NCBI GenBank assembly: GCA_964016885.1
Contig: OZ024741.1
Coordinates: forward strand, 188,046,001 to 188,110,000
DNA: 64,000 bases
Source of the DNA: Eledone cirrhosa
Taxonomy: Eukaryota
Reading direction: 5' to 3'
Below are positions 1 through 64,000 of the stretch, piece after piece. The first letter of the stretch is position 1. Every line of letters begins with the position of its first letter. A program made the translations under genes and the position numbers. The notes under the pieces are model-generated. The model made no database searches. It worked only from the letters and a program-made list of their open reading frames with translations, and was not told the origin of the DNA.

Positions 1-485
1 ATATGTACATACATATATATACATAATACGTACACACATGCATACATACATACATACATACATACATACATACATACATACATACATACATACAAACATA
101 CGTACATACATACATACATACATACATACGTACATACATACATACATACATACATACATACATACATACATACATACATACATACATACATACAGACCGA
201 AACACGTACATACATACATATGTACATACATATATACATGATACGTACACACATGCATACATACATACATACATACAAACATACGTACATACATACATAC
301 ATACATACATACATACATACATACATACATACATACATACAGACCGAAACACGTACATACATACATACATACATACATACATACATACATACATACATAC
401 ATACATACATACATACATACATACATACATACATACATACATACATACATACAGACAGACAGACAGACCGAAACACGTATATACA
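1..485. repeat. (TACA)n microsatellite, interrupted
   Basis: Direct tetranucleotide repeat. Confidence 0.95.
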
Positions 486-655
486 CATCAGGCGAGTCCA
501 GCAGACGACAACGTCACAAACAACAATGAAACGGCCACGAATGGCGCCGTAATTTGCTACCTCCATTGACAGAAGAGTTTATTGAGTGCATCACACCAAC
601 TTTAGATGACATAATTATTATAAGGTGTTGGCCAGACAACATTATATTAATATCT

Positions 656-896
656 GGATCATCATCATCATCGTCGTCAACGTATCATCGTCATCGTCAT
701 CATCATCACCGCCATCATCATCATCTTTATTATCGTCGTCGTTATCCTCATCTTCATCATCATCATCATCATCATCTTCATTATTATCATTGTCGTCTTT
801 CATCCTTACGGGGTCGATAAAATAAAGTACCAGTAATGCACTGGGTTATTGCTGACCTTGTGCCTAAAGTAGAAACAATTATTATCATTGTCGTCG

Positions 897-946
<50 letters not shown>

Positions 947-1020
947 GTTATCGTCGTCATTATCATCATCACCATCATTATCACCACCACGTTCATTATT
1001 ACTACCACCACCATCAACAT
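656..1020. repeat. Degenerate (CAT)n tracts with an embedded SINE 3' fragment (~797-885)
   Basis: CAT/CGT triplets. CTTTCATCCTTACGGGGTCGATAAAATAAAGTACCAG matches the SINE body at 2672-2893. Confidence 0.8.
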
Positions 1021-1334
1021 CTTTGTTATTGACTATCTCTTCGACATGAAAGCTTGCGTTGTCATATCTAAAGAGTATGTTCTTATGACCCAAGGGTGTG
1101 AAATCCATTTGATGGGGTCGCGTGACAAAGGCGCAACGCGATAACAAAATCTCAATTAGGTATTTGGCAGATCACGACAGAGGCATACTATATTATTCCA
1201 AGATTATGTGTCGGCTTTCTGGTTACACATTGCCCAACTGATTGAGGGTAGTGATGAACCGGGGTCAGTGGACCTGAGAGCCTACTTCAACGACATCTCG
1301 ACAGAAAAAAAGGTGATGGCTCTCAGCAAAAAAA

Positions 1335-1600
1335 AAAAACGGGGTTGTAAAGAACTGATAACAACCGCTGACATACGATCGGCCGTCTGAGATAGTGCTA
1401 GGGGTAAATCCCTGGTTTGGATTGACTACCCAACGATCTTACGAATACATGCTGGATTTGTTCACCTATCCCAACTAGCAACAAACTGGAAATATTTCTT
1501 ATTGCGTTAGTCGGGCAATGATAACGCTCGCTGTCGAAAGACATGAACAGGAAGGGGAATTGGCGATAACTTCCGGGTCATAACTCATCCGAACTTATAG
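1335..1600 (+). pseudogene. Highly decayed RLE-type (R4/Dong-like) RT fragment
   Basis: Broken frames read GCKELI...LVWIDY, resembling the GCKEQL..WIDYxKAFD region of RLE-clade RTs. Confidence 0.35.
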
Positions 1601-2039
1601 TTCAGCCAAGAATTTAGCCAATATTCTCGCGACCTGAATAATTCTTGGCAGTTTCACAGCAATCTCTTCCTCGTGAGATTGGTCATAGAGAGTGTGGGTT
1701 ATAAATATGGTTATGATAGGACTCTGATCCATTCGGATCTATCCAAATCCTTTTATCAGGTCGCTTTTGAGCACTACCGGTAACATCCTACCCAGTACAA
1801 CCTGTCGCATGGTCGAGTCGTCCATTACTTCTACTATGTTACAACTTATCTTATCTAATAACAAGAGTGACGGGCGATATGTACACCCTACATAACCACT
1901 ATTCACATATACACACTAATTAAAAATTACTATTAAGTCTACCTTTCTATAAAAATCATTTCTAGTATATGTCCCCCGGGTAAACAAGGTATGTGCTGGC
2001 TCGCTCCCGCTCAGGTAGCAAGGACGCAGGAAAACACTG

Positions 2040-2400
2040 AATATCACCGAATGGAATGTTAGAACAATACTTAATAAAACAAAATCTCAACGATCTAAGC
2101 GTCAGACTGCTCTAGTTGCAAAGGAATTAGATAGATACATCGACAACACCGTTCTTTATGAAACATGCTTTACTGGAAATGACAGCATGGTAGATCACGG
2201 TTACACATACTTCTGGAGTGAGAAGAGGGAAGAAGAACGAAGGGAAGCTGGTTTTGGCCTTGAAATAAGGAACTTCATCACTCTACAACTGGACCATGAC
2301 AATGAGACTGCCATTCTACAAAAATGTCTGCGCCACAATTGTCAGTGTCTATGCGGTGATATCGGACACAACAAAAGCTGAGATGGTCGGTATCATTCTG
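2040..2400 (+). pseudogene. Decayed RTE-clade LINE, APE endonuclease N-terminus
   Basis: Broken frames give WNVRT, RQTALVAKELDRY, GYTYFWS..EERREAGFG. Confidence 0.7.
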
Positions 2401-2671
2401 AAAGAATACAAAGTGTTACAGGAGCACACATTAACGGAAGGGATTACATCACGACATCTGGGTATGTAAGTTTATGTCAGTCGACGACGTAGATCGCTCG
2501 ATTGACGGTCTTGTTAAGATGATTTGGTTCTGTGGCTAGGAATTGTGACGAGACTACGGACAAAATGCCCATTCTAGCTTAGAAATAAGTTGAGAAAGGG
2601 CTATCATGGTAAAACAGTGTAGAAGTGGCGAACACCGCATAATACCATCTATTATTCATTACTGCATTTAT

Positions 2672-2893
2672 GGCGGTGGATTGGCAGTATCGGTAGAGGG
2701 TCCCACGCCATGCTTTGCAGCATAGAGTTACGGCCCTTTATGATCTGAGTTCAAATCCCGCCGAGGTTAACTTTGCCTTTCATCCTTGCGGGGTCGATAA
2801 AAATAAAGTATCAGTCACGCACTGGGGTTGATTTAATCGACTTTCGCCTTTCCCAAAATTGCCGACCTTGTGCTTATATAAGAAACCATTATT
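2672..2893 (+). mobile_element. tRNA-derived SINE (family A), near full length
   Basis: A-box TGGCAGTATCGG, B-box GAGTTCAAATCC, body GCCTTTCATCCTT.CGGGGTCGATAAAAT, ATT tail; several copies in window. Confidence 0.8.
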
Positions 2894-2911
2894 TATTTGG
2901 ATTGGCAGAGA

Positions 2912-3025
2912 GCGGTGGATTGGCAGTATCGGTAGAGGGTTGGATACTATGCTTTGCAGCAAAGAGTTACGGGCCTTTATGATCTGAGTTGAAATCCGGC
3001 CAAAAGTAAAAACAATTATTTATTA
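2912..3025 (+). mobile_element. SINE family A, internally deleted copy
   Basis: Repeats the head of 2672-2765. Confidence 0.7.
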
Positions 3026-3044
3026 CTGCCTAATCATCATTGCT

Positions 3045-3170
3045 TGTCCCAGTTTTCATCTGATCATCGGCTGCCCAAACAACCGTTTTATTCGCAGCTG
3101 AATGAAAAAAAGCCTAAGTGTGGCAGCCAAAGGAAGCGAATGAAAGACGTACTTAATCTAAAAAAAAACT
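3045..3170 (+). pseudogene. RTE-clade LINE C-terminal fragment
   Basis: DHRLPKQPFYSQL...GSQRKRMKD resembles the RTE C-terminal motif. Confidence 0.55.
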
Positions 3171-3204
3171 ATACAGCGTACCATCAGTTCGGGAGGGGGG
3201 GTGG

Positions 3205-3330
3205 GGGGTGTTGGCAGAGTCGTCAGTGTGTCGGATGAAAAATGCCTCGGTATTTGTTCCGGTTCTGAATTCAAATCTACTTTGCCTTTCATCTTTTCGG
3301 GGTCGATAAATAAAGTACCAATACTGAAAT
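3205..3330 (+). mobile_element. SINE fragment related to family A
   Basis: TTGGCAGAGTCGTCAG...GCCTTTCATCTTTTCGGGGTCGATAAATAAAGTACC. Confidence 0.6.
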
Positions 3331-3336
3331 TGATAC

Positions 3337-3489
<153 letters not shown>

Positions 3490-4302
3490 AGGTGTGGAAG
3501 AGATCAGCTGTGTCCCAACCTGGAGAAGGATGTGCTCCGCCAAGGTTTAAATGCCCAAGCACGCTGTTTATCAGAATGGTCTCCCTACGACTCAACCATG
3601 AATTAAAGGCCTTCTACATTTACTTAGCATCAATGAGTACGAGCGGGAATCGTTCAGGTCGTAACATATGTGTTACAATAGATCTATGGGTCACACCTAA
3701 TCGTTCACCAGACTGCCTACGTACTAAAGGTCAACACCACTGTTTCTTATCTTACCTATGATAACCATTACTATTCATCCACTTAGATTAAATGCATGTA
3801 TGTATGGCCCCGTAACTCCTGATAGAGTCGTAGGGGTGCTGTATTGACATACGGCGTTTCTGGGGCATTTCAAGCCTGGCGGAGCCGCCCATCCCTCTCC
3901 AGGCCTGAGTATTGCAGACTTCTTCCAGAGAAAGATAGAAAGTGGAAATGAGTGGAAATGAGAAAGTAATCCACTTACATACAGCCATAGAACGGATTTC
4001 ATTTATAGAAACTACTACTACATACATACTCATTTTAATAGATAGACACATACATTGCATGAACATATTCATACACACGTACAAACACATATAGAATACA
4101 AACAAGAAGCGTTTTTTTTATATGTATAAATACATACATGTATTATACATAATATGTACACCGTTCGTGCTAAATATATTTTACCTACAGCAATGTCGTC
4201 TGCTTCTTTCATTATTCAATATATTACGAAGTTCAGTTGTTTGTTCTTTTGTTGAATATTTTTTCTTTCTTGTTCTTCTTGTCATTATTGTTGTCATTAT
4301 TG

Positions 4303-4349
<47 letters not shown>

Positions 4350-4562
4350 GAATGCCATGGTTGACGGAGGCTCGGCTCTGTAAGGTATAGTAATTTTTAA
4401 CCGTTAAAACAATTGTAAATTGTTTAAAACTTGAACCAAATTGTTGATAAAGACACCCTCCTCCTCGTGAGAGGGGTCTTTCTGTCCGTTATTTGGCCCT
4501 TCGGGGTTAAATAGCCAGTTATTGGGGTTTTGTACCCAAAATTTCATTTTAAACAAAAAAAC

Positions 4563-6662
4563 ATGGCTACCAAAAAAAAAAAATTTCATACGTCACTCCC
4601 ACTCATTCCGTCTTCTTCTTCCTCAATCATCACTACAGGAGAGAGAAGATTGTCTCTCTCCCTCCCTTCTTTAAATGTGTCTCTCTCCCTACCTTCTCTT
4701 TCGCAAGCGACGAAAGAAAAGAAAAGTCTCGTGCAAAGCGTGCAAGGTTTCTCCACGACGACGACGACAGCGACGAAACAGGTGTGCGGGAAATACGAAA
4801 ACCCAGTTCATTCGTCTGACGTCAGGAATAATAGCAGTAGCAGCCGTAATAACAACAGCAACAGTGACAATGAAAACAACAGTAGCAGCCGCAACAGCAT
4901 CACCAGCAGCATAAACAACAACACCATTAGCAGCAGCAACACCAACAACAACCACAGCAACAGCGGCGGAGGCAGTAGTCGTAGTACCTGCAGCAACAAC
5001 AAAAGTACCAGCAGCTCTGACGACAACAACAACAGCAGAGAAAAACCAATCTCATTTGCAGGTATTGCGAAAAACCTGGAAACAATCCTCATAACAAATG
5101 AGGAATTAGAGGAAGCGAAGAAGATGGTGACAAAGAACGGACACCGAGCAATCTGCAAGGCAGCGAAAAATTTTTTCGAAACCCAAGAGCACTGTACGGT
5201 CACGTACCGTACAGTAAGTACAAAATCCCGTAGGGTGGAAAGAGCCACAGAGGCCCAAATACAAAAAGCCTTGGGGTCTGTGTGGCAGAGGAAAACGCAC
5301 ATCACCCGAGGCAAAAAATACGCCACCGTAGACGTACTTTTTGCCACACCCCAGGAGGCAAAGGCCCAATCAGTAGTGACCCTAAGGAGCGAGGAAATGG
5401 TGTTGGTGCCCTCCTACTGCGGGCAAAAAATTGTGAGGGTCAAACTGACCCACGTCCCCCCCGGAATGACCCCTTCTTGGCTGGCCGCGTCTGTCCTCGT
5501 CGGAATCGAGGACAAAACAACTGTACTGCAAGTACAGAAAAAAGTAAGAGAAGATTGGGTCGGCTCCTCCATTGAGATGCTAATACAAACCAACCAGGAG
5601 TGCATCGAAGCTATCCCGGATGTGATAGACTTCGATAACGGCACTCAACTGCCCATAAGTGTTGAGGGCAAACGCCCGAAATGCTTTCGCTGTGGATCGA
5701 AGACTCACCTCAGGGCCTTCTGCAACGAGAAGACCCTGAGAAAGGAGAAAACCCCCCTCCTCCCGAATCCGGTTCCACGGCTACCAGCAACAGGACAAGC
5801 GGCAACCAGGAACGATAGGTCCGTGGCACCCATACCCACTCCACGGAAATCAAAGACAGCAGCAGCAGTGGAAATATTAACAACAACAACAGCAATACCA
5901 AATGCAGCTGCAACAGAGACTCCAGTGCAAACATCACCAACAACAACAAGTGAAAGAGTGGAGCTGGTACCCCTCCCCGACCTTACAGAATCAGACATGG
6001 AGTGTGAGGTGGGAGAGGGATGGCAAAAGGTCTCAAGAAGGCACAAACGCAGAAGCAGCGCATCGTCGCCTTTGAAAAGGGAGGAAAGAAATGAGAAAAG
6101 GGTAAAGTCTACTGCAAAGAGACCCACAGCAGCAACACCACCAACACCATCACCACCCACACCAGCACCACCATCACCACCGGCGACAACCCCACCGCCA
6201 ACAACACCTTCAACACCACCACCACAAGCACCAACATCGCAAACACAACAACAAAACACACACACCCAGCAACAACGACAAGAAAATAGCAGAACCACAC
6301 CCCACCCCCAGAAAAACAAATGCACGGCAATAAACACACACAACAAGAAACTAATGACTTACATAATTGAACACACAGACATTTCACAACAGGACTACAT
6401 AATACCAGCACCAATCAAAACGCCAACTAACATAAGACTGCTAAAAATAGCACAGAAACAATACACAAACATTAAAACGAAATTCCCCAACGCAGTTGGT
6501 GATTTCAGGGACCTAGGAGGAACCATTAATCGAAGAGTATATTCAGACATTCTCTTAGAAGAGCCGACGACCAGCCGAAGGGACGATTCAACGGTCCCTT
6601 CACCAGACGATCAAGTGAAAAGGGATGTAAAAACCATCCCTCCTCTACCAAAAATACGGTAA
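4563..6662 (+). CDS. ORF1 nucleic-acid-binding protein (699 aa from first ATG)
   Basis: CFRCGSKTHLRAFC = CX2CX4HX4C knuckle; S/N-rich and P/T-rich tracts; basic patch RRHKRR. Confidence 0.88.
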   Translation: MATKKKKFHTSLPLIPSSSSSIITTGERRLSLSLPSLNVSLSLPSLSQATKEKKSLVQSVQGFSTTTTTATKQVCGKYENPVHSSDVRNNSSSSRNNNSNSDNENNSSSRNSITSSINNNTISSSNTNNNHSNSGGGSSRSTCSNNKSTSSSDDNNNSREKPISFAGIAKNLETILITNEELEEAKKMVTKNGHRAICKAAKNFFETQEHCTVTYRTVSTKSRRVERATEAQIQKALGSVWQRKTHITRGKKYATVDVLFATPQEAKAQSVVTLRSEEMVLVPSYCGQKIVRVKLTHVPPGMTPSWLAASVLVGIEDKTTVLQVQKKVREDWVGSSIEMLIQTNQECIEAIPDVIDFDNGTQLPISVEGKRPKCFRCGSKTHLRAFCNEKTLRKEKTPLLPNPVPRLPATGQAATRNDRSVAPIPTPRKSKTAAAVEILTTTTAIPNAAATETPVQTSPTTTSERVELVPLPDLTESDMECEVGEGWQKVSRRHKRRSSASSPLKREERNEKRVKSTAKRPTAATPPTPSPPTPAPPSPPATTPPPTTPSTPPPQAPTSQTQQQNTHTQQQRQENSRTTPHPQKNKCTAINTHNKKLMTYIIEHTDISQQDYIIPAPIKTPTNIRLLKIAQKQYTNIKTKFPNAVGDFRDLGGTINRRVYSDILLEEPTTSRRDDSTVPSPDDQVKRDVKTIPPLPKIR

Positions 6663-6697
6663 GTGGTCTTTCCCATCTTTTCCACTCTATTTTAAAC

Positions 6698-9600
6698 ATG
6701 ACCTCACTCAGAATAGGCAGCATAAATGCGCGTGGCTTGGGGTCGTCATGGAAGCAGGGTCACCTGCTCAACGACCTCAGGTCACTAAACATAGATGTAG
6801 TGGCCATCAGCGAGACCAGAATCTCCGAAGCACGGGCCTTCGCACCGATCTTCGGCGGCTACGATGTGTACGCATCTCCCAGCCGTCCTGGATCGGGTGG
6901 AGGAGTTGCTGTGCTTTTTCGGAGAGGTTTGGATCTCGCCATACGGGCCATCTTCCTGGACCCAGAGGGTAAGCTGGTGGTGCTGGACGTGACCAGCGGA
7001 GACGGGCAAGCTTTCAGGCTAGTGGCCGTCTATGCCCCGACAGGAGCAGGGCGGCCTGATTTCTTCCGGCGTCTGGAGACCTTTCTTGGAACGTCGCGCT
7101 CTTTAGTGTTAGTGGGCGACTGGAACGGGATCTTAGATGCACGCTGGGACTGTGTGGGATTAGCGGATAGGGGTGGAGGGTGCAAGAGCCTCACCAACCT
7201 GCTCAGGCGTTTTGAACTGTCTGACAGGTACCGATTGGATTTCCCGAATGTGCCAATGTGGACTTGGACAAACCGCATAGGGTCATCCAGATCATATCTA
7301 GATAGAGTATTTTGTAGGGAAATAGATAGGTCTAGCATAGGCTGTCCACAATTCAAGATAGTCAGCTACACGGACCACAAATTCGTGATCTGTGTGCTTG
7401 ACTTAGATAGGCTTCATAGACGAGGACCCGGCTACTGGAAGCTAAACGCGTCCTTACCAGCGCGCAAGGCCTACAGAGACCGGATTAGCGAACTAGTTAA
7501 GCGGGCGTTGACGGGGGCCATCGTCAACAACAAGTGGTGGTTTGCTCTGAAAAGAGCGATTAGAATAGAATCGATTAGGTTTAGTAAGGCTTTAGCAATA
7601 GAGAAAAATAGAGCAGAGGGAGAACTAGTTAGAAAATTAGACGAGGCGCTTAGCAAAGGCATTGCGACCGACGTGCTTGCGGCGAAATTGGCCCTTGACC
7701 AATTCTTCAATGCAAAGCACGAAGGCTGCGTTGTCAGAGCTAGGGTGCGTGCTCTCAGACACGAGGGGACGAAAGCCGTTCAATGGGCCCGAGTGGCGGA
7801 GGCGCGTCGTGGCAACAAAGCCACGATCCGGTCTTTGGTGGACCACGACGGGCGCATGCTACTCGATCCCGGGCAAATGTGTGAAGCTTTTCAGCGACAC
7901 TTCGCTCAGCTGTTCGGGGGCAGCGGGGGGCCGGGTAGAGGGATGGACTTTAGTGTCTACCTCGACGGACTGCCGCGGCTCTCGGCCACTGAGGCGAAGT
8001 GTTGCGAAAAGCCGATAACAGCCGCTGAAGTAAGGGAGGCAATGACTGGCTGCACAAGGGGTAAATCGCCTGGTTTGGATGGTCTGCCCTATGAACTTTA
8101 CGTACAGATGCCAGACTTGTTCGGAGGCCTCTTGGCGGACGTCTACTGCAACTGGCAACAGAACGGGAGAATTCCCAGTTCTGTGAGCCGAGGAGCGGTG
8201 GCACTGCTGAGAAAGGATCCGAACAAGGGGGATAACATAGACAATTTCCGGCCCATAACTCTGCTAAACACAGAGTTTAAGATTTTGGCCAAGGTGCTAG
8301 CAAAGAGGTTGGCGCTTGTCGTTGGTGGTCTGGTGGGAGAGGCGCAGACATGCGCCATTCCCGACAGATCCATCCACGACAACCTCCACCTCATGCGATA
8401 CATCGTAGAGAGGGTAGCTAGGGAACCTGGCACGGGTGGGTCCTTGATCAATTTAGATCAGTCGAAAGCTTTCGATAGGGTCGACCATCGTTACCTAGCG
8501 GCAGTCCTGAGGGCGGCTGGCTTTGGGCCCGTCTTCAGAGGCTGGATCGCTGCCATGCACAGCGACATCTGCTCTGTGGTGAGAGTGAACGGTCACCTGT
8601 CGGAACCGTTCAACATCATGCGCTCGGTCCGCCAAGGATGTCCCCTCTCGTCCCTCTTGTACGTATTGACTCTCGAGCCATTACTGCACAAACTGGAGAC
8701 GTTGAGGGGAGTCCCGCGCGAACTAGGATGCGGAAGATCCGTGTCAGCATATGCGGACGATGTCACCGTAGTGGTGTCGAACGCCAAACACATCGAGGCG
8801 ATCGGCACTACACTAAGAGAATACGAAGCGGTGACAGGAGCAATGATCAACCAGGAAAAGTCAGTGGGCCTGCAGCTCGGCACCTGGAGAGGCAGGTCCA
8901 TGCCGTCCAACAGCGTCGTCGGGCGCTGGACGGACGGACCGGTTAAATTGCTAGGGGTCTGGTTCGGTCCGGACCTCCAGACGGACAAAAACTGGGACGA
9001 GGTGACGAGCAGGGTGGCTTCTCTCACCCAGAAATGGGCGGAGAGGAAGCTATCCCTGAAAGGTCGAGCGGAGGTGGCTAACGCGTACATCGCGTCTGTC
9101 ATCTGCTACCGCCTAACCGTCGTACCTTGTCCTAAGCCTCGCCTGACTGCGCTGGAGCGTTTGCTCTTTCGCTTTTTGTGGAAGGGACGTGCTCCGATGG
9201 TCAGGCGGTCCATCTGTTGTCAACACCCGCTACGTGGAGGGCTGGGCATGCCGTGGCTGATGATGCGCAGGCACGCGCTCAGGCTACGACATCTCCACCT
9301 CTTCCTCGACGGTGATCAGGTGTGGTCGCCGTTTGCTAGACGCGTTTTTCCCCAGCTCGTTTCCTTGACGGAGCTGCAGTCCTGGGTCAAGCGAAGACCG
9401 AGAGGGAGCGCCTGGAGACTGGAATGTCTTCAGGCGCTCACAGCCCTCGACCAATCGGGCAATGTGATCGGTGGAAACTCCACCTCGGCGTTCTATAGAG
9501 GATTAGTGGAGGGGAAGAGCGACGACGTACTTGGGGAAACTCTAGGCGTCGACGAAAATCAACTAGCCAATCTCTTCGGAAGAACCTTCGGGCCAGGGCC

Positions 9601-10117
9601 TATGGACAACTTCCAGAAATCTCTGGCCTGGCAGTGCTACCGAGGAGCCTTGCCAGTTCGGGATAAACTCTACAGGCATGGAGGTGCCGTCAGCCGGGCA
9701 TGTCCGAGATGCGCGCAGGGCGACGAAACCGTCCTGCACGCACTCGTCCAGTGTCCGAAAATTGCTGACTTGTGGGTTTATGTCGAACACCTGCTGTCGC
9801 GTTTAGGACGGATCCAGTTATCATCTGAGTCTATCGTGAGGATTGCCCCGCCCTCCTCCTTTAGCCGGGAAGGGCAGGCAGTTTTTATCTGTCTGGTGGC
9901 CATGGCGAAAGAGATAGTATGGTGGACACGTTTGAAAGGGCTGAAGACGAGCACTTACCTCTTCGGTGATGCTCTGATTGACTTTTTCAAATTTCATTTG
10001 AAAAGGAAAATCAGAGTAGAGAAGGAAGTGCTCTCTTCCCAGCATTTTGTTGAAAGATGGGTGAGAGAAGCAAGAATGGCCCGAGTGAATGGGCCGACTC
10101 TGAGTATATATCTGTAA
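6698..10117 (+). CDS. ORF2: APE endonuclease, reverse transcriptase, C-terminal zinc finger (1139 aa)
   Basis: SINARG, ISET, VYAP, GDWN, YLDR, TDH; KSPGLDGL, FRPITLLN, KAFDRV, VRQGCPLS, YADD; CPRC..ETVLHALVQC; GPGYWKLN typical of L1/Tx1. Confidence 0.95.
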   Translation: MTSLRIGSINARGLGSSWKQGHLLNDLRSLNIDVVAISETRISEARAFAPIFGGYDVYASPSRPGSGGGVAVLFRRGLDLAIRAIFLDPEGKLVVLDVTSGDGQAFRLVAVYAPTGAGRPDFFRRLETFLGTSRSLVLVGDWNGILDARWDCVGLADRGGGCKSLTNLLRRFELSDRYRLDFPNVPMWTWTNRIGSSRSYLDRVFCREIDRSSIGCPQFKIVSYTDHKFVICVLDLDRLHRRGPGYWKLNASLPARKAYRDRISELVKRALTGAIVNNKWWFALKRAIRIESIRFSKALAIEKNRAEGELVRKLDEALSKGIATDVLAAKLALDQFFNAKHEGCVVRARVRALRHEGTKAVQWARVAEARRGNKATIRSLVDHDGRMLLDPGQMCEAFQRHFAQLFGGSGGPGRGMDFSVYLDGLPRLSATEAKCCEKPITAAEVREAMTGCTRGKSPGLDGLPYELYVQMPDLFGGLLADVYCNWQQNGRIPSSVSRGAVALLRKDPNKGDNIDNFRPITLLNTEFKILAKVLAKRLALVVGGLVGEAQTCAIPDRSIHDNLHLMRYIVERVAREPGTGGSLINLDQSKAFDRVDHRYLAAVLRAAGFGPVFRGWIAAMHSDICSVVRVNGHLSEPFNIMRSVRQGCPLSSLLYVLTLEPLLHKLETLRGVPRELGCGRSVSAYADDVTVVVSNAKHIEAIGTTLREYEAVTGAMINQEKSVGLQLGTWRGRSMPSNSVVGRWTDGPVKLLGVWFGPDLQTDKNWDEVTSRVASLTQKWAERKLSLKGRAEVANAYIASVICYRLTVVPCPKPRLTALERLLFRFLWKGRAPMVRRSICCQHPLRGGLGMPWLMMRRHALRLRHLHLFLDGDQVWSPFARRVFPQLVSLTELQSWVKRRPRGSAWRLECLQALTALDQSGNVIGGNSTSAFYRGLVEGKSDDVLGETLGVDENQLANLFGRTFGPGPMDNFQKSLAWQCYRGALPVRDKLYRHGGAVSRACPRCAQGDETVLHALVQCPKIADLWVYVEHLLSRLGRIQLSSESIVRIAPPSSFSREGQAVFICLVAMAKEIVWWTRLKGLKTSTYLFGDALIDFFKFHLKRKIRVEKEVLSSQHFVERWVREARMARVNGPTLSIYL

Positions 10118-10387
10118 ACTAAAGGTGGAAAACTGGGAGAGGGCACTTGCCTTGGTGGTCAGGGTCATTGTGGCTTTTTACTGGGCTTTCTCCACAAATG
10201 TCCCTCCGAAGTCTCCCCCCTATTGGGGAATTTTTCATTGTTATTTTCATTGTTATTTTTGTTACATCCTCTGTTTTTGTTTTTTTTACACGCAGAAATG
10301 CCCATTTGTACCGTCCTGCATTGTCCTGCACTGTCCTTAATGTCTACTTTATGTAAACCCTTGTGGTTAATAAAGAAATCATTATTG

Positions 10388-10434
<47 letters not shown>

Positions 10435-10647
10435 GAATGCCATGGTTGACGGAGGCTCGGCTCTGTAAGGTATAGTAATTTTTAACCGTTAAAACAATTG
10501 TAAATTGTTTAAAACTTGAACCAAATTGTTGATAAAGACACCCTCCTCCTCGTGAGAGGGGTCTTTCTGTCCGTTATTTGGCCCTTCGGGGTTAAATAGC
10601 CAGTTATTGGGGTTTTGTACCCAAAATTTCATTTTAAACAAAAAAAC

Positions 10648-12747
10648 ATGGCTACCAAAAAAAAAAAATTTCATACGTCACTCCCACTCATTCCGTCTTC
10701 TTCTTCCTCAATCATCACTACAGGAGAGAGAAGATTGTCTCTCTCCCTCCCTTCTTTAAATGTGTCTCTCTCCCTACCTTCTCTTTCGCAAGCGACGAAA
10801 GAAAAGAAAAGTCTCGTGCAAAGCGTGCAAGGTTTCTCCACGACGACGACGACAGCGACGAAACAGGTGTGCGGGAAATACGAAAACCCAGTTCATTCGT
10901 CTGACGTCAGGAATAATAGCAGTAGCAGCCGTAATAACAACAGCAACAGTGACAATGAAAACAACAGTAGCAGCCGCAACAGCATCACCAGCAGCATAAA
11001 CAACAACACCATTAGCAGCAGCAACACCAACAACAACCACAGCAACAGCGGCGGAGGCAGTAGTCGTAGTACCTGCAGCAACAACAAAAGTACCAGCAGC
11101 TCTGACGACAACAACAACAGCAGAGAAAAACCAATCTCATTTGCAGGTATTGCGAAAAACCTGGAAACAATCCTCATAACAAATGAGGAATTAGAGGAAG
11201 CGAAGAAGATGGTGACAAAGAACGGACACCGAGCAATCTGCAAGGCAGCGAAAAATTTTTTCGAAACCCAAGAGCACTGTACGGTCACGTACCGTACAGT
11301 AAGTACAAAATCCCGTAGGGTGGAAAGAGCCACAGAGGCCCAAATACAAAAAGCCTTGGGGTCTGTGTGGCAGAGGAAAACGCACATCACCCGAGGCAAA
11401 AAATACGCCACCGTAGACGTACTTTTTGCCACACCCCAGGAGGCAAAGGCCCAATCAGTAGTGACCCTAAGGAGCGAGGAAATGGTGTTGGTGCCCTCCT
11501 ACTGCGGGCAAAAAATTGTGAGGGTCAAACTGACCCACGTCCCCCCCGGAATGACCCCTTCTTGGCTGGCCGCGTCTGTCCTCGTCGGAATCGAGGACAA
11601 AACAACTGTACTGCAAGTACAGAAAAAAGTAAGAGAAGATTGGGTCGGCTCCTCCATTGAGATGCTAATACAAACCAACCAGGAGTGCATCGAAGCTATC
11701 CCGGATGTGATAGACTTCGATAACGGCACTCAACTGCCCATAAGTGTTGAGGGCAAACGCCCGAAATGCTTTCGCTGTGGATCGAAGACTCACCTCAGGG
11801 CCTTCTGCAACGAGAAGACCCTGAGAAAGGAGAAAACCCCCCTCCTCCCGAATCCGGTTCCACGGCTACCAGCAACAGGACAAGCGGCAACCAGGAACGA
11901 TAGGTCCGTGGCACCCATACCCACTCCACGGAAATCAAAGACAGCAGCAGCAGTGGAAATATTAACAACAACAACAGCAATACCAAATGCAGCTGCAACA
12001 GAGACTCCAGTGCAAACATCACCAACAACAACAAGTGAAAGAGTGGAGCTGGTACCCCTCCCCGACCTTACAGAATCAGACATGGAGTGTGAGGTGGGAG
12101 AGGGATGGCAAAAGGTCTCAAGAAGGCACAAACGCAGAAGCAGCGCATCGTCGCCTTTGAAAAGGGAGGAAAGAAATGAGAAAAGGGTAAAGTCTACTGC
12201 AAAGAGACCCACAGCAGCAACACCACCAACACCATCACCACCCACACCAGCACCACCATCACCACCGGCGACAACCCCACCGCCAACAACACCTTCAACA
12301 CCACCACCACAAGCACCAACATCGCAAACACAACAACAAAACACACACACCCAGCAACAACGACAAGAAAATAGCAGAACCACACCCCACCCCCAGAAAA
12401 ACAAATGCACGGCAATAAACACACACAACAAGAAACTAATGACTTACATAATTGAACACACAGACATTTCACAACAGGACTACATAATACCAGCACCAAT
12501 CAAAACGCCAACTAACATAAGACTGCTAAAAATAGCACAGAAACAATACACAAACATTAAAACGAAATTCCCCAACGCAGTTGGTGATTTCAGGGACCTA
12601 GGAGGAACCATTAATCGAAGAGTATATTCAGACATTCTCTTAGAAGAGCCGACGACCAGCCGAAGGGACGATTCAACGGTCCCTTCACCAGACGATCAAG
12701 TGAAAAGGGATGTAAAAACCATCCCTCCTCTACCAAAAATACGGTAA
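10648..12747 (+). CDS. ORF1, copy 2
   Basis: Same protein as copy 1. Confidence 0.88.
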   Translation: MATKKKKFHTSLPLIPSSSSSIITTGERRLSLSLPSLNVSLSLPSLSQATKEKKSLVQSVQGFSTTTTTATKQVCGKYENPVHSSDVRNNSSSSRNNNSNSDNENNSSSRNSITSSINNNTISSSNTNNNHSNSGGGSSRSTCSNNKSTSSSDDNNNSREKPISFAGIAKNLETILITNEELEEAKKMVTKNGHRAICKAAKNFFETQEHCTVTYRTVSTKSRRVERATEAQIQKALGSVWQRKTHITRGKKYATVDVLFATPQEAKAQSVVTLRSEEMVLVPSYCGQKIVRVKLTHVPPGMTPSWLAASVLVGIEDKTTVLQVQKKVREDWVGSSIEMLIQTNQECIEAIPDVIDFDNGTQLPISVEGKRPKCFRCGSKTHLRAFCNEKTLRKEKTPLLPNPVPRLPATGQAATRNDRSVAPIPTPRKSKTAAAVEILTTTTAIPNAAATETPVQTSPTTTSERVELVPLPDLTESDMECEVGEGWQKVSRRHKRRSSASSPLKREERNEKRVKSTAKRPTAATPPTPSPPTPAPPSPPATTPPPTTPSTPPPQAPTSQTQQQNTHTQQQRQENSRTTPHPQKNKCTAINTHNKKLMTYIIEHTDISQQDYIIPAPIKTPTNIRLLKIAQKQYTNIKTKFPNAVGDFRDLGGTINRRVYSDILLEEPTTSRRDDSTVPSPDDQVKRDVKTIPPLPKIR

Positions 12748-12782
12748 GTGGTCTTTCCCATCTTTTCCACTCTATTTTAAAC

Positions 12783-15700
12783 ATGACCTCACTCAGAATA
12801 GGCAGCATAAATGCGCGTGGCTTGGGGTCGTCATGGAAGCAGGGTCACCTGCTCAACGACCTCAGGTCACTAAACATAGATGTAGTGGCCATCAGCGAGA
12901 CCAGAATCTCCGAAGCACGGGCCTTCGCACCGATCTTCGGCGGCTACGATGTGTACGCATCTCCCAGCCGTCCTGGATCGGGTGGAGGAGTTGCTGTGCT
13001 TTTTCGGAGAGGTTTGGATCTCGCCATACGGGCCATCTTCCTGGACCCAGAGGGTAAGCTGGTGGTGCTGGACGTGACCAGCGGAGACGGGCAAGCTTTC
13101 AGGCTAGTGGCCGTCTATGCCCCGACAGGAGCAGGGCGGCCTGATTTCTTCCGGCGTCTGGAGACCTTTCTTGGAACGTCGCGCTCTTTAGTGTTAGTGG
13201 GCGACTGGAACGGGATCTTAGATGCACGCTGGGACTGTGTGGGATTAGCGGATAGGGGTGGAGGGTGCAAGAGCCTCACCAACCTGCTCAGGCGTTTTGA
13301 ACTGTCTGACAGGTACCGATTGGATTTCCCGAATGTGCCAATGTGGACTTGGACAAACCGCATAGGGTCATCCAGATCATATCTAGATAGAGTATTTTGT
13401 AGGGAAATAGATAGGTCTAGCATAGGCTGTCCACAATTCAAGATAGTCAGCTACACGGACCACAAATTCGTGATCTGTGTGCTTGACTTAGATAGGCTTC
13501 ATAGACGAGGACCCGGCTACTGGAAGCTAAACGCGTCCTTACCAGCGCGCAAGGCCTACAGAGACCGGATTAGCGAACTAGTTAAGCGGGCGTTGACGGG
13601 GGCCATCGTCAACAACAAGTGGTGGTTTGCTCTGAAAAGAGCGATTAGAATAGAATCGATTAGGTTTAGTAAGGCTTTAGCAATAGAGAAAAATAGAGCA
13701 GAGGGAGAACTAGTTAGAAAATTAGACGAGGCGCTTAGCAAAGGCATTGCGACCGACGTGCTTGCGGCGAAATTGGCCCTTGACCAATTCTTCAATGCAA
13801 AGCACGAAGGCTGCGTTGTCAGAGCTAGGGTGCGTGCTCTCAGACACGAGGGGACGAAAGCCGTTCAATGGGCCCGAGTGGCGGAGGCGCGTCGTGGCAA
13901 CAAAGCCACGATCCGGTCTTTGGTGGACCACGACGGGCGCATGCTACTCGATCCCGGGCAAATGTGTGAAGCTTTTCAGCGACACTTCGCTCAGCTGTTC
14001 GGGGGCAGCGGGGGGCCGGGTAGAGGGATGGACTTTAGTGTCTACCTCGACGGACTGCCGCGGCTCTCGGCCACTGAGGCGAAGTGTTGCGAAAAGCCGA
14101 TAACAGCCGCTGAAGTAAGGGAGGCAATGACTGGCTGCACAAGGGGTAAATCGCCTGGTTTGGATGGTCTGCCCTATGAACTTTACGTACAGATGCCAGA
14201 CTTGTTCGGAGGCCTCTTGGCGGACGTCTACTGCAACTGGCAACAGAACGGGAGAATTCCCAGTTCTGTGAGCCGAGGAGCGGTGGCACTGCTGAGAAAG
14301 GATCCGAACAAGGGGGATAACATAGACAATTTCCGGCCCATAACTCTGCTAAACACAGAGTTTAAGATTTTGGCCAAGGTGCTAGCAAAGAGGTTGGCGC
14401 TTGTCGTTGGTGGTCTGGTGGGAGAGGCGCAGACATGCGCCATTCCCGACAGATCCATCCACGACAACCTCCACCTCATGCGATACATCGTAGAGAGGGT
14501 AGCTAGGGAACCTGGCACGGGTGGGTCCTTGATCAATTTAGATCAGTCGAAAGCTTTCGATAGGGTCGACCATCGTTACCTAGCGGCAGTCCTGAGGGCG
14601 GCTGGCTTTGGGCCCGTCTTCAGAGGCTGGATCGCTGCCATGCACAGCGACATCTGCTCTGTGGTGAGAGTGAACGGTCACCTGTCGGAACCGTTCAACA
14701 TCATGCGCTCGGTCCGCCAAGGATGTCCCCTCTCGTCCCTCTTGTACGTATTGACTCTCGAGCCATTACTGCACAAACTGGAGACGTTGAGGGGAGTCCC
14801 GCGCGAACTAGGATGCGGAAGATCCGTGTCAGCATATGCGGACGATGTCACCGTAGTGGTGTCGAACGCCAAACACATCGAGGCGATCGGCACTACACTA
14901 AGAGAATACGAAGCGGTGACAGGAGCAATGATCAACCAGGAAAAGTCAGTGGGCCTGCAGCTCGGCACCTGGAGAGGCAGGTCCATGCCGTCCAACAGCG
15001 TCGTCGGGCGCTGGACGGACGGACCGGTTAAATTGCTAGGGGTCTGGTTCGGTCCGGACCTCCAGACGGACAAAAACTGGGACGAGGTGACGAGCAGGGT
15101 GGCTTCTCTCACCCAGAAATGGGCGGAGAGGAAGCTATCCCTGAAAGGTCGAGCGGAGGTGGCTAACGCGTACATCGCGTCTGTCATCTGCTACCGCCTA
15201 ACCGTCGTACCTTGTCCTAAGCCTCGCCTGACTGCGCTGGAGCGTTTGCTCTTTCGCTTTTTGTGGAAGGGACGTGCTCCGATGGTCAGGCGGTCCATCT
15301 GTTGTCAACACCCGCTACGTGGAGGGCTGGGCATGCCGTGGCTGATGATGCGCAGGCACGCGCTCAGGCTACGACATCTCCACCTCTTCCTCGACGGTGA
15401 TCAGGTGTGGTCGCCGTTTGCTAGACGCGTTTTTCCCCAGCTCGTTTCCTTGACGGAGCTGCAGTCCTGGGTCAAGCGAAGACCGAGAGGGAGCGCCTGG
15501 AGACTGGAATGTCTTCAGGCGCTCACAGCCCTCGACCAATCGGGCAATGTGATCGGTGGAAACTCCACCTCGGCGTTCTATAGAGGATTAGTGGAGGGGA
15601 AGAGCGACGACGTACTTGGGGAAACTCTAGGCGTCGACGAAAATCAACTAGCCAATCTCTTCGGAAGAACCTTCGGGCCAGGGCCTATGGACAACTTCCA

Positions 15701-16202
15701 GAAATCTCTGGCCTGGCAGTGCTACCGAGGAGCCTTGCCAGTTCGGGATAAACTCTACAGGCATGGAGGTGCCGTCAGCCGGGCATGTCCGAGATGCGCG
15801 CAGGGCGACGAAACCGTCCTGCACGCACTCGTCCAGTGTCCGAAAATTGCTGACTTGTGGGTTTATGTCGAACACCTGCTGTCGCGTTTAGGACGGATCC
15901 AGCTATCATCTGAGTCTATCGTGAGGATTGCCCCGCCCTCCTCCTTTAGCCGGGAAGGGCAGGCAGTTTTTATCTGTCTGGTGGCCATGGCGAAAGAGAT
16001 AGTATGGTGGACACGTTTGAAAGGGCTGAAGACGAGCACTTACCTCTTCGGTGATGCTCTGATTGACTTTTTCAAATTTCATTTGAAAAGGAAAATCAGA
16101 GTAGAGAAGGAAGTGCTCTCTTCCCAGCATTTTGTTGAAAGATGGGTGAGAGAAGCAAGAATGGCCCGAGTGAATGGGCCGACTCTGAGTATATATCTGT
16201 AA
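12783..16202 (+). CDS. ORF2 (APE-RT-ZnF), copy 2
   Basis: Same protein as copy 1. Confidence 0.95.
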   Translation: MTSLRIGSINARGLGSSWKQGHLLNDLRSLNIDVVAISETRISEARAFAPIFGGYDVYASPSRPGSGGGVAVLFRRGLDLAIRAIFLDPEGKLVVLDVTSGDGQAFRLVAVYAPTGAGRPDFFRRLETFLGTSRSLVLVGDWNGILDARWDCVGLADRGGGCKSLTNLLRRFELSDRYRLDFPNVPMWTWTNRIGSSRSYLDRVFCREIDRSSIGCPQFKIVSYTDHKFVICVLDLDRLHRRGPGYWKLNASLPARKAYRDRISELVKRALTGAIVNNKWWFALKRAIRIESIRFSKALAIEKNRAEGELVRKLDEALSKGIATDVLAAKLALDQFFNAKHEGCVVRARVRALRHEGTKAVQWARVAEARRGNKATIRSLVDHDGRMLLDPGQMCEAFQRHFAQLFGGSGGPGRGMDFSVYLDGLPRLSATEAKCCEKPITAAEVREAMTGCTRGKSPGLDGLPYELYVQMPDLFGGLLADVYCNWQQNGRIPSSVSRGAVALLRKDPNKGDNIDNFRPITLLNTEFKILAKVLAKRLALVVGGLVGEAQTCAIPDRSIHDNLHLMRYIVERVAREPGTGGSLINLDQSKAFDRVDHRYLAAVLRAAGFGPVFRGWIAAMHSDICSVVRVNGHLSEPFNIMRSVRQGCPLSSLLYVLTLEPLLHKLETLRGVPRELGCGRSVSAYADDVTVVVSNAKHIEAIGTTLREYEAVTGAMINQEKSVGLQLGTWRGRSMPSNSVVGRWTDGPVKLLGVWFGPDLQTDKNWDEVTSRVASLTQKWAERKLSLKGRAEVANAYIASVICYRLTVVPCPKPRLTALERLLFRFLWKGRAPMVRRSICCQHPLRGGLGMPWLMMRRHALRLRHLHLFLDGDQVWSPFARRVFPQLVSLTELQSWVKRRPRGSAWRLECLQALTALDQSGNVIGGNSTSAFYRGLVEGKSDDVLGETLGVDENQLANLFGRTFGPGPMDNFQKSLAWQCYRGALPVRDKLYRHGGAVSRACPRCAQGDETVLHALVQCPKIADLWVYVEHLLSRLGRIQLSSESIVRIAPPSSFSREGQAVFICLVAMAKEIVWWTRLKGLKTSTYLFGDALIDFFKFHLKRKIRVEKEVLSSQHFVERWVREARMARVNGPTLSIYL

Positions 16203-16472
16203 ACTAAAGGTGGAAAACTGGGAGAGGGCACTTGCCTTGGTGGTCAGGGTCATTGTGGCTTTTTACTGGGCTTTCTCCACAAATGTCCCTCCGAAGTCTC
16301 CCCCCTATTGGGGAATTTTTCATTGTTATTTTCATTGTTATTTTTGTTACATCCTCTATTTTTGTTTTTTTTACACGCAGAAATGCCCATTTGTACCGTC
16401 CTGCATTGTCCTGCACTGTCCTTAATGTCTACTTTATGTAAACCCTTGTGGTTAATAAAGAAATCATTATTG

Positions 16473-16519
<47 letters not shown>

Positions 16520-16732
16520 GAATGCCATGGTTGACGGAGGCTCGGCTCTGTAAGGTATAGTAATTTTTAACCGTTAAAACAATTGTAAATTGTTTAAAAC
16601 TTGAACCAAATTGTTGATAAAGACACCCTCCTCCTCGTGAGAGGGGTCTTTCTGTCCGTTATTTGGCCCTTCGGGGTTAAATAGCCAGTTATTGGGGTTT
16701 TGTACCCAAAATTTCATTTTAAACAAAAAAAC

Positions 16733-18832
16733 ATGGCTACCAAAAAAAAAAAATTTCATACGTCACTCCCACTCATTCCGTCTTCTTCTTCCTCAATCAT
16801 CACTACAGGAGAGAGAAGATTGTCTCTCTCCCTCCCTTCTTTAAATGTGTCTCTCTCCCTACCTTCTCTTTCGCAAGCGACGAAAGAAAAGAAAAGTCTC
16901 GTGCAAAGCGTGCAAGGTTTCTCCACGACGACGACGACAGCGACGAAACAGGTGTGCGGGAAATACGAAAACCCAGTTCATTCGTCTGACGTCAGGAATA
17001 ATAGCAGTAGCAGCCGTAATAACAACAGCAACAGTGACAATGAAAACAACAGTAGCAGCCGCAACAGCATCACCAGCAGCATAAACAACAACACCATTAG
17101 CAGCAGCAACACCAACAACAACCACAGCAACAGCGGCGGAGGCAGTAGTCGTAGTACCTGCAGCAACAACAAAAGTACCAGCAGCTCTGACGACAACAAC
17201 AACAGCAGAGAAAAACCAATCTCATTTGCAGGTATTGCGAAAAACCTGGAAACAATCCTCATAACAAATGAGGAATTAGAGGAAGCGAAGAAGATGGTGA
17301 CAAAGAACGGACACCGAGCAATCTGCAAGGCAGCGAAAAATTTTTTCGAAACCCAAGAGCACTGTACGGTCACGTACCGTACAGTAAGTACAAAATCCCG
17401 TAGGGTGGAAAGAGCCACAGAGGCCCAAATACAAAAAGCCTTGGGGTCTGTGTGGCAGAGGAAAACGCACATCACCCGAGGCAAAAAATACGCCACCGTA
17501 GACGTACTTTTTGCCACACCCCAGGAGGCAAAGGCCCAATCAGTAGTGACCCTAAGGAGCGAGGAAATGGTGTTGGTGCCCTCCTACTGCGGGCAAAAAA
17601 TTGTGAGGGTCAAACTGACCCACGTCCCCCCCGGAATGACCCCTTCTTGGCTGGCCGCGTCTGTCCTCGTCGGAATCGAGGACAAAACAACTGTACTGCA
17701 AGTACAGAAAAAAGTAAGAGAAGATTGGGTCGGCTCCTCCATTGAGATGCTAATCCAAACCAACCAGGAGTGCATCGAAGCTATCCCGGATGTGATAGAC
17801 TTCGATAACGGCACTCAACTGCCCATAAGTGTTGAGGGCAAACGCCCGAAATGCTTTCGCTGTGGATCGAAGACTCACCTCAGGGCCTTCTGCAACGAGA
17901 AGACCCTGAGAAAGGAGAAAACCCCCCTCCTCCCGAATCCGGTTCCACGGCTACCAGCAACAGGACAAGCGGCAACCAGGAACGATAGGTCCGTGGCACC
18001 CATACCCACTCCACGGAAATCAAAGACAGCAGCAGCAGTGGAAATATTAACAACAACAACAGCAATACCAAATGCAGCTGCAACAGAGACTCCAGTGCAA
18101 ACATCACCAACAACAACAAGTGAAAGAGTGGAGCTGGTACCCCTCCCCGACCTTACAGAATCAGACATGGAGTGTGAGGTGGGAGAGGGATGGCAAAAGG
18201 TCTCAAGAAGGCACAAACGCAGAAGCAGCGCATCGTCGCCTTTGAAAAGGGAGGAAAGAAATGAGAAAAGGGTAAAGTCTACTGCAAAGAGACCCACAGC
18301 AGCAACACCACCAACACCATCACCACCCACACCAGCACCACCATCACCACCGGCGACAACCCCACCGCCAACAACACCTTCAACACCACCACCACAAGCA
18401 CCAACATCGCAAACACAACAACAAAACACACACACCCAGCAACAACGACAAGAAAATAGCAGAACCACACCCCACCCCCAGAAAAACAAATGCACGGCAA
18501 TAAACACACACAACAAGAAACTAATGACTTACATAATTGAACACACAGACATTTCACAACAGGACTACATAATACCAGCACCAATCAAAACGCCAACTAA
18601 CATAAGACTGCTAAAAATAGCACAGAAACAATACACAAACATTAAAACGAAATTTCCCAACGCAGTTGGTGATTTCAGGGACCTAGGAGGAACCATTAAT
18701 CGAAGAGTATATTCAGACATTCTCTTAGAAGAGCCGACGACCAGCCGAAGGGACGATTCAACGGTCCCTTCACCAGACGATCAAGTGAAAAGGGATGTAA
18801 AAACCATCCCTCCTCTACCAAAAATACGGTAA
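16733..18832 (+). CDS. ORF1, copy 3
   Basis: Same protein; two synonymous changes seen. Confidence 0.88.
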   Translation: MATKKKKFHTSLPLIPSSSSSIITTGERRLSLSLPSLNVSLSLPSLSQATKEKKSLVQSVQGFSTTTTTATKQVCGKYENPVHSSDVRNNSSSSRNNNSNSDNENNSSSRNSITSSINNNTISSSNTNNNHSNSGGGSSRSTCSNNKSTSSSDDNNNSREKPISFAGIAKNLETILITNEELEEAKKMVTKNGHRAICKAAKNFFETQEHCTVTYRTVSTKSRRVERATEAQIQKALGSVWQRKTHITRGKKYATVDVLFATPQEAKAQSVVTLRSEEMVLVPSYCGQKIVRVKLTHVPPGMTPSWLAASVLVGIEDKTTVLQVQKKVREDWVGSSIEMLIQTNQECIEAIPDVIDFDNGTQLPISVEGKRPKCFRCGSKTHLRAFCNEKTLRKEKTPLLPNPVPRLPATGQAATRNDRSVAPIPTPRKSKTAAAVEILTTTTAIPNAAATETPVQTSPTTTSERVELVPLPDLTESDMECEVGEGWQKVSRRHKRRSSASSPLKREERNEKRVKSTAKRPTAATPPTPSPPTPAPPSPPATTPPPTTPSTPPPQAPTSQTQQQNTHTQQQRQENSRTTPHPQKNKCTAINTHNKKLMTYIIEHTDISQQDYIIPAPIKTPTNIRLLKIAQKQYTNIKTKFPNAVGDFRDLGGTINRRVYSDILLEEPTTSRRDDSTVPSPDDQVKRDVKTIPPLPKIR

Positions 18833-18867
18833 GTGGTCTTTCCCATCTTTTCCACTCTATTTTAAAC

Positions 18868-21800
18868 ATGACCTCACTCAGAATAGGCAGCATAAATGCG
18901 CGTGGCTTGGGGTCGTCATGGAAGCAGGGTCACCTGCTCAACGACCTCAGGTCACTAAACATAGATGTAGTGGCCATCAGCGAGACCAGAATCTCCGAAG
19001 CACGGGCCTTCGCACCGATCTTCGGCGGCTACGATGTGTACGCATCTCCCAGCCGTCCTGGATCCGGTGGAGGAGTTGCTGTACTTTTTCGGAGAGGTTT
19101 GGATCTCGCCATACGGGCCATCTTCCTGGACCCAGAGGGTAAGCTGGTGGTGCTGGACGTGACCAGCGGAGACGGGCAAGCTTTCAGGCTAGTGGCCGTC
19201 TATGCCCCGACAGGAGCAGGGCGGCCTGATTTCTTCCGGCGTCTGGAGACCTTTCTTGGAACGTCCCGCTCTTTAGTGTTAGTGGGCGACTGGAACGGGA
19301 TCTTAGATGCACGCTGGGACTGTGTGGGATTAGCGGATAGGGGTGGAGGGTGCAAGAGCCTCACCAACCTGCTCAGGCGTTTTGAACTGTCTGACAGGTA
19401 CCGATTGGATTTCCCGAATGTGCCAATGTGGACTTGGACAAACCGCATAGGGTCATCCAGATCATATCTAGATAGAGTATTTTGTAGGGAAATAGATAGG
19501 TCTAGCATAGGCTGTCCACAATTCAAGATAGTCAGCTACACGGACCACAAATTCGTGATCTGTGTGCTTGACTTAGATAGGCTTCATAGACGAGGACCCG
19601 GCTACTGGAAGCTAAACGCGTCCTTACCAGCGCGCAAGGCCTACAGAGACCGGATTAGCGAACTAGTTAAGCGGGCGTTGACGGGGGCCATCGTCAACAA
19701 CAAGTGGTGGTTTGCTCTGAAAAGAGCGATTAGAATAGAATCGATTAGGTTTAGTAAGGCTTTAGCAATAGAGAAAAATAGAGCAGAGGGAGAACTAGTT
19801 AGAAAATTAGACGAGGCGCTTAGCAAAGGCATTGCGACCGACGTGCTTGCGGCGAAATTGGCCCTTGACCAATTCTTCAATGCAAAGCACGAAGGCTGCG
19901 TTGTCAGAGCTAGGGTGCGTGCTCTCAGACACGAGGGGACGAAAGCCGTTCAATGGGCCCGAGTGGCGGAGGCGCGTCGTGGCAACAAAGCCACGATCCG
20001 GTCTTTGGTGGACCACGACGGGCGCATGCTACTCGATCCCGGGCAAATGTGTGAAGCTTTTCAGCGACACTTCGCTCAGCTGTTCGGGGGCAGCGGGGGG
20101 CCGGGTAGAGGGATGGACTTTAGTGTCTACCTCGACGGGCTGCCGCGGCTCTCGGCCACTGAGGCGAGGTGTTGCGAAAAGCCGATAACAGCCGCTGAAG
20201 TACGGGAGGCAATGACTGGCTGCACAAGGGGTAAATCGCCTGGTTTGGATGGTCTGCCCTATGAACTTTACGTACAGATGCCAGACTTGTTCGGAGGCCT
20301 CTTGGCGGACGTCTACTGCAACTGGCAACAGAACGGGAGAATTCCCAGTTCTGTGAGCCGAGGAGCGGTGGCACTGCTGAGAAAGGATCCGAACAAGGGG
20401 GATAACATAGACAATTTCCGGCCCATAACTCTGCTAAACACAGAGTTTAAGATTTTGGCCAAGGTGCTAGCAAAGAGGTTGGCGCTTGTCGTTGGTGGTC
20501 TGGTGGGAGAGGCGCAGACATGCGCCATTCCCGACAGATCCATCCACGACAACCTCCACCTCATGCGATACATCGTAGAGAGGGTAGCTAGGGAACCTGG
20601 CACGGGTGGGTCCTTGATCAATTTAGATCAGTCGAAAGCTTTCGATAGGGTCGACCATCGTTACCTAGCGGCAGTCCTGAGGGCGGCTGGCTTTGGGCCC
20701 GTCTTCAGAGGCTGGATCGCTGCCATGCACAGCGACATCTGCTCTGTGGTGAGAGTGAACGGTCACCTGTCGGAACCGTTCAACATCATGCGCTCGGTCC
20801 GCCAAGGATGTCCCCTCTCGTCCCTCTTGTACGTATTGACTCTCGAGCCATTACTGCACAAACTGGAGACGTTGAGGGGAGTCCCGCGCGAACTAGGATG
20901 CGGAAGATCCGTGTCAGCATATGCGGACGATGTCACCGTAGTGGTGTCGAACGCCAAACACATCGAGGCGATCGGCACTACACTAAGAGAATACGAAGCG
21001 GTGACAGGAGCAATGATCAACCAGGAAAAGTCAGTGGGCCTGCAGCTCGGCACCTGGAGAGGCAGGTCCATGCCGTCCAACAGCGTCGTCGGGCGCTGGA
21101 CGGACGGACCGGTTAAATTGCTAGGGGTCTGGTTCGGTCCGGACCTCCAGACGGACAAAAACTGGGACGAGGTGACGAGCAGGGTGGCTTCTCTCACCCA
21201 GAAATGGGCGGAGAGGAAGCTATCCCTGAAAGGTCGAGCGGAGGTGGCTAACGCGTACATCGCGTCTGTCATCTGCTACCGCCTAACCGTCGTACCTTGT
21301 CCTAAGCCTCGCCTGACTGCGCTGGAGCGTTTGCTCTTTCGCTTTTTGTGGAAGGGACGTGCTCCGATGGTCAGGCGGTCCATCTGTTGTCAACACCCGC
21401 TACGTGGAGGGCTGGGCATGCCGTGGCTGATGATGCGCAGGCACGCGCTCAGGCTACGACATCTCCACCTCTTCCTCGACGGTGATCAGGTGTGGTCGCC
21501 GTTTGCTAGACGCGTTTTTCCCCAGCTCGTTTCCTTGACGGAGCTGCAGTCCTGGGTCAAGCGAAGACCGAGAGGGAGCGCCTGGAGACTGGAATGTCTT
21601 CAGGCGCTCACAGCCCTCGACCAATCGGGCAATGTGATCGGTGGAAACTCCACCTCGGCGTTCTATAGAGGATTAGTGGAGGGGAAGAGCGACGACGTAC
21701 TTGGGGAAACTCTAGGCGTCGACGAAAATCAACTAGCCAATCTCTTCGGAAGAACTTTCGGGCCGGGGCCTATGGACAACTTCCAGAAATCTCTGGCCTG

Positions 21801-22287
21801 GCAGTGCTACCGAGGAGCCTTGCCAGTTCGGGATAAACTCTACAGGCATGGAGGTGCCGTCAGCCGGGCATGTCCGAGATGCGCGCAGGGCGACGAAACT
21901 GTCCTGCACGCACTCGTCCAGTGTCCGAAAATTGCTGACTTGTGGGTTTATGTCGAACACCTGCTGTCGCGTTTAGGACGGATCCAGCTATCATCTGAGT
22001 CCATCGTGAGGATTGCCCCGCCCTCCTCCTTTAGCCGGGAAGGGCAGGCAGTTTTTATCTGTCTGGTGGCCATGGCGAAAGAGATAGTATGGTGGACACG
22101 TTTGAAAGGGCTGAAGACGAGCACTTACCTCTTCGGTGATGCTCTGATTGACTTTTTCAAATTTCATTTGAAAAGGAAAATCAGAGTAGAGAGGGAAGTG
22201 CTCTCTTCCCAGCATTTTGTTGAAAGATGGGTGAGAGAAGCAAGAATGGCCCGAGTGAATGGGCCGACTCTGAGTATATATCTGTAA
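18868..22287 (+). CDS. ORF2 (APE-RT-ZnF), copy 3
   Basis: Intact; two K->R changes (TEARCC, RVEREV). Confidence 0.95.
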   Translation: MTSLRIGSINARGLGSSWKQGHLLNDLRSLNIDVVAISETRISEARAFAPIFGGYDVYASPSRPGSGGGVAVLFRRGLDLAIRAIFLDPEGKLVVLDVTSGDGQAFRLVAVYAPTGAGRPDFFRRLETFLGTSRSLVLVGDWNGILDARWDCVGLADRGGGCKSLTNLLRRFELSDRYRLDFPNVPMWTWTNRIGSSRSYLDRVFCREIDRSSIGCPQFKIVSYTDHKFVICVLDLDRLHRRGPGYWKLNASLPARKAYRDRISELVKRALTGAIVNNKWWFALKRAIRIESIRFSKALAIEKNRAEGELVRKLDEALSKGIATDVLAAKLALDQFFNAKHEGCVVRARVRALRHEGTKAVQWARVAEARRGNKATIRSLVDHDGRMLLDPGQMCEAFQRHFAQLFGGSGGPGRGMDFSVYLDGLPRLSATEARCCEKPITAAEVREAMTGCTRGKSPGLDGLPYELYVQMPDLFGGLLADVYCNWQQNGRIPSSVSRGAVALLRKDPNKGDNIDNFRPITLLNTEFKILAKVLAKRLALVVGGLVGEAQTCAIPDRSIHDNLHLMRYIVERVAREPGTGGSLINLDQSKAFDRVDHRYLAAVLRAAGFGPVFRGWIAAMHSDICSVVRVNGHLSEPFNIMRSVRQGCPLSSLLYVLTLEPLLHKLETLRGVPRELGCGRSVSAYADDVTVVVSNAKHIEAIGTTLREYEAVTGAMINQEKSVGLQLGTWRGRSMPSNSVVGRWTDGPVKLLGVWFGPDLQTDKNWDEVTSRVASLTQKWAERKLSLKGRAEVANAYIASVICYRLTVVPCPKPRLTALERLLFRFLWKGRAPMVRRSICCQHPLRGGLGMPWLMMRRHALRLRHLHLFLDGDQVWSPFARRVFPQLVSLTELQSWVKRRPRGSAWRLECLQALTALDQSGNVIGGNSTSAFYRGLVEGKSDDVLGETLGVDENQLANLFGRTFGPGPMDNFQKSLAWQCYRGALPVRDKLYRHGGAVSRACPRCAQGDETVLHALVQCPKIADLWVYVEHLLSRLGRIQLSSESIVRIAPPSSFSREGQAVFICLVAMAKEIVWWTRLKGLKTSTYLFGDALIDFFKFHLKRKIRVEREVLSSQHFVERWVREARMARVNGPTLSIYL

Positions 22288-22556
22288 ACTAAAGGTGGAA
22301 AACTGGGAGAGGGCACTTGCCTTGGTGGTCAGGGTCATTGTGGCTTTTTACTGGGCTTTCTCCACAAATGTCCCTCCGAAGTCTCCCCCCTATTGGGGAA
22401 TTTTTCATTGTTATTTTCATTGTTATTTTTGTTACATCCTCTGTTTTTGTTTTTTTACACGCAGAAATGCCCATTTGTACCGTCCTGCATTGTCCTGCAC
22501 TGTCCTTAATGTCTACTTTATGTAAACCCTTGTGGTTAATAAAGAAATCATTATTG

Positions 22557-22603
<47 letters not shown>

Positions 22604-22816
22604 GAATGCCATGGTTGACGGAGGCTCGGCTCTGTAAGGTATAGTAATTTTTAACCGTTAAAACAATTGTAAATTGTTTAAAACTTGAACCAAATTGTTG
22701 ATAAAGACACCCTCCTCCTCGTGAGAGGGGTCTTTCTGTCCGTTATTTGGCCCTTCGGGGTTAAATAGCCAGTTATTGGGGTTTTGTACCCAAAATTTCA
22801 TTTTAAACAAAAAAAC

Positions 22817-24916
22817 ATGGCTACCAAAAAAAAAAAATTTCATACGTCACTCCCACTCATTCCGTCTTCTTCTTCCTCAATCATCACTACAGGAGAGAGA
22901 AGATTGTCTCTCTCCCTCCCTTCTTTAAATGTGTCTCTCTCCCTACCTTCTCTTTCGCAAGCGACGAAAGAAAAGAAAAGTCTCGTGCAAAGCGTGCAAG
23001 GTTTCTCCACGACGACGACGACAGCGACGAAACAGGTGTGCGGGAAATACGAAAACCCAGTTCATTCGTCTGACGTCAGGAATAATAGCAGTAGCAGCCG
23101 TAATAACAACAGCAACAGTGACAATGAAAACAACAGTAGCAGCCGCAACAGCATCACCAGCAGCATAAACAACAACACCATTAGCAGCAGCAACACCAAC
23201 AACAACCACAGCAACAGCGGCGGAGGCAGTAGTCGTAGTACCTGCAGCAACAACAAAAGTACCAGCAGCTCTGACGACAACAACAACAGCAGAGAAAAAC
23301 CAATCTCATTTGCAGGTATTGCGAAAAACCTGGAAACAATCCTCATAACAAATGAGGAATTAGAGGAAGCGAAGAAGATGGTGACAAAGAACGGACACCG
23401 AGCAATCTGCAAGGCAGCGAAAAATTTTTTCGAAACCCAAGAGCACTGTACGGTCACGTACCGTACAGTAAGTACAAAATCCCGTAGGGTGGAAAGAGCC
23501 ACAGAGGCCCAAATACAAAAAGCCTTGGGGTCTGTGTGGCAGAGGAAAACGCACATCACCCGAGGCAAAAAATACGCCACCGTAGACGTACTTTTTGCCA
23601 CACCCCAGGAGGCAAAGGCCCAATCAGTAGTGACCCTAAGGAGCGAGGAAATGGTGTTGGTGCCCTCCTACTGCGGGCAAAAAATTGTGAGGGTCAAACT
23701 GACCCACGTCCCCCCCGGAATGACCCCTTCTTGGCTGGCCGCGTCTGTCCTCGTCGGAATCGAGGACAAAACAACTGTACTGCAAGTACAGAAAAAAGTA
23801 AGAGAAGATTGGGTCGGCTCCTCCATTGAGATGCTAATACAAACCAACCAGGAGTGCATCGAAGCTATCCCGGATGTGATAGACTTCGATAACGGCACTC
23901 AACTGCCCATAAGTGTTGAGGGCAAACGCCCGAAATGCTTTCGCTGTGGATCGAAGACTCACCTCAGGGCCTTCTGCAACGAGAAGACCCTGAGAAAGGA
24001 GAAAACCCCCCTCCTCCCGAATCCGGTTCCACGGCTACCAGCAACAGGACAAGCGGCAACCAGGAACGATAGGTCCGTGGCACCCATACCCACTCCACGG
24101 AAATCAAAGACAGCAGCAGCAGTGGAAATATTAACAACAACAACAGCAATACCAAATGCAGCTGCAACAGAGACTCCAGTGCAAACATCACCAACAACAA
24201 CAAGTGAAAGAGTGGAGCTGGTACCCCTCCCCGACCTTACAGAATCAGACATGGAGTGTGAGGTGGGAGAGGGATGGCAAAAGGTCTCAAGAAGGCACAA
24301 ACGCAGAAGCAGCGCATCGTCGCCTTTGAAAAGGGAGGAAAGAAATGAGAAAAGGGTAAAGTCTACTGCAAAGAGACCCACAGCAGCAACACCACCAACA
24401 CCATCACCACCCACACCAGCACCACCATCACCACCGGCGACAACCCCACCGCCAACAACACCTTCAACACCACCACCACAAGCACCAACATCGCAAACAC
24501 AACAACAAAACACACACACCCAGCAACAACGACAAGAAAATAGCAGAACCACACCCCACCCCCAGAAAAACAAATGCACGGCAATAAACACACACAACAA
24601 GAAACTAATGACTTACATAATTGAACACACAGACATTTCACAACAGGACTACATAATACCAGCACCAATCAAAACGCCAACTAACATAAGACTGCTAAAA
24701 ATAGCACAGAAACAATACACAAACATTAAAACGAAATTCCCCAACGCAGTTGGTGATTTCAGGGACCTAGGAGGAACCATTAATCGAAGAGTATATTCAG
24801 ACATTCTCTTAGAAGAGCCGACGACCAGCCGAAGGGACGATTCAACGGTCCCTTCACCAGACGATCAAGTGAAAAGGGATGTAAAAACCATCCCTCCTCT
24901 ACCAAAAATACGGTAA
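22817..24916 (+). CDS. ORF1, copy 4
   Basis: Same protein as copy 1. Confidence 0.88.
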   Translation: MATKKKKFHTSLPLIPSSSSSIITTGERRLSLSLPSLNVSLSLPSLSQATKEKKSLVQSVQGFSTTTTTATKQVCGKYENPVHSSDVRNNSSSSRNNNSNSDNENNSSSRNSITSSINNNTISSSNTNNNHSNSGGGSSRSTCSNNKSTSSSDDNNNSREKPISFAGIAKNLETILITNEELEEAKKMVTKNGHRAICKAAKNFFETQEHCTVTYRTVSTKSRRVERATEAQIQKALGSVWQRKTHITRGKKYATVDVLFATPQEAKAQSVVTLRSEEMVLVPSYCGQKIVRVKLTHVPPGMTPSWLAASVLVGIEDKTTVLQVQKKVREDWVGSSIEMLIQTNQECIEAIPDVIDFDNGTQLPISVEGKRPKCFRCGSKTHLRAFCNEKTLRKEKTPLLPNPVPRLPATGQAATRNDRSVAPIPTPRKSKTAAAVEILTTTTAIPNAAATETPVQTSPTTTSERVELVPLPDLTESDMECEVGEGWQKVSRRHKRRSSASSPLKREERNEKRVKSTAKRPTAATPPTPSPPTPAPPSPPATTPPPTTPSTPPPQAPTSQTQQQNTHTQQQRQENSRTTPHPQKNKCTAINTHNKKLMTYIIEHTDISQQDYIIPAPIKTPTNIRLLKIAQKQYTNIKTKFPNAVGDFRDLGGTINRRVYSDILLEEPTTSRRDDSTVPSPDDQVKRDVKTIPPLPKIR

Positions 24917-24951
24917 GTGGTCTTTCCCATCTTTTCCACTCTATTTTAAAC

Positions 24952-27900
24952 ATGACCTCACTCAGAATAGGCAGCATAAATGCGCGTGGCTTGGGGTCGT
25001 CATGGAAGCAGGGTCACCTGCTCAACGACCTCAGGTCACTAAACATAGATGTAGTGGCCATCAGCGAGACCAGAATCTCCGAAGCACGGGCCTTCGCACC
25101 GATCTTCGGCGGCTACGATGTGTACGCATCTCCCAGCCGTCCTGGATCGGGTGGAGGAGTTGCTGTGCTTTTTCGGAGAGGTTTGGATCTCGCCATACGG
25201 GCCATCTTCCTGGACCCAGAGGGTAAGCTGGTGGTGCTGGACGTGACCAGCGGAGACGGGCAAGCTTTCAGGCTAGTGGCCGTCTATGCCCCGACAGGAG
25301 CAGGGCGGCCTGATTTCTTCCGGCGTCTGGAGACCTTTCTTGGAACGTCGCGCTCTTTAGTGTTAGTGGGCGACTGGAACGGGATCTTAGATGCACGCTG
25401 GGACTGTGTGGGATTAGCGGATAGGGGTGGAGGGTGCAAGAGCCTCACCAACCTGCTCAGGCGTTTTGAACTGTCTGACAGGTACCGATTGGATTTCCCG
25501 AATGTGCCAATGTGGACTTGGACAAACCGCATAGGGTCATCCAGATCATATCTAGATAGAGTATTTTGTAGGGAAATAGATAGGTCTAGCATAGGCTGTC
25601 CACAATTCAAGATAGTCAGCTACACGGACCACAAATTCGTGATCTGTGTGCTTGACTTAGATAGGCTTCATAGACGAGGACCCGGCTACTGGAAGCTAAA
25701 CGCGTCCTTACCAGCGCGCAAGGCCTACAGAGACCGGATTAGCGAACTAGTTAAGCGGGCGTTGACGGGGGCCATCGTCAACAACAAGTGGTGGTTTGCT
25801 CTGAAAAGAGCGATTAGAATAGAATCGATTAGGTTTAGTAAGGCTTTAGCAATAGAGAAAAATAGAGCAGAGGGAGAACTAGTTAGAAAATTAGACGAGG
25901 CGCTTAGCAAAGGCATTGCGACCGACGTGCTTGCGGCGAAATTGGCCCTTGACCAATTCTTCAATGCAAAGCACGAAGGCTGCGTTGTCAGAGCTAGGGT
26001 GCGTGCTCTCAGACACGAGGGGACGAAAGCCGTTCAATGGGCCCGAGTGGCGGAGGCGCGTCGTGGCAACAAAGCCACGATCCGGTCTTTGGTGGACCAC
26101 GACGGGCGCATGCTACTCGATCCCGGGCAAATGTGTGAAGCTTTTCAGCGACACTTCGCTCAGCTGTTCGGGGGCAGCGGGGGGCCGGGTAGAGGGATGG
26201 ACTTTAGTGTCTACCTCGACGGACTGCCGCGGCTCTCGGCCACTGAGGCGAAGTGTTGCGAAAAGCCGATAACAGCCGCTGAAGTAAGGGAGGCAATGAC
26301 TGGCTGCACAAGGGGTAAATCGCCTGGTTTGGATGGTCTGCCCTATGAACTTTACGTACAGATGCCAGACTTGTTCGGAGGCCTCTTGGCGGACGTCTAC
26401 TGCAACTGGCAACAGAACGGGAGAATTCCCAGTTCTGTGAGCCGAGGAGCGGTGGCACTGCTGAGAAAGGATCCGAACAAGGGGGATAACATAGACAATT
26501 TCCGGCCCATAACTCTGCTAAACACAGAGTTTAAGATTTTGGCCAAGGTGCTAGCAAAGAGGTTGGCGCTTGTCGTTGGTGGTCTGGTGGGAGAGGCGCA
26601 GACATGCGCCATTCCCGACAGATCCATCCACGACAACCTCCACCTCATGCGATACATCGTAGAGAGGGTAGCTAGGGAACCTGGCACGGGTGGGTCCTTG
26701 ATCAATTTAGATCAGTCGAAAGCTTTCGATAGGGTCGACCATCGTTACCTAGCGGCAGTCCTGAGGGCGGCTGGCTTTGGGCCCGTCTTCAGAGGCTGGA
26801 TCGCTGCCATGCACAGCGACATCTGCTCTGTGGTGAGAGTGAACGGTCACCTGTCGGAACCGTTCAACATCATGCGCTCGGTCCGCCAAGGATGTCCCCT
26901 CTCGTCCCTCTTGTACGTATTGACTCTCGAGCCATTACTGCACAAACTGGAGACGTTGAGGGGAGTCCCGCGCGAACTAGGATGCGGAAGATCCGTGTCA
27001 GCATATGCGGACGATGTCACCGTAGTGGTGTCGAACGCCAAACACATCGAGGCGATCGGCACTACACTAAGAGAATACGAAGCGGTGACAGGAGCAATGA
27101 TCAACCAGGAAAAGTCAGTGGGCCTGCAGCTCGGCACCTGGAGAGGCAGGTCCATGCCGTCCAACAGCGTCGTCGGGCGCTGGACGGACGGACCGGTTAA
27201 ATTGCTAGGGGTCTGGTTCGGTCCGGACCTCCAGACGGACAAAAACTGGGACGAGGTGACGAGCAGGGTGGCTTCTCTCACCCAGAAATGGGCGGAGAGG
27301 AAGCTATCCCTGAAAGGTCGAGCGGAGGTGGCTAACGCGTACATCGCGTCTGTCATCTGCTACCGCCTAACCGTCGTACCTTGTCCTAAGCCTCGCCTGA
27401 CTGCGCTGGAGCGTTTGCTCTTTCGCTTTTTGTGGAAGGGACGTGCTCCGATGGTCAGGCGGTCCATCTGTTGTCAACACCCGCTACGTGGAGGGCTGGG
27501 CATGCCGTGGCTGATGATGCGCAGGCACGCGCTCAGGCTACGACATCTCCACCTCTTCCTCGACGGTGATCAGGTGTGGTCGCCGTTTGCTAGACGCGTT
27601 TTTCCCCAGCTCGTTTCCTTGACGGAGCTGCAGTCCTGGGTCAAGCGAAGACCGAGAGGGAGCGCCTGGAGACTGGAATGTCTTCAGGCGCTCACAGCCC
27701 TCGACCAATCGGGCAATGTGATCGGTGGAAACTCCACCTCGGCGTTCTATAGAGGATTAGTGGAGGGGAAGAGCGACGACGTACTTGGGGAAACTCTAGG
27801 CGTCGACGAAAATCAACTAGCCAATCTCTTCGGAAGAACCTTCGGGCCAGGGCCTATGGACAACTTCCAGAAATCTCTGGCCTGGCAGTGCTACCGAGGA

Positions 27901-28371
27901 GCCTTGCCAGTTCGGGATAAACTCTACAGGCATGGAGGTGCCGTCAGCCGGGCATGTCCGAGATGCGCGCAGGGCGACGAAACCGTCCTGCACGCACTCG
28001 TCCAGTGTCCGAAAATTGCTGACTTGTGGGTTTATGTCGAACACCTGCTGTCGCGTTTAGGACGGATCCAGCTATCATCTGAGTCTATCGTGAGGATTGC
28101 CCCGCCCTCCTCCTTTAGCCGGGAAGGGCAGGCAGTTTTTATCTGTCTGGTGGCCATGGCGAAAGAGATAGTATGGTGGACACGTTTGAAAGGGCTGAAG
28201 ACGAGCACTTACCTCTTCGGTGATGCTCTGATTGACTTTTTCAAATTTCATTTGAAAAGGAAAATCAGAGTAGAGAAGGAAGTGCTCTCTTCCCAGCATT
28301 TTGTTGAAAGATGGGTGAGAGAAGCAAGAATGGCCCGAGTGAATGGGCCGACTCTGAGTATATATCTGTAA
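24952..28371 (+). CDS. ORF2 (APE-RT-ZnF), copy 4
   Basis: Same protein as copy 1. Confidence 0.95.
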   Translation: MTSLRIGSINARGLGSSWKQGHLLNDLRSLNIDVVAISETRISEARAFAPIFGGYDVYASPSRPGSGGGVAVLFRRGLDLAIRAIFLDPEGKLVVLDVTSGDGQAFRLVAVYAPTGAGRPDFFRRLETFLGTSRSLVLVGDWNGILDARWDCVGLADRGGGCKSLTNLLRRFELSDRYRLDFPNVPMWTWTNRIGSSRSYLDRVFCREIDRSSIGCPQFKIVSYTDHKFVICVLDLDRLHRRGPGYWKLNASLPARKAYRDRISELVKRALTGAIVNNKWWFALKRAIRIESIRFSKALAIEKNRAEGELVRKLDEALSKGIATDVLAAKLALDQFFNAKHEGCVVRARVRALRHEGTKAVQWARVAEARRGNKATIRSLVDHDGRMLLDPGQMCEAFQRHFAQLFGGSGGPGRGMDFSVYLDGLPRLSATEAKCCEKPITAAEVREAMTGCTRGKSPGLDGLPYELYVQMPDLFGGLLADVYCNWQQNGRIPSSVSRGAVALLRKDPNKGDNIDNFRPITLLNTEFKILAKVLAKRLALVVGGLVGEAQTCAIPDRSIHDNLHLMRYIVERVAREPGTGGSLINLDQSKAFDRVDHRYLAAVLRAAGFGPVFRGWIAAMHSDICSVVRVNGHLSEPFNIMRSVRQGCPLSSLLYVLTLEPLLHKLETLRGVPRELGCGRSVSAYADDVTVVVSNAKHIEAIGTTLREYEAVTGAMINQEKSVGLQLGTWRGRSMPSNSVVGRWTDGPVKLLGVWFGPDLQTDKNWDEVTSRVASLTQKWAERKLSLKGRAEVANAYIASVICYRLTVVPCPKPRLTALERLLFRFLWKGRAPMVRRSICCQHPLRGGLGMPWLMMRRHALRLRHLHLFLDGDQVWSPFARRVFPQLVSLTELQSWVKRRPRGSAWRLECLQALTALDQSGNVIGGNSTSAFYRGLVEGKSDDVLGETLGVDENQLANLFGRTFGPGPMDNFQKSLAWQCYRGALPVRDKLYRHGGAVSRACPRCAQGDETVLHALVQCPKIADLWVYVEHLLSRLGRIQLSSESIVRIAPPSSFSREGQAVFICLVAMAKEIVWWTRLKGLKTSTYLFGDALIDFFKFHLKRKIRVEKEVLSSQHFVERWVREARMARVNGPTLSIYL

Positions 28372-28641
28372 ACTAAAGGTGGAAAACTGGGAGAGGGCAC
28401 TTGCCTTGGTGGTCAGGGTCATTGTGGCTTTTTACTGGGCTTTCTCCACAAATGTCCCTCCGAAGTCTCCCCCCTATTGGGGAATTTTTCATTGTTATTT
28501 TCATTGTTATTTTTGTTACATCCTCTATTTTTGTTTTTTTTACACGCAGAAATGCCCATTTGTACCGTCCTGCATTGTCCTGCACTGTCCTTAATGTCTA
28601 CTTTATGTAAACCCTTGTGGTTAATAAAGAAATCATTATTG

Positions 28642-28688
<47 letters not shown>

Positions 28689-28901
28689 GAATGCCATGGT
28701 TGACGGAGGCTCGGCTCTGTAAGGTATAGTAATTTTTAACCGTTAAAACAATTGTAAATTGTTTAAAACTTGAACCAAATTGTTGATAAAGACACCCTCC
28801 TCCTCGTGAGAGGGGTCTTTCTGTCCGTTATTTGGCCCTTCGGGGTTAAATAGCCAGTTATTGGGGTTTTGTACCCAAAATTTCATTTTAAACAAAAAAA
28901 C

Positions 28902-31001
28902 ATGGCTACCAAAAAAAAAAAATTTCATACGTCACTCCCACTCATTCCGTCTTCTTCTTCCTCAATCATCACTACAGGAGAGAGAAGATTGTCTCTCTCC
29001 CTCCCTTCTTTAAATGTGTCTCTCTCCCTACCTTCTCTTTCGCAAGCGACGAAAGAAAAGAAAAGTCTCGTGCAAAGCGTGCAAGGTTTCTCCACGACGA
29101 CGACGACAGCGACGAAACAGGTGTGCGGGAAATACGAAAACCCAGTTCATTCGTCTGACGTCAGGAATAATAGCAGTAGCAGCCGTAATAACAACAGCAA
29201 CAGTGACAATGAAAACAACAGTAGCAGCCGCAACAGCATCACCAGCAGCATAAACAACAACACCATTAGCAGCAGCAACACCAACAACAACCACAGCAAC
29301 AGCGGCGGAGGCAGTAGTCGTAGTACCTGCAGCAACAACAAAAGTACCAGCAGCTCTGACGACAACAACAACAGCAGAGAAAAACCAATCTCATTTGCAG
29401 GTATTGCGAAAAACCTGGAAACAATCCTCATAACAAATGAGGAATTAGAGGAAGCGAAGAAGATGGTGACAAAGAACGGACACCGAGCAATCTGCAAGGC
29501 AGCGAAAAATTTTTTCGAAACCCAAGAGCACTGTACGGTCACGTACCGTACAGTAAGTACAAAATCCCGTAGGGTGGAAAGAGCCACAGAGGCCCAAATA
29601 CAAAAAGCCTTGGGGTCTGTGTGGCAGAGGAAAACGCACATCACCCGAGGCAAAAAATACGCCACCGTAGACGTACTTTTTGCCACACCCCAGGAGGCAA
29701 AGGCCCAATCAGTAGTGACCCTAAGGAGCGAGGAAATGGTGTTGGTGCCCTCCTACTGCGGGCAAAAAATTGTGAGGGTCAAACTGACCCACGTCCCCCC
29801 CGGAATGACCCCTTCTTGGCTGGCCGCGTCTGTCCTCGTCGGAATCGAGGACAAAACAACTGTACTGCAAGTACAGAAAAAAGTAAGAGAAGATTGGGTC
29901 GGCTCCTCCATTGAGATGCTAATACAAACCAACCAGGAGTGCATCGAAGCTATCCCGGATGTGATAGACTTCGATAACGGCACTCAACTGCCCATAAGTG
30001 TTGAGGGCAAACGCCCGAAATGCTTTCGCTGTGGATCGAAGACTCACCTCAGGGCCTTCTGCAACGAGAAGACCCTGAGAAAGGAGAAAACCCCCCTCCT
30101 CCCGAATCCGGTTCCACGGCTACCAGCAACAGGACAAGCGGCAACCAGGAACGATAGGTCCGTGGCACCCATACCCACTCCACGGAAATCAAAGACAGCA
30201 GCAGCAGTGGAAATATTAACAACAACAACAGCAATACCAAATGCAGCTGCAACAGAGACTCCAGTGCAAACATCACCAACAACAACAAGTGAAAGAGTGG
30301 AGCTGGTACCCCTCCCCGACCTTACAGAATCAGACATGGAGTGTGAGGTGGGAGAGGGATGGCAAAAGGTCTCAAGAAGGCACAAACGCAGAAGCAGCGC
30401 ATCGTCGCCTTTGAAAAGGGAGGAAAGAAATGAGAAAAGGGTAAAGTCTACTGCAAAGAGACCCACAGCAGCAACACCACCAACACCATCACCACCCACA
30501 CCAGCACCACCATCACCACCGGCGACAACCCCACCGCCAACAACACCTTCAACACCACCACCACAAGCACCAACATCGCAAACACAACAACAAAACACAC
30601 ACACCCAGCAACAACGACAAGAAAATAGCAGAACCACACCCCACCCCCAGAAAAACAAATGCACGGCAATAAACACACACAACAAGAAACTAATGACTTA
30701 CATAATTGAACACACAGACATTTCACAACAGGACTACATAATACCAGCACCAATCAAAACGCCAACTAACATAAGACTGCTAAAAATAGCACAGAAACAA
30801 TACACAAACATTAAAACGAAATTCCCCAACGCAGTTGGTGATTTCAGGGACCTAGGAGGAACCATTAATCGAAGAGTATATTCAGACATTCTCTTAGAAG
30901 AGCCGACGACCAGCCGAAGGGACGATTCAACGGTCCCTTCACCAGACGATCAAGTGAAAAGGGATGTAAAAACCATCCCTCCTCTACCAAAAATACGGTA
31001 A
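28902..31001 (+). CDS. ORF1, copy 5
   Basis: Same protein as copy 1. Confidence 0.88.
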   Translation: MATKKKKFHTSLPLIPSSSSSIITTGERRLSLSLPSLNVSLSLPSLSQATKEKKSLVQSVQGFSTTTTTATKQVCGKYENPVHSSDVRNNSSSSRNNNSNSDNENNSSSRNSITSSINNNTISSSNTNNNHSNSGGGSSRSTCSNNKSTSSSDDNNNSREKPISFAGIAKNLETILITNEELEEAKKMVTKNGHRAICKAAKNFFETQEHCTVTYRTVSTKSRRVERATEAQIQKALGSVWQRKTHITRGKKYATVDVLFATPQEAKAQSVVTLRSEEMVLVPSYCGQKIVRVKLTHVPPGMTPSWLAASVLVGIEDKTTVLQVQKKVREDWVGSSIEMLIQTNQECIEAIPDVIDFDNGTQLPISVEGKRPKCFRCGSKTHLRAFCNEKTLRKEKTPLLPNPVPRLPATGQAATRNDRSVAPIPTPRKSKTAAAVEILTTTTAIPNAAATETPVQTSPTTTSERVELVPLPDLTESDMECEVGEGWQKVSRRHKRRSSASSPLKREERNEKRVKSTAKRPTAATPPTPSPPTPAPPSPPATTPPPTTPSTPPPQAPTSQTQQQNTHTQQQRQENSRTTPHPQKNKCTAINTHNKKLMTYIIEHTDISQQDYIIPAPIKTPTNIRLLKIAQKQYTNIKTKFPNAVGDFRDLGGTINRRVYSDILLEEPTTSRRDDSTVPSPDDQVKRDVKTIPPLPKIR

Positions 31002-31036
31002 GTGGTCTTTCCCATCTTTTCCACTCTATTTTAAAC

Positions 31037-34000
31037 ATGACCTCACTCAGAATAGGCAGCATAAATGCGCGTGGCTTGGGGTCGTCATGGAAGCAGGGTC
31101 ACCTGCTCAACGACCTCAGGTCACTAAACATAGATGTAGTGGCCATCAGCGAGACCAGAATCTCCGAAGCACGGGCCTTCGCACCGATCTTCGGCGGCTA
31201 CGATGTGTACGCATCTCCCAGCCGTCCTGGATCGGGTGGAGGAGTTGCTGTGCTTTTTCGGAGAGGTTTGGATCTCGCCATACGGGCCATCTTCCTGGAC
31301 CCAGAGGGTAAGCTGGTGGTGCTGGACGTGACCAGCGGAGACGGGCAAGCTTTCAGGCTAGTGGCCGTCTATGCCCCGACAGGAGCAGGGCGGCCTGATT
31401 TCTTCCGGCGTCTGGAGACCTTTCTTGGAACGTCGCGCTCTTTAGTGTTAGTGGGCGACTGGAACGGGATCTTAGATGCACGCTGGGACTGTGTGGGATT
31501 AGCGGATAGGGGTGGAGGGTGCAAGAGCCTCACCAACCTGCTCAGGCGTTTTGAACTGTCTGACAGGTACCGATTGGATTTCCCGAATGTGCCAATGTGG
31601 ACTTGGACAAACCGCATAGGGTCATCCAGATCATATCTAGATAGAGTATTTTGTAGGGAAATAGATAGGTCTAGCATAGGCTGTCCACAATTCAAGATAG
31701 TCAGCTACACGGACCACAAATTCGTGATCTGTGTGCTTGACTTAGATAGGCTTCATAGACGAGGACCCGGCTACTGGAAGCTAAACGCGTCCTTACCAGC
31801 GCGCAAGGCCTACAGAGACCGGATTAGCGAACTAGTTAAGCGGGCGTTGACGGGGGCCATCGTCAACAACAAGTGGTGGTTTGCTCTGAAAAGAGCGATT
31901 AGAATAGAATCGATTAGGTTTAGTAAGGCTTTAGCAATAGAGAAAAATAGAGCAGAGGGAGAACTAGTTAGAAAATTAGACGAGGCGCTTAGCAAAGGCA
32001 TTGCGACCGACGTGCTTGCGGCGAAATTGGCCCTTGACCAATTCTTCAATGCAAAGCACGAAGGCTGCGTTGTCAGAGCTAGGGTGCGTGCTCTCAGACA
32101 CGAGGGGACGAAAGCCGTTCAATGGGCCCGAGTGGCGGAGGCGCGTCGTGGCAACAAAGCCACGATCCGGTCTTTGGTGGACCACGACGGGCGCATGCTA
32201 CTCGATCCCGGGCAAATGTGTGAAGCTTTTCAGCGACACTTCGCTCAGCTGTTCGGGGGCAGCGGGGGGCCGGGTAGAGGGATGGACTTTAGTGTCTACC
32301 TCGACGGACTGCCGCGGCTCTCGGCCACTGAGGCGAAGTGTTGCGAAAAGCCGATAACAGCCGCTGAAGTAAGGGAGGCAATGACTGGCTGCACAAGGGG
32401 TAAATCGCCTGGTTTGGATGGTCTGCCCTATGAACTTTACGTACAGATGCCAGACTTGTTCGGAGGCCTCTTGGCGGACGTCTACTGCAACTGGCAACAG
32501 AACGGGAGAATTCCCAGTTCTGTGAGCCGAGGAGCGGTGGCACTGCTGAGAAAGGATCCGAACAAGGGGGATAACATAGACAATTTCCGGCCCATAACTC
32601 TGCTAAACACAGAGTTTAAGATTTTGGCCAAGGTGCTAGCAAAGAGGTTGGCGCTTGTCGTTGGTGGTCTGGTGGGAGAGGCGCAGACATGCGCCATTCC
32701 CGACAGATCCATCCACGACAACCTCCACCTCATGCGATACATCGTAGAGAGGGTAGCTAGGGAACCTGGCACGGGTGGGTCCTTGATCAATTTAGATCAG
32801 TCGAAAGCTTTCGATAGGGTCGACCATCGTTACCTAGCGGCAGTCCTGAGGGCGGCTGGCTTTGGGCCCGTCTTCAGAGGCTGGATCGCTGCCATGCACA
32901 GCGACATCTGCTCTGTGGTGAGAGTGAACGGTCACCTGTCGGAACCGTTCAACATCATGCGCTCGGTCCGCCAAGGATGTCCCCTCTCGTCCCTCTTGTA
33001 CGTATTGACTCTCGAGCCATTACTGCACAAACTGGAGACGTTGAGGGGAGTCCCGCGCGAACTAGGATGCGGAAGATCCGTGTCAGCATATGCGGACGAT
33101 GTCACCGTAGTGGTGTCGAACGCCAAACACATCGAGGCGATCGGCACTACACTAAGAGAATACGAAGCGGTGACAGGAGCAATGATCAACCAGGAAAAGT
33201 CAGTGGGCCTGCAGCTCGGCACCTGGAGAGGCAGGTCCATGCCGTCCAACAGCGTCGTCGGGCGCTGGACGGACGGACCGGTTAAATTGCTAGGGGTCTG
33301 GTTCGGTCCGGACCTCCAGACGGACAAAAACTGGGACGAGGTGACGAGCAGGGTGGCTTCTCTCACCCAGAAATGGGCGGAGAGGAAGCTATCCCTGAAA
33401 GGTCGAGCGGAGGTGGCTAACGCGTACATCGCGTCTGTCATCTGCTACCGCCTAACCGTCGTACCTTGTCCTAAGCCTCGCCTGACTGCGCTGGAGCGTT
33501 TGCTCTTTCGCTTTTTGTGGAAGGGACGTGCTCCGATGGTCAGGCGGTCCATCTGTTGTCAACACCCGCTACGTGGAGGGCTGGGCATGCCGTGGCTGAT
33601 GATGCGCAGGCACGCGCTCAGGCTACGACATCTCCACCTCTTCCTCGACGGTGATCAGGTGTGGTCGCCGTTTGCTAGACGCGTTTTTCCCCAGCTCGTT
33701 TCCTTGACGGAGCTGCAGTCCTGGGTCAAGCGAAGACCGAGAGGGAGCGCCTGGAGACTGGAATGTCTTCAGGCGCTCACAGCCCTCGACCAATCGGGCA
33801 ATGTGATCGGTGGAAACTCCACCTCGGCGTTCTATAGAGGATTAGTGGAGGGGAAGAGCGACGACGTACTTGGGGAAACTCTAGGCGTCGACGAAAATCA
33901 ACTAGCCAATCTCTTCGGAAGAACCTTCGGGCCGGGGCCTATGGACAACTTCCAGAAATCTCTGGCCTGGCAGTGCTACCGAGGAGCCTTGCCAGTTCGG

Positions 34001-34456
34001 GATAAACTCTACAGGCATGGAGGTGCCGTCAGCCGGGCATGTCCGAGATGCGCGCAGGGCGACGAAACCGTCCTGCACGCACTCGTCCAGTGTCCGAAAA
34101 TTGCTGACTTGTGGGTTTATGTCGAACACCTGCTGTCGCGTTTAGGACGGATCCAGCTATCATCTGAGTCTATCGTGAGGATTGCCCCGCCCTCCTCCTT
34201 TAGCCGGGAAGGGCAGGCAGTTTTTATCTGTCTGGTGGCCATGGCGAAAGAGATAGTATGGTGGACACGTTTGAAAGGGCTGAAGACGAGCACTTACCTC
34301 TTCGGTGATGCTCTGATTGACTTTTTCAAATTTCATTTGAAAAGGAAAATCAGAGTAGAGAAGGAAGTGCTCTCTTCCCAGCATTTTGTTGAAAGATGGG
34401 TGAGAGAAGCAAGAATGGCCCGAGTGAATGGGCCGACTCTGAGTATATATCTGTAA
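31037..34456 (+). CDS. ORF2 (APE-RT-ZnF), copy 5
   Basis: Same protein as copy 1. Confidence 0.95.
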   Translation: MTSLRIGSINARGLGSSWKQGHLLNDLRSLNIDVVAISETRISEARAFAPIFGGYDVYASPSRPGSGGGVAVLFRRGLDLAIRAIFLDPEGKLVVLDVTSGDGQAFRLVAVYAPTGAGRPDFFRRLETFLGTSRSLVLVGDWNGILDARWDCVGLADRGGGCKSLTNLLRRFELSDRYRLDFPNVPMWTWTNRIGSSRSYLDRVFCREIDRSSIGCPQFKIVSYTDHKFVICVLDLDRLHRRGPGYWKLNASLPARKAYRDRISELVKRALTGAIVNNKWWFALKRAIRIESIRFSKALAIEKNRAEGELVRKLDEALSKGIATDVLAAKLALDQFFNAKHEGCVVRARVRALRHEGTKAVQWARVAEARRGNKATIRSLVDHDGRMLLDPGQMCEAFQRHFAQLFGGSGGPGRGMDFSVYLDGLPRLSATEAKCCEKPITAAEVREAMTGCTRGKSPGLDGLPYELYVQMPDLFGGLLADVYCNWQQNGRIPSSVSRGAVALLRKDPNKGDNIDNFRPITLLNTEFKILAKVLAKRLALVVGGLVGEAQTCAIPDRSIHDNLHLMRYIVERVAREPGTGGSLINLDQSKAFDRVDHRYLAAVLRAAGFGPVFRGWIAAMHSDICSVVRVNGHLSEPFNIMRSVRQGCPLSSLLYVLTLEPLLHKLETLRGVPRELGCGRSVSAYADDVTVVVSNAKHIEAIGTTLREYEAVTGAMINQEKSVGLQLGTWRGRSMPSNSVVGRWTDGPVKLLGVWFGPDLQTDKNWDEVTSRVASLTQKWAERKLSLKGRAEVANAYIASVICYRLTVVPCPKPRLTALERLLFRFLWKGRAPMVRRSICCQHPLRGGLGMPWLMMRRHALRLRHLHLFLDGDQVWSPFARRVFPQLVSLTELQSWVKRRPRGSAWRLECLQALTALDQSGNVIGGNSTSAFYRGLVEGKSDDVLGETLGVDENQLANLFGRTFGPGPMDNFQKSLAWQCYRGALPVRDKLYRHGGAVSRACPRCAQGDETVLHALVQCPKIADLWVYVEHLLSRLGRIQLSSESIVRIAPPSSFSREGQAVFICLVAMAKEIVWWTRLKGLKTSTYLFGDALIDFFKFHLKRKIRVEKEVLSSQHFVERWVREARMARVNGPTLSIYL

Positions 34457-34717
34457 ACTAAAGGTGGAAAACTGGGAGAGGGCACTTGCCTTGGTGGTCA
34501 GGGTCATTGTGGCTTTTTACTGGGCTTTCTCCACAAATGTCCCTCCGAAGTCTCCCCCCTATTGGGGAATTTTTCATTGTTATTTTCATTGTTATTTTTG
34601 TTACATCCTCTATTTTTGTTTTTTTTACACGCAGAAATGCCCATTTGTACCGTCCTGCATTGTCCTGCACTGTCCTTAATGTCTACTTTATGTAAACCCT
34701 TGTGGTTAATAAAGAAA

Positions 34718-34757
<40 letters not shown>

Positions 34758-35079
34758 CATTATTCCTGCTGACGTCACGTAGCCATTGAGTCAACAATAT
34801 TATACGATAGACTTCATTTAAAGAAGGCAAGTAGCAAAAAACAAAACAAAAAGCAAAAACAGCAACAACAATAACAACAGCTGGCAAATACTTCTTGCAT
34901 CAATAAATTATTAATTTGAAGCTTCTAATTATTGGTCTCGCCTATGTCAGTGGACTTGTATTGCGATGCTTAATCGGTCGTTCTAACGTCATCATTTGGC
35001 AGACATCTTGATTGGGCTTTTGTTTTGTTTCGTTTTGTTTTTTTGTGTGTATGTATGTGTGTTTTGTGTTTCAGCTAAA

Positions 35080-36275
<1,196 letters not shown>

Positions 36276-36636
36276 CATTTCATTTCATTTGAGTTTGAGT
36301 CCATGCTCAGGCCAAGTCGAAGACTCCACCCTCATATATATGTATTTTATTTATATACATATATGTATTTTATTTTATTTTAGTATTGTAGTTGGATTTT
36401 CTCATTTAATCTCAATCCTGTGCACCACTCGGCATATTTACAGTGCAACCACTGTTTATAACCAGTGAGGTGATTAATAAACCGGTTTCTACTTTAGTGT
36501 CGATTTTTGAATTGGGAAGGCTCTAAGGTTATATAAATCTTAAAGGCCCCTGGTTTTAAAAATGTTAAACCAGAAGTTTTCATAATAATTGAAAACATGG
36601 TTTTTACGCTTTTAATAACAAATTGCCTGAAACGGG

Positions 36637-36710
36637 TCTTCTTCTTCTTCTTCTTCTTCTTCTTCTTCTTCTTCTTCTTCTTCTTCTTCTTCTTCTTCTT
36701 CTTCTTCTTT
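36637..36710. repeat. (TTC)n microsatellite, probably the (GAA)n tail of the adjacent minus-strand LINE
   Basis: Direct repeat next to the RTE 3' end. Confidence 0.85.
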
Positions 36711-36734
36711 ATAGGGTTATATGGGCAGAGTCCT

Positions 36735-37410
36735 CAAACACTTCTTCCACTGTGTCCTGTCTGAAGCAATAGTCTCAAACAGATCTGACTATATCCCCAA
36801 GCAAGATCAGCCGATCTGACTATATCCCCAAGCGATGTTATCCAACAATCTTGCTCGGGGTCTACCCTTGGGTTTCCTGCCGGTTGGTTTTGCTCGTAAA
36901 ATCTGTCCAACGATTCTTTCCTGAGAGTTTCTAACCACATGTCCATAGTATTGGAGCTGTGATCCCTGAATTCGGAGAAGCAACGACTCTACCTGCAGTG
37001 ACTCTCTGATCTCTGAGCTACGCACTCTATCGAGTAACGTTACTCAAAAAAACCCTTCGGAGGAACCCCATTTTTGCTGCTTGTGTCCGCGATCGTATTC
37101 TTTCGGGCATTACTCAAGATCCATGACCATAGTTAGGGGTTGGCACAAATACCGAATTGAACTTCTCTACCAGCTTCAGTGGAACTCCATTTACATGTAG
37201 AGAGCATTGCTCAGGCTTAACGAGCGTCTCAGTTTTCGCAGCACTGATTTTAATTCCAGCCATGCAGCACTCGGCATCAAACCTATCAAGTGCAAATCAT
37301 CTTCTGTCGAGTTAAATAACACCATGTCCGCAACATCCAGTCGACTGATATTACACTCGCCAGTCATGATACCACATCCAACCCGTCTAAGCATGTCAAT
37401 CCTGTTCATA
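36735..37410 (-). pseudogene. Decayed RTE-like LINE, RT/C-terminal fragment
   Basis: RSSEIRESLQVESLLLRIQGSQLQYYGHVVR...KPTGRKPKGRPRARLLD; ADMV/DDL-like region. Confidence 0.7.
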
Positions 37411-37417
37411 TAAATAA

Positions 37418-37680
37418 TGGTTTCTACTATAGGCACAAGGCCAACAATTTTGGGAGAGGAGAAAGTCGATTAAATCGACCCCAGTGCAATACTGATGCCT
37501 TACTTTATCGACCCCAGTGCAATACTGATGCCTTACTTTATCGACCCCAGTGCAATACTGGTGCTTTATTTTATCGACACCAGTGCAATACTGGTGATTT
37601 ATTTTATCGACCCCAGTGCAATACTGGTGCTTTATTTTATCGAACCCGTAAGGATGAAAGGCAAAGCTAACCTCGGCGAG
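37418..37680 (-). mobile_element. SINE family A with an internal 33-bp unit amplified ~5x
   Basis: Repeated ATCGACCCCAGTGCAATACTG(A/G)TGC..TA.TTT, then GTAAGGATGAAAGGCAAAG. Confidence 0.75.
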
Positions 37681-38198
37681 TGTTCTTGTAAATAATTAAC
37701 AATAGAGGTGACAGTACGCACCCTCAGTGGAGTCCGACTCCACATTGAATGGTTTCGATTTAGTACCATTTTTCCGAACACATATACTTGGGCATTCGTA
37801 TAACGAAATCGTGGAAGTATTGCCAAGAGGTAATGTTATTACTTTTGGTCTTGTTTATATATATTCTTTTTTTTTAAAAACCCTCCATCATAGTTTTGTT
37901 TAGTTATGCACCAAATACCAATTAATAACGAGAAAGTTATTTTACTAAATCCTTTCGAATTCTTGATTATTTTCCAAATCATAAGCAATGTCTTTTATTA
38001 GAAATATGGTAATGAAAGAGCTGATCATGCTGTGGTCCCTGTGGATTGTGAGCCTCATGGTATAACTTGCTTAGTTCATACCTAAATTTGACACCGCCGC
38101 CCACCTCCATTATGACTCACACATAGCTTGGAAAATCATGTAACTCAGTATGGCACTTATATATACCTAAATGGTAAATAGGTAAATAGGTGATGATG

Positions 38199-39470
38199 GT
38201 TTCTTTATTAGCCACACGGACCGCATACAGGGCTCAACACAAAAGACAGGGACAGTTAGGGCTTTACAAAGAAAAATCGCGTAAACAATATACAAAACTA
38301 ACAATAAACAAAAAAATATAACAATGCAATTTCACCAATGAGAGGAGAACCAACCAGGGGCAACTCAGGAACCCCACTAATCTTGAAAAACCCGACGCAC
38401 CGAGATTACCCGAGGAGAGCACCCCTCCCCTCTTCAAATCAGTCAGCCTACAGGCGAATGCTCAGAGTAGGCCCATTCACACGAGCAGGGGCCTCGTTTG
38501 CCTTAAAAATGTGAGGGGGACAAACCAACATTTGTTGATTCTTAAAGGAGCATAACTTTCTTATGATGCCTTTCCCGGACCCTATCACATAAGTAAAATT
38601 TTACGCTAATTAAACTTTATATATTTAAATGAAGTTCAGATATAAAAAAAAATAAGCTTAAAAATAATTTATTATATCAAATAAATAAAAAATAAAACAT
38701 AGACGTTTGAAAAAGCGTGGGGGGAGGGGGGGTTTGCTCCTGGTACCCCCCTGAAACAAGGCCCTTGCACACGAGCCATTCTCGCTACATTCACCCGCCT
38801 TTTAGCAAATGTACTGGGGGCAGCACTTCTCTCTACACCCTCACCTTCCTTTCAAAGTGAAACTTGATGAGGGATTAGCCGAAGAGAAAAGTGTCTGTCT
38901 TCAGTCCTTTCAACCCCTGCCACCACACAACTTCTTTCGTTACTGCCACCAGGTAGAGGAAAACTGCCTGCCATTCCCGGCCAAAAGAAGGCGGCGGGAC
39001 GATCTTCATTATTGTCTCGATAGCCGGATCCGTCCAACACGCGATAACAGCTGTTCGACATAACTCCACAAGTCATTAATGCACGGACACTGCATGAGTA
39101 CGCGCAGAACCGTGCATTACTGACTTGCCGTGCCAGTAGAGTTTATCTCGAACTGACATTGCCCCCTCTCCGCCCTCACCCCCACCCCCCAGTGAGTGGC
39201 TGGCAACATTCCAGATGCCAGGCGCCCAGTCTCTGTCTCTTCTAGACCCAGGACTGCAGGTCAGTCAAAGACAAAGAGACGAGATGCGGAAAGGCCCGTC
39301 TCACAAATAGCTGCCACACCTGTTCACCGTTTAAGAATATCTGAAGATGCCGTAGCCTCAGCGCATGTTTGCGCATCATCAGCCACGGCATGCGCAGCCC
39401 TCCGCGTAGAGTGTGCTGGCAGCAGATGGACCGCCTCACCAATGGAACCTGTCTCTTCCACATAAAGAGC
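38199..39470 (-). pseudogene. Older decayed 3' fragment of a relative of the arrayed Tx1-type element
   Basis: VRRSICCQHTLRGGLRMPWLMMRKHALRLRHL and PPPSFGREWQAVFLYLVAVTKEVVWW match ORF2; 3' end GTGGCTAATAAAGAAA. Confidence 0.85.
38486..38767. mobile_element. hAT-type MITE inserted in the decayed Tx1 fragment
   Basis: TIRs CAGGGGCCTCGTTT / AAACAAGGCCCTTG; 8-bp TSD CACACGAG (38478-38485, 38768-38775). Confidence 0.85.
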
Positions 39471-40059
39471 AGATCTGACTGTAGGAGAAAGGGCTATAAA
39501 TGCCATAAAGGAGAAGAAAAAGAGGGGAAAGCAAGGACTGTGAGGCCACGGAAGAAAGGGAGGGGGAAGGGGAGAGGGTGATAGGCTCTATGGGTGATAG
39601 GCTCTATGGGTGATAGGCTCTATGGGTGCTTGGGCTGCGTACCGCGTACAAAGCTGCAAAGGCATTTCCGTGGCCAATGATTACCGACACCCGTTGCAAC
39701 AGCCACTCCATTTCGTAGGGTTCCTTCCTCAGACGGGCTGCTGACGATCCAGTCTGTGTATCTATATTCAGACAATAATGACGACAACATCTTTCTATCT
39801 GCTTTACCTTACGTACCTATCTGTCTGTTTATCTAGTTATCTCTCTATCTCTGTCTCTATCTCTCTATCTATATCAATCCATCTTTCCATCTAGTTATCT
39901 ACCAATCTCCCTACCTGTCTATCTATTACCCTATATACCTGTTTATGTATCATCATCATCATCATCATCAATCCCTTGACTACTGTAGTCGTCAGGGAGA
40001 TCCTACTGTAGAAGCAGCACACACACAAATTAGTCTATCAACGGCGGCCGTCAACAAAT

Positions 40060-40930
40060 CTGGTGTATTCATTTGCGTCAATTTTTGACATTGTTCAACC
40101 AGTTTTTGCGTTGGCGTCCCCTCCTGTGTTCACCTTCAACGATGCCTTGTATGATGGTCTTGCACAGGCTGTCATGTCATGTGACATGGCCAAACCATGC
40201 CAGTTTCCTCCTCTTGACAGTGGCGAGGAGAGGTTCCTGGTGTCCCACAAAACTTTTAATCTTACCCCGCACTTATGCATTGGTTTTACGTTCCCAATAG
40301 GAAATAAGTGAAGGCGTGTGGCTGACTGGTTAGGGAATTGGATTCGCAATCGTAAGGTTGTGAGTTCGATTCCTGGACCAGGCGATGCGTTATGTCCTTG
40401 AGCAAGACACTTTATTTCACGTTGCTCCTTCTACCTGGAGTTGCGACCGATAGATAGTATTAGCAATTGGAAAGACCAACGGAAACATTGTTCCCTCGGT
40501 CCGATTTGACGAAAGTCGATCGTTCCTTTTATAGGAAATAAGAATGCGTTTTCTCATGCATTTGTCCGCAAAAACCCGGATCCTTCTCTCTGTTTCTGCC
40601 AAAAGTGTCCAGGTTTCACACCTATATAGGAGGACAGAGACAACCAGCGATTTGCACAATCTGTACTTGGTCTGGAAGCTGATGTTGCTCCTCCATATTC
40701 TTGCCCATTTTGGCCATCACTGCCATAGCTGCGGCAACCCGTGTGCAAATTTCTACGTTGCAGATACCATCTTTTGACAAGACTGCTCCAAAGTATTTGA
40801 AACTGGACACTTCTTCCAATGAATGTCCGTTCATGGTGATGTTGACACAGGTGCTACTTGTACTATTCACCATTACTTTGAATTTCTAGGAGCTGACCGC
40901 CATTCCATATGCTCCTGCTCTTTCAACATG
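40060..40930 (-). pseudogene. Decayed RTE-clade LINE RT/C-terminus
   Basis: LEEVSSFKYFGAVLSKDG, KSLVVSVLLYRCETWTL..ETERRIRVF. Confidence 0.8.
40312..40430 (+). mobile_element. tRNA-derived SINE (family B) inserted in the RTE
   Basis: GTGGCTGACTGGTTAG, GAGTTCGATTCC, TGTCCTTGAGCAAGACACTT. Confidence 0.7.
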
Positions 40931-41077
40931 TATAGCTATCTCTTAATGTATATTTACCAATGTACCTTTCACAGGAAAACACCAACAACAACAACAACAA
41001 AGCACGAATCAAAATATCGGTCCAAAATAAGATAGATATATAGGTAGAACAAAGTCATGGTAATTTAATAGATATAT

Positions 41078-41268
41078 CAGACCTATCAACTCTCCCCGCC
41101 CGACGGGGAGATCTCCCACCCACTTTGGGGTGGGTGAGAGGTGTCTTTTCTTGTGAAAATAGGTATAATTATGTAAAATCTCCCTATTTTGCTACATTAA
41201 ATTCTCGTTTTGGGGGCACCTTTTTTCATGATACTCCCCGTTTGGGTGTTTAGAGGTTGGCAGGTCTG
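41078..41268. mobile_element. Putative MITE
   Basis: TIRs CAGACCTATCAAC / GTTGGCAGGTCTG; TATAT on both sides. Confidence 0.55.
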
Positions 41269-41431
41269 TATATGCTTGATAATGATTAAATAGAATGTGG
41301 GTCAAAATCAATGTAATTGATTCAAATGAATCTTTATATAGAATGTTGTAATCAAGGAATTATTATATTAAATATTTTTTACTGTAAGCTGCATAATTTT
41401 TACAGGTACCATGCTAATATATATAGTCACA

Positions 41432-41493
<62 letters not shown>

Positions 41494-41495
<2 letters not shown>

Positions 41496-41812
41496 AATTT
41501 CGAATTTCTAAAGAAATACGATATGTTTGCAGGGTAAACATTTACACAGACGAGAAAACTATATATCCTCGAATATTCTGAAGTCCAGCAGACGCAAGCG
41601 TGGGAGGTATCGTCCAGATGAAGACTAGTTAAGTCTGAAATGCATAGACGATTGTCTCCCTTGCTTCTGCTGGACACCACCAGAGGACTTAGGCCCGGCG
41701 GTTTGCATAGCTACGGCTTCCTAAATGTTTACCCTGAAAAAACATACCGTATTTCTTAGAAATGCAAAATTTTTATACATATCTGTATACAGCTATGCTT
41801 GAAGCTAAATCC
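41494..41812 (+). mobile_element. Short hammerhead-bearing repeat with an inverted 5' segment
   Basis: ~41494-41545 is the reverse complement of ~41722-41775; homologous to 57475-57740. Confidence 0.65.
41602..41660 (+). ncRNA. Type I hammerhead ribozyme motif (core CAGATGA, one mismatch)
   Basis: ATCGTC-CAGATGA-AGACT agtta AGTCT-GAAA-TGCA-TA-GACGAT. Confidence 0.65.
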
Positions 41813-42296
41813 TATATATATGTGTATATATATCTCTGTTGCTCTCACCTTCTTTCGCCCCCTCTGTCAATTACACTTTCTCTCGACTGACCTCTTCCTC
41901 GCACTTCCACTCTCTTACTCTCTGTTTCTCCCCTTCTCACTTCCTCCCATTTGGCTAGTAGTGGGTTCTCTTCTTGCTTACATCTCACTCACGTCGGATG
42001 GTCTGTATCTTGATCGCTCATGAAATCCACCCAGCTTATGCTGACCGGATAACCATGTTGCTTGTTTATTCCCATCTTTGCGTTGCTTTCATCCTTCTAT
42101 GTTGTTTACTTGTCTCACTCGCTTTACGCGATTTACTTGTCCCAATAGCTTTTTTTAGTTATTGCTCGCACCAACCTGAGATATATGATTTTTAATGCGA
42201 CGAAATATCAATGATGGTTGGCAAATCACTAACGAAGGACTAATTTTATCATATGTAACCCATGTGAAACCACGCAGTATTCTTCTTTCTTCTCAT

Positions 42297-42394
<98 letters not shown>

Positions 42395-43329
42395 ACTAGA
42401 AATTGATTGACATACATATATTTAAAATAAACACATGAAACAATCACAGGGGATAATTTGTAAAGTGTGTAATCACACATAGTTATGTAGGTAACTCATT
42501 AAAATTTAACTAGAGCTTCAAATATTACCTTTTTTAAAAATGATTAATCCTCCTTGTATATATTTCATTAAAGAAATATATTAAACTTTAATTAGTCGCC
42601 AAATATACTATACATACATACATGTATACATCGCTATTTCAGAGCACCAATCCTAATACCTAATTTTTGCTGGACCGGCAATCGCTCTGTATAATCAGCT
42701 CCTGATTATTACTGGAATTCTATAAGAATTCAGCTCCTATAATTTTCGGTGGAAGAGGGAGTGCGTGGCTCTGATGATCGCCAAACAACGTGAAACAGAC
42801 TGCTAGCTTCTCTCCCTTCTTTCGCCGAAAAGAAGTGACATAATCACTACTTTAAAACCGATAGCGTATGGTCTTCAAAATGATTTTAATTAAACATGCG
42901 GTATATTGCCAAATATACTATTCATATATATATATTTAATTTTATATATATATATATGTGTGTGAATTAATTCCGTCGGAAAGGTCCAGGAAAAAAGAGT
43001 GCTCTATGTAGGTTACAGAGCTTATTAGTTATGTAATAAACAACATAAGATAATTATTTCATGTACCAGTGGTTTCTTGAAAGTAAGCAAAATTTGCTTT
43101 GAGTCATCAGAATGAAAAAATCCCGGTGCATTTATTAACAGTGGATTTTAAAGACAAAAATATAATCTATATGAAAGTGAGGCTGGAAAAGGAAGAAGGA
43201 AAGGAAAAAGAATAAATATAAAAGTCGATAAACACACATGCACACACACACACACACGCACACATATACATACACACACACATATATATATATACATATA
43301 CATACACACATATATACACATACACACAT

Positions 43330-43402
<73 letters not shown>

Positions 43403-43815
43403 GATACATATATATATATATATATATACACATACACATAAACACACACATACACATAAACACACAAACACACATATACACATATATATATACATACGTA
43501 CATACACACATACATACACACATATATTTACACGCATACATACGCACACACATATATAGATATATATACACACACCTACATACGCACACACACAATTAAT
43601 TATAAGAAAAAATAATGAACAAACATATAAGCAATAGGCCGTCACATAATAAAATAAAAATATATACGACTTAAGAAAATAAAAATTATTCTAAAGTTGA
43701 CAGCGATACAGGAAAGGACAAATAAAGAAACAAACACACGTGGTAAGCAATACACACATTTACACATACACATACATACATATAAATATATACATACACA
43801 CACATATACATATAC

Positions 43816-43967
<152 letters not shown>

Positions 43968-44187
43968 AATTAAGTTAAAGATGTACATCCATATATGTAT
44001 ACTGAAATACTAGTATGTATATGAATACACACACGTATACATATGTAGGTGTACCAAGTTTTTTCACTGGTCACTTTACTGTGAGTGGCCAGCTATTCTG
44101 TATGTAAACACACAGACAAACCGGTTTTTAGAGTCATACTGGTTTTTGAGGAAACACCTCTCCTCTATTCTCCAGAAAGCCAGACAA

Positions 44188-44238
44188 GGAATATTGAACT
44201 AGTTTCGTTGTTGTTACAACTCATCAGCAATATTTACC
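44188..44238 (-). ncRNA. Type I hammerhead ribozyme (inverted unit)
   Basis: Reverse complement of the motif at 44411-44462. Confidence 0.78.
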
Positions 44239-44410
44239 TATCTTCCGGCCTCTCTAGAGAATCGTAAAAGCACATATCGTTATATGCTTTTTCTATGAAA
44301 ATTAGTAGTGGGCAGACTAATTTGCATAGAGTGTGAGTAAGTACCGGTTCAACGGAAAAAAGCATATAACGATATGTGCTTTTACGATTCTCTAGAGAGG
44401 CCGGAAGATA

Positions 44411-44462
44411 GGTAAATATTGCTGATGAGTTGTAACAACAACGAAACTAGTTCAATATTCCT
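44411..44462 (+). ncRNA. Type I hammerhead ribozyme, unit 1
   Basis: AATATTG-CTGATGA-GTTG taacaa CAAC-GAAA-CTAG-TT-CAATATT; palindromic stem III ACTAGT; predicted cut after 44452 (GUU). Confidence 0.8.
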
Positions 44463-44877
44463 TGTCTGGCTTTCTGGAGAATAGAGGAGAGGTGTTTCCT
44501 CAAAAACCAGTATGACTCTAAAAACCGGTTTGTCTGTGTGTTTACATACAGAATAGCTGGCCACTCACAGTAAAGTGACCAGTGAAAAAACTTGGTACAC
44601 CTACATATGTATACGTGTGTGTATTCATATACATACTAGTATTTCAGTATACATATATGGATGTACATCTTTAACTTAATTGTTTAAGCGTCAGTCATAC
44701 AAAAGTGAGTTACAAACGAAACGAAATTTAATTTCGTTTCGTTATTTGTTTTTATCGTCTCCGTTGAACCGGTACTTACTCACACTCTATGCAAATTAGT
44801 CTGCCCACTACTAATTTTCATAGAAAAAGCATATAACGATATGTGCTTTTACGATTCTCTAGAGAGGCCGGAAGATA

Positions 44878-44929
44878 GGTAAATATTGCTGATGAGTTGT
44901 AACAACAACGAAACTAGTTCAATATTCCT
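44878..44929 (+). ncRNA. Type I hammerhead ribozyme, unit 2
   Basis: Identical motif. Confidence 0.8.
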
Positions 44930-45344
44930 TGTCTGGCTTTCTGGAGAATAGAGGAGAGGTGTTTCCTCAAAAACCAGTATGACTCTAAAAACCGGTTTGT
45001 CTGTGTGTTTACATACAGAATAGCTGGCCACTCACAGTAAAGTGACCAGTGAAAAAACTTGGTACACCTACATATGTATACGTGTGTGTATTCATATACA
45101 TACTAGTATTTCAGTATACATATATGGATGTACATCCTTAACTTAATTGTTTAAGCGTCAGTCATACAAAAGTGAGTTACAAACGAAACGAAATTTAATT
45201 TCGTTTCGTTATTTGTTTTTATCGTCTCCGTTGAACCGGTACTTACTCACACTCTATGCAAATTAGTCTGCCCACTACTAATTTTCATAGAAAAAGCATA
45301 TAACGATGTGTGCTTTTACGATTCTCTAGAGAGGCCGGAAGATA

Positions 45345-45396
45345 GGTAAATATTGCTGATGAGTTGTAACAACAACGAAACTAGTTCAATATTCCT
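45345..45396 (+). ncRNA. Type I hammerhead ribozyme, unit 3
   Basis: Identical motif. Confidence 0.8.
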
Positions 45397-45811
45397 TGTC
45401 TGGCTTTCTGGAGAATAGAGGAGAGGTGTTTCCTCAAAAACCAGTATGACTCTAAAAACCGGTTTGTCTGTGTGTTTACATACAGAATAGCTGGCCACTC
45501 ACAGTAAAGTGACCAGTGAAAAAACTTGGTACACCTACATATGTATACGTGTGTGTATTCATATACATACTAGTATTTCAGTATACATATATGGATGTAC
45601 ATCTTTAACTTAATTGTTTAAGCGTCAGTCATACAAAAGTGAGTTACAAACGAAACGAAATTTAATTTCGTTTCGTTATTTGTTTTTATCGTCTCCGTTG
45701 AACCGGTACTTACTCACACTCTATGCAAATTAGTCTGCCCACTACTAATTTTCATAGAAAAAGCATATAACGATATGTGCTTTTACGATTCTCTAGAGAG
45801 GCCGGAAGATA

Positions 45812-45863
45812 GGTAAATATTGCTGATGAGTTGTAACAACAACGAAACTAGTTCAATATTCCT
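45812..45863 (+). ncRNA. Type I hammerhead ribozyme, unit 4
   Basis: Identical motif. Confidence 0.8.
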
Positions 45864-46278
45864 TGTCTGGCTTTCTGGAGAATAGAGGAGAGGTGTTTCC
45901 TCAAAAACCAGTATGACTCTAAAAACCGGTTTGTCTGTGTGTTTACATACAGAATAGCTGGCCACTCACAGTAAAGTGACCAGTGAAAAAACTTGGTACA
46001 CCTACATATGTATACGTGTGTGTATTCATATACATACTAGTATTTCAGTATACATATATGGATGTACATCTTTAACTTAATTGTTTAAGCGTCAGTCATA
46101 CAAAAGTGAGTTACAAACGAAACGAAATTTAATTTCGTTTCGTTATTTGTTTTTATCGTCTCCGTTGAACCGGTACTTACTCACACTCTATGCAAATTAG
46201 TCTGCCCACTACTAATTTTCATAGAAAAAGCATATAACGATATGTGCTTTTACGATTCTCTAGAGAGGCCGGAAGATA

Positions 46279-46330
46279 GGTAAATATTGCTGATGAGTTG
46301 TAACAACAACGAAACTAGTTCAATATTCCT
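46279..46330 (+). ncRNA. Type I hammerhead ribozyme, unit 5
   Basis: Identical motif. Confidence 0.8.
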
Positions 46331-46745
46331 TGTCTGGCTTTCTGGAGAATAGAGGAGAGGTGTTTCCTCAAAAACCAGTATGACTCTAAAAACCGGTTTG
46401 TCTGTGTGTTTACATACAGAATAGCTGGCCACTCACAGTAAAGTGACCAGTGAAAAAACTTGGTACACCTACATATGTATACGTGTGTGTATTCATATAC
46501 ATACTAGTATTTCAGTATACATATATGGATGTACATCTTTAACTTAATTGTTTAAGCGTCAGTCATACAAAAGTGAGTTACAAACGAAACGAAATTTAAT
46601 TTCGTTTCGTTATTTGTTTTTATCGTCTCCGTTGAACCGGTACTTACTCACACTCTATGCAAATTAGTCTGCCCACTACTAATTTTCATAGAAAAAGCAT
46701 ATAACGATATGTGCTTTTACGATTCTCTAGAGAGGCCGGAAGATA

Positions 46746-46797
46746 GGTAAATATTGCTGATGAGTTGTAACAACAACGAAACTAGTTCAATATTCCT
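46746..46797 (+). ncRNA. Type I hammerhead ribozyme, unit 6
   Basis: Identical motif. Confidence 0.8.
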
Positions 46798-47083
46798 TGT
46801 CTGGCTTTCTGGAGAATAGAGGAGAGGTGTTTCCTCAAAAACCAGTATGACTCTAAAAACCGGTTTGTCTGTGTGTTTACATACAGAATAGCTGGCCACT
46901 CACAGTAAAGTGACCAGTGAAAAAACTTGGTACACCTACATATGTATACGTGTGTGTATTCATATACATACTAGTATTTCAGTATACATATATGGATGTA
47001 CATCTTTAACTTAATTGTTTAAGCGTCAGTCATACAAAAGTGAGTTACAAACGAAACGAAATTTAATTTCGTTTCGTTATTTG

Positions 47084-47131
<48 letters not shown>

Positions 47132-47366
47132 AAAATACATAAATATTATATATATATAAAAATAAATATAAAAAGGTGGAAGGGGTAAACAAATAGTTGG
47201 AAATACGACAAATAATAAATAAATAAATAGATAAAGGTATAAATGTTTATAGCTGATTTAGAGCACTCAACAAATTCCTGGAGCAAATAATCAATGAAAA
47301 TTAAATCACTGTATGTAATTATGCATATACATACACATATATACATACACACACACAACCATACAA

Positions 47367-47430
<64 letters not shown>

Positions 47431-48196
47431 CGTTTCTGAATTTGTTTAGCAAGATTCTTTATCTGAAATCGTGTGTTGAAACCGATATTGTTATACTTTG
47501 GGAGGGTCATGTTGCCAATAAGAAACACACGCACCAGTTGCTTTCACTTCAATTTATTATATATTTATAAATTTATAAATTTACAAATCTACAAACTTAT
47601 AAATTTCTGGTTGGTTGGTTGGTTGGTTCCACAACCAGATAGTTGTTTATATATAGTCATAGTCCTTTCGTCACACACTCTGTGACCTCTTCAGTGACTG
47701 GGGATACCTTTCTTTGTTTCTGTGCCTTTCCTTTCTTCTATCCTACGCCATTTTGTTTCTGTGTGTGTGTTGTGTGCTCAGTTTGCGCATGCGCCACATC
47801 CGGGTGTCTGTGTGTGTTTGTGTTCATTTATCTATTTGTTTATTTATTTATTTATTTATTGTTGGTTGGTTGTTTGTTCTATGTGTGTGTGTGTTTTCAT
47901 TTTGTCCTGTGTGTGTTTTCATTTTGTCCTTAATTGTAAGTTGTGATGTTGCTGTTCCACTCATATTTTCTATTTAATTTTGGTTGTAATTCTTTTATGC
48001 TTACTGCCTCTGTAATTTGCCTAAACATTGCATCTTTTCTGTGTGTGGATTCTATAAATATATATATCTAAGTCCAAAATTAAGATAAATGAATTAAATG
48101 AATTTAATCTAAATCGAAATCATGGGCGTCATGACATAATGCATGCGCCATATATCCTGAGATTTTAAGCTCAAAGATAAATAAATCTGAGCATAT

Positions 48197-48591
48197 TATA
48201 ATAACTAGAGATTGATTAACATATAAAAATACATGAATAATCACAGGAGATAATTCAAGCTTGCGTGTAACCGCGCATAGTTAGTTTAGGCAATATTTAC
48301 CTTTAAGAGTGATTAACATTCCTTGTATATATCCCATTAAAGAAATATATTTCACCAATTAATCAGATGGTAAGTCACGGAAAGTGGATATTATGGATTG
48401 TCACTTTCCGTGACTTACCATCTGATTAATTGGTGAAATATATTTCTTTAATGGGATATATACAAGGAAAGTTAATCACTCTTAAAGGTAAATATTGCCT
48501 AAACTAGCTATGCGCGGTTACACGCAAGCTTAAATTATCTCCTGTGATTATTCATGTATTTTTATATGTTAATCAATCTCTAGTTATTATA
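48197..48591. repeat. Near-perfect fold-back, ~190-bp arms, 15-nt spacer
   Basis: ...GTCACGGAAAGTG gatattatggattgt CACTTTCCGTGAC...; left arm resembles 42392-42600. Confidence 0.9.
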
Positions 48592-49335
48592 TAAATATAT
48601 ATATAAATATATATATATATAAATATGCAAATACACACACACATATAACCAAAAAGTTACGTCACCACGAAAATAAAAGTACACACACACATATAAACAC
48701 ACACACATATATATATATACACACATACATATACATACAGATATATATAATTATATACACATATATACTTACATATATATATACATATGTACACATATAC
48801 ACAACACATACATACACACAGAAATAAATATCTATAAATAAAAAAGGTGGGTATGTAAAGGGTAAGGTAGAAAGTAGGGGGGAATAAGGAAAATAAATAA
48901 CATAGGAAAAAATTTAAATATAAGGGGAGATAAGGGAGAAAAAGAATATAAGGGTACAGAAAGTGAGTTCAGAGAGTAATAAAAATCGTAGTGGATGTAA
49001 GGCGTAAAGAGCAGAGAAGAAGTTCAAGGTGGTTGAGTCATCGTAGGAATGTCAATCCAGTTACAGAGCAGATGTGATTTCAGGTGAAGACAACATCTGA
49101 AGATCTCGGTCTTGGAGTTCAGGCAAGTTGAAGTGGCTTTCAAGTTTTGTAGAATTCTAAATTTTTCAGTGGTACACAAAAAACAATTCTTTGTGCCCCT
49201 TTGGTATTCCCTCGAATGGTCTTAAATAGACCAATCGATAAAGTACGGGATGCTTTTATCTTTGAATTCCCACACCTTATTGGCGAGAGCCATTGCTGTT
49301 CTTTTATCAGAGTGTTTAAAAGAAGCGACATGTGC

Positions 49336-49420
<85 letters not shown>

Positions 49421-50079
49421 ACAGGGAGAAAGAGACGATTATGAGGAAGAAAAATTTTTTTTTTTTCATTTTTTTTGTGTCTCTCTCTCCCTTTTTTCTG
49501 GGTTAGAAAATGATTAAAACGAAATGTTTTACTGTGTGTGGAGTGTTGAGGTATTAGTTGATTTATTTATTATTTAACAATGGCATTTATTTATCTATTT
49601 ATATATTTAATTATTGTCTATTACCGGTTTCTGTATTTATATGCATTATCAAATGATAGTGAAATGTATTAGTGTGGTGTCGCACATGTTAAACAGAAGG
49701 TGCAGAAAGAATAATGTTATATACAAACAAGGTTTAAGAAGTGAAAAGAAAAAAGAAAAAGGAAAAAAAACGTGCATAATGTGGAACGTAAAAAGTCAAT
49801 GTGGAAGAAAAGTTAATGTTATTTACAAGCACAGCCATTGAAGTTAAGCAGTTCAAAATGTGTTAATATCGCAAGAGTGTTTAGTTGAACCATGGTTCCG
49901 TGAAGGAGGCAAATGGTGGACTGTGGTTTGATATGATTTCCCTTTTTAGAGAGTTAATATGCAGGAGGAAGCAATTCTTGTTGGGTGATATTTAATTTAT
50001 TTAAGAAAAAGGATTAGGTAGGGTGTGAGGGAGGTAACTCTTGTAAATGTTTGATGGTTTGTTGCAGTTTTAGAAAGGT

Positions 50080-53000
50080 CCGAATTTTAGGGCATTGAGT
50101 ACTGGTTGAAATTTATTAATGAAATGTGTTTCCTTATTGGCACGTTGGATGAAAGTTGTCTATGAATTTGTAAATCGGGAAAATTTTAAAGTTTGGAAGT
50201 TGGTTGAGAGCACAATTGGCGATATGTTCACTAAATGCAATCTTTCTGTATTCCTGTATTTTAATTTGTGATTTATGGATGGTCATATGTTGACGGAGGC
50301 TGTTTTTTGTCTGGCCTATATAGTGCTCTAGACAACATGAGCAAGTCAAAACATAGATAAGATTTTCAGATGCACATGTAAAGTTGTGTTTAACTGTGAA
50401 ACGTTGTCCTTGCTTGAAATGGAATGTTGAACCTTCTATTAGATGTATGCATATGCCACAGTTGGGCCTTCCGCATTTTGTTACTGTAGGGTTTATTGTG
50501 AGGATTTGATGGATTTTGGCTTGTGTGAGGATGTTTTTTTATGGATTTGGGTTGTCTTTTGCTCTTTATGATGTTGTGTGTTTGGAGGATATTGTTCATT
50601 CTTGGGTCTCTTTTTAGTAAAGGAATGTTCTGGAGGATGGTATCGAATGCCTCATTGTTGAGGGGGTTGTGTGTGGAGATGTATGGTAGAGTTTTTTGTA
50701 GCGGTTCACTCCTGGGTTTGGGGTGTCTGAGTTCCTGGATGTCTAGTTTTAGGGCACGTTGGAATCCATTGGTGATTAGGGATGGTGGGTAGTTTCTGCT
50801 GATAAGTGTGTTTTTTTAATTCTTCTAGTCGTGTGTAGCATGTGTATTTATCTGAAACTATTGTGCAGATCCTTCTGGCTAGGTTATAAGGAATTGCCAT
50901 TTTGGTGTGTCTAGGGTGGTACGAGTTGAATGGAAGGTATTGTTTGGAGTCTGTGGGTTTGTAGTATATGTCTGTTTCTATTTTGTTGCTTGTTTTCTTG
51001 ATGAGGGTGTCGAGGAAAGGGAGTTGTTCATGGCTGTAATCCATTGTGAATTGTAAGTTTGTGTTGAGCTCATTCAGAAGGGTTTTGAACTCAAACAGTC
51101 TATCTATACTTTCATGCCAGATGATGAAGCAGTCGTCCAGATATCTCTTCCAGTTCTTTTCTATGTGTTGGTAGAAGTGGTTGCCATATTTGTCTAGAAT
51201 TTTGCGGTAGAGAATGGTTTCCAAATATCCCATGACAAGGTTGGCGTATGAAGGGGCCACTTTCGTGCCCATGGCAGTCCCAGATTTCTGTCTGTAGTAT
51301 TTGGCATTGAATTCGAATAAATTGTTTTCCAAGATGAATTTGAGTCCCTCCAACACAAATTCTTTAGGGATGCGCTGTGGAAGTTCACTAGGGAAATTTT
51401 CCATCCAGAATTGTATTGCCTCTATACCTAGGTTGTGTGGGATATTGGAATATAAATTGATGACATCAAAGGGTACTAGTAGGGTATGTTCGTTATTGAG
51501 TGTTGTTGGGAGGTGGTTGAGCATGTCAAGGTCGTCCTTTATGAAGCTTTTTATATATTTTAGGAAAGGTTTAAGCAGAATATCTAGGAAGTTGCTTAGG
51601 CGATGGGTTTCACATGCGGTGCCTGCTATTATGGGTCTTAATTTAAGGTCATCAGGAGGGGCTATATTGATGTAAACGTATGTGGCTTGCTTGCAGGCCC
51701 TGCCTATTACTTCGCTTTTGTGTGTCTTGGGGATACCGTAGAAGAGGCTGGTTCTGCTTTTGAAATTGGTGATGTAGTTGTATTCCTTGTCTGTAAGGCC
51801 ATCTTTGTAAAGGGTTGTTAGGGATTTTAGGTTTCTCATTATTTTCTGTTTTGTGTAGTGTTGGGCCTTTTCATAATATGTTTGGTTTTCTAGAGTTGAG
51901 AGTACTAGAGTTGTGTAATAATCTGTCTCCATAAGGACTACTGCACTCCCTTTATCTGCCTCTTTGATTGTTAGGGTTTTGTCGTTTTCTAGACTGTTAA
52001 GACCATTCCATTCTTTTTTGCTTAGGTTTGGTTTTTGTTTATGTCTGCGTAGATGGTGGTATGGGTAATTAGTAATGTCTTTGCAGAATTGATCGAGGAA
52101 TTTATTCTTGCCTTTTGGTGGGGTGTAGTTGCTTCTATTTCTGGCTATTGAGTCATCCTCATTGTATTTGTTGTATAGTTGTTCGCTGAGTCTTAGTTTT
52201 CTACAGAATTCTGCAATATCTTCCTTCATTTCGGGGCAGTTTGGTTGTTGGGGAGTTGGTGTAAATTTTAGACCTTTGGAGAGTATGTTGATTTGGTCTG
52301 TTGTTAATTCTTTGGAGGTTAAATTGACAATTTTTATTGCATTTTGTGTCTCCTGTGTGTTTTGTGTTATCTTGTAATCCTGTGTCTGTGTGCTGTGTCT
52401 AAAAAATGATTACGGAAGTTGTGATGGCTGTTGAAGTTTGGATGTCTCTTATAGTTGTATTGGCTCCTGCTTTTGTTGGAAGATGGTGTGTAGCTGTGGT
52501 GGTTGTTGAGTTTAGGTTGTATCGTGTGGTTGTATTGAGCCCTGCTGATGTTGTTGTAGGGTGTGTAGATTTGATGGACGTAGTTATAGGGTGTGAAGTT
52601 GTGGTGGTTGTTGAAGTTGGGTTGTAACGTGTGGTTGTGTTGAGCACTGCTGTTGTTGTAGTGTGTGTAGACTTGGTGGTAGTTGTAGTAGGGTTGTCTT
52701 GTGTGTTCATATTGAGTCCTGTTGTTGCAGTTTTATGGTGTGTAGCTATGGTGGTTGTAGTGGTTAGGGTGTCTGGTGTGGTTGTATTGTTCCCTGCTGG
52801 TGTTGTTGTAGTAGGGTGTGGTAAGTGGGGGAGGGTTGATTAGGGTTTCCTTATAGATGGTGTGTGGTTGTGAGGCTCTGTGTGACATGTGTGGTAGTTG
52901 TGTATTTTGGGTTCTATGTTGGAAGTAATGATGGTTGTGGGTTTGTTGTGTGGGGATGCTAGGGGGGGGGGTGTAAGTGTGGGGGGTTTTATGGTTTCTC

Positions 53001-53640
53001 CTGATGGGAGAGAAGTTGTAGTGTCTATCTTGTAGCTGATGTTTCTCTATTACTATATTTGTTGCTTGGGAGTCCGTGTGATAGTTGTCGGAGGGGGGGG
53101 TAGGAGGTAGGGGCGAGGTGATGCCTTCTTTTGTTGGTATGTGGGGAGGCATTGTTTTTTTTTGTTGTTGTTGGTTGTTGTGTGTTGTTTGGGTGTTGAT
53201 TGAGTTTTCTTGTTATTATGGTTTTAATGAAGGGGTTTTGGGATGTGTGTTCTTTTTGGAAAAGTGTTTCATAGTTAGAGAACCAGGTTTCGTTTATTTC
53301 CCAGCGTTGAAGGGATGTTAATTCTTCCTTATTACAGTCCTCTAACCATAATTTTGAAATATTTTCTAGGGTGGTGTCTTTGGTTATATTGATAATTGCT
53401 AGATTAATCTCATCGTCGATTGATTTGATCCTATCTTCATATGCTTGGGCTCTCAATTTAAGGAGTTCAATTTCGGTTTTTATGTTATCCAGTGCCATTC
53501 TTTCCCTGATGTGTCTTTGTGTCTCTGGTTCATTTGGGATGGATTTAATTTGTAGTTTTCGGGGGATGATTAATGGGGAAGAGTTAATCCATTTTTCATA
53601 GATCTCCGCTTTGTTATTGTTTTGTATCATCTTCCAAAAG
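50080..53640 (-). pseudogene. PLE polyprotein: N-terminal region, T/P-rich linker, RT (50706-52229), Cys linker, GIY-YIG endonuclease
   Basis: KEADKG, FYGIPKTHK, LRPII, DVINLYSNIP, GTAMG, RYLDD, FLD, YYKPT; CGRPNCGIC..FTC; NLIYVLTCSCCLEHYIGQT. Confidence 0.88.
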
Positions 53641-54132
53641 TAGAATTTCCTGTTATTAAGAGATGTGTACCATTGTGGTATTAATTTGTTTTTTATTTGG
53701 TAAGTTGTAAGTGTATTAGTGTCATATGTATTTTCGTTCGTTTGAATAGGGTTTGTGTTGTTACACCCTACCTAATCCTTTTTCTTAAATAAATTAAATA
53801 TCACCCAGCAAGAATTGCTTCCCCCTGCATATTAACTCTCTAAAAAGGGAAATCATATCAAACCACAGTCCACCATTTGCCTCCTTCACGGAACCATGGT
53901 TCAACTAAACACTCTTGCGATATTAACACATTTTGAACTGCTTAACTTCAATGACTGTGCTTGTAAATAACATTAACTTTTCTTCCACATTGACTTTTTA
54001 CGTTCCACATTATGCACGTTTTTTTTTTTCCTTTTTCTTTTTTCTTTTCACTTTTTAAATCTTGTTTGTGTATAACATTATTCTTTCTGCACCTTCTCTT
54101 TAACATGTGCGACACCACACTAATACATTTCA

Positions 54133-54174
54133 CTATCATTTGATAATGCATACAAATGCAGAAACCGGTAATAG
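54133..54174 (+). ncRNA. Candidate variant hammerhead (U3-A8 core) in the PLE terminal repeat; second copy at ~49617-49658 on the minus strand
   Basis: CTATcat-TTGATAA-TGCAT acaa ATGCA-GAAA-CCGG-TA-ATAG. Confidence 0.45.
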
Positions 54175-54371
54175 ATAATAATTAAATATATAAATAGATA
54201 AATAAATGCCATTGTTAAATAATAAATACATCAACTAATACCTTAACACTTCACACACAGTAAAACATTTCGTTTTAATCATTTTCTAACCCAGAAAAAA
54301 AGAGAGAGAGAGACACAAAAAAAATGGAAAAAAAATATTTTTCTTCCTCATAATCGTCTCTTTCTCCCTGT

Positions 54372-54465
<94 letters not shown>

Positions 54466-54493
54466 TAACTCGTATGCCTCCTCTCCACATTTT

Positions 54494-54525
<32 letters not shown>

Positions 54526-54995
54526 TATAATATCATTCAACCCCTTGTGGCTAATAAAGAAACATATCTATACATCGTATACAATGATAATGTATATGTT
54601 TAGTTTCTCTTTTTTTTTTATGCCAAAGAAATGAAATAGAAATGTTTCTTTGTAATAATAACAACGTACTTCCTAATGTGTGTATATTGCTCGTTATTCA
54701 ACATTTAAAATAATGAAAAGCAATGTCCAAACGTTTGTTCATTCTTTTTAACATGACCAAAACAAATAAACCGACTTTAATTTTGAAAGGAAAACAACAA
54801 ACATATCACAGGCTCTTAAAAGCTTGTCTCAACAAACAATAAAGACATACATGCAGGTGCACACACTCTTTCTTTCTATATATCAGTTGTTTTCTTTCTT
54901 TCTTTTCTTTTTTGTTAACCAGCTAAGAAAATGTTAAGAACAAATAATCTGTAAATAAATATAAATAATTTCAATTTAATAATAGTAATATATAC

Positions 54996-55034
<39 letters not shown>

Positions 55035-55077
55035 CACCGATCTACATAGCAAAATTGTAAAATTTGTAAAATTATAA

Positions 55078-55106
55078 AATTAAATTGTTTATAACACTAA
55101 CTACAA

Positions 55107-55166
<60 letters not shown>

Positions 55167-55192
55167 TTGTAGTTAGTGTTATAAACAATTTA

Positions 55193-55197
<5 letters not shown>
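55078..55197. repeat. Palindrome centred on (TA)n
   Basis: TAAATTGTTTATAACACTAACTACAAGTGA-(TA)n-TCACTTGTAGTTAGTGTTATAAACAATTTA. Confidence 0.9.
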
Positions 55198-55233
<36 letters not shown>

Positions 55234-55236
55234 TAC

Positions 55237-55349
<113 letters not shown>

Positions 55350-55712
55350 AGTTATTTATTTAATCATTTAGTAGAAGCCAACAATAGCATTGGTGTGTTT
55401 ATTTCTTTTATTTAGATTAATACTGGATAAATTTATAAATTTGTGACAAGACAATCAATGCACTTTTGTAATGATATCCAACATAAACAATTGGACAAAT
55501 CAGAATAATACTCCACATAAGATATAACCGCCGTCTCTGTATCTTAATCTAAAATCAAGAAGTTGTCTGATTATTCAATTTCCACTGCAAATCCATGGAA
55601 AATCATACACAAATGGTTAACATACTCAATAATTAGGTATACTGCTTTCTGTTTTCCTTTGAGTTTTTTTTTTAAATTCTAGATTCTCAAAAGAATGTGA
55701 TCCTACATTAGT

Positions 55713-55870
55713 TAGGTTGAACCTCTGGCAGTGGAGACTTCTGGTGTCCTCGGCCCTAGGGCTACCTCCCTACTCACCATCATAGGCGCTGAGCTGGCCA
55801 GTCGCAGGTGTGAACCCCGCGAGTTGGAGTGGCTTTTCCAGCGCGTCTCCCCCTTGCCGTCCTCCGGGGG
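55713..55870 (+). pseudogene. CRE/RLE-type retrotransposon C-terminal fragment
   Basis: EPLAVETSGVLGPRATSLLTIIG...EPRELEWLFQRVS. Confidence 0.5.
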
Positions 55871-56189
55871 AACGCCTTCTCCATCCTGTCCGCCGGGGCT
55901 GTGTGTGTGTGTCGGGGGGGGGGGGGGGGGGGCATCGCTTACAATCCCATATTTAGGTATCTGTCTTCTCACATGTAGACGTACGTCCTTTACCATAGTG
56001 TTGTGTCCCTAAAAGAAGTTTATTTCCTTTAATAGTTACAATGTAATTTGTCTGCAGTATGTATACAATGAGATATGATTAGTTAGGTTGGTTACCAGGA
56101 AATATGTAAAAGATTCATGAAATAAATGTTTTCCACAGCATGAAGTAAGCTCAAGTCATATAGCAGCAGGGTATCAACACTAATAGATA

Positions 56190-56626
56190 AAAATAATTGT
56201 TTCTACTTTTGGCACAAGGCCAGCAATTACTCCAGTGCATTACTGGTGCTTTATTTTATCGAACCTGTAAGGATGAAAGGCAAAGTTAAACTCAGCGGGA
56301 TTTGAACTCAAAACGCAAAGGCCATAACTCTATGCTGCAAAGCTTGGTGTCTGACGCTCTACTGATACTGCCAATCCACCGTCCTTATGCTACAAATGAA
56401 TAAAAAATACTGATTTCTAGTATAGGCACAAGGCCAGCAATTTGGGGGGAAGGAAAAGTCGATTAAATCGACCCCAGTGTGTTACTGGTACTTTATTTTA
56501 TCGACCCCGTAAGGATGAAAGGCAAGTTAACTTCGACGGGTTTTGAACTCAGATTATAAAGGACCGTAACTCTATGCTGCAAAGCATGGTCTCCGACCCT
56601 CTACCGATAGTGTCAATCCACCGCCC
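56190..56626 (-). mobile_element. Two tandem SINE family A copies
   Basis: Reverse complement of 2672-2893, twice (~56190-56385, ~56410-56626). Confidence 0.8.
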
Positions 56627-56789
56627 TTCTGCTACAAATAAATAAAAATAATGCTGTAAAAACCATATTCTGGCAATTCCACAAGTCTTGAAGCTGGAAC
56701 AAAAATGACGTTATGTATATTTCCATTGGTATTTGTTATGTAATAGACAGAGATTTGGATCTCCGTCAGTTCCAGTTGTTTTGATCAAC

Positions 56790-57045
56790 GGAAGAATCTG
56801 CTCGTGAAACTGACCTACAAGTAACAGCGTATTCCACTGATATGTGTAACTCTTCACGTAATTATCAGGGGGGGGGGGGTTAAGCGTGACACAATTGTAA
56901 TAGATACAACTAATCGTTTCCAGCTGAGTGAACCAGAGCAACATGACATAAAGTGTCTCGTTCAAAGGCAAAACTCGCTCCCAGGAATAGAACTCACAAC
57001 CTGACAATCTTGAGCCGAACATCGTAACCACTAAGCAAGGCATTT
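56790..57045 (-). mobile_element. SINE family B-like copy
   Basis: Reverse complement carries TAGTGGTTAC..GAGTTCTATTCC..CCTTTGAACGAGACACTT. Confidence 0.55.
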
Positions 57046-57474
57046 TTTAACGAATGAGAGAAATGAGCTTGAATCGTTTTGAGATATGGCGCCTGTTTCA
57101 TGAGATGAGTAGGACGGCCATTCAACGACAAAGAAATTATTGGAAATATTTAATGAAACTGATATAAACCTTTTTAAAATACTTTACAGTCTTATGATGA
57201 TACACATGTTTTAAGTAGTATCAATGCTGGAACGTAAAACAACAGAAAAATTAATATCATACTTGCATTGTTTTGTGTACTGATTGTAATAGGGGATTGT
57301 TGTTTCAGTTTAAAATTAAAATAAAAAACTTGAAATAATATTGCAATCTTTATAGAAGGTTTCAAGATGACCAAAGATTGTTGTTGTATACCAGAGGTTC
57401 TCAAACGTTTGGGGACACCGCCCCCAATAAATAATATCATATATGCTATGTATAAATAAATATTATTTCTACAG

Positions 57475-57740
57475 TCGAGAAAATATATTCTCGACTGTTC
57501 TCAAGTCCAGTAGTCACAAGCATGGGAGGGACCCTCCTGATGAAGACCAGTTAAGTCTGACATGCATCGACGGTTGTCCCCCTTGCTTCTGCTGGACGAC
57601 ACCAGAGGGCGTTAGCCCTGGTGTTTTTTGCATAGCTACGGCTTCCTAAATTTTTACCCCGTAAACATACTGTGTTTCTTTAGAAATACGAAATTTCTAT
57701 ACATATCTGTATACAGCTATGCTTGAAGCTAAAGCCTATT
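57475..57740 (+). mobile_element. Second copy of the 41.5-kb hammerhead repeat (motif 57524-57582), possibly nested in a MITE (~57392-57883)
   Basis: CTGATGA-AGAC cagttaa GTCT-GACA-TGCATC-GACGGT; downstream sequence matches 41660-41810. Confidence 0.65.
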
Positions 57741-58117
57741 TCTAAATATTACATATTTTTTTTATTTTACTATATCTATATATATGTTTCATTTGATATT
57801 TAATATACTATTATATCGTTTCTACCGTCCCCTTAGGCACCAGCGCCACCTGGGGGTGGTAGCACCCACTTTAAGACCTCTCTGTTGAATACAAAGGAAA
57901 GAATTTCAAACGGTTTTTAGATCAAGACATGTTATCTGATTAATATGGAATACTTGTTACGTTAATAAGTGATAGCAACAAAATTACAGAGTAGACAAAA
58001 GATAGAACTACAGTCAGTATCAATCATGTATGTGCCTGCTCGCCCATGTGTGTACGTGAAAGTTGGTAGGCGGCAACTGCAGAAGCGCCTCGTATGCAAG
58101 CATACATATACACGCGT

Positions 58118-58160
<43 letters not shown>

Positions 58161-59074
58161 TAGATATAGATATATATTGGATCGTCAAAAATGAAATTTG
58201 TAGAAATTTGTTTTGTTTTTTTTTCTACAAATTTCCAGAAAATTCATACTTGACCATAAAATATATTACAAACACATCAAACAAACATCATACATTCAAA
58301 CAATCAGGCGTAAAACAAACTTGCACAAATACACACATACATACATACATACATACATACATACATACATACATACATACATACATACATACATACATAC
58401 ATACATACATGGTGGTGGCTGCCAACTCGTTTTCGAGTACGGCCACTACTTTATATCCATGTAGGAGAACCCCTACCGATGCGCTGAACGAGTGTGACAT
58501 TTTAGTCAAGCCAGCGACTTGAAAACTCTGGTACAAACACTACACTTATGACAATTATTGACACATAGTGCTGGGCCCATGGTTCCATGTGACGACAAGT
58601 GCAGAGAGATCTCCAGATATAAAGCAATGCCTGTGCCGTGAAACTTTTATAGTGGGCAAAGGCACTGCACAAAGCCAGTCCCACTCTCTTAACCAAGATG
58701 ATATTTACCAAAAAGAAGAACAAGTCAACATCATTGGATACCGTCAGGGTTGCAGGTGTTATATCAGAGTTTTCCTTCTCCTAGAATTCTGCCTTGACAA
58801 AGGCTAAGGGGTCATCTCTCCCGGTTATTTTGGATGGCCATTGACTCTTAAGAGCTCCTTTGCCCTTTGACAGGTTTTGTTTTTAGTCCTGCAGGATGTC
58901 CAAAGTCACCCTCCTCACCAAGAAACCTTGGTGGGGTTGCCAGTTTAGTCGCCAACGACCCGACCATGAGACAGGTTGTACTGGGATACATGTTACCAGT
59001 AGCACCAACTGGTGACCTGACCATACATACATACATACATACATACATACATACATACATACATACATACATAC

Positions 59075-61210
59075 AAGCTTTCGATTATGTTCCCCACTCT
59101 TGGAAAGCTTTCGATTCTGTTCCCCACTCTTGGATGATAGAGGCCATCCAACTTGCTAAAGTCAAAGACATTATTATCAGAGCCATAGAGAAGCTGTCTT
59201 CTTCTTGGGCTACTATCCTAAGGTTAAAGACAGAGAAGGAGGACTCTATTTTCACTGATAAAATAAAATATTGCAGGGGTATATTTCAGCGGGACAGTCT
59301 CTCTGTGATATTATTCATCCTGTCATTAAACCCCTTGTCTTTTCTGCTCAAGAAATGTGAAGGATTCATCATTGGCTCACAGGAGGACAGGAATACGAAC
59401 CTAACCCATAACTTCTTTGTGGATGATCTGAAACTCTATGCCAAGAACATGGATGGGATGAAGAAAAATCTTGACCTGGTTACAACGTTCTCAAAGGATT
59501 TAGGAATGGAGTTTGGCCAAAATAAATGTTCATATATGACTGTAAAGCGGGGAAAAACCACAACCCAATGTAGCAACATTGTCATCAATGGCCTAACTGT
59601 TTCACCGATATCTGATGAAGACTGCTACAGATACCTGGGGATAGATGAGAACATATCCTATAATGGTATCTGTAATAAAGAACGCGTAACCAGGTAATAC
59701 TATACCCGATTAAGAAAGATCTGGTCATCGGAACTCTCTGCGCAAAACAAAACAGTGGCTCACAATGTGTTTGCTGTGCCTGTCCTAACACCAACGTTTG
59801 GAATACTCAATTGGACGATAGACGAAATCCGAGCAGATGATATTGGAACTCGAAAAATACTGAACAACACCGGAAACTTCCACATCAACAGTGACATAGA
59901 CCGCCTTTACTTGAAACGTAAGCAGGGAAGCAGAGGCCTAACATCAGTCCAGACAACATTTGAATGTCGCATCATATCTCTCCGACAACATCTACGAACC
60001 TCGAAGCGTAGGAGCCCGTTTCTCGAGCAAGTCTATCTGCATGAAACAGATAAGATCATGAGAGTTGGGAAGGAACTCCTCGAGAGATATTCCCTGTGTG
60101 ATAATCAAAAACTCACACCCAGGGATGTCGCTTAGCTGTATCGCAGTGAATCCATGGATGAAAAACTGCATGCCTATCAGCAAAATATCATGCATGGATA
60201 TGTTGCCAGGAAGCTCCAGAGTGAGAGTAATATAGATAAGGAAAGTAGTCTATCTTGGACCAACAACCACTATATTGGCTCCCACTTTGAAGGATACGCT
60301 TTTGCAATCCAGGAACAGGAGATTAATACGAAATATCTGATTCACAAAAGAAATAGGGATGCAGGCAAAACACCTAGATGTGATAACAAGTGCAGACTCT
60401 GCAGAACTAACATCGAGGATATCACCCATGTCATCAGCAGCTGCCCAAAGATGTCATCGCGGTACTATCTACCTATGAGGCATGATGTAGTGGCCAAAAC
60501 ACTGTACAATGCAGTTCGTAAAAAAGATATCCCGATAATAAACACATTAAAAGCTACAGCAATGTGGAAGACATCCATGTACATAATATGAAAGAGTACT
60601 GGTGGAATGTTCCAGTAAAAACCCCAATAAAATGCAGACATAACAGACTAGATATTATGATATGGGACAGGGAGAGGAAAGCATGTACAGTAGTGGAAAT
60701 TAGCTGCCCAGCAGATGCCAATATAATATCAAAGATTAGTGAAAAGGAGTATATTTATGCAGAACTGATGAGAAATCTGCAGATACTCCACCCTGATTAC
60801 ACCTTCAGATTTATGCCTGTGATTATTGGGGCACTGGGATATGTTAGTAACTGCCTCAATACAAATCTTGAGAAGCTAGGCTTCACATGAGCAGAAATAA
60901 CACAACTAGTTAGGAAATTACAAGTACAATCCATTAATGGAACAGTAAAAATATGTAAAACATTCCAAAAATGTTGCATCTAATAACTGCATAAATACAT
61001 GTACAGATGCAAAGCATATACACATGCACACATACAACCCAAAACATACACATCTACACACACAATAACATCCATATCTACACATGCATACATACATAAT
61101 CTACCTAGTTGATGTTATGTAAATTCCAATGAGAGAATCTTGTGTCTCTGTTAGAAACCGACTCTCTCTCTATTGGTAAACATTTGTGAAATTATAAAAC
61201 CAGAAGAACA
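59075..61210 (+). mobile_element. 5'-truncated R4/Dong-like (RLE) non-LTR retrotransposon with stops and a frameshift, between (TACA)n tracts
   Basis: KAFDSVPHSW, GIFQRDSLS, FFVDDLKLY, YRYLG; CRLC..EDITHVISSC, RHDVVA, HNRLDI, VVEISCP, PVIIGALG. Confidence 0.85.
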
Positions 61211-61516
61211 TATATACAATCATACATACATACATACATATATATACAATCATACATACATATATATATACATACATAAATACATACATACGTACACTCA
61301 TATACATACATAAGTAGGAACTTTAATAGTTCCCTACGGTCTATGGTCCATCCAGCTAGAGATGGCCCACTGCCCTATATATATTAATCATTAAAACCTG
61401 TCTATAAAGGAAATCATTTATCACCAACCTGCTCAGACCACAGTGTAATGATGCATCCAGCCCCGCCCCGTCACTAACTTCCGGTCTAGACATTCTGACT
61501 CATGGCATTCAGAGTT

Positions 61517-61597
<81 letters not shown>

Positions 61598-61640
61598 TTT
61601 TTATAACTGATATAAAGCACTCGACAAATTTTTGGAGTAG

Positions 61641-61996
61641 ATATACGATATTAATAAATGGAAACTATATTTATAAAACCATATCTATTTCATTATACAT
61701 ATTTCAGGGATACCACATTAACTTATGGTATGCCTTCATCAGACAAAATACAATATATAACAGTTTTACAAATAGGTTTGACGTACCCTTTAAAATACAA
61801 CCATTACTTTTGGAGGCTGTCTGTCAAAAGTAATGGTTGTATTTTAAAGGGTACGTCAAACCTATTTGTAAAACTGTTATATATTGTATTTTGTCTGATG
61901 AAGGCATACCATAATTTAATGTGGTATCCCTGAAATATGTATAATGAAATAGATATGGTTTTATAAATATAGTTTCCATTTATTAATATCGTATAT
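61641..61996. repeat. Fold-back element, ~172-bp arms, 12-nt spacer, hammerhead motif in each arm
   Basis: CCATTACTTTTG gaggctgtctgt CAAAAGTAATGG at centre. Confidence 0.9.
61887..61951 (+). ncRNA. Type I hammerhead ribozyme motif (mirror copy ~61686-61750 on the minus strand)
   Basis: TATTTTGT-CTGATGA-AGGcATACCATA atttaa TGTGGTATcCCT-GAAA-TATGTA-TA-ATGAAATA. Confidence 0.7.
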
Positions 61997-62008
61997 ATAT
62001 ATATATAT

Positions 62009-62362
<354 letters not shown>

Positions 62363-62363
62363 G

Positions 62364-62403
<40 letters not shown>

Positions 62404-62501
62404 ATGATTGCATCAGCTATATATATATATACGAAGACAGACGAGCTCGACACAGACGTCTGAAATCGTTCATCAGGATGAAATTTTATTTGAAGAGCTT
62501 G

Positions 62502-62553
<52 letters not shown>

Positions 62554-63014
62554 TCATCATCATCATCATCACCGTTTTACGTCCGTTCTTCCACGCTAGC
62601 ATGGGTTAGACGGGTTGTCCTGTTGTGGGCAGTGTCTGGTCGGCTGACCATGCCTTGCTCATACAGGAACTGATCTGGCTTGATTTCTACAGCTGGATGC
62701 CCTTCCTAACACCAACCTCATTTACAGTGAGTGCTGGGTGCTTTTTCGTGGCGCCTACACGTCCACTTTACAGTGTGGGCTGGGTGCTTTTTTGCCGTGG
62801 CACCTCCACGACCACCTTGCGGTGGGGGGGGGGGGGGGGGGGCATATTGTTTATATGCTTCAGCATGTACCCATGGGAGGTCGGGTACTCTGTATTACTG
62901 CGTGACGCCAGAAGTCACGGTCGTGTGTCATTGTCGTGTGTTATATATGTTTATCCTGGGTTCAATCGGGGGTAACCACAGTAAGTAAGGTACTCAATAC
63001 ATTGCAGAGTTTGA

Positions 63015-63128
63015 ATATTTGATATAGAAATGGCTTCTACAGAACTAGAAATCATCAAGGATTTTCCCGATGATTTGTTCCGAATGAAACAGTTCTAGTC
63101 CTGTAGAAGCCATTTCTATATTAAATAT
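63015..63128. repeat. Short inverted repeat, ~36-bp arms
   Basis: ATATAGAAATGGCTTCTACAGAACTAGAA / TTCTAGTCCTGTAGAAGCCATTTCTATAT. Confidence 0.8.
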
Positions 63129-63579
63129 ATATAGTTATATATTGTAAAAGAATTCCTTACACTTAATAATATAGTTATATATATATATTCTGAGTATTTT
63201 GCATCCTCCCTCTAACCTATCGCTCCCTTCTCCGCCTCAACCTACCCACACACTATCACACCCATACCATTATACCACCCTCCACCCTTGACCTATACCT
63301 CTACCCCTTTTATTTTTGTTTTTATTTTGGTGCTTATGTGTGTGTGCAAATGTATGCATATAGTTAAACATATACGTCCCCTCTCTCCCCTTCCCACCAC
63401 TCCCCCTCTTCCACCTCTCTCTTGCACGCGTGAACGCGAAGATCAATTATTGTATAGAGGTATTCACAATTGTTGTTGTGTTTGTTTAGCCCAAGGTTAG
63501 CCCTCACTGAACACATCTATAATGATCGAAAGCATAACCAGCCTATCTTTCTCACATTGCTAAACGTGGCCCTTGTGGA

Positions 63580-63830
63580 GGCCCGTGGCCTAATTGTATG
63601 TGTGTGTTGGACGTAAAATCATAATGCCGTTGGTTTGATGCCTGGATTGGGTTGTGTATTGTGTTCTTGAGCAAAACACTTCATTTAACGTTGCTCCAGT
63701 ATAATCAGCTGAAAATGAGTACCAGCAATAGCTGGGAGGAGGGGGGGTGTAGAGTTTCTATAGACTGGCGTCCTGACCAAGAGGATTATTGTACTCTCTG
63801 TCGCTTAACACCGCGAAACCGAGATACGCA
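63580..63830 (+). mobile_element. Degenerate SINE family B copy
   Basis: GTGGCCTAATTG..GGTTTGATGCC..TGTTCTTGAGCAAAACACTT..AAAATGAGTACCAG. Confidence 0.55.
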
Positions 63831-63968
63831 CCGGCATGTTGATAAGCACCAGTCTCGAGACAGACTTTAGACTTTTTACAACCTATTTAAGGAAGATTTA
63901 TAGGTGATGATGGTGGAGGTGACGGCAGTGTTGATAATAGTAGTTTTGGGGTGATAATGTGGGCGTTC

Positions 63969-64000
<32 letters not shown>

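What the first reader, a model, noticed from the sequence alone, without database searches (positions are those of the whole stretch)
4296..34764. Five intact full-length Tx1-type LINEs stacked head-to-tail in an (ATT)n microsatellite
Seen: five copies in the same orientation, all starting at the same base (GAATGCC), none 5'-truncated, all ORFs open, ~30 kb in total. Known: LINE insertions are usually solitary and truncated; several Tx1-clade families are sequence-specific, some for microsatellites; head-to-tail LINE arrays are best known at telomeres (HeT-A/TART). Inference: an active (ATT)n-targeting family that builds arrays at an apparently interstitial site.
Basis: partly seen in the sequence, partly recalled or inferred. 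Interest (0 to 1): 0.82.

Follow-up and report, generated by a model that had tools for sequence, protein, structure and literature searches.

The report
Stacking LINE borrows neighbour's front end
A young jumping gene that lands in ATT repeats, in what is probably an octopus-type genome, has stacked into head-to-tail rows of 5 intact copies here and 21 elsewhere, and many upstream copies carry the front end of their downstream neighbour, likely copied during insertion, which would show how such elements swap front ends.

Summary
Observation confirmed: five intact, co-oriented L1-group LINEs (period 6,085 nt, 0-15 differences) in an (ATT)n tract at 188 of 416 Mb. It is not a one-off. The family has about 2,600 intact 5' ends, 96 of 100 sampled sit behind (ATT)n, 26 of 100 sit directly behind another copy, and one array holds 21 copies with 20 haplotypes. 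This scan noted the ATT targeting and stacking before on other DNA of this genome. New here is how arrays grow. Where the linker duplicates the upstream tract (private interruptions included), the upstream copy is identical to its downstream neighbour from base 1 for up to about 3 kb, then switches lineage (first difference at or beyond nt 350 in 14 of 17 such pairs against 3 of 26 others). In the clearest array an old resident gave its 5' end to two young 3' parts. Copy 3 of the window is such a chimera. Best reading (0.65): priming in the tract just upstream of a resident, with the cDNA finished on the resident's DNA. Rival: duplication, then 3' replacement. No long reads; Tx1-clade membership untested.

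The parts
4294..4349 (+). Left target tract TCATTATTGTTGTT(ATT)14; template of the four linkers
   Evidence: linker suffix match 56 of 56
4350..10378 (+). Copy 1, full length (5' UTR 213 nt, ORF1, 35-nt spacer, ORF2, 3' UTR 261 nt ending in AATAAA)
4563..6662 (+). ORF1, 699 aa, one CCHC knuckle at aa 374 (also 10648-12747, 16733-18832, 22817-24916, 28902-31001)
6698..10117 (+). ORF2, 1,139 aa: APE endonuclease, RT (YADD at 685), zf-RVT (also 12783-16202, 18868-22287, 24952-28371, 31037-34456)
10379..10434 (+). Linker 1 (56 nt, copy of left tract)
10435..16463 (+). Copy 2, identical to copy 4; haplotype within 1 nt of three copies at other loci
16464..16519 (+). Linker 2
16520..22547 (+). Copy 3, chimera: nt 1-1235 identical to neighbours with the rare allele at unit position 575, then 14 substitutions of another lineage
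17094..17755 (+). Interval holding the lineage switch of copy 3 (unit positions 575-1236)
22548..22603 (+). Linker 3
22604..28632 (+). Copy 4
28633..28688 (+). Linker 4
28689..34717 (+). Copy 5, likely the founder (its 3' tract lacks the duplicated interruption)
   Evidence: founder status inferred
34718..34764 (+). Right tail and tract TC(ATT)12ATCATTATT

Best explanation
This is an array of a young, (ATT)n-seeking L1-group LINE in which upstream copies often carry the linker and 5' part of their downstream neighbour, likely because the cDNA of a new insertion primed in the tract just upstream of a resident copy is finished on the resident's DNA. Shown: ATT targeting; family-wide arrays of mixed haplotypes; linkers that duplicate the upstream tract exactly up to the next copy's first base; 5' blocks shared with the downstream neighbour; in one array an old downstream copy whose 5' end sits on two young 3' parts. 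Inferred: (1) the endonuclease nicks near the 5' edge of a tract and normally duplicates about 6-9 ATT units, so each insertion leaves fresh targets and short linkers arise by plain double insertion; (2) in a second class of events the cDNA leaves the RNA, pairs with the homologous resident downstream and copies back through its 5' part and the linker to the nick, giving a 'giant target duplication' of 0.4-3 kb (once 8.7 kb) and a full-length chimera from what would have been a truncated copy; (3) repetition, helped by some unequal exchange, gives long arrays. In the window copy 5 would be the founder and copy 3 such a chimera; copies 1, 2 and 4 are too alike to tell this route from DNA-level duplication.
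For: First difference between neighbours at or beyond nt 350 in 12 of 14 pairs with a fully duplicated linker against 3 of 26 other pairs (14 of 17 with three pairs later picked by linker alone; pairs of one array are not independent). Against cross-locus pairs of like divergence, 7 of 35 neighbours share an unusually long 5' block and 1 of 35 a 3' block. Array-private alleles shared by neighbours lie inside the 5' block at loci C1:63.99, 94.64, 109.2, 114.8, 118.96 Mb and C11:28.28 Mb. Polarity: at C1:57.09 Mb the downstream copy is at least 136 differences from any other copy in its 3' part, while the two upstream copies carry its 5' end (to about nt 587 and 1298) on young 3' parts of two lineages, 10 and 6 differences from copies elsewhere. 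The duplicated stretch can hold non-target DNA: a truncated copy (about 980 nt without substitution, one 9-nt indel), 129-162 nt of host flank, or a whole copy (8,663 nt, 1 mismatch). The window's tail-GTTGTT junction occurs 10 times in the genome, 4 of them here, so it is local, not an RNA tail. All five window copies share allele C575, found at 3 of 109 copies elsewhere, although copy 3's 3' part matches a lineage with G575. The 21-copy array has 20 haplotypes and one member with 13 A-to-G changes in its first 207 nt, a mark of passage through RNA. Upstream tracts are short (median 8 units) and downstream ones long (median 15; n=73).
Against: The window's own pairs are not significant singly (p=0.18). 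Two duplicated-linker pairs of the C4 array differ already at nt 165 and one C2:124.8 Mb pair at nt 342. Two pairs share rare alleles beyond the first difference (1795 and 4379; 3015), which a single switch does not explain. The polarity measure favoured the upstream copy as the recombinant in 8 of 12 pairs only. None of 4 sister-family pairs shows a clear 5' block. Two members of the C4 array are identical, which fits DNA-level exchange. No reads span any array.
Confidence: 0.65

Rival explanations
1. Two steps: unequal exchange between the ATT tracts duplicates a copy with its linker, then a later insertion primed at the upstream copy's tail (or gene conversion) replaces its 3' part.
For: Gives the same end product, and the inferred nick site lies at the tail. 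Three duplicated-linker pairs differ at 1-2 sites only, two of them in the window; identical non-adjacent members exist; haplotypes are mosaic family-wide.
Against: No adjacent pair among 43 is a perfect duplicate; 17 duplicated-linker pairs have 10 or more differences; at C1:57.09 Mb both upstream copies were replaced and the downstream one was not.
Confidence: 0.17
2. Plain repeated insertion into a saturated, self-renewing target, as in R1 tandem arrays, with nothing more.
For: Only about 57,000 (ATT)6+ tracts exist (44,770 counted; scaled with a biased calibration) against about 13,000 element ends, so the 26% tandem rate is within about twofold of chance; 23 of 26 short-linker pairs differ from the very 5' end.
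Against: Does not give neighbour-specific 5' blocks, duplicated host flank, or a 21-copy array (expected below 1e-4 for 11 copies even at the observed 16% per junction).
Confidence: 0.08
3. Assembly artefact: copy number inflated or haplotypes mixed in a 6-kb near-identical repeat.
For: Copies 2 and 4 are identical and all four linkers are the same; no spanning reads were available.
Against: Copy 3 anchors the middle; arrays recur on five contigs; members differ by purifying-selected family alleles; a foreign 3' part followed by a locus-private linker cannot come from a path jump between loci.
Confidence: 0.06
4. One event inserts a concatemer, by RT jumping between RNAs or from a read-through transcript.
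For: Template jumping is reported for R2 proteins (PMC11371274, passages); would give full-length head-to-tail copies.
Against: Linkers copy the local flank, and old and young lineages sit in one array.
Confidence: 0.04

Closest known systems
Microsatellite-targeting Tx1-clade LINEs: Kibi (TC)n, Koshi (TTC)n, crocodilian Tx1 on (TTCC)n/(TTTC)n (PMC4494074, passages)
   Same: APE-type two-ORF LINE with strong preference for a simple repeat; far above that paper's 20% criterion for target specificity
   Different: Target is (ATT)n; host is probably a mollusc; arrays of up to 21 intact copies; clade membership not tested by tree
Tandem R1 arrays in Drosophila rDNA (PMC2718515, passages) and TE tandems by double insertion (PMC5932611, passages)
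   Same: Head-to-tail copies separated by a duplicated target, formed by insertion into the duplication upstream of a resident, later expandable by unequal exchange
   Different: Dispersed interstitial sites, members mostly full length, and the duplication runs on into the resident's 5' part; R1 subfamilies were reported to recombine rarely
L1 chimeras by cDNA annealing to nearby DNA (templated insertions, SDSA-like; 10.1101/2024.08.27.596794, passages; Gilbert et al. 2002 and 2005, recalled) and R2 'anneal' 5' junctions (PMC11371274, passages)
   Same: The nascent cDNA pairs with homologous DNA at the site and gives a seamless 5' junction or a duplication
   Different: Rare and mostly under 250 bp in that tumour set (22 cases), here frequent, 0.4-8.7 kb, inherited, and yielding intact elements
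Recruitment of 5' ends in mouse L1 evolution (PMC3600994, passages)
   Same: [quoted passage not shown]
   Different: There inferred from family consensus sequences; here donor and product lie side by side
HeT-A, TART, TAHRE telomeric arrays (10.1101/782904, passages)
   Same: Head-to-tail non-LTR arrays
   Different: Jockey clade, added at chromosome ends, often truncated; this array is interstitial and grows at internal nicks

Membership tests
L1 group of non-LTR retrotransposons | ORF2 with N-terminal APE endonuclease, RT and C-terminal zinc motif, closer to L1 than to R2 | tested here: met
   Pfam Exo_endo_phos, RVT_1, zf-RVT; human L1 ORF2p E 3e-52 over aa 5-854 against R2 1e-21 over the RT only
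L1 group of non-LTR retrotransposons | Separate ORF1, no LTRs, 3' tail after a polyadenylation signal | tested here: met
   ORF1 699 aa; AATAAA at unit 6020 then (ATT)n tail
Tx1 clade | RT phylogeny groups with named Tx1, Keno, Kibi, Koshi | not testable with these tools
   No named Tx1 reference among hits looked up (20 proteins); no tree built
Tx1 clade | ORF1 with CCHC zinc knuckle (trait recalled, not from a call) | tested here: met
   CX2CX4HX4C at aa 374; look-alikes carry zf-CCHC and ZCCHC3-type RNA-binding domains (lead only)
Tx1 clade | Target-sequence preference | tested here: met
   96 of 100 5' ends behind 3 or more ATT
Kibi/Koshi families | (TC)n or (TTC)n target | tested here: not met
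   Target is (ATT)n, though (CTT)n often precedes the tract
R1-type tandem array | Copies separated by a duplicated target | tested here: met
   Linkers copy the upstream tract
R1-type tandem array | R1 clade element in 28S rDNA | tested here: not met
   L1-like ORF2 and microsatellite flanks
Telomeric retrotransposon array | Located at a chromosome end or in telomeric repeats | tested here: not met
   188 of 416 Mb; no TTAGG(G) runs
LINEs with a 5' HDV-like ribozyme | Ribozyme at the precise 5' end | tested here: inconclusive
   No Rfam ribozyme match to E=10 in 4280-4620; 5' UTR folds modestly, z -2.5

The most novel reading that the evidence does not exclude
Microsatellite-targeted stacking makes these arrays recombination workshops: finishing a cDNA on the neighbouring resident is a main route by which this LINE lineage turns truncated copies into intact ones and swaps promoter/ORF1 modules. 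It would explain the sister family (about 2,460 copies) that shares 96% of ORF2 but has a different 5' UTR and an ORF1 only 52% identical, give the long-proposed insertion-site route of L1 5' recruitment with donor and product side by side, and be conserved in molluscs (a limpet relative appears as about 13 neighbouring ORF2 genes on one contig).
Probability: 0.3. Interest if true: 0.85.

Novelty: new variant of a known kind. Interest (0 to 1): 0.66.

Why it matters
How LINE lineages join a young 3' end to an older 5' end is an open question; PMC3600994 lists three models. These arrays keep donor and product next to each other at many loci, so the insertion-site model can be counted, mapped and tested. 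They also show a LINE making kilobase tandem duplications, host DNA included, and building 30-127 kb blocks of intact elements inside chromosomes: a route from mobile element to satellite, a likely source of active copies, and a hazard for assembly and for ATT microsatellite markers in this group.

Tried and rejected
Reads: 24 runs listed, no RNA holder listed, all short-read contigs; they hold the family and the unique left flank but are cut at the linker, so they say nothing on array length. Run X4 covers element and SINE but not unique flank; its kind is not on record, so no claim on expression. Other coded organisms hold much of the element (X5, X7 laid); horizontal transfer not assessed. 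RNA editing as the source of the window's A-to-G differences: rejected, no family-wide A>G over T>C excess (19:18 and 199:148, p 0.8 and 0.5). 5' ribozyme: none found. Cross-family chimeras: none in 12 sister-headed copies, none clear in 114 own-headed copies. Full-length enrichment next to residents: 16 of 22 resolved upstream neighbours are full-length own-type (6 more unresolved) against a 24% baseline, but confounded by age, so not counted as proof. Five loci chosen for a GTTGTT tail: 1 was an array (C2:124.8 Mb), 4 uninformative; the sixth was not fetched. An ungapped comparison of the C1:118.96 Mb pair failed on an indel and was redone. The multiple alignment gave 3 differences in nt 1-580 of one C1:57.09 Mb pair where the pairwise alignment gave none before 588. 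Homologue searches gave no family names. Telomere and clonal-satellite readings rejected.
Full report
Observation. The window holds five co-oriented copies of a 6,029-nt element starting at 4350, 10435, 16520, 22604 and 28689, 99.8-99.95% alike. Each has an open 699-aa ORF1 and 1,139-aa ORF2. ORF2 carries APE endonuclease, RT and zf-RVT domains and is much closer to human L1 ORF2p (E 3e-52, aa 5-854) than to R2 (1e-21, RT only). ORF1 has one CCHC knuckle. Copies 2 and 4 are identical, copies 1 and 5 differ from them at 2 and 1 sites, and copy 3 differs at 15, none in its first 1,235 nt; 11 of its 13 codon changes are synonymous. The four linkers are the same 56 nt and equal the end of the left-flank tract, interruption included; the right tract lacks it. 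The locus is at 188 Mb of a 416-Mb contig in a 3.0-Gb genome. That the host is an octopod is my recollection of the repeat landscape, not a test.

The family. Exact patterns count 1,604 5' ends (26 nt), 2,616 with a looser head behind ATTATT and 7,939 3' ends. Of the first 100 listed 5' ends on C1, all fetched, 96 follow three or more ATT units and 26 lie within 120 nt of a family 3' end (28 by BLAST). Of 114 near-full-length copies held, 65 keep both ORFs, and shared ORF2 variants are mostly synonymous (30:10 against 106:187 for singletons, 79 ORFs), so the family is young and under selection. At least 40 of 100 sampled 3' ends have a head at full-length distance (24 own, 16 of a sister family): full-length copies are common here. 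(ATT)6+ tracts are scarce: 44,770 counted with a non-A end, about 57,000 after a rough scaling. Tandem pairs are therefore within about twofold of target saturation. Long arrays are not: an array at C4:357.93-358.06 Mb has 21 full-length copies, 20 with both ORFs and 20 haplotypes, where even the observed 16% per junction predicts below 1e-4 arrays of 11. SINEs and other elements stack in the same tracts.

Two kinds of junction. I compared neighbours in 23 own-type arrays (17, 4, 2); they came from the first listings of the searches, not from a random draw. Pairs with short or unmatched linkers differ from the very 5' end (23 of 26 before nt 350) and look like ordinary double insertions. For 73 copies without a full-length neighbour downstream the tract before the head is short (median 8 units) and the one after the tail long (median 15), which I read as a nick near the 5' edge of the tract and a duplication of about 6-9 units (inferred). 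Pairs whose linker repeats the whole upstream tract behave differently: 12 of 14 are identical to nt 350 or beyond, up to 2,923; three more pairs picked by linker alone gave 1,988, 726 and 341, so 14 of 17. Eight pairs with fewer than 10 differences or gaps over 300 nt were left out of the 43 in these counts. Against cross-locus pairs of like divergence 7 of 35 neighbours share an unusually long 5' block and 1 of 35 a 3' block. Pairs within one array are not independent, so the p-values (about 1e-3 to 1e-5) overstate the case; counted by array, the signature is firm in about 8 of 23.

What is duplicated and in which direction. Array-private alleles shared by neighbours lie in the 5' block at six loci. 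The duplicated stretch begins in an ATT tract and can include a truncated copy (about 980 nt, no substitution), 129-162 nt of host flank or a whole element (8,663 nt, 1 mismatch). At C1:57.09 Mb a complex interruption is repeated in both linkers; the downstream copy is old (136 or more differences from any other copy over nt 1320-6029), and the two upstream copies carry its 5' end to about nt 587 and 1298 but young 3' parts of two different lineages. At C1:63.99 and 94.64 Mb the upstream copy is again the recombinant. In the window all five copies carry C575, seen in 3 of 109 copies elsewhere, all of the copy-2 haplotype, while copy 3 from nt 1236 on matches a G575 lineage. The tail-GTTGTT junction occurs 10 times in the genome, 4 here.

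Mechanism. The simplest single event is target-primed reverse transcription in the tract upstream of a resident, after which the cDNA pairs with the resident at the point where it stopped and is extended on resident DNA back through the 5' part and linker to the nick. This step is inferred, not shown. It gives a full-length chimera, an exact linker copy and two new targets. One C4 member has 13 A-to-G changes in its first 207 nt and only one other departure from its array's commonest letters, best read as an edited RNA copied back, so arrays also take in whole RNA-derived copies. The main rival, duplication by unequal exchange followed by 3' replacement, gives the same product; it is disfavoured because none of 43 adjacent pairs is a perfect duplicate and the last copy at C1:57.09 Mb was spared, but it cannot be excluded for window copies 1, 2 and 4. 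Against my reading: window pairs are not significant alone (p 0.18), three duplicated-linker pairs differ before nt 350, two pairs share rare alleles past the switch, polarity favoured the upstream copy in 8 of 12 pairs, and 0 of 4 sister-family pairs show a clear block. No long reads were available.

Sister family. A head with a different sequence follows ATTATT 2,462 times. Twelve such copies match the window element only from unit position 2265 on (93-96%), with an ORF1 core 52% identical: one lineage has taken a new 5' module recently. No own/sister chimera was found in the sample.

Comparison with print. Seen as passages only, supplements not read (they may list Tx1 targets): PMC4494074 (Kibi, Koshi, crocodilian Tx1 in microsatellites; tandem SINEU around a TSD), PMC4640811 (Tx1 clade among target-specific groups), PMC2718515 (tandem R1 by insertion into the 5' TSD), PMC5932611 (double insertion, mostly truncated non-LTR tandems), PMC11371274 (R2 'anneal' junctions, template jumping), 10.1101/2024.08.27.596794 (22 templated L1 insertions, SDSA-like), PMC3600994 (three models of L1 5' recruitment; young 3' recruits old 5'), 10.1101/782904 (telomeric arrays), PMC13282606 (13 recently active L1-Tx1 families in Octopus vulgaris; no targets or arrays in the passages found). 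Gilbert et al. on L1 chimeras is recalled, not read. Searches found no (ATT)n-specific Tx1-like family and no LINE arrays with neighbour-derived 5' ends; the library lacks most subscription papers and Repbase. Earlier notes of this scan describe ATT targeting and stacking at single loci of this genome; a word search for the chimera idea and a sequence search returned nothing.

Verdict. Real and family-wide. The target and the stacking are variants of known kinds; the frequent, polar borrowing of a neighbour's 5' end, with donor and product side by side, is the part worth follow-up. Interest 0.66.

Noticed in passing
G000:C4:357932481-358059752 (L031-L035, L163, L164, L191-L196): Array of 21 full-length copies, 127 kb, 20 haplotypes, 20 with both ORFs open; a GTT(ATT)6 marker recurs in 13 of 20 linkers.
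   Followed up: yes
G000:C4:357974927 (L035): Array member with 13 A-to-G changes in its first 207 nt: likely an A-to-I hyper-edited RNA fixed by reverse transcription; the only such copy among 114.
   Followed up: partly
L171-L182, L168-L170: Sister family with another 5' UTR and ORF1 (52% aa identity) joined at unit position 2265 to a 93-96% identical ORF2 region; about 2,460 heads behind ATTATT.
   Followed up: partly
P0089 cluster: A Patella caerulea ORF2 relative (30% identity) has about 13 near-identical genes with neighbouring locus tags SNE40_003393-003415 on one contig, which suggests a tandem array in a limpet; DNA not seen.
   Followed up: no
L051, L093, L099, L082 and others: At least three other repeat families (a SINE-like one among them) begin right after the element's ATT tails, so tracts act as shared landing sites.
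   Followed up: partly
window 43863-47129: A 467-nt unit repeated 5.9 times at 99% identity (44357-47090) with an inverted 394-500 nt copy at its left edge, between (AT)n runs.
   Followed up: no
window 49336-54457: 696-nt inverted repeats (97%) with (AT)n ends enclosing an RT-like ORF (50706-52229, minus, RVT_1 1e-6) and a 201-aa ORF.
   Followed up: no
window 38800-39466 (-) and 58966-59697 (+): A decayed 3' fragment of a related LINE (70% aa over 92 residues) and a separate RT fragment.
   Followed up: no
runs X5, X7: Runs labelled as other organisms hold the element: X7 as a high-copy diverged family, X5 as long contigs about 99% alike at low depth; kinship, contamination or transfer not told apart.
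   Followed up: no

Follow-up and report, generated by a model that had tools for sequence, protein, structure and literature searches.

Five head-to-tail copies of an L1-superfamily LINE in an interrupted (ATT)n microsatellite of Eledone cirrhosa, with spacers identical to the upstream flank

The analysed window, a stretch of 64,000 nucleotides of the Eledone cirrhosa contig OZ024741.1, holds five head-to-tail copies of a LINE, all of them full length and with intact open reading frames (Table 1). The units have the same first and last nucleotide, measure 6030-6031 bp and vary among themselves at 16 of 6031 alignment columns. The window has exactly five occurrences of a 54-mer, ATTATTGTTGTT(ATT)14, one at 4296-4349 in the upstream flank and four at 10381-10434, 16466-16519, 22550-22603 and 28635-28688 between the copies. 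The identity of the 54-bp spacers with the upstream flank, already pointed out in a sequence-only reading of this DNA, was thus found at all four spacers (4/4), and the match is even 56 bp long (4294-4349 = 10379-10434), the preceding TC being common to both. The same reading had reported a microhomology between the element end and the flank at the TC-ATTATT boundary and a copy 5 tail devoid of GTTGTT; both are borne out, as the AATAAAGAAATC end together with the next ATTATT forms an 8-nt match, TCATTATT, to the target, and the last junction consists of (ATT)12 ATC ATT ATT (34720-34764), which we read as a tail and/or a short duplication followed by host DNA.

Table 1. Coordinates of the array and of associated features in the window.
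Feature	Position	Strand	Basis
Host flank, 12-bp doublet of GTCATTATTGTT	4281..4304	+	sequence
Upstream target, TC + ATTATTGTTGTT(ATT)14, identical to the four spacers	4294..4349	+	exact match
LINE copy 1, lineage A, full length	4350..10380	+	unit alignment
ORF1 (copy 1), CX2CX4HX4C knuckle at residue 390 of the stop-to-stop frame	4563..6662	+	motif
ORF2 (copy 1), 1139 aa, APE endonuclease + RT (YADD) + zf-RVT	6698..10117	+	Pfam
Element 3' end AATAAAGAAATC (copy 1)	10369..10380	+	sequence
Spacer 1	10381..10434	+	exact match
LINE copy 2 (lineage A; same sequence as copy 4)	10435..16465	+	unit alignment
Spacer 2	16466..16519	+	exact match
LINE copy 3, lineage B	16520..22549	+	unit alignment, allele comparison
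Spacer 3	22550..22603	+	exact match
LINE copy 4, lineage A	22604..28634	+	unit alignment
Spacer 4	28635..28688	+	exact match
LINE copy 5, lineage A, probable founder	28689..34719	+	unit alignment
Copy 5 3' junction, (ATT)12 ATC ATT ATT, without GTTGTT	34720..34764	+	sequence
Solitary relative, 5'-truncated, decayed, 72-76% identical	38191..39467	-	sequence comparison

ORF2 matches the Pfam families Exo_endo_phos, RVT_1 and zf-RVT, with the APE domain at the N-terminus and a zinc knuckle at the C-terminus, and contains the residues E39, Y112, D141, N143, D202, D226 and H227 as well as the YADD motif. We take these residues to be catalytic from an alignment with L1 and from general knowledge of such enzymes. 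A profile of ORF2 and its relatives, compared with PDB sequences and hence with those clades for which structures have been solved, matched human L1 ORF2p with an E-value of 2e-104 and R2 proteins with 6e-37 or weaker. ORF1 gave no Pfam match; it is homologous to the ORF1 of a related array-forming lineage (E about 1e-13, see below), and its look-alikes in the Atlas (0.90-0.93) bear zf-CCHC and ZCCHC3-type RNA-binding domains. Having two ORFs and an ORF2 closer to L1 than to R2, the units are LINEs of the L1 superfamily (L1/Tx1). Membership of Tx1 itself appears likely from the type of ORF1, since an ORF1 of the RRM + CCHC type (Type I) is consistent with Tx1 in the available text of PMC5203782.

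Part of an element of this family, matching 5% of ORF2 at 64% identity, lies within a gene model of Octopus sinensis, and the annotation of O. vulgaris lists 13 recently active L1-Tx1 families, according to the accessible part of its description (PMC13282606). Near-identical element sequence is present in the read runs of six organism labels (word shares 0.52-0.86), which implies that the family spans several related taxa. Relatives in metagenomes amount to 80 loci, distant and mostly short, and none were detected in the viral contigs searched; at one further locus (L115), a single copy lies in the stretch examined. The 5' UTR is predicted to form two stable hairpins at 4452-4515 (fold z -2.5 for 4350-4520), which correspond to no Rfam family at threshold. 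An Rfam scan of positions 10000-11000 gave no match near the gathering score, and hence no known ribozyme in this interval.

To judge from the distribution of the motif, the spacer most likely originated as a duplicate of the host DNA in the upstream flank. The 11-mer TCATTATTGTT occurs in the window only at 4282, at 4294 and at the four junctions. The flank already carries it as a 12-bp doublet (4281-4292 and 4293-4304), so the match with the spacers is not due to chance, and the motif, doubled there, is absent from both the copy 5 tail and the older solitary relative, which argues for a host origin. On the simplest reading the GTT interruption would be native to the locus, that is, host sequence. 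The solitary relative ends with TAATAAAGAAACC followed by ATCATCA, without GTTGTT and with no (ATT)n run downstream, suggesting that the family end is AATAAAGAAAYC plus a short trinucleotide tail. The portion of the spacer that stems from the host would accordingly measure 48-56 bp and not necessarily 54.

Copies 2 and 4 are identical, and with respect to them copy 1 differs at two sites, namely a private silent change (9818) and a 3' UTR allele in common with copy 3 (10273), and copy 5 at one, a silent allele also found in copy 3 (33934). This near-identity is as DNA-level duplication would give, and the unit alignment revealed no age gradient along the five copies. Between copy 3 and copy 2 there are 15 differences. 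Thirteen are coding, of which 11 are silent and two are K>R; random changes would be silent in 24-34% of cases (P 7e-6 to 3e-4 for the excess). At 13 sites, located at element positions 1236-5931, it stands alone against copies 1, 2, 4 and 5, and its first 1235 bp show zero differences (P about 0.03, post hoc). All four allele combinations occur at element positions 5246 and 5924; thus, some recombination took place.

Alleles were further compared with public read runs of near-identical sequence, a comparison that covered organism G among the six labels and 40 of 1417 variant rows. At 5585, 7096, 8033, 9586, 9832 and 10023, copy 3 has the letter that prevails in runs X8 and X11, and X11 contigs carry the copy 1 letter at 6485 and 7969, which indicates that lineages A and B each have their own derived changes. 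Each of them thus went through selection for function. X8 shows 0 differences to the unique flank and may be the source individual, hence not an independent sample; the assembly of X11 includes the element (word depth 73-114 on near-identical contigs, word depths not being copy numbers) and leaves out two unique-flank bins. A third run, X14, is unrelated (7 reads placed). All five copies carry non-majority letters at 4924, 5984, 8599, 10015, 10096 and 10119, and the array thus forms a clade relative to the sampled individuals. Two other origins of copy 3 were considered and rejected: random error, as its coding changes are mostly silent, and a polished consensus, as six letters are off the majority in all five copies. 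Copy 3 is therefore a separate functional lineage, yet the spacers on both its sides are identical. (ATT)14 runs alter their length far faster than substitutions arise; that all five have the same length although the copies beside them have diverged suggests that a single template was copied recently.

A profile scan of genome contigs returned 40 loci, 35 of them on CAXXMW01 (hereafter G001), a GTDB genome labelled Arenicella (a bacterial MAG), in which 16 contigs of animal DNA are packed with tandem arrays of an L1/Tx1-type LINE (C3-C15 and C17-C19; loci L081-L114, L117 and L121-L136). These contigs are evidently mis-binned animal DNA. Their ORF2 is 41% identical to that of the window and their ORF1 is homologous; the elements end directly after AATAAA, without a tail. 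All element-bearing contigs (16/16) carry at least two head-to-tail copies, up to 13, a frequency to be read with the fact that composition binning favours such contigs. On contig C18 the host flank is duplicated (454 bp), so that the empty target is visible, and a 16-bp host stretch precedes the first copy and recurs between two copies whose 5' ends differ. This is the architecture of the window, and on C18 the host origin of the spacer is proven. In the six arrays with a visible left end, the spacer equals its own left flank exactly in two, with 3/18 mismatches in one and not at all in three. Two of the latter (C4 and C19) have one spacer in common beside different flanks, and 12 nt of this shared spacer also follow the last element of C19 at its far 3' end, a sign that the spacer may travel on RNA. 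G001 spacers are about 11-19 bp where the boundary can be set, with 38 of 60 junctions equal to the modal 16-mer; they are short and variable within arrays, whereas those of the window are identical.

Within G001 arrays, ORF2 differences comprise 59 silent and 61 replacement changes (P 4e-4 against 34%). Copies are mosaic, and one truncated copy combines the 5' part of its right neighbour with a 3' end like that of its left neighbour, as unequal exchange, or completion of a cDNA on an adjacent copy, would leave behind. Insertion and exchange both seem to act in this genome. The 15 contigs placed in a tree have one ORF2 clade each, giving 8 clades with 8 spacer types, although three contig pairs may be single loci; these clades diverged under purifying selection (pN/pS 0.16-0.41). 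On C6, C7, C8, C12, C13, C15, C17 and C19, copies of one array are nearly identical in ORF2 and the 3' region and carry 5' UTR/ORF1 parts of different subfamilies (at most about 400 mismatches in 2.3 kb); this points to swapping of ORF1 on a shared ORF2. On C9, the two rightmost copies are truncated at the same 5' point; their aligned part is free of differences in its first 1.9 kb and has 14 of them further 3'. Pairing of the element 5' end with the spacer, noticed by eye as hairpins at G001 junctions, was rejected: a swapped-partner permutation gave p = 0.21 on 10 junction types and p = 0.30 on 9, and the fold predicted for the junction in the window is less stable than those of shuffled sequences (z +2.3).

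Array growth was simulated under five histories, with one long-spacer event and crossovers only. These models are crude, with a neutral pool of 30 alleles, uniform crossovers and no conversion; among 28,453 mixed five-copy arrays, none had both unmixed units and lineage A at both ends. In a control seeded with an A-B-A trimer, 22% of the arrays were pure with A ends and 0.19% had the exact order. With mean tracts of 1, 2, 4 and 8 kb, the chance of a conversion tract spanning all 13 copy 3 markers is 0.0001, 0.01, 0.10 and 0.31, respectively. Two lineages per se fit one double insertion; their order A A B A A, unmixed, is harder to explain. The models, crude as they are, favour a second event that regenerated the spacer. 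Given the failure of crossovers alone to produce the observed order, it is likely that the spacer was regenerated by at least one further insertion or that copy 3 was converted over at least 4.7 kb.

We thus propose, with a probability of roughly 0.55, that the array was built by repeated target-primed insertion into the duplicated upstream target, likely with some exchange between copies. The founder would be copy 5, inserted inside the (ATT)n run. A second element would have primed 48-56 bp further left, its RNA end AAUC-AUUAUU matching TCATTATT, and would have been resolved at the 5' junction of the founder, thereby duplicating the intervening stretch. The duplicated stretch would then constitute a regenerated target, reused at least once (copy 3, lineage B), and copies 1, 2 and 4 would derive from further insertions or from unequal exchange. 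Either the new cDNA would be finished by pairing with the 5' end of the neighbouring copy, or a spacer-carrying array transcript would anneal in register; both routes would yield an exact spacer and exact full-length 5' ends. We consider them more likely than a 54-bp enzymatic stagger, which is disfavoured because the relatives, and APE LINEs generally, have duplications of 10-20 bp. The lack of differences in the first 1235 bp of copy 3 is what completion on a neighbour would give, and weakly hints at it. Copy 5 is taken as the probable founder because its 3' junction differs from the others.

The sequence-only reading had proposed that each copy inserted just upstream of the resident one with a fixed target-site duplication of 54 bp, so that the array grew leftward from an oldest copy 5. 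A duplication that may span 48-56 bp, and the spacers of about 11-19 bp in relatives, fit a fixed 54-bp stagger less well. The host-derived spacer and the second-lineage copy 3 speak for serial insertion, whereas the identity of copies 2 and 4 speaks against an origin of all four spacers in this way; likewise, copy 5 may be kept as the founder on account of its junction, without the age gradient that leftward growth would leave.

In kind, such an insertion model is the one published for R1 and is not new. In the arrays of R1 in Drosophila 28S rDNA, as described in the available text of Stage and Eickbush (2009, PMC2718515), the copies are separated by the 14-bp target-site duplication, new copies are inferred to enter the duplication that adjoins a resident copy at its 5' end, and the RNA 3' ends carry target sequence that anneals to the target. 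Both systems consist of head-to-tail APE-type LINEs with spacers that duplicate the target upstream of the array. R1, as presented there, belongs to its own clade, uses a multicopy 28S target and has a 14-bp spacer that is its normal duplication; the window elements, unlike R1, are of the L1/Tx1 type and lie in an interrupted microsatellite at a single locus, with a spacer of 54-56 bp and a last copy without spacer. The array thus works like R1 and is not R1, given flanks of microsatellite and unique DNA and an L1-like ORF2. What is new with respect to this precedent is the clade, the microsatellite target and the length of the duplication.

McGurk and Barbash (10.1101/158386), in the part of their text available, describe TE dimers formed by double insertion and expanded by unequal exchange, including a D. 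melanogaster R1 array with identical 33-nt spacers. Identical target-derived spacers and complete elements within arrays are common to these cases and to the window; the dimers described there need one seeding event, whereas the internal second-lineage copy of the window needs a further insertion or a long conversion, and their non-LTR tandems are mostly tail-to-internal, whereas our five copies are all full length. Closer in machinery are the Tx1 families Kibi and Koshi, which target microsatellites, and the tandem SINEU-3 "sandwiching a TSD" of 16 nt (Kojima 2015, PMC4494074): L1/Tx1-type machinery, a microsatellite target and, probably, successive insertions in tandem that leave a duplication between the copies recur in the window. 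The accessible text of that study, which calls a Tx1 family microsatellite-specific when >20% of its flanks are of one repeat type, names (TC)n, (TTC)n, (TTCC)n or a transposon as targets, and describes there neither (ATT)n nor full-length arrays with long spacers. Our literature search, conducted outside Repbase and most subscription papers, found no tandem L1/Tx1 arrays in cephalopods or in this lineage. R9 is an element with a restriction-like endonuclease. Its target-site duplication of 126 bp, as cited in the available text of PMC6895275, where those of APE LINEs are usually 10-20 bp, is an example of a fixed duplication that exceeds 54 bp, the 48-56 bp of the window being long for the APE class.

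The most serious competitor of repeated insertion, which we nevertheless hold to be rather unlikely, is that the 56-bp duplication arose once, through one long target-site duplication or a microhomology-mediated DNA duplication at TCATTATT, that the copies multiplied by unequal exchange, and that copy 3 was overwritten by a conversion of at least 4.7 kb from a lineage-B copy elsewhere; in one sub-case, the founder had a 54-bp duplication on both sides and GTTGTT was later lost from the right-hand one by one 18-bp slippage. The perfect identity of the spacers and near-identity of the A copies, the four-gamete pattern, the mosaic copies with their exchange signature in the related arrays and the published route from dimer to expansion, with its R1 array of identical 33-nt spacers (10.1101/158386, as far as its text was available), all agree with such a history. 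However, crossovers alone gave the observed arrangement in 0/28,453 simulated arrays, a tract over all 13 markers has a P of at most 0.01 as long as mean tracts are no longer than 2 kb, and the mosaic blocks in one related array span about 0.3-0.7 kb. Copy 3 weighs in the same manner against the alternative entertained in the sequence-only reading, one ectopic recombination followed by unequal crossing-over, since that alternative, too, requires gene conversion over a long tract. Were a single duplication event the true history, the locus would be an ordinary TE dimer, expanded.

It is improbable that the array is only partly real, its copy number or its uniform (ATT)14 being a product of assembly or of read correction. 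Four near-identical 6-kb units with equal microsatellite lengths, two of them (copies 2 and 4) identical, in an array known from the assembly alone, would fit an artefact; yet the changes of copy 3 are mostly silent and are those of neither random error nor a family consensus, the sites that distinguish copies 1, 3 and 5 lie at most about 12 kb apart, which should be within the reach of long reads, and similar arrays stand on many independent contigs of a relative. More improbable still is that the GTTGTT spacer is part of an element transcript acquired elsewhere and that the upstream match reflects a homology-guided choice of target. The spacer common to C4 and C19 of G001 beside different left flanks, with 12 nt of it at the far 3' end of C19, points in this direction, as does the transport of target sequence to other sites by R1 RNA (PMC2718515, available text); the doubling of the motif in the flank of the window and its absence from copy 5, which belongs to the lineage of copies 1, 2 and 4, and from the solitary relative point away from it.

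Beyond this locus, one may wonder if a branch of L1/Tx1 makes its own target specificity, a captured host spacer on array transcripts steering re-insertion and copies being finished on a neighbour. We regard this as unlikely; if true, each sub-lineage would live in a self-built landing pad and not in a host multigene family. Hints are the single ORF2 clade per contig, the pairing of 8 clades with 8 spacer types, the purifying selection, the reuse of one spacer at two loci and the six shared non-majority letters in the window copies, but concerted evolution by DNA exchange, binning bias and contigs of the same locus explain much of these hints equally well. If the target does travel on array transcripts, any locus could give rise de novo to target-specific LINEs, a prospect also relevant to tools for RNA-templated insertion. 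Duplications inside a microsatellite normally escape measurement; the GTT interruption is a natural marker that allows it here, and the 48-56 bp that it gives are about three times the 10-20 bp usual for APE LINEs. The locus bears on second-strand synthesis and 5' joining in LINEs and on the growth of arrays by insertion versus exchange, and the contamination in G001 offers a ready data set on the latter.

The window holds other repeats. A 467-bp unit is present in 5.9 tandem copies at 44357-47090, with 0-1 differences among the first five; this array ends in (TA)n and is adjoined upstream by an inverted copy of part of the unit. Two fragments encode RT, at 50706-52409 on the minus strand (RVT_1, E 1e-6), which adjoins degenerate repeats of 72-177 bp at 52415-52806, and at 58852-59697 on the plus strand (RVT_1, E 8e-13). 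Short weak ORF2 matches at 1092-1211 and 1400-1463 are probably older LINE remains. Finally, a 33-bp unit is repeated 5.3 times at 37474-37647 and resembles part of a dispersed repeat found near 810 and 2780, which we presume to be SINE-like.

What the first reader, a model, noticed from the sequence alone, without database searches (positions are those of the whole stretch)
16520..22549. Middle copy is a distinct variant with almost only synonymous changes
By eye, copy 3 differs from the majority at 17755, 18655, 19065, 19083, 19266, 20139, 20203, 21756, 21765, 21900 and 22002 (all synonymous), at 20168 and 22193 (both K->R), and by a 1-bp 3'UTR deletion. Neutral post-duplication mutation would be mostly non-synonymous and spread over all copies. 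The pattern implies copy 3 came from a different source element under purifying selection, favouring independent retrotransposition into the array (or gene conversion). It also argues against a pure assembly artefact.
Basis: partly seen in the sequence, partly recalled or inferred. Interest (0 to 1): 0.7.

Follow-up and report, generated by a model that had tools for sequence, protein, structure and literature searches.

The report
Sister-allele copy inside LINE array
Five intact copies of a jumping gene (a LINE retrotransposon) sit head to tail, and the middle one carries the sequence of a closely related sister element, likely copied in from that sister's RNA and finished on a neighbouring copy; the near-absence of protein-changing differences is the normal mark of an active LINE family.

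Summary
Confirmed. Five full-length L1/Tx1-type LINEs (6.03 kb, two intact ORFs) lie in tandem. Copy 3 differs from copies 2 and 4 at 15 sites (11 synonymous, 2 K/R, 2 in the 3'UTR; dN/dS 0.06-0.08, P 1e-4 or less). Contigs of public runs carry the copy-3 letter at 6 of 15 sites, so these are real family alleles. There the four 'majority' copies are the odd ones; at 5 sites copy 3 is. Two sister source lineages are thus compared, and the same synonymous bias runs through the family (19 of 27 listed coding variants). All four spacers are one identical 55-bp copy of the left flank, no copy is 5'-truncated, and copy 3 matches its neighbours for the first 1235 bp, then differs up to 99 bp from its 3' end. 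This fits a 3'-anchored chimera (sister cDNA finished on the neighbour; 0.4) better than a plain independent insertion (0.15). DNA-level conversion (0.25) and an assembly or haplotype mosaic (0.2) remain open, because no read spanning the junctions was seen. Closest known: the Drosophila R1 tandem array.

The parts
16520..22548 (+). Copy 3: full-length two-ORF non-LTR retrotransposon (L1/Tx1 group), sister-lineage body
16520..17754 (+). 5' 1235 bp of copy 3, identical to the other four copies, including letters 16684 G and 17094 C that are absent or very rare in the four runs; likely neighbour-derived
17755..22449 (+). Tract holding all 15 copy-3 differences; last one 99 bp from the element's 3' end
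16733..18832 (+). ORF1, 699 aa from first ATG; CCHC-type knuckle seen in the sequence; no Pfam family above cut-off; features resemble mollusc CCHC proteins and ZCCHC3-like RNA-binding proteins (lead only)
18868..22287 (+). ORF2, 1139 aa from first ATG: APE endonuclease, reverse transcriptase (YADD), zf-RVT zinc finger; aligns to human LINE-1 ORF2p over residues 5-854
22288..22548 (+). 3'UTR ending in an AATAAA signal a few bases before the spacer; no significant fold (z -0.1)
16465..16519 (+). 55-bp spacer before copy 3: C, two ATT, two GTT, 14 ATT; identical in all four junctions
22549..22603 (+). 55-bp spacer after copy 3, identical
4295..4349 (+). Left flank of the array, the same 55 bp as the spacers, continuous with an upstream GTT-interrupted ATT microsatellite
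4350..10379 (+). Copy 1 (private synonymous T at 9818; shares 3'UTR G at 10273 with copy 3)
10435..16464 (+). Copy 2 (identical to copy 4)
22604..28633 (+). Copy 4 (identical to copy 2)
28689..34718 (+). Copy 5 (shares synonymous G at 33934 with copy 3); likely the founder because it keeps the only different 3' junction
34719..34767 (+). Right junction: C, 13 ATT, ATC, two ATT; lacks the GTT pair of the spacers

Best explanation
Copy 3 is an intact L1/Tx1-type LINE whose 3' 4.7-5.4 kb carry the alleles of a sister source element, and it likely arose when that sister's RNA was reverse-transcribed at the ATT spacer and the incomplete cDNA annealed to the neighbouring array copy, which would supply the 5' end and an exact copy of the 55-bp spacer. 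Shown: the array, the 15 differences, their synonymous bias, identical spacers equal to the left flank, identity of the first 1235 bp, and 6 of 15 copy-3 letters in public contigs. From established knowledge: LINE lineages diverge under purifying selection because only working proteins copy their own RNA (cis-preference), so two source lineages differ mostly at synonymous sites. Inferred: the RNA route, the annealing step, and whether it added a unit or overwrote one.
For: Purifying selection between lineages: dN/dS 0.06-0.08; 4 of 5 coding changes on the majority branch and 5 of 5 on the copy-3 branch are synonymous; 19 of 27 coding variants that one search showed and classified are synonymous (P 3e-5 or less); this regime is reported for most retrotransposons (PMC7070016, passages). 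Polarity: no difference in the first 1235 bp where 3.9 are expected (P 0.02), differences up to 99 bp from the 3' end, and the three minor differences of copies 1 and 5 all in the last 13% (P 0.002, post hoc). Copy 3 keeps 16684 G and 17094 C, which contigs of X4 and X5 lack and X1 shows at 0 of 36,795 and 73 of 107,554 summed depth. The spacer starts where the element's normal 3' junction (TCATTATT) matches the flank; an old relative in the window also ends in AATAAAGAAA followed by ATC repeats. A growing L1 cDNA pairing with nearby homologous DNA and duplicating it is described for human L1 (10.1101/2024.08.27.596794, passage).
Against: Copy 3 also shares two uncommon letters with its neighbours inside the supposed sister tract (18154, 22266), so the donor is a close sister and could have had an identical 5' end by chance (P 0.02-0.03). 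The overall 3' skew of the 15 sites is not significant (KS p 0.053). A DNA donor gives the same sequence. No full-length donor locus was seen and no molecule linking copy-3 letters to array junctions was seen. The templated insertions in the passage read were mostly under 250 bp, not 1.2 kb. 4 of 15 sites could not be polarised (65 rows were not shown) and 3 of the 5 'copy-3-derived' sites lie within 31 letters of a contig end. Target preference for ATT was not measured across copies.
Confidence: 0.4

Rival explanations
1. The array grew by unequal exchange of a spacer+element unit, and the body of the middle unit was later overwritten by DNA-templated gene conversion (or double crossover) from a dispersed or allelic sister copy.
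For: Identical 14-repeat spacers and no 5' truncation fit DNA copying of one unit. Sites 9595/10273 show all four combinations among copies 1, 2, 3, 5, and the copy-1 and copy-5 patches take only the G of a close pair, as patchy GC-biased repair would (n=2). Conversion that replaces one retroelement by a younger one is described for SINEs (PMC7980453, passage). A second near-identical tandem array (467 bp x 5.9) lies 10 kb away.
Against: Needs a tract of 4.7 kb or more that ends within 99 bp of the 3' end; does not predict the 3' bias of all foreign letters. Site 9595 is a CpG in its G form, so the four-combination pattern may be recurrent mutation.
Confidence: 0.25
2. Assembly mosaic: the copy-3 sequence is real but belongs to the homologous chromosome or another locus and was placed or polished into the middle unit, the one farthest (12 kb) from unique flank.
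For: The odd copy is the least anchored one; junction-spanning evidence is missing (spacers skipped, no piece spans the stretch); X1 shows a contig with a 5-base deletion in the left flank, so a second allele may exist; copy-1 T at 9818 is in none of the four runs.
Against: The 15 sites fall in 4-5 clusters more than 300-500 bp apart; independent short-read polishing would put all in one copy with P 0.002-0.008. Copy 3 is not the family majority: it keeps four letters that the runs mostly lack and has letters absent from long X4/X5 contigs. All ten ORFs are intact. Even under this reading the sister lineage and its synonymous bias are real.
Confidence: 0.2
3. Plain independent insertion: a full-length sister element inserted by ordinary target-primed reverse transcription with a 55-bp target duplication, as in double-insertion dimers, followed or preceded by unequal exchange.
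For: Spacer equals the left flank, the hallmark of double insertion (PMC5932611, passages). Four distinct haplotypes among five copies, and both coding differences among the majority-type copies are synonymous (P 0.06-0.10).
Against: The founder's right junction allows a duplication of at most 13 ATT, not the 55-bp spacer; an insertion into the middle must reproduce the spacer exactly and be untruncated; rearranging a dimer into this order needs crossovers that avoid the 77% of the unit between the first and last diagnostic site; the 5' 1235 bp show no sister letters (P 0.02).
Confidence: 0.15

Closest known systems
Drosophila melanogaster R1 tandem array and double-insertion TE dimers (McGurk and Barbash 2018, PMC5932611; passages read)
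   Same: Head-to-tail full-length non-LTR elements separated by an identical stretch of target-site DNA (33 nt in R1, 55 nt here).
   Different: Target is an interrupted ATT microsatellite, not rDNA; five copies, not a megabase array; L1/Tx1-type proteins; one internal unit from a sister lineage; the far junction does not repeat the spacer.
Tx1-clade microsatellite-targeting elements Kibi and Koshi (Kojima 2015, PMC4494074; passages read); L1-Tx1 families recently active in Octopus vulgaris (PMC13282606; part 1 of 3 and term search read)
   Same: Two ORFs, APE endonuclease + RT + zinc finger, insertion in a microsatellite; closest named homologue is an Argonauta hians protein at 58%.
   Different: ATT/ATC rather than TC or TTC repeats; target preference and clade position not tested on a tree; no match to a named family shown.
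Templated / chimeric L1 insertions by cDNA annealing to nearby homologous DNA (10.1101/2024.08.27.596794, passage read; Gilbert et al. 2005 recalled, not held)
   Same: 3'-anchored new sequence joined to neighbouring DNA with duplication of the DNA in between.
   Different: There mostly short non-L1 templates in tumours; here a proposed 0.6-1.2 kb element 5' end plus spacer, giving a complete unit in an assembled genome.
Purifying selection among retrotransposon copies through cis-preference (Zhang et al. 2020, PMC7070016; passages read)
   Same: dN/dS far below 1 between copies of one family within a genome.
   Different: Seen here between adjacent units of one array, which is what exposes the mixed origin.

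Membership tests
L1 group of non-LTR retrotransposons (L1/Tx1) | ORF2 with N-terminal APE endonuclease, RT and C-terminal cysteine-rich zinc finger | tested here: met
   Pfam PF03372 (3e-14), PF00078 (1e-28), PF13966 (8e-8), all above cut-off; best solved relative human LINE-1 ORF2p, E 3e-52, against 1e-21 for R2
L1 group of non-LTR retrotransposons (L1/Tx1) | Separate ORF1 upstream, no LTRs, simple-repeat or poly(A) 3' end | tested here: met
   699-aa ORF1, 35 nt before ORF2; no terminal repeats in self-comparison; 3' end runs into ATT repeats
Tx1 clade | RT groups with Tx1 references in a phylogeny | not tested
   No named Tx1 reference set was returned; best named full-length hit is a Ciona pol-like protein at 27%
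Tx1 clade | ORF1 with RRM-like region and CCHC knuckle (feature recalled) | tested here: inconclusive
   Knuckle visible in the sequence; Atlas hits to zf-CCHC and ZCCHC3-like clusters at 0.87-0.91 with recognition below threshold; no Pfam match above cut-off
Tx1 clade | Target-sequence preference across many insertions | not testable with these tools
   No genome held; only this locus (ATT) and one old relative (ATC) seen; repeats skipped
Double-insertion TE array (R1 type) | Junction holds a duplicate of the local target site | tested here: met
   4 of 4 spacers equal window 4295-4349
Double-insertion TE array (R1 type) | The same duplication also closes the far end of the array | tested here: not met
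   Right junction lacks the GTT pair and has 13 ATT; two events of different register are needed
cDNA-templated chimeric LINE | Foreign tract anchored at the 3' end and stopping before the 5' end | tested here: inconclusive
   Tract runs 17755-22449; empty 5' 1235 bp P 0.02; KS p 0.053; donor not seen
Assembly or haplotype-switch artefact | Alleles absent from reads, or never linked to neighbouring units on one molecule | tested here: inconclusive
   6 of 15 alleles present in contigs; linkage not testable with contigs

The most novel reading that the evidence does not exclude
A microsatellite-targeting LINE builds its own satellite by retrotransposition: each new unit is primed at the ATT spacer, copies RNA of whichever active source is at hand, and is completed on the neighbouring unit, so arrays of full-length, intact, 3'-mosaic elements with exactly repeated spacers grow without unequal crossing-over and rescue 5'-truncated cDNAs into complete elements.
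Probability: 0.2. Interest if true: 0.65.

Novelty: new variant of a known kind. Interest (0 to 1): 0.35.

Why it matters
Tandem TE arrays are usually read as one dimer amplified by unequal exchange. A unit from another active source in the middle of an array, with array-type 5' end and spacers, would show sequence flowing between dispersed sources and arrays and creating new full-length recombinant LINEs. If the RNA route holds, it gives a second way from transposon to satellite that long-read genomes can test directly. If it is a mosaic, it is a caution for TE arrays in assemblies. The synonymous bias alone is expected and not news.

Tried and rejected
No whole genome is held, so other genomic copies and the donor could not be aligned. 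Run search: no RNA holder listed; 20 of 24 rows hold part of the stretch, under many organism codes; only 4 were laid, and horizontal transfer, close kinship or contamination were not told apart. Junction test failed: spacers were skipped as repeats. Residual depth of array-type letters in X1 (45 and 73 against about 6 on flank contigs) would fit a low multi-copy state but summed contig depth is no copy number; not used. X4 lies close to the array's subfamily and lacks flank cover, but its kind is not on record; no claim on expression. Exact 3'-end motif: 0 matches in metagenome contigs; ORF2: no match in viral contigs; profile scan gave 80 loci of only 22-34% identity, not examined further. 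3'UTR fold not better than shuffles. Pfam MBD, LEF-3 and DUF hits are below cut-off and rejected. Rejected: de novo neutral mutation after duplication (P 1e-4 or less); sequencing error (alleles in other runs); host domestication of the array (not needed; the bias is family-wide); short-read polishing as sole cause (clusters too far apart; copy 3 is not the majority sequence). Literature: searches and a term search of PMC13282606 showed no report of a cephalopod LINE tandem array (listings only; most subscription papers are not searched; supplements not read); one search found 0 papers; some searches gave little of use. Earlier scan notes by place and sequence were empty.

Full report
Setting. 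Self-comparison shows a 30.4-kb head-to-tail array of five units of 6085 bp (copy 3: 6084) at 99.8-99.95% identity, 4294-34764. Each unit has two open frames. In copy 3, ORF1 runs 16733-18832 (699 aa) and ORF2 18868-22287 (1139 aa) from their first ATG. ORF2 has APE endonuclease, RT and zf-RVT domains above Pfam cut-offs, and its best solved relative is human LINE-1 ORF2p (E 3e-52). It is an L1/Tx1-type LINE; Tx1 proper was not tested on a tree. The closest named homologue is an Argonauta hians fragment at 58% and Atlas neighbours of ORF1 are mostly molluscan, so the host is likely an octopod (inference). No genome is held.

Observation. 16 of 6085 columns vary. Copy 1 shares the 22443 letter and has one private synonymous T (9818); copy 5 shares the 21765 letter. 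Of 13 coding differences 11 are synonymous against 24-31% expected (P 7e-6 to 1e-4; dN/dS 0.057-0.081). The two K/R positions vary freely among the homologues aligned.

Are the letters real? 24 runs were listed and four were laid, all as contigs, on copy 1 with its left flank (40 rows shown, 65 hidden). X1 has single-depth contigs on the flank (three with no difference, one with a 5-base gap), so it may be the source and is not independent; X4 is another sample of that organism; X5 and X6 are two other organisms. At 6 of 15 sites the copy-3 letter is seen in the runs: 17755, 20203, 21756 and 22193 as the main letter in all four, 19266 in X1, X4, X5 (a minority of summed depth in X6), and the deletion in X1, X4, X5. 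At 5 sites a long contig holds the majority-copy letter instead: 18655 (X4 record 10), 19065 (X5 record 19, by its count of G>C changes), and 20139, 21765, 21900 (X4 records 13 and 16, each within 31 letters of a contig end; 21765 may be polymorphic there). Four sites (19083, 20168, 22002, 22443) are unresolved. The copy-1 T at 9818 was seen in no run, but contigs drop rare variants. So copy 3 is neither noise nor the family consensus: the majority type and the copy-3 type are sister lineages, each with its own changes (4 of 5 and 5 of 5 coding changes synonymous). All five copies share four letters that the runs mostly lack (16684, 17094 T/S, 18154, 22266). Of 27 coding variants shown and classified, 19 are synonymous (P 3e-5 or less). 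The bias is therefore a property of the family, as reported for most retrotransposons and explained by cis-preference (PMC7070016, passages).

Junctions. The four spacers are the same 55 bases (C, two ATT, two GTT, 14 ATT) and equal the left flank 4295-4349; the right junction has 13 ATT and no GTT pair. No copy is 5'-truncated. A 14-repeat microsatellite would not stay fixed for the time that 0.6-0.8% synonymous divergence takes (inference from general mutation rates), so the array is much younger than the split of the two lineages: copy-3 letters were brought in, not evolved in place. An older, 5'-truncated relative at 38150-39467 (minus strand, 72-76% identity) ends in the same AATAAAGAAA followed by ATC repeats, so joining to ATT/ATC repeats looks like the family's normal 3' junction (n=2). 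One search skipped the spacers, so the junctions are not confirmed by reads.

Polarity. Copy 3 has no difference in its first 1235 bp where 3.9 are expected at the density of the rest (P 0.02), keeps there two letters that are nearly absent from the runs, and differs up to 99 bp from the 3' end; the three minor differences of copies 1 and 5 lie in the last 13% (P 0.002, post hoc). The overall skew is borderline (KS p 0.053). Against a chimera: two shared uncommon letters lie inside the tract, so the donor is a close sister whose 5' end could match by chance.

Mechanism. I favour (0.4) target-primed reverse transcription of a sister RNA at the spacer, with the unfinished cDNA annealing to the adjacent copy and copying its 5' end and the spacer. 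This gives, in one event, a full-length unit, a foreign 3' body, an array-type 5' end and an exact spacer. A comparable annealing step is described for human L1 cDNA, mostly with short templates (10.1101/2024.08.27.596794, passage); chimeras with resident L1s are recalled from Gilbert et al. 2005, which is not held. Rivals: DNA-templated conversion after unequal exchange (0.25); assembly or haplotype mosaic (0.2; the middle copy is least anchored, but short-read polishing would scatter the 4-5 clusters, P 0.002-0.008); plain full-length insertion with a 55-bp duplication (0.15; crossovers would have to avoid 77% of the unit).

Comparison. The layout matches the R1 array and double-insertion dimers of Drosophila, where units are separated by identical target duplications (PMC5932611, passages), except that the far junction differs and one unit is foreign. 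Microsatellite targeting is known for Tx1-clade Kibi and Koshi (PMC4494074, passages), and young L1-Tx1 families are listed for Octopus vulgaris (PMC13282606, part 1 of 3). Listings showed no cephalopod LINE array; this is a limited library. One earlier scan note (e1-7632271) describes a LINE dimer with a target-derived spacer in another genome; unchecked.

Verdict. Real observation, ordinary cause for the synonymous bias, open and testable question on how a sister sequence entered the middle of a young array. New variant of a known kind; interest 0.35; the RNA-built-array reading has probability 0.2 and would deserve 0.65.

Noticed in passing
window 44357-47090: Second near-perfect tandem array, 467 bp x 5.9 at 99.8% (two single-copy differences), directly preceded by an inverted copy of about 410 bp of the unit (43963-44372) and bounded by AT repeats.
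   Followed up: partly
window 49339-54453: 690-bp inverted repeats (97%) flank minus-strand ORFs 50706-52409 (RT, Pfam E 1e-6, just under cut-off) and 53025-53771; looks like a Penelope-like element (label recalled, not tested).
   Followed up: partly
window 38150-39467 (minus strand): Old 5'-truncated relative of the array element (72-76% DNA identity) with the same 3' terminus followed by ATC repeats.
   Followed up: yes
window 58852-59697: Fragment of another RT (Pfam E 8e-13) interrupted by a CATA microsatellite.
   Followed up: no
runs X5, X6 and others: The element is held nearly full length at about 99% identity by runs of other organism codes; 14 rows hold over a fifth of the words. 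Close kinship, horizontal transfer or contamination not told apart.
   Followed up: partly
window 4639, 4691, 5321, 5762, 5773, 6335, 6654: X1's main letters, X5 and X6 agree on another subfamily, while X4 agrees with the array at these sites: the array belongs to a distinct subfamily that dominates X4.
   Followed up: partly
window 2672-3310, 37474-37647, 56295-56625: Copies of a very abundant short repeat (SINE-like; very high depth in X1, X4, X6), one part amplified as a 33-bp minisatellite.
   Followed up: no
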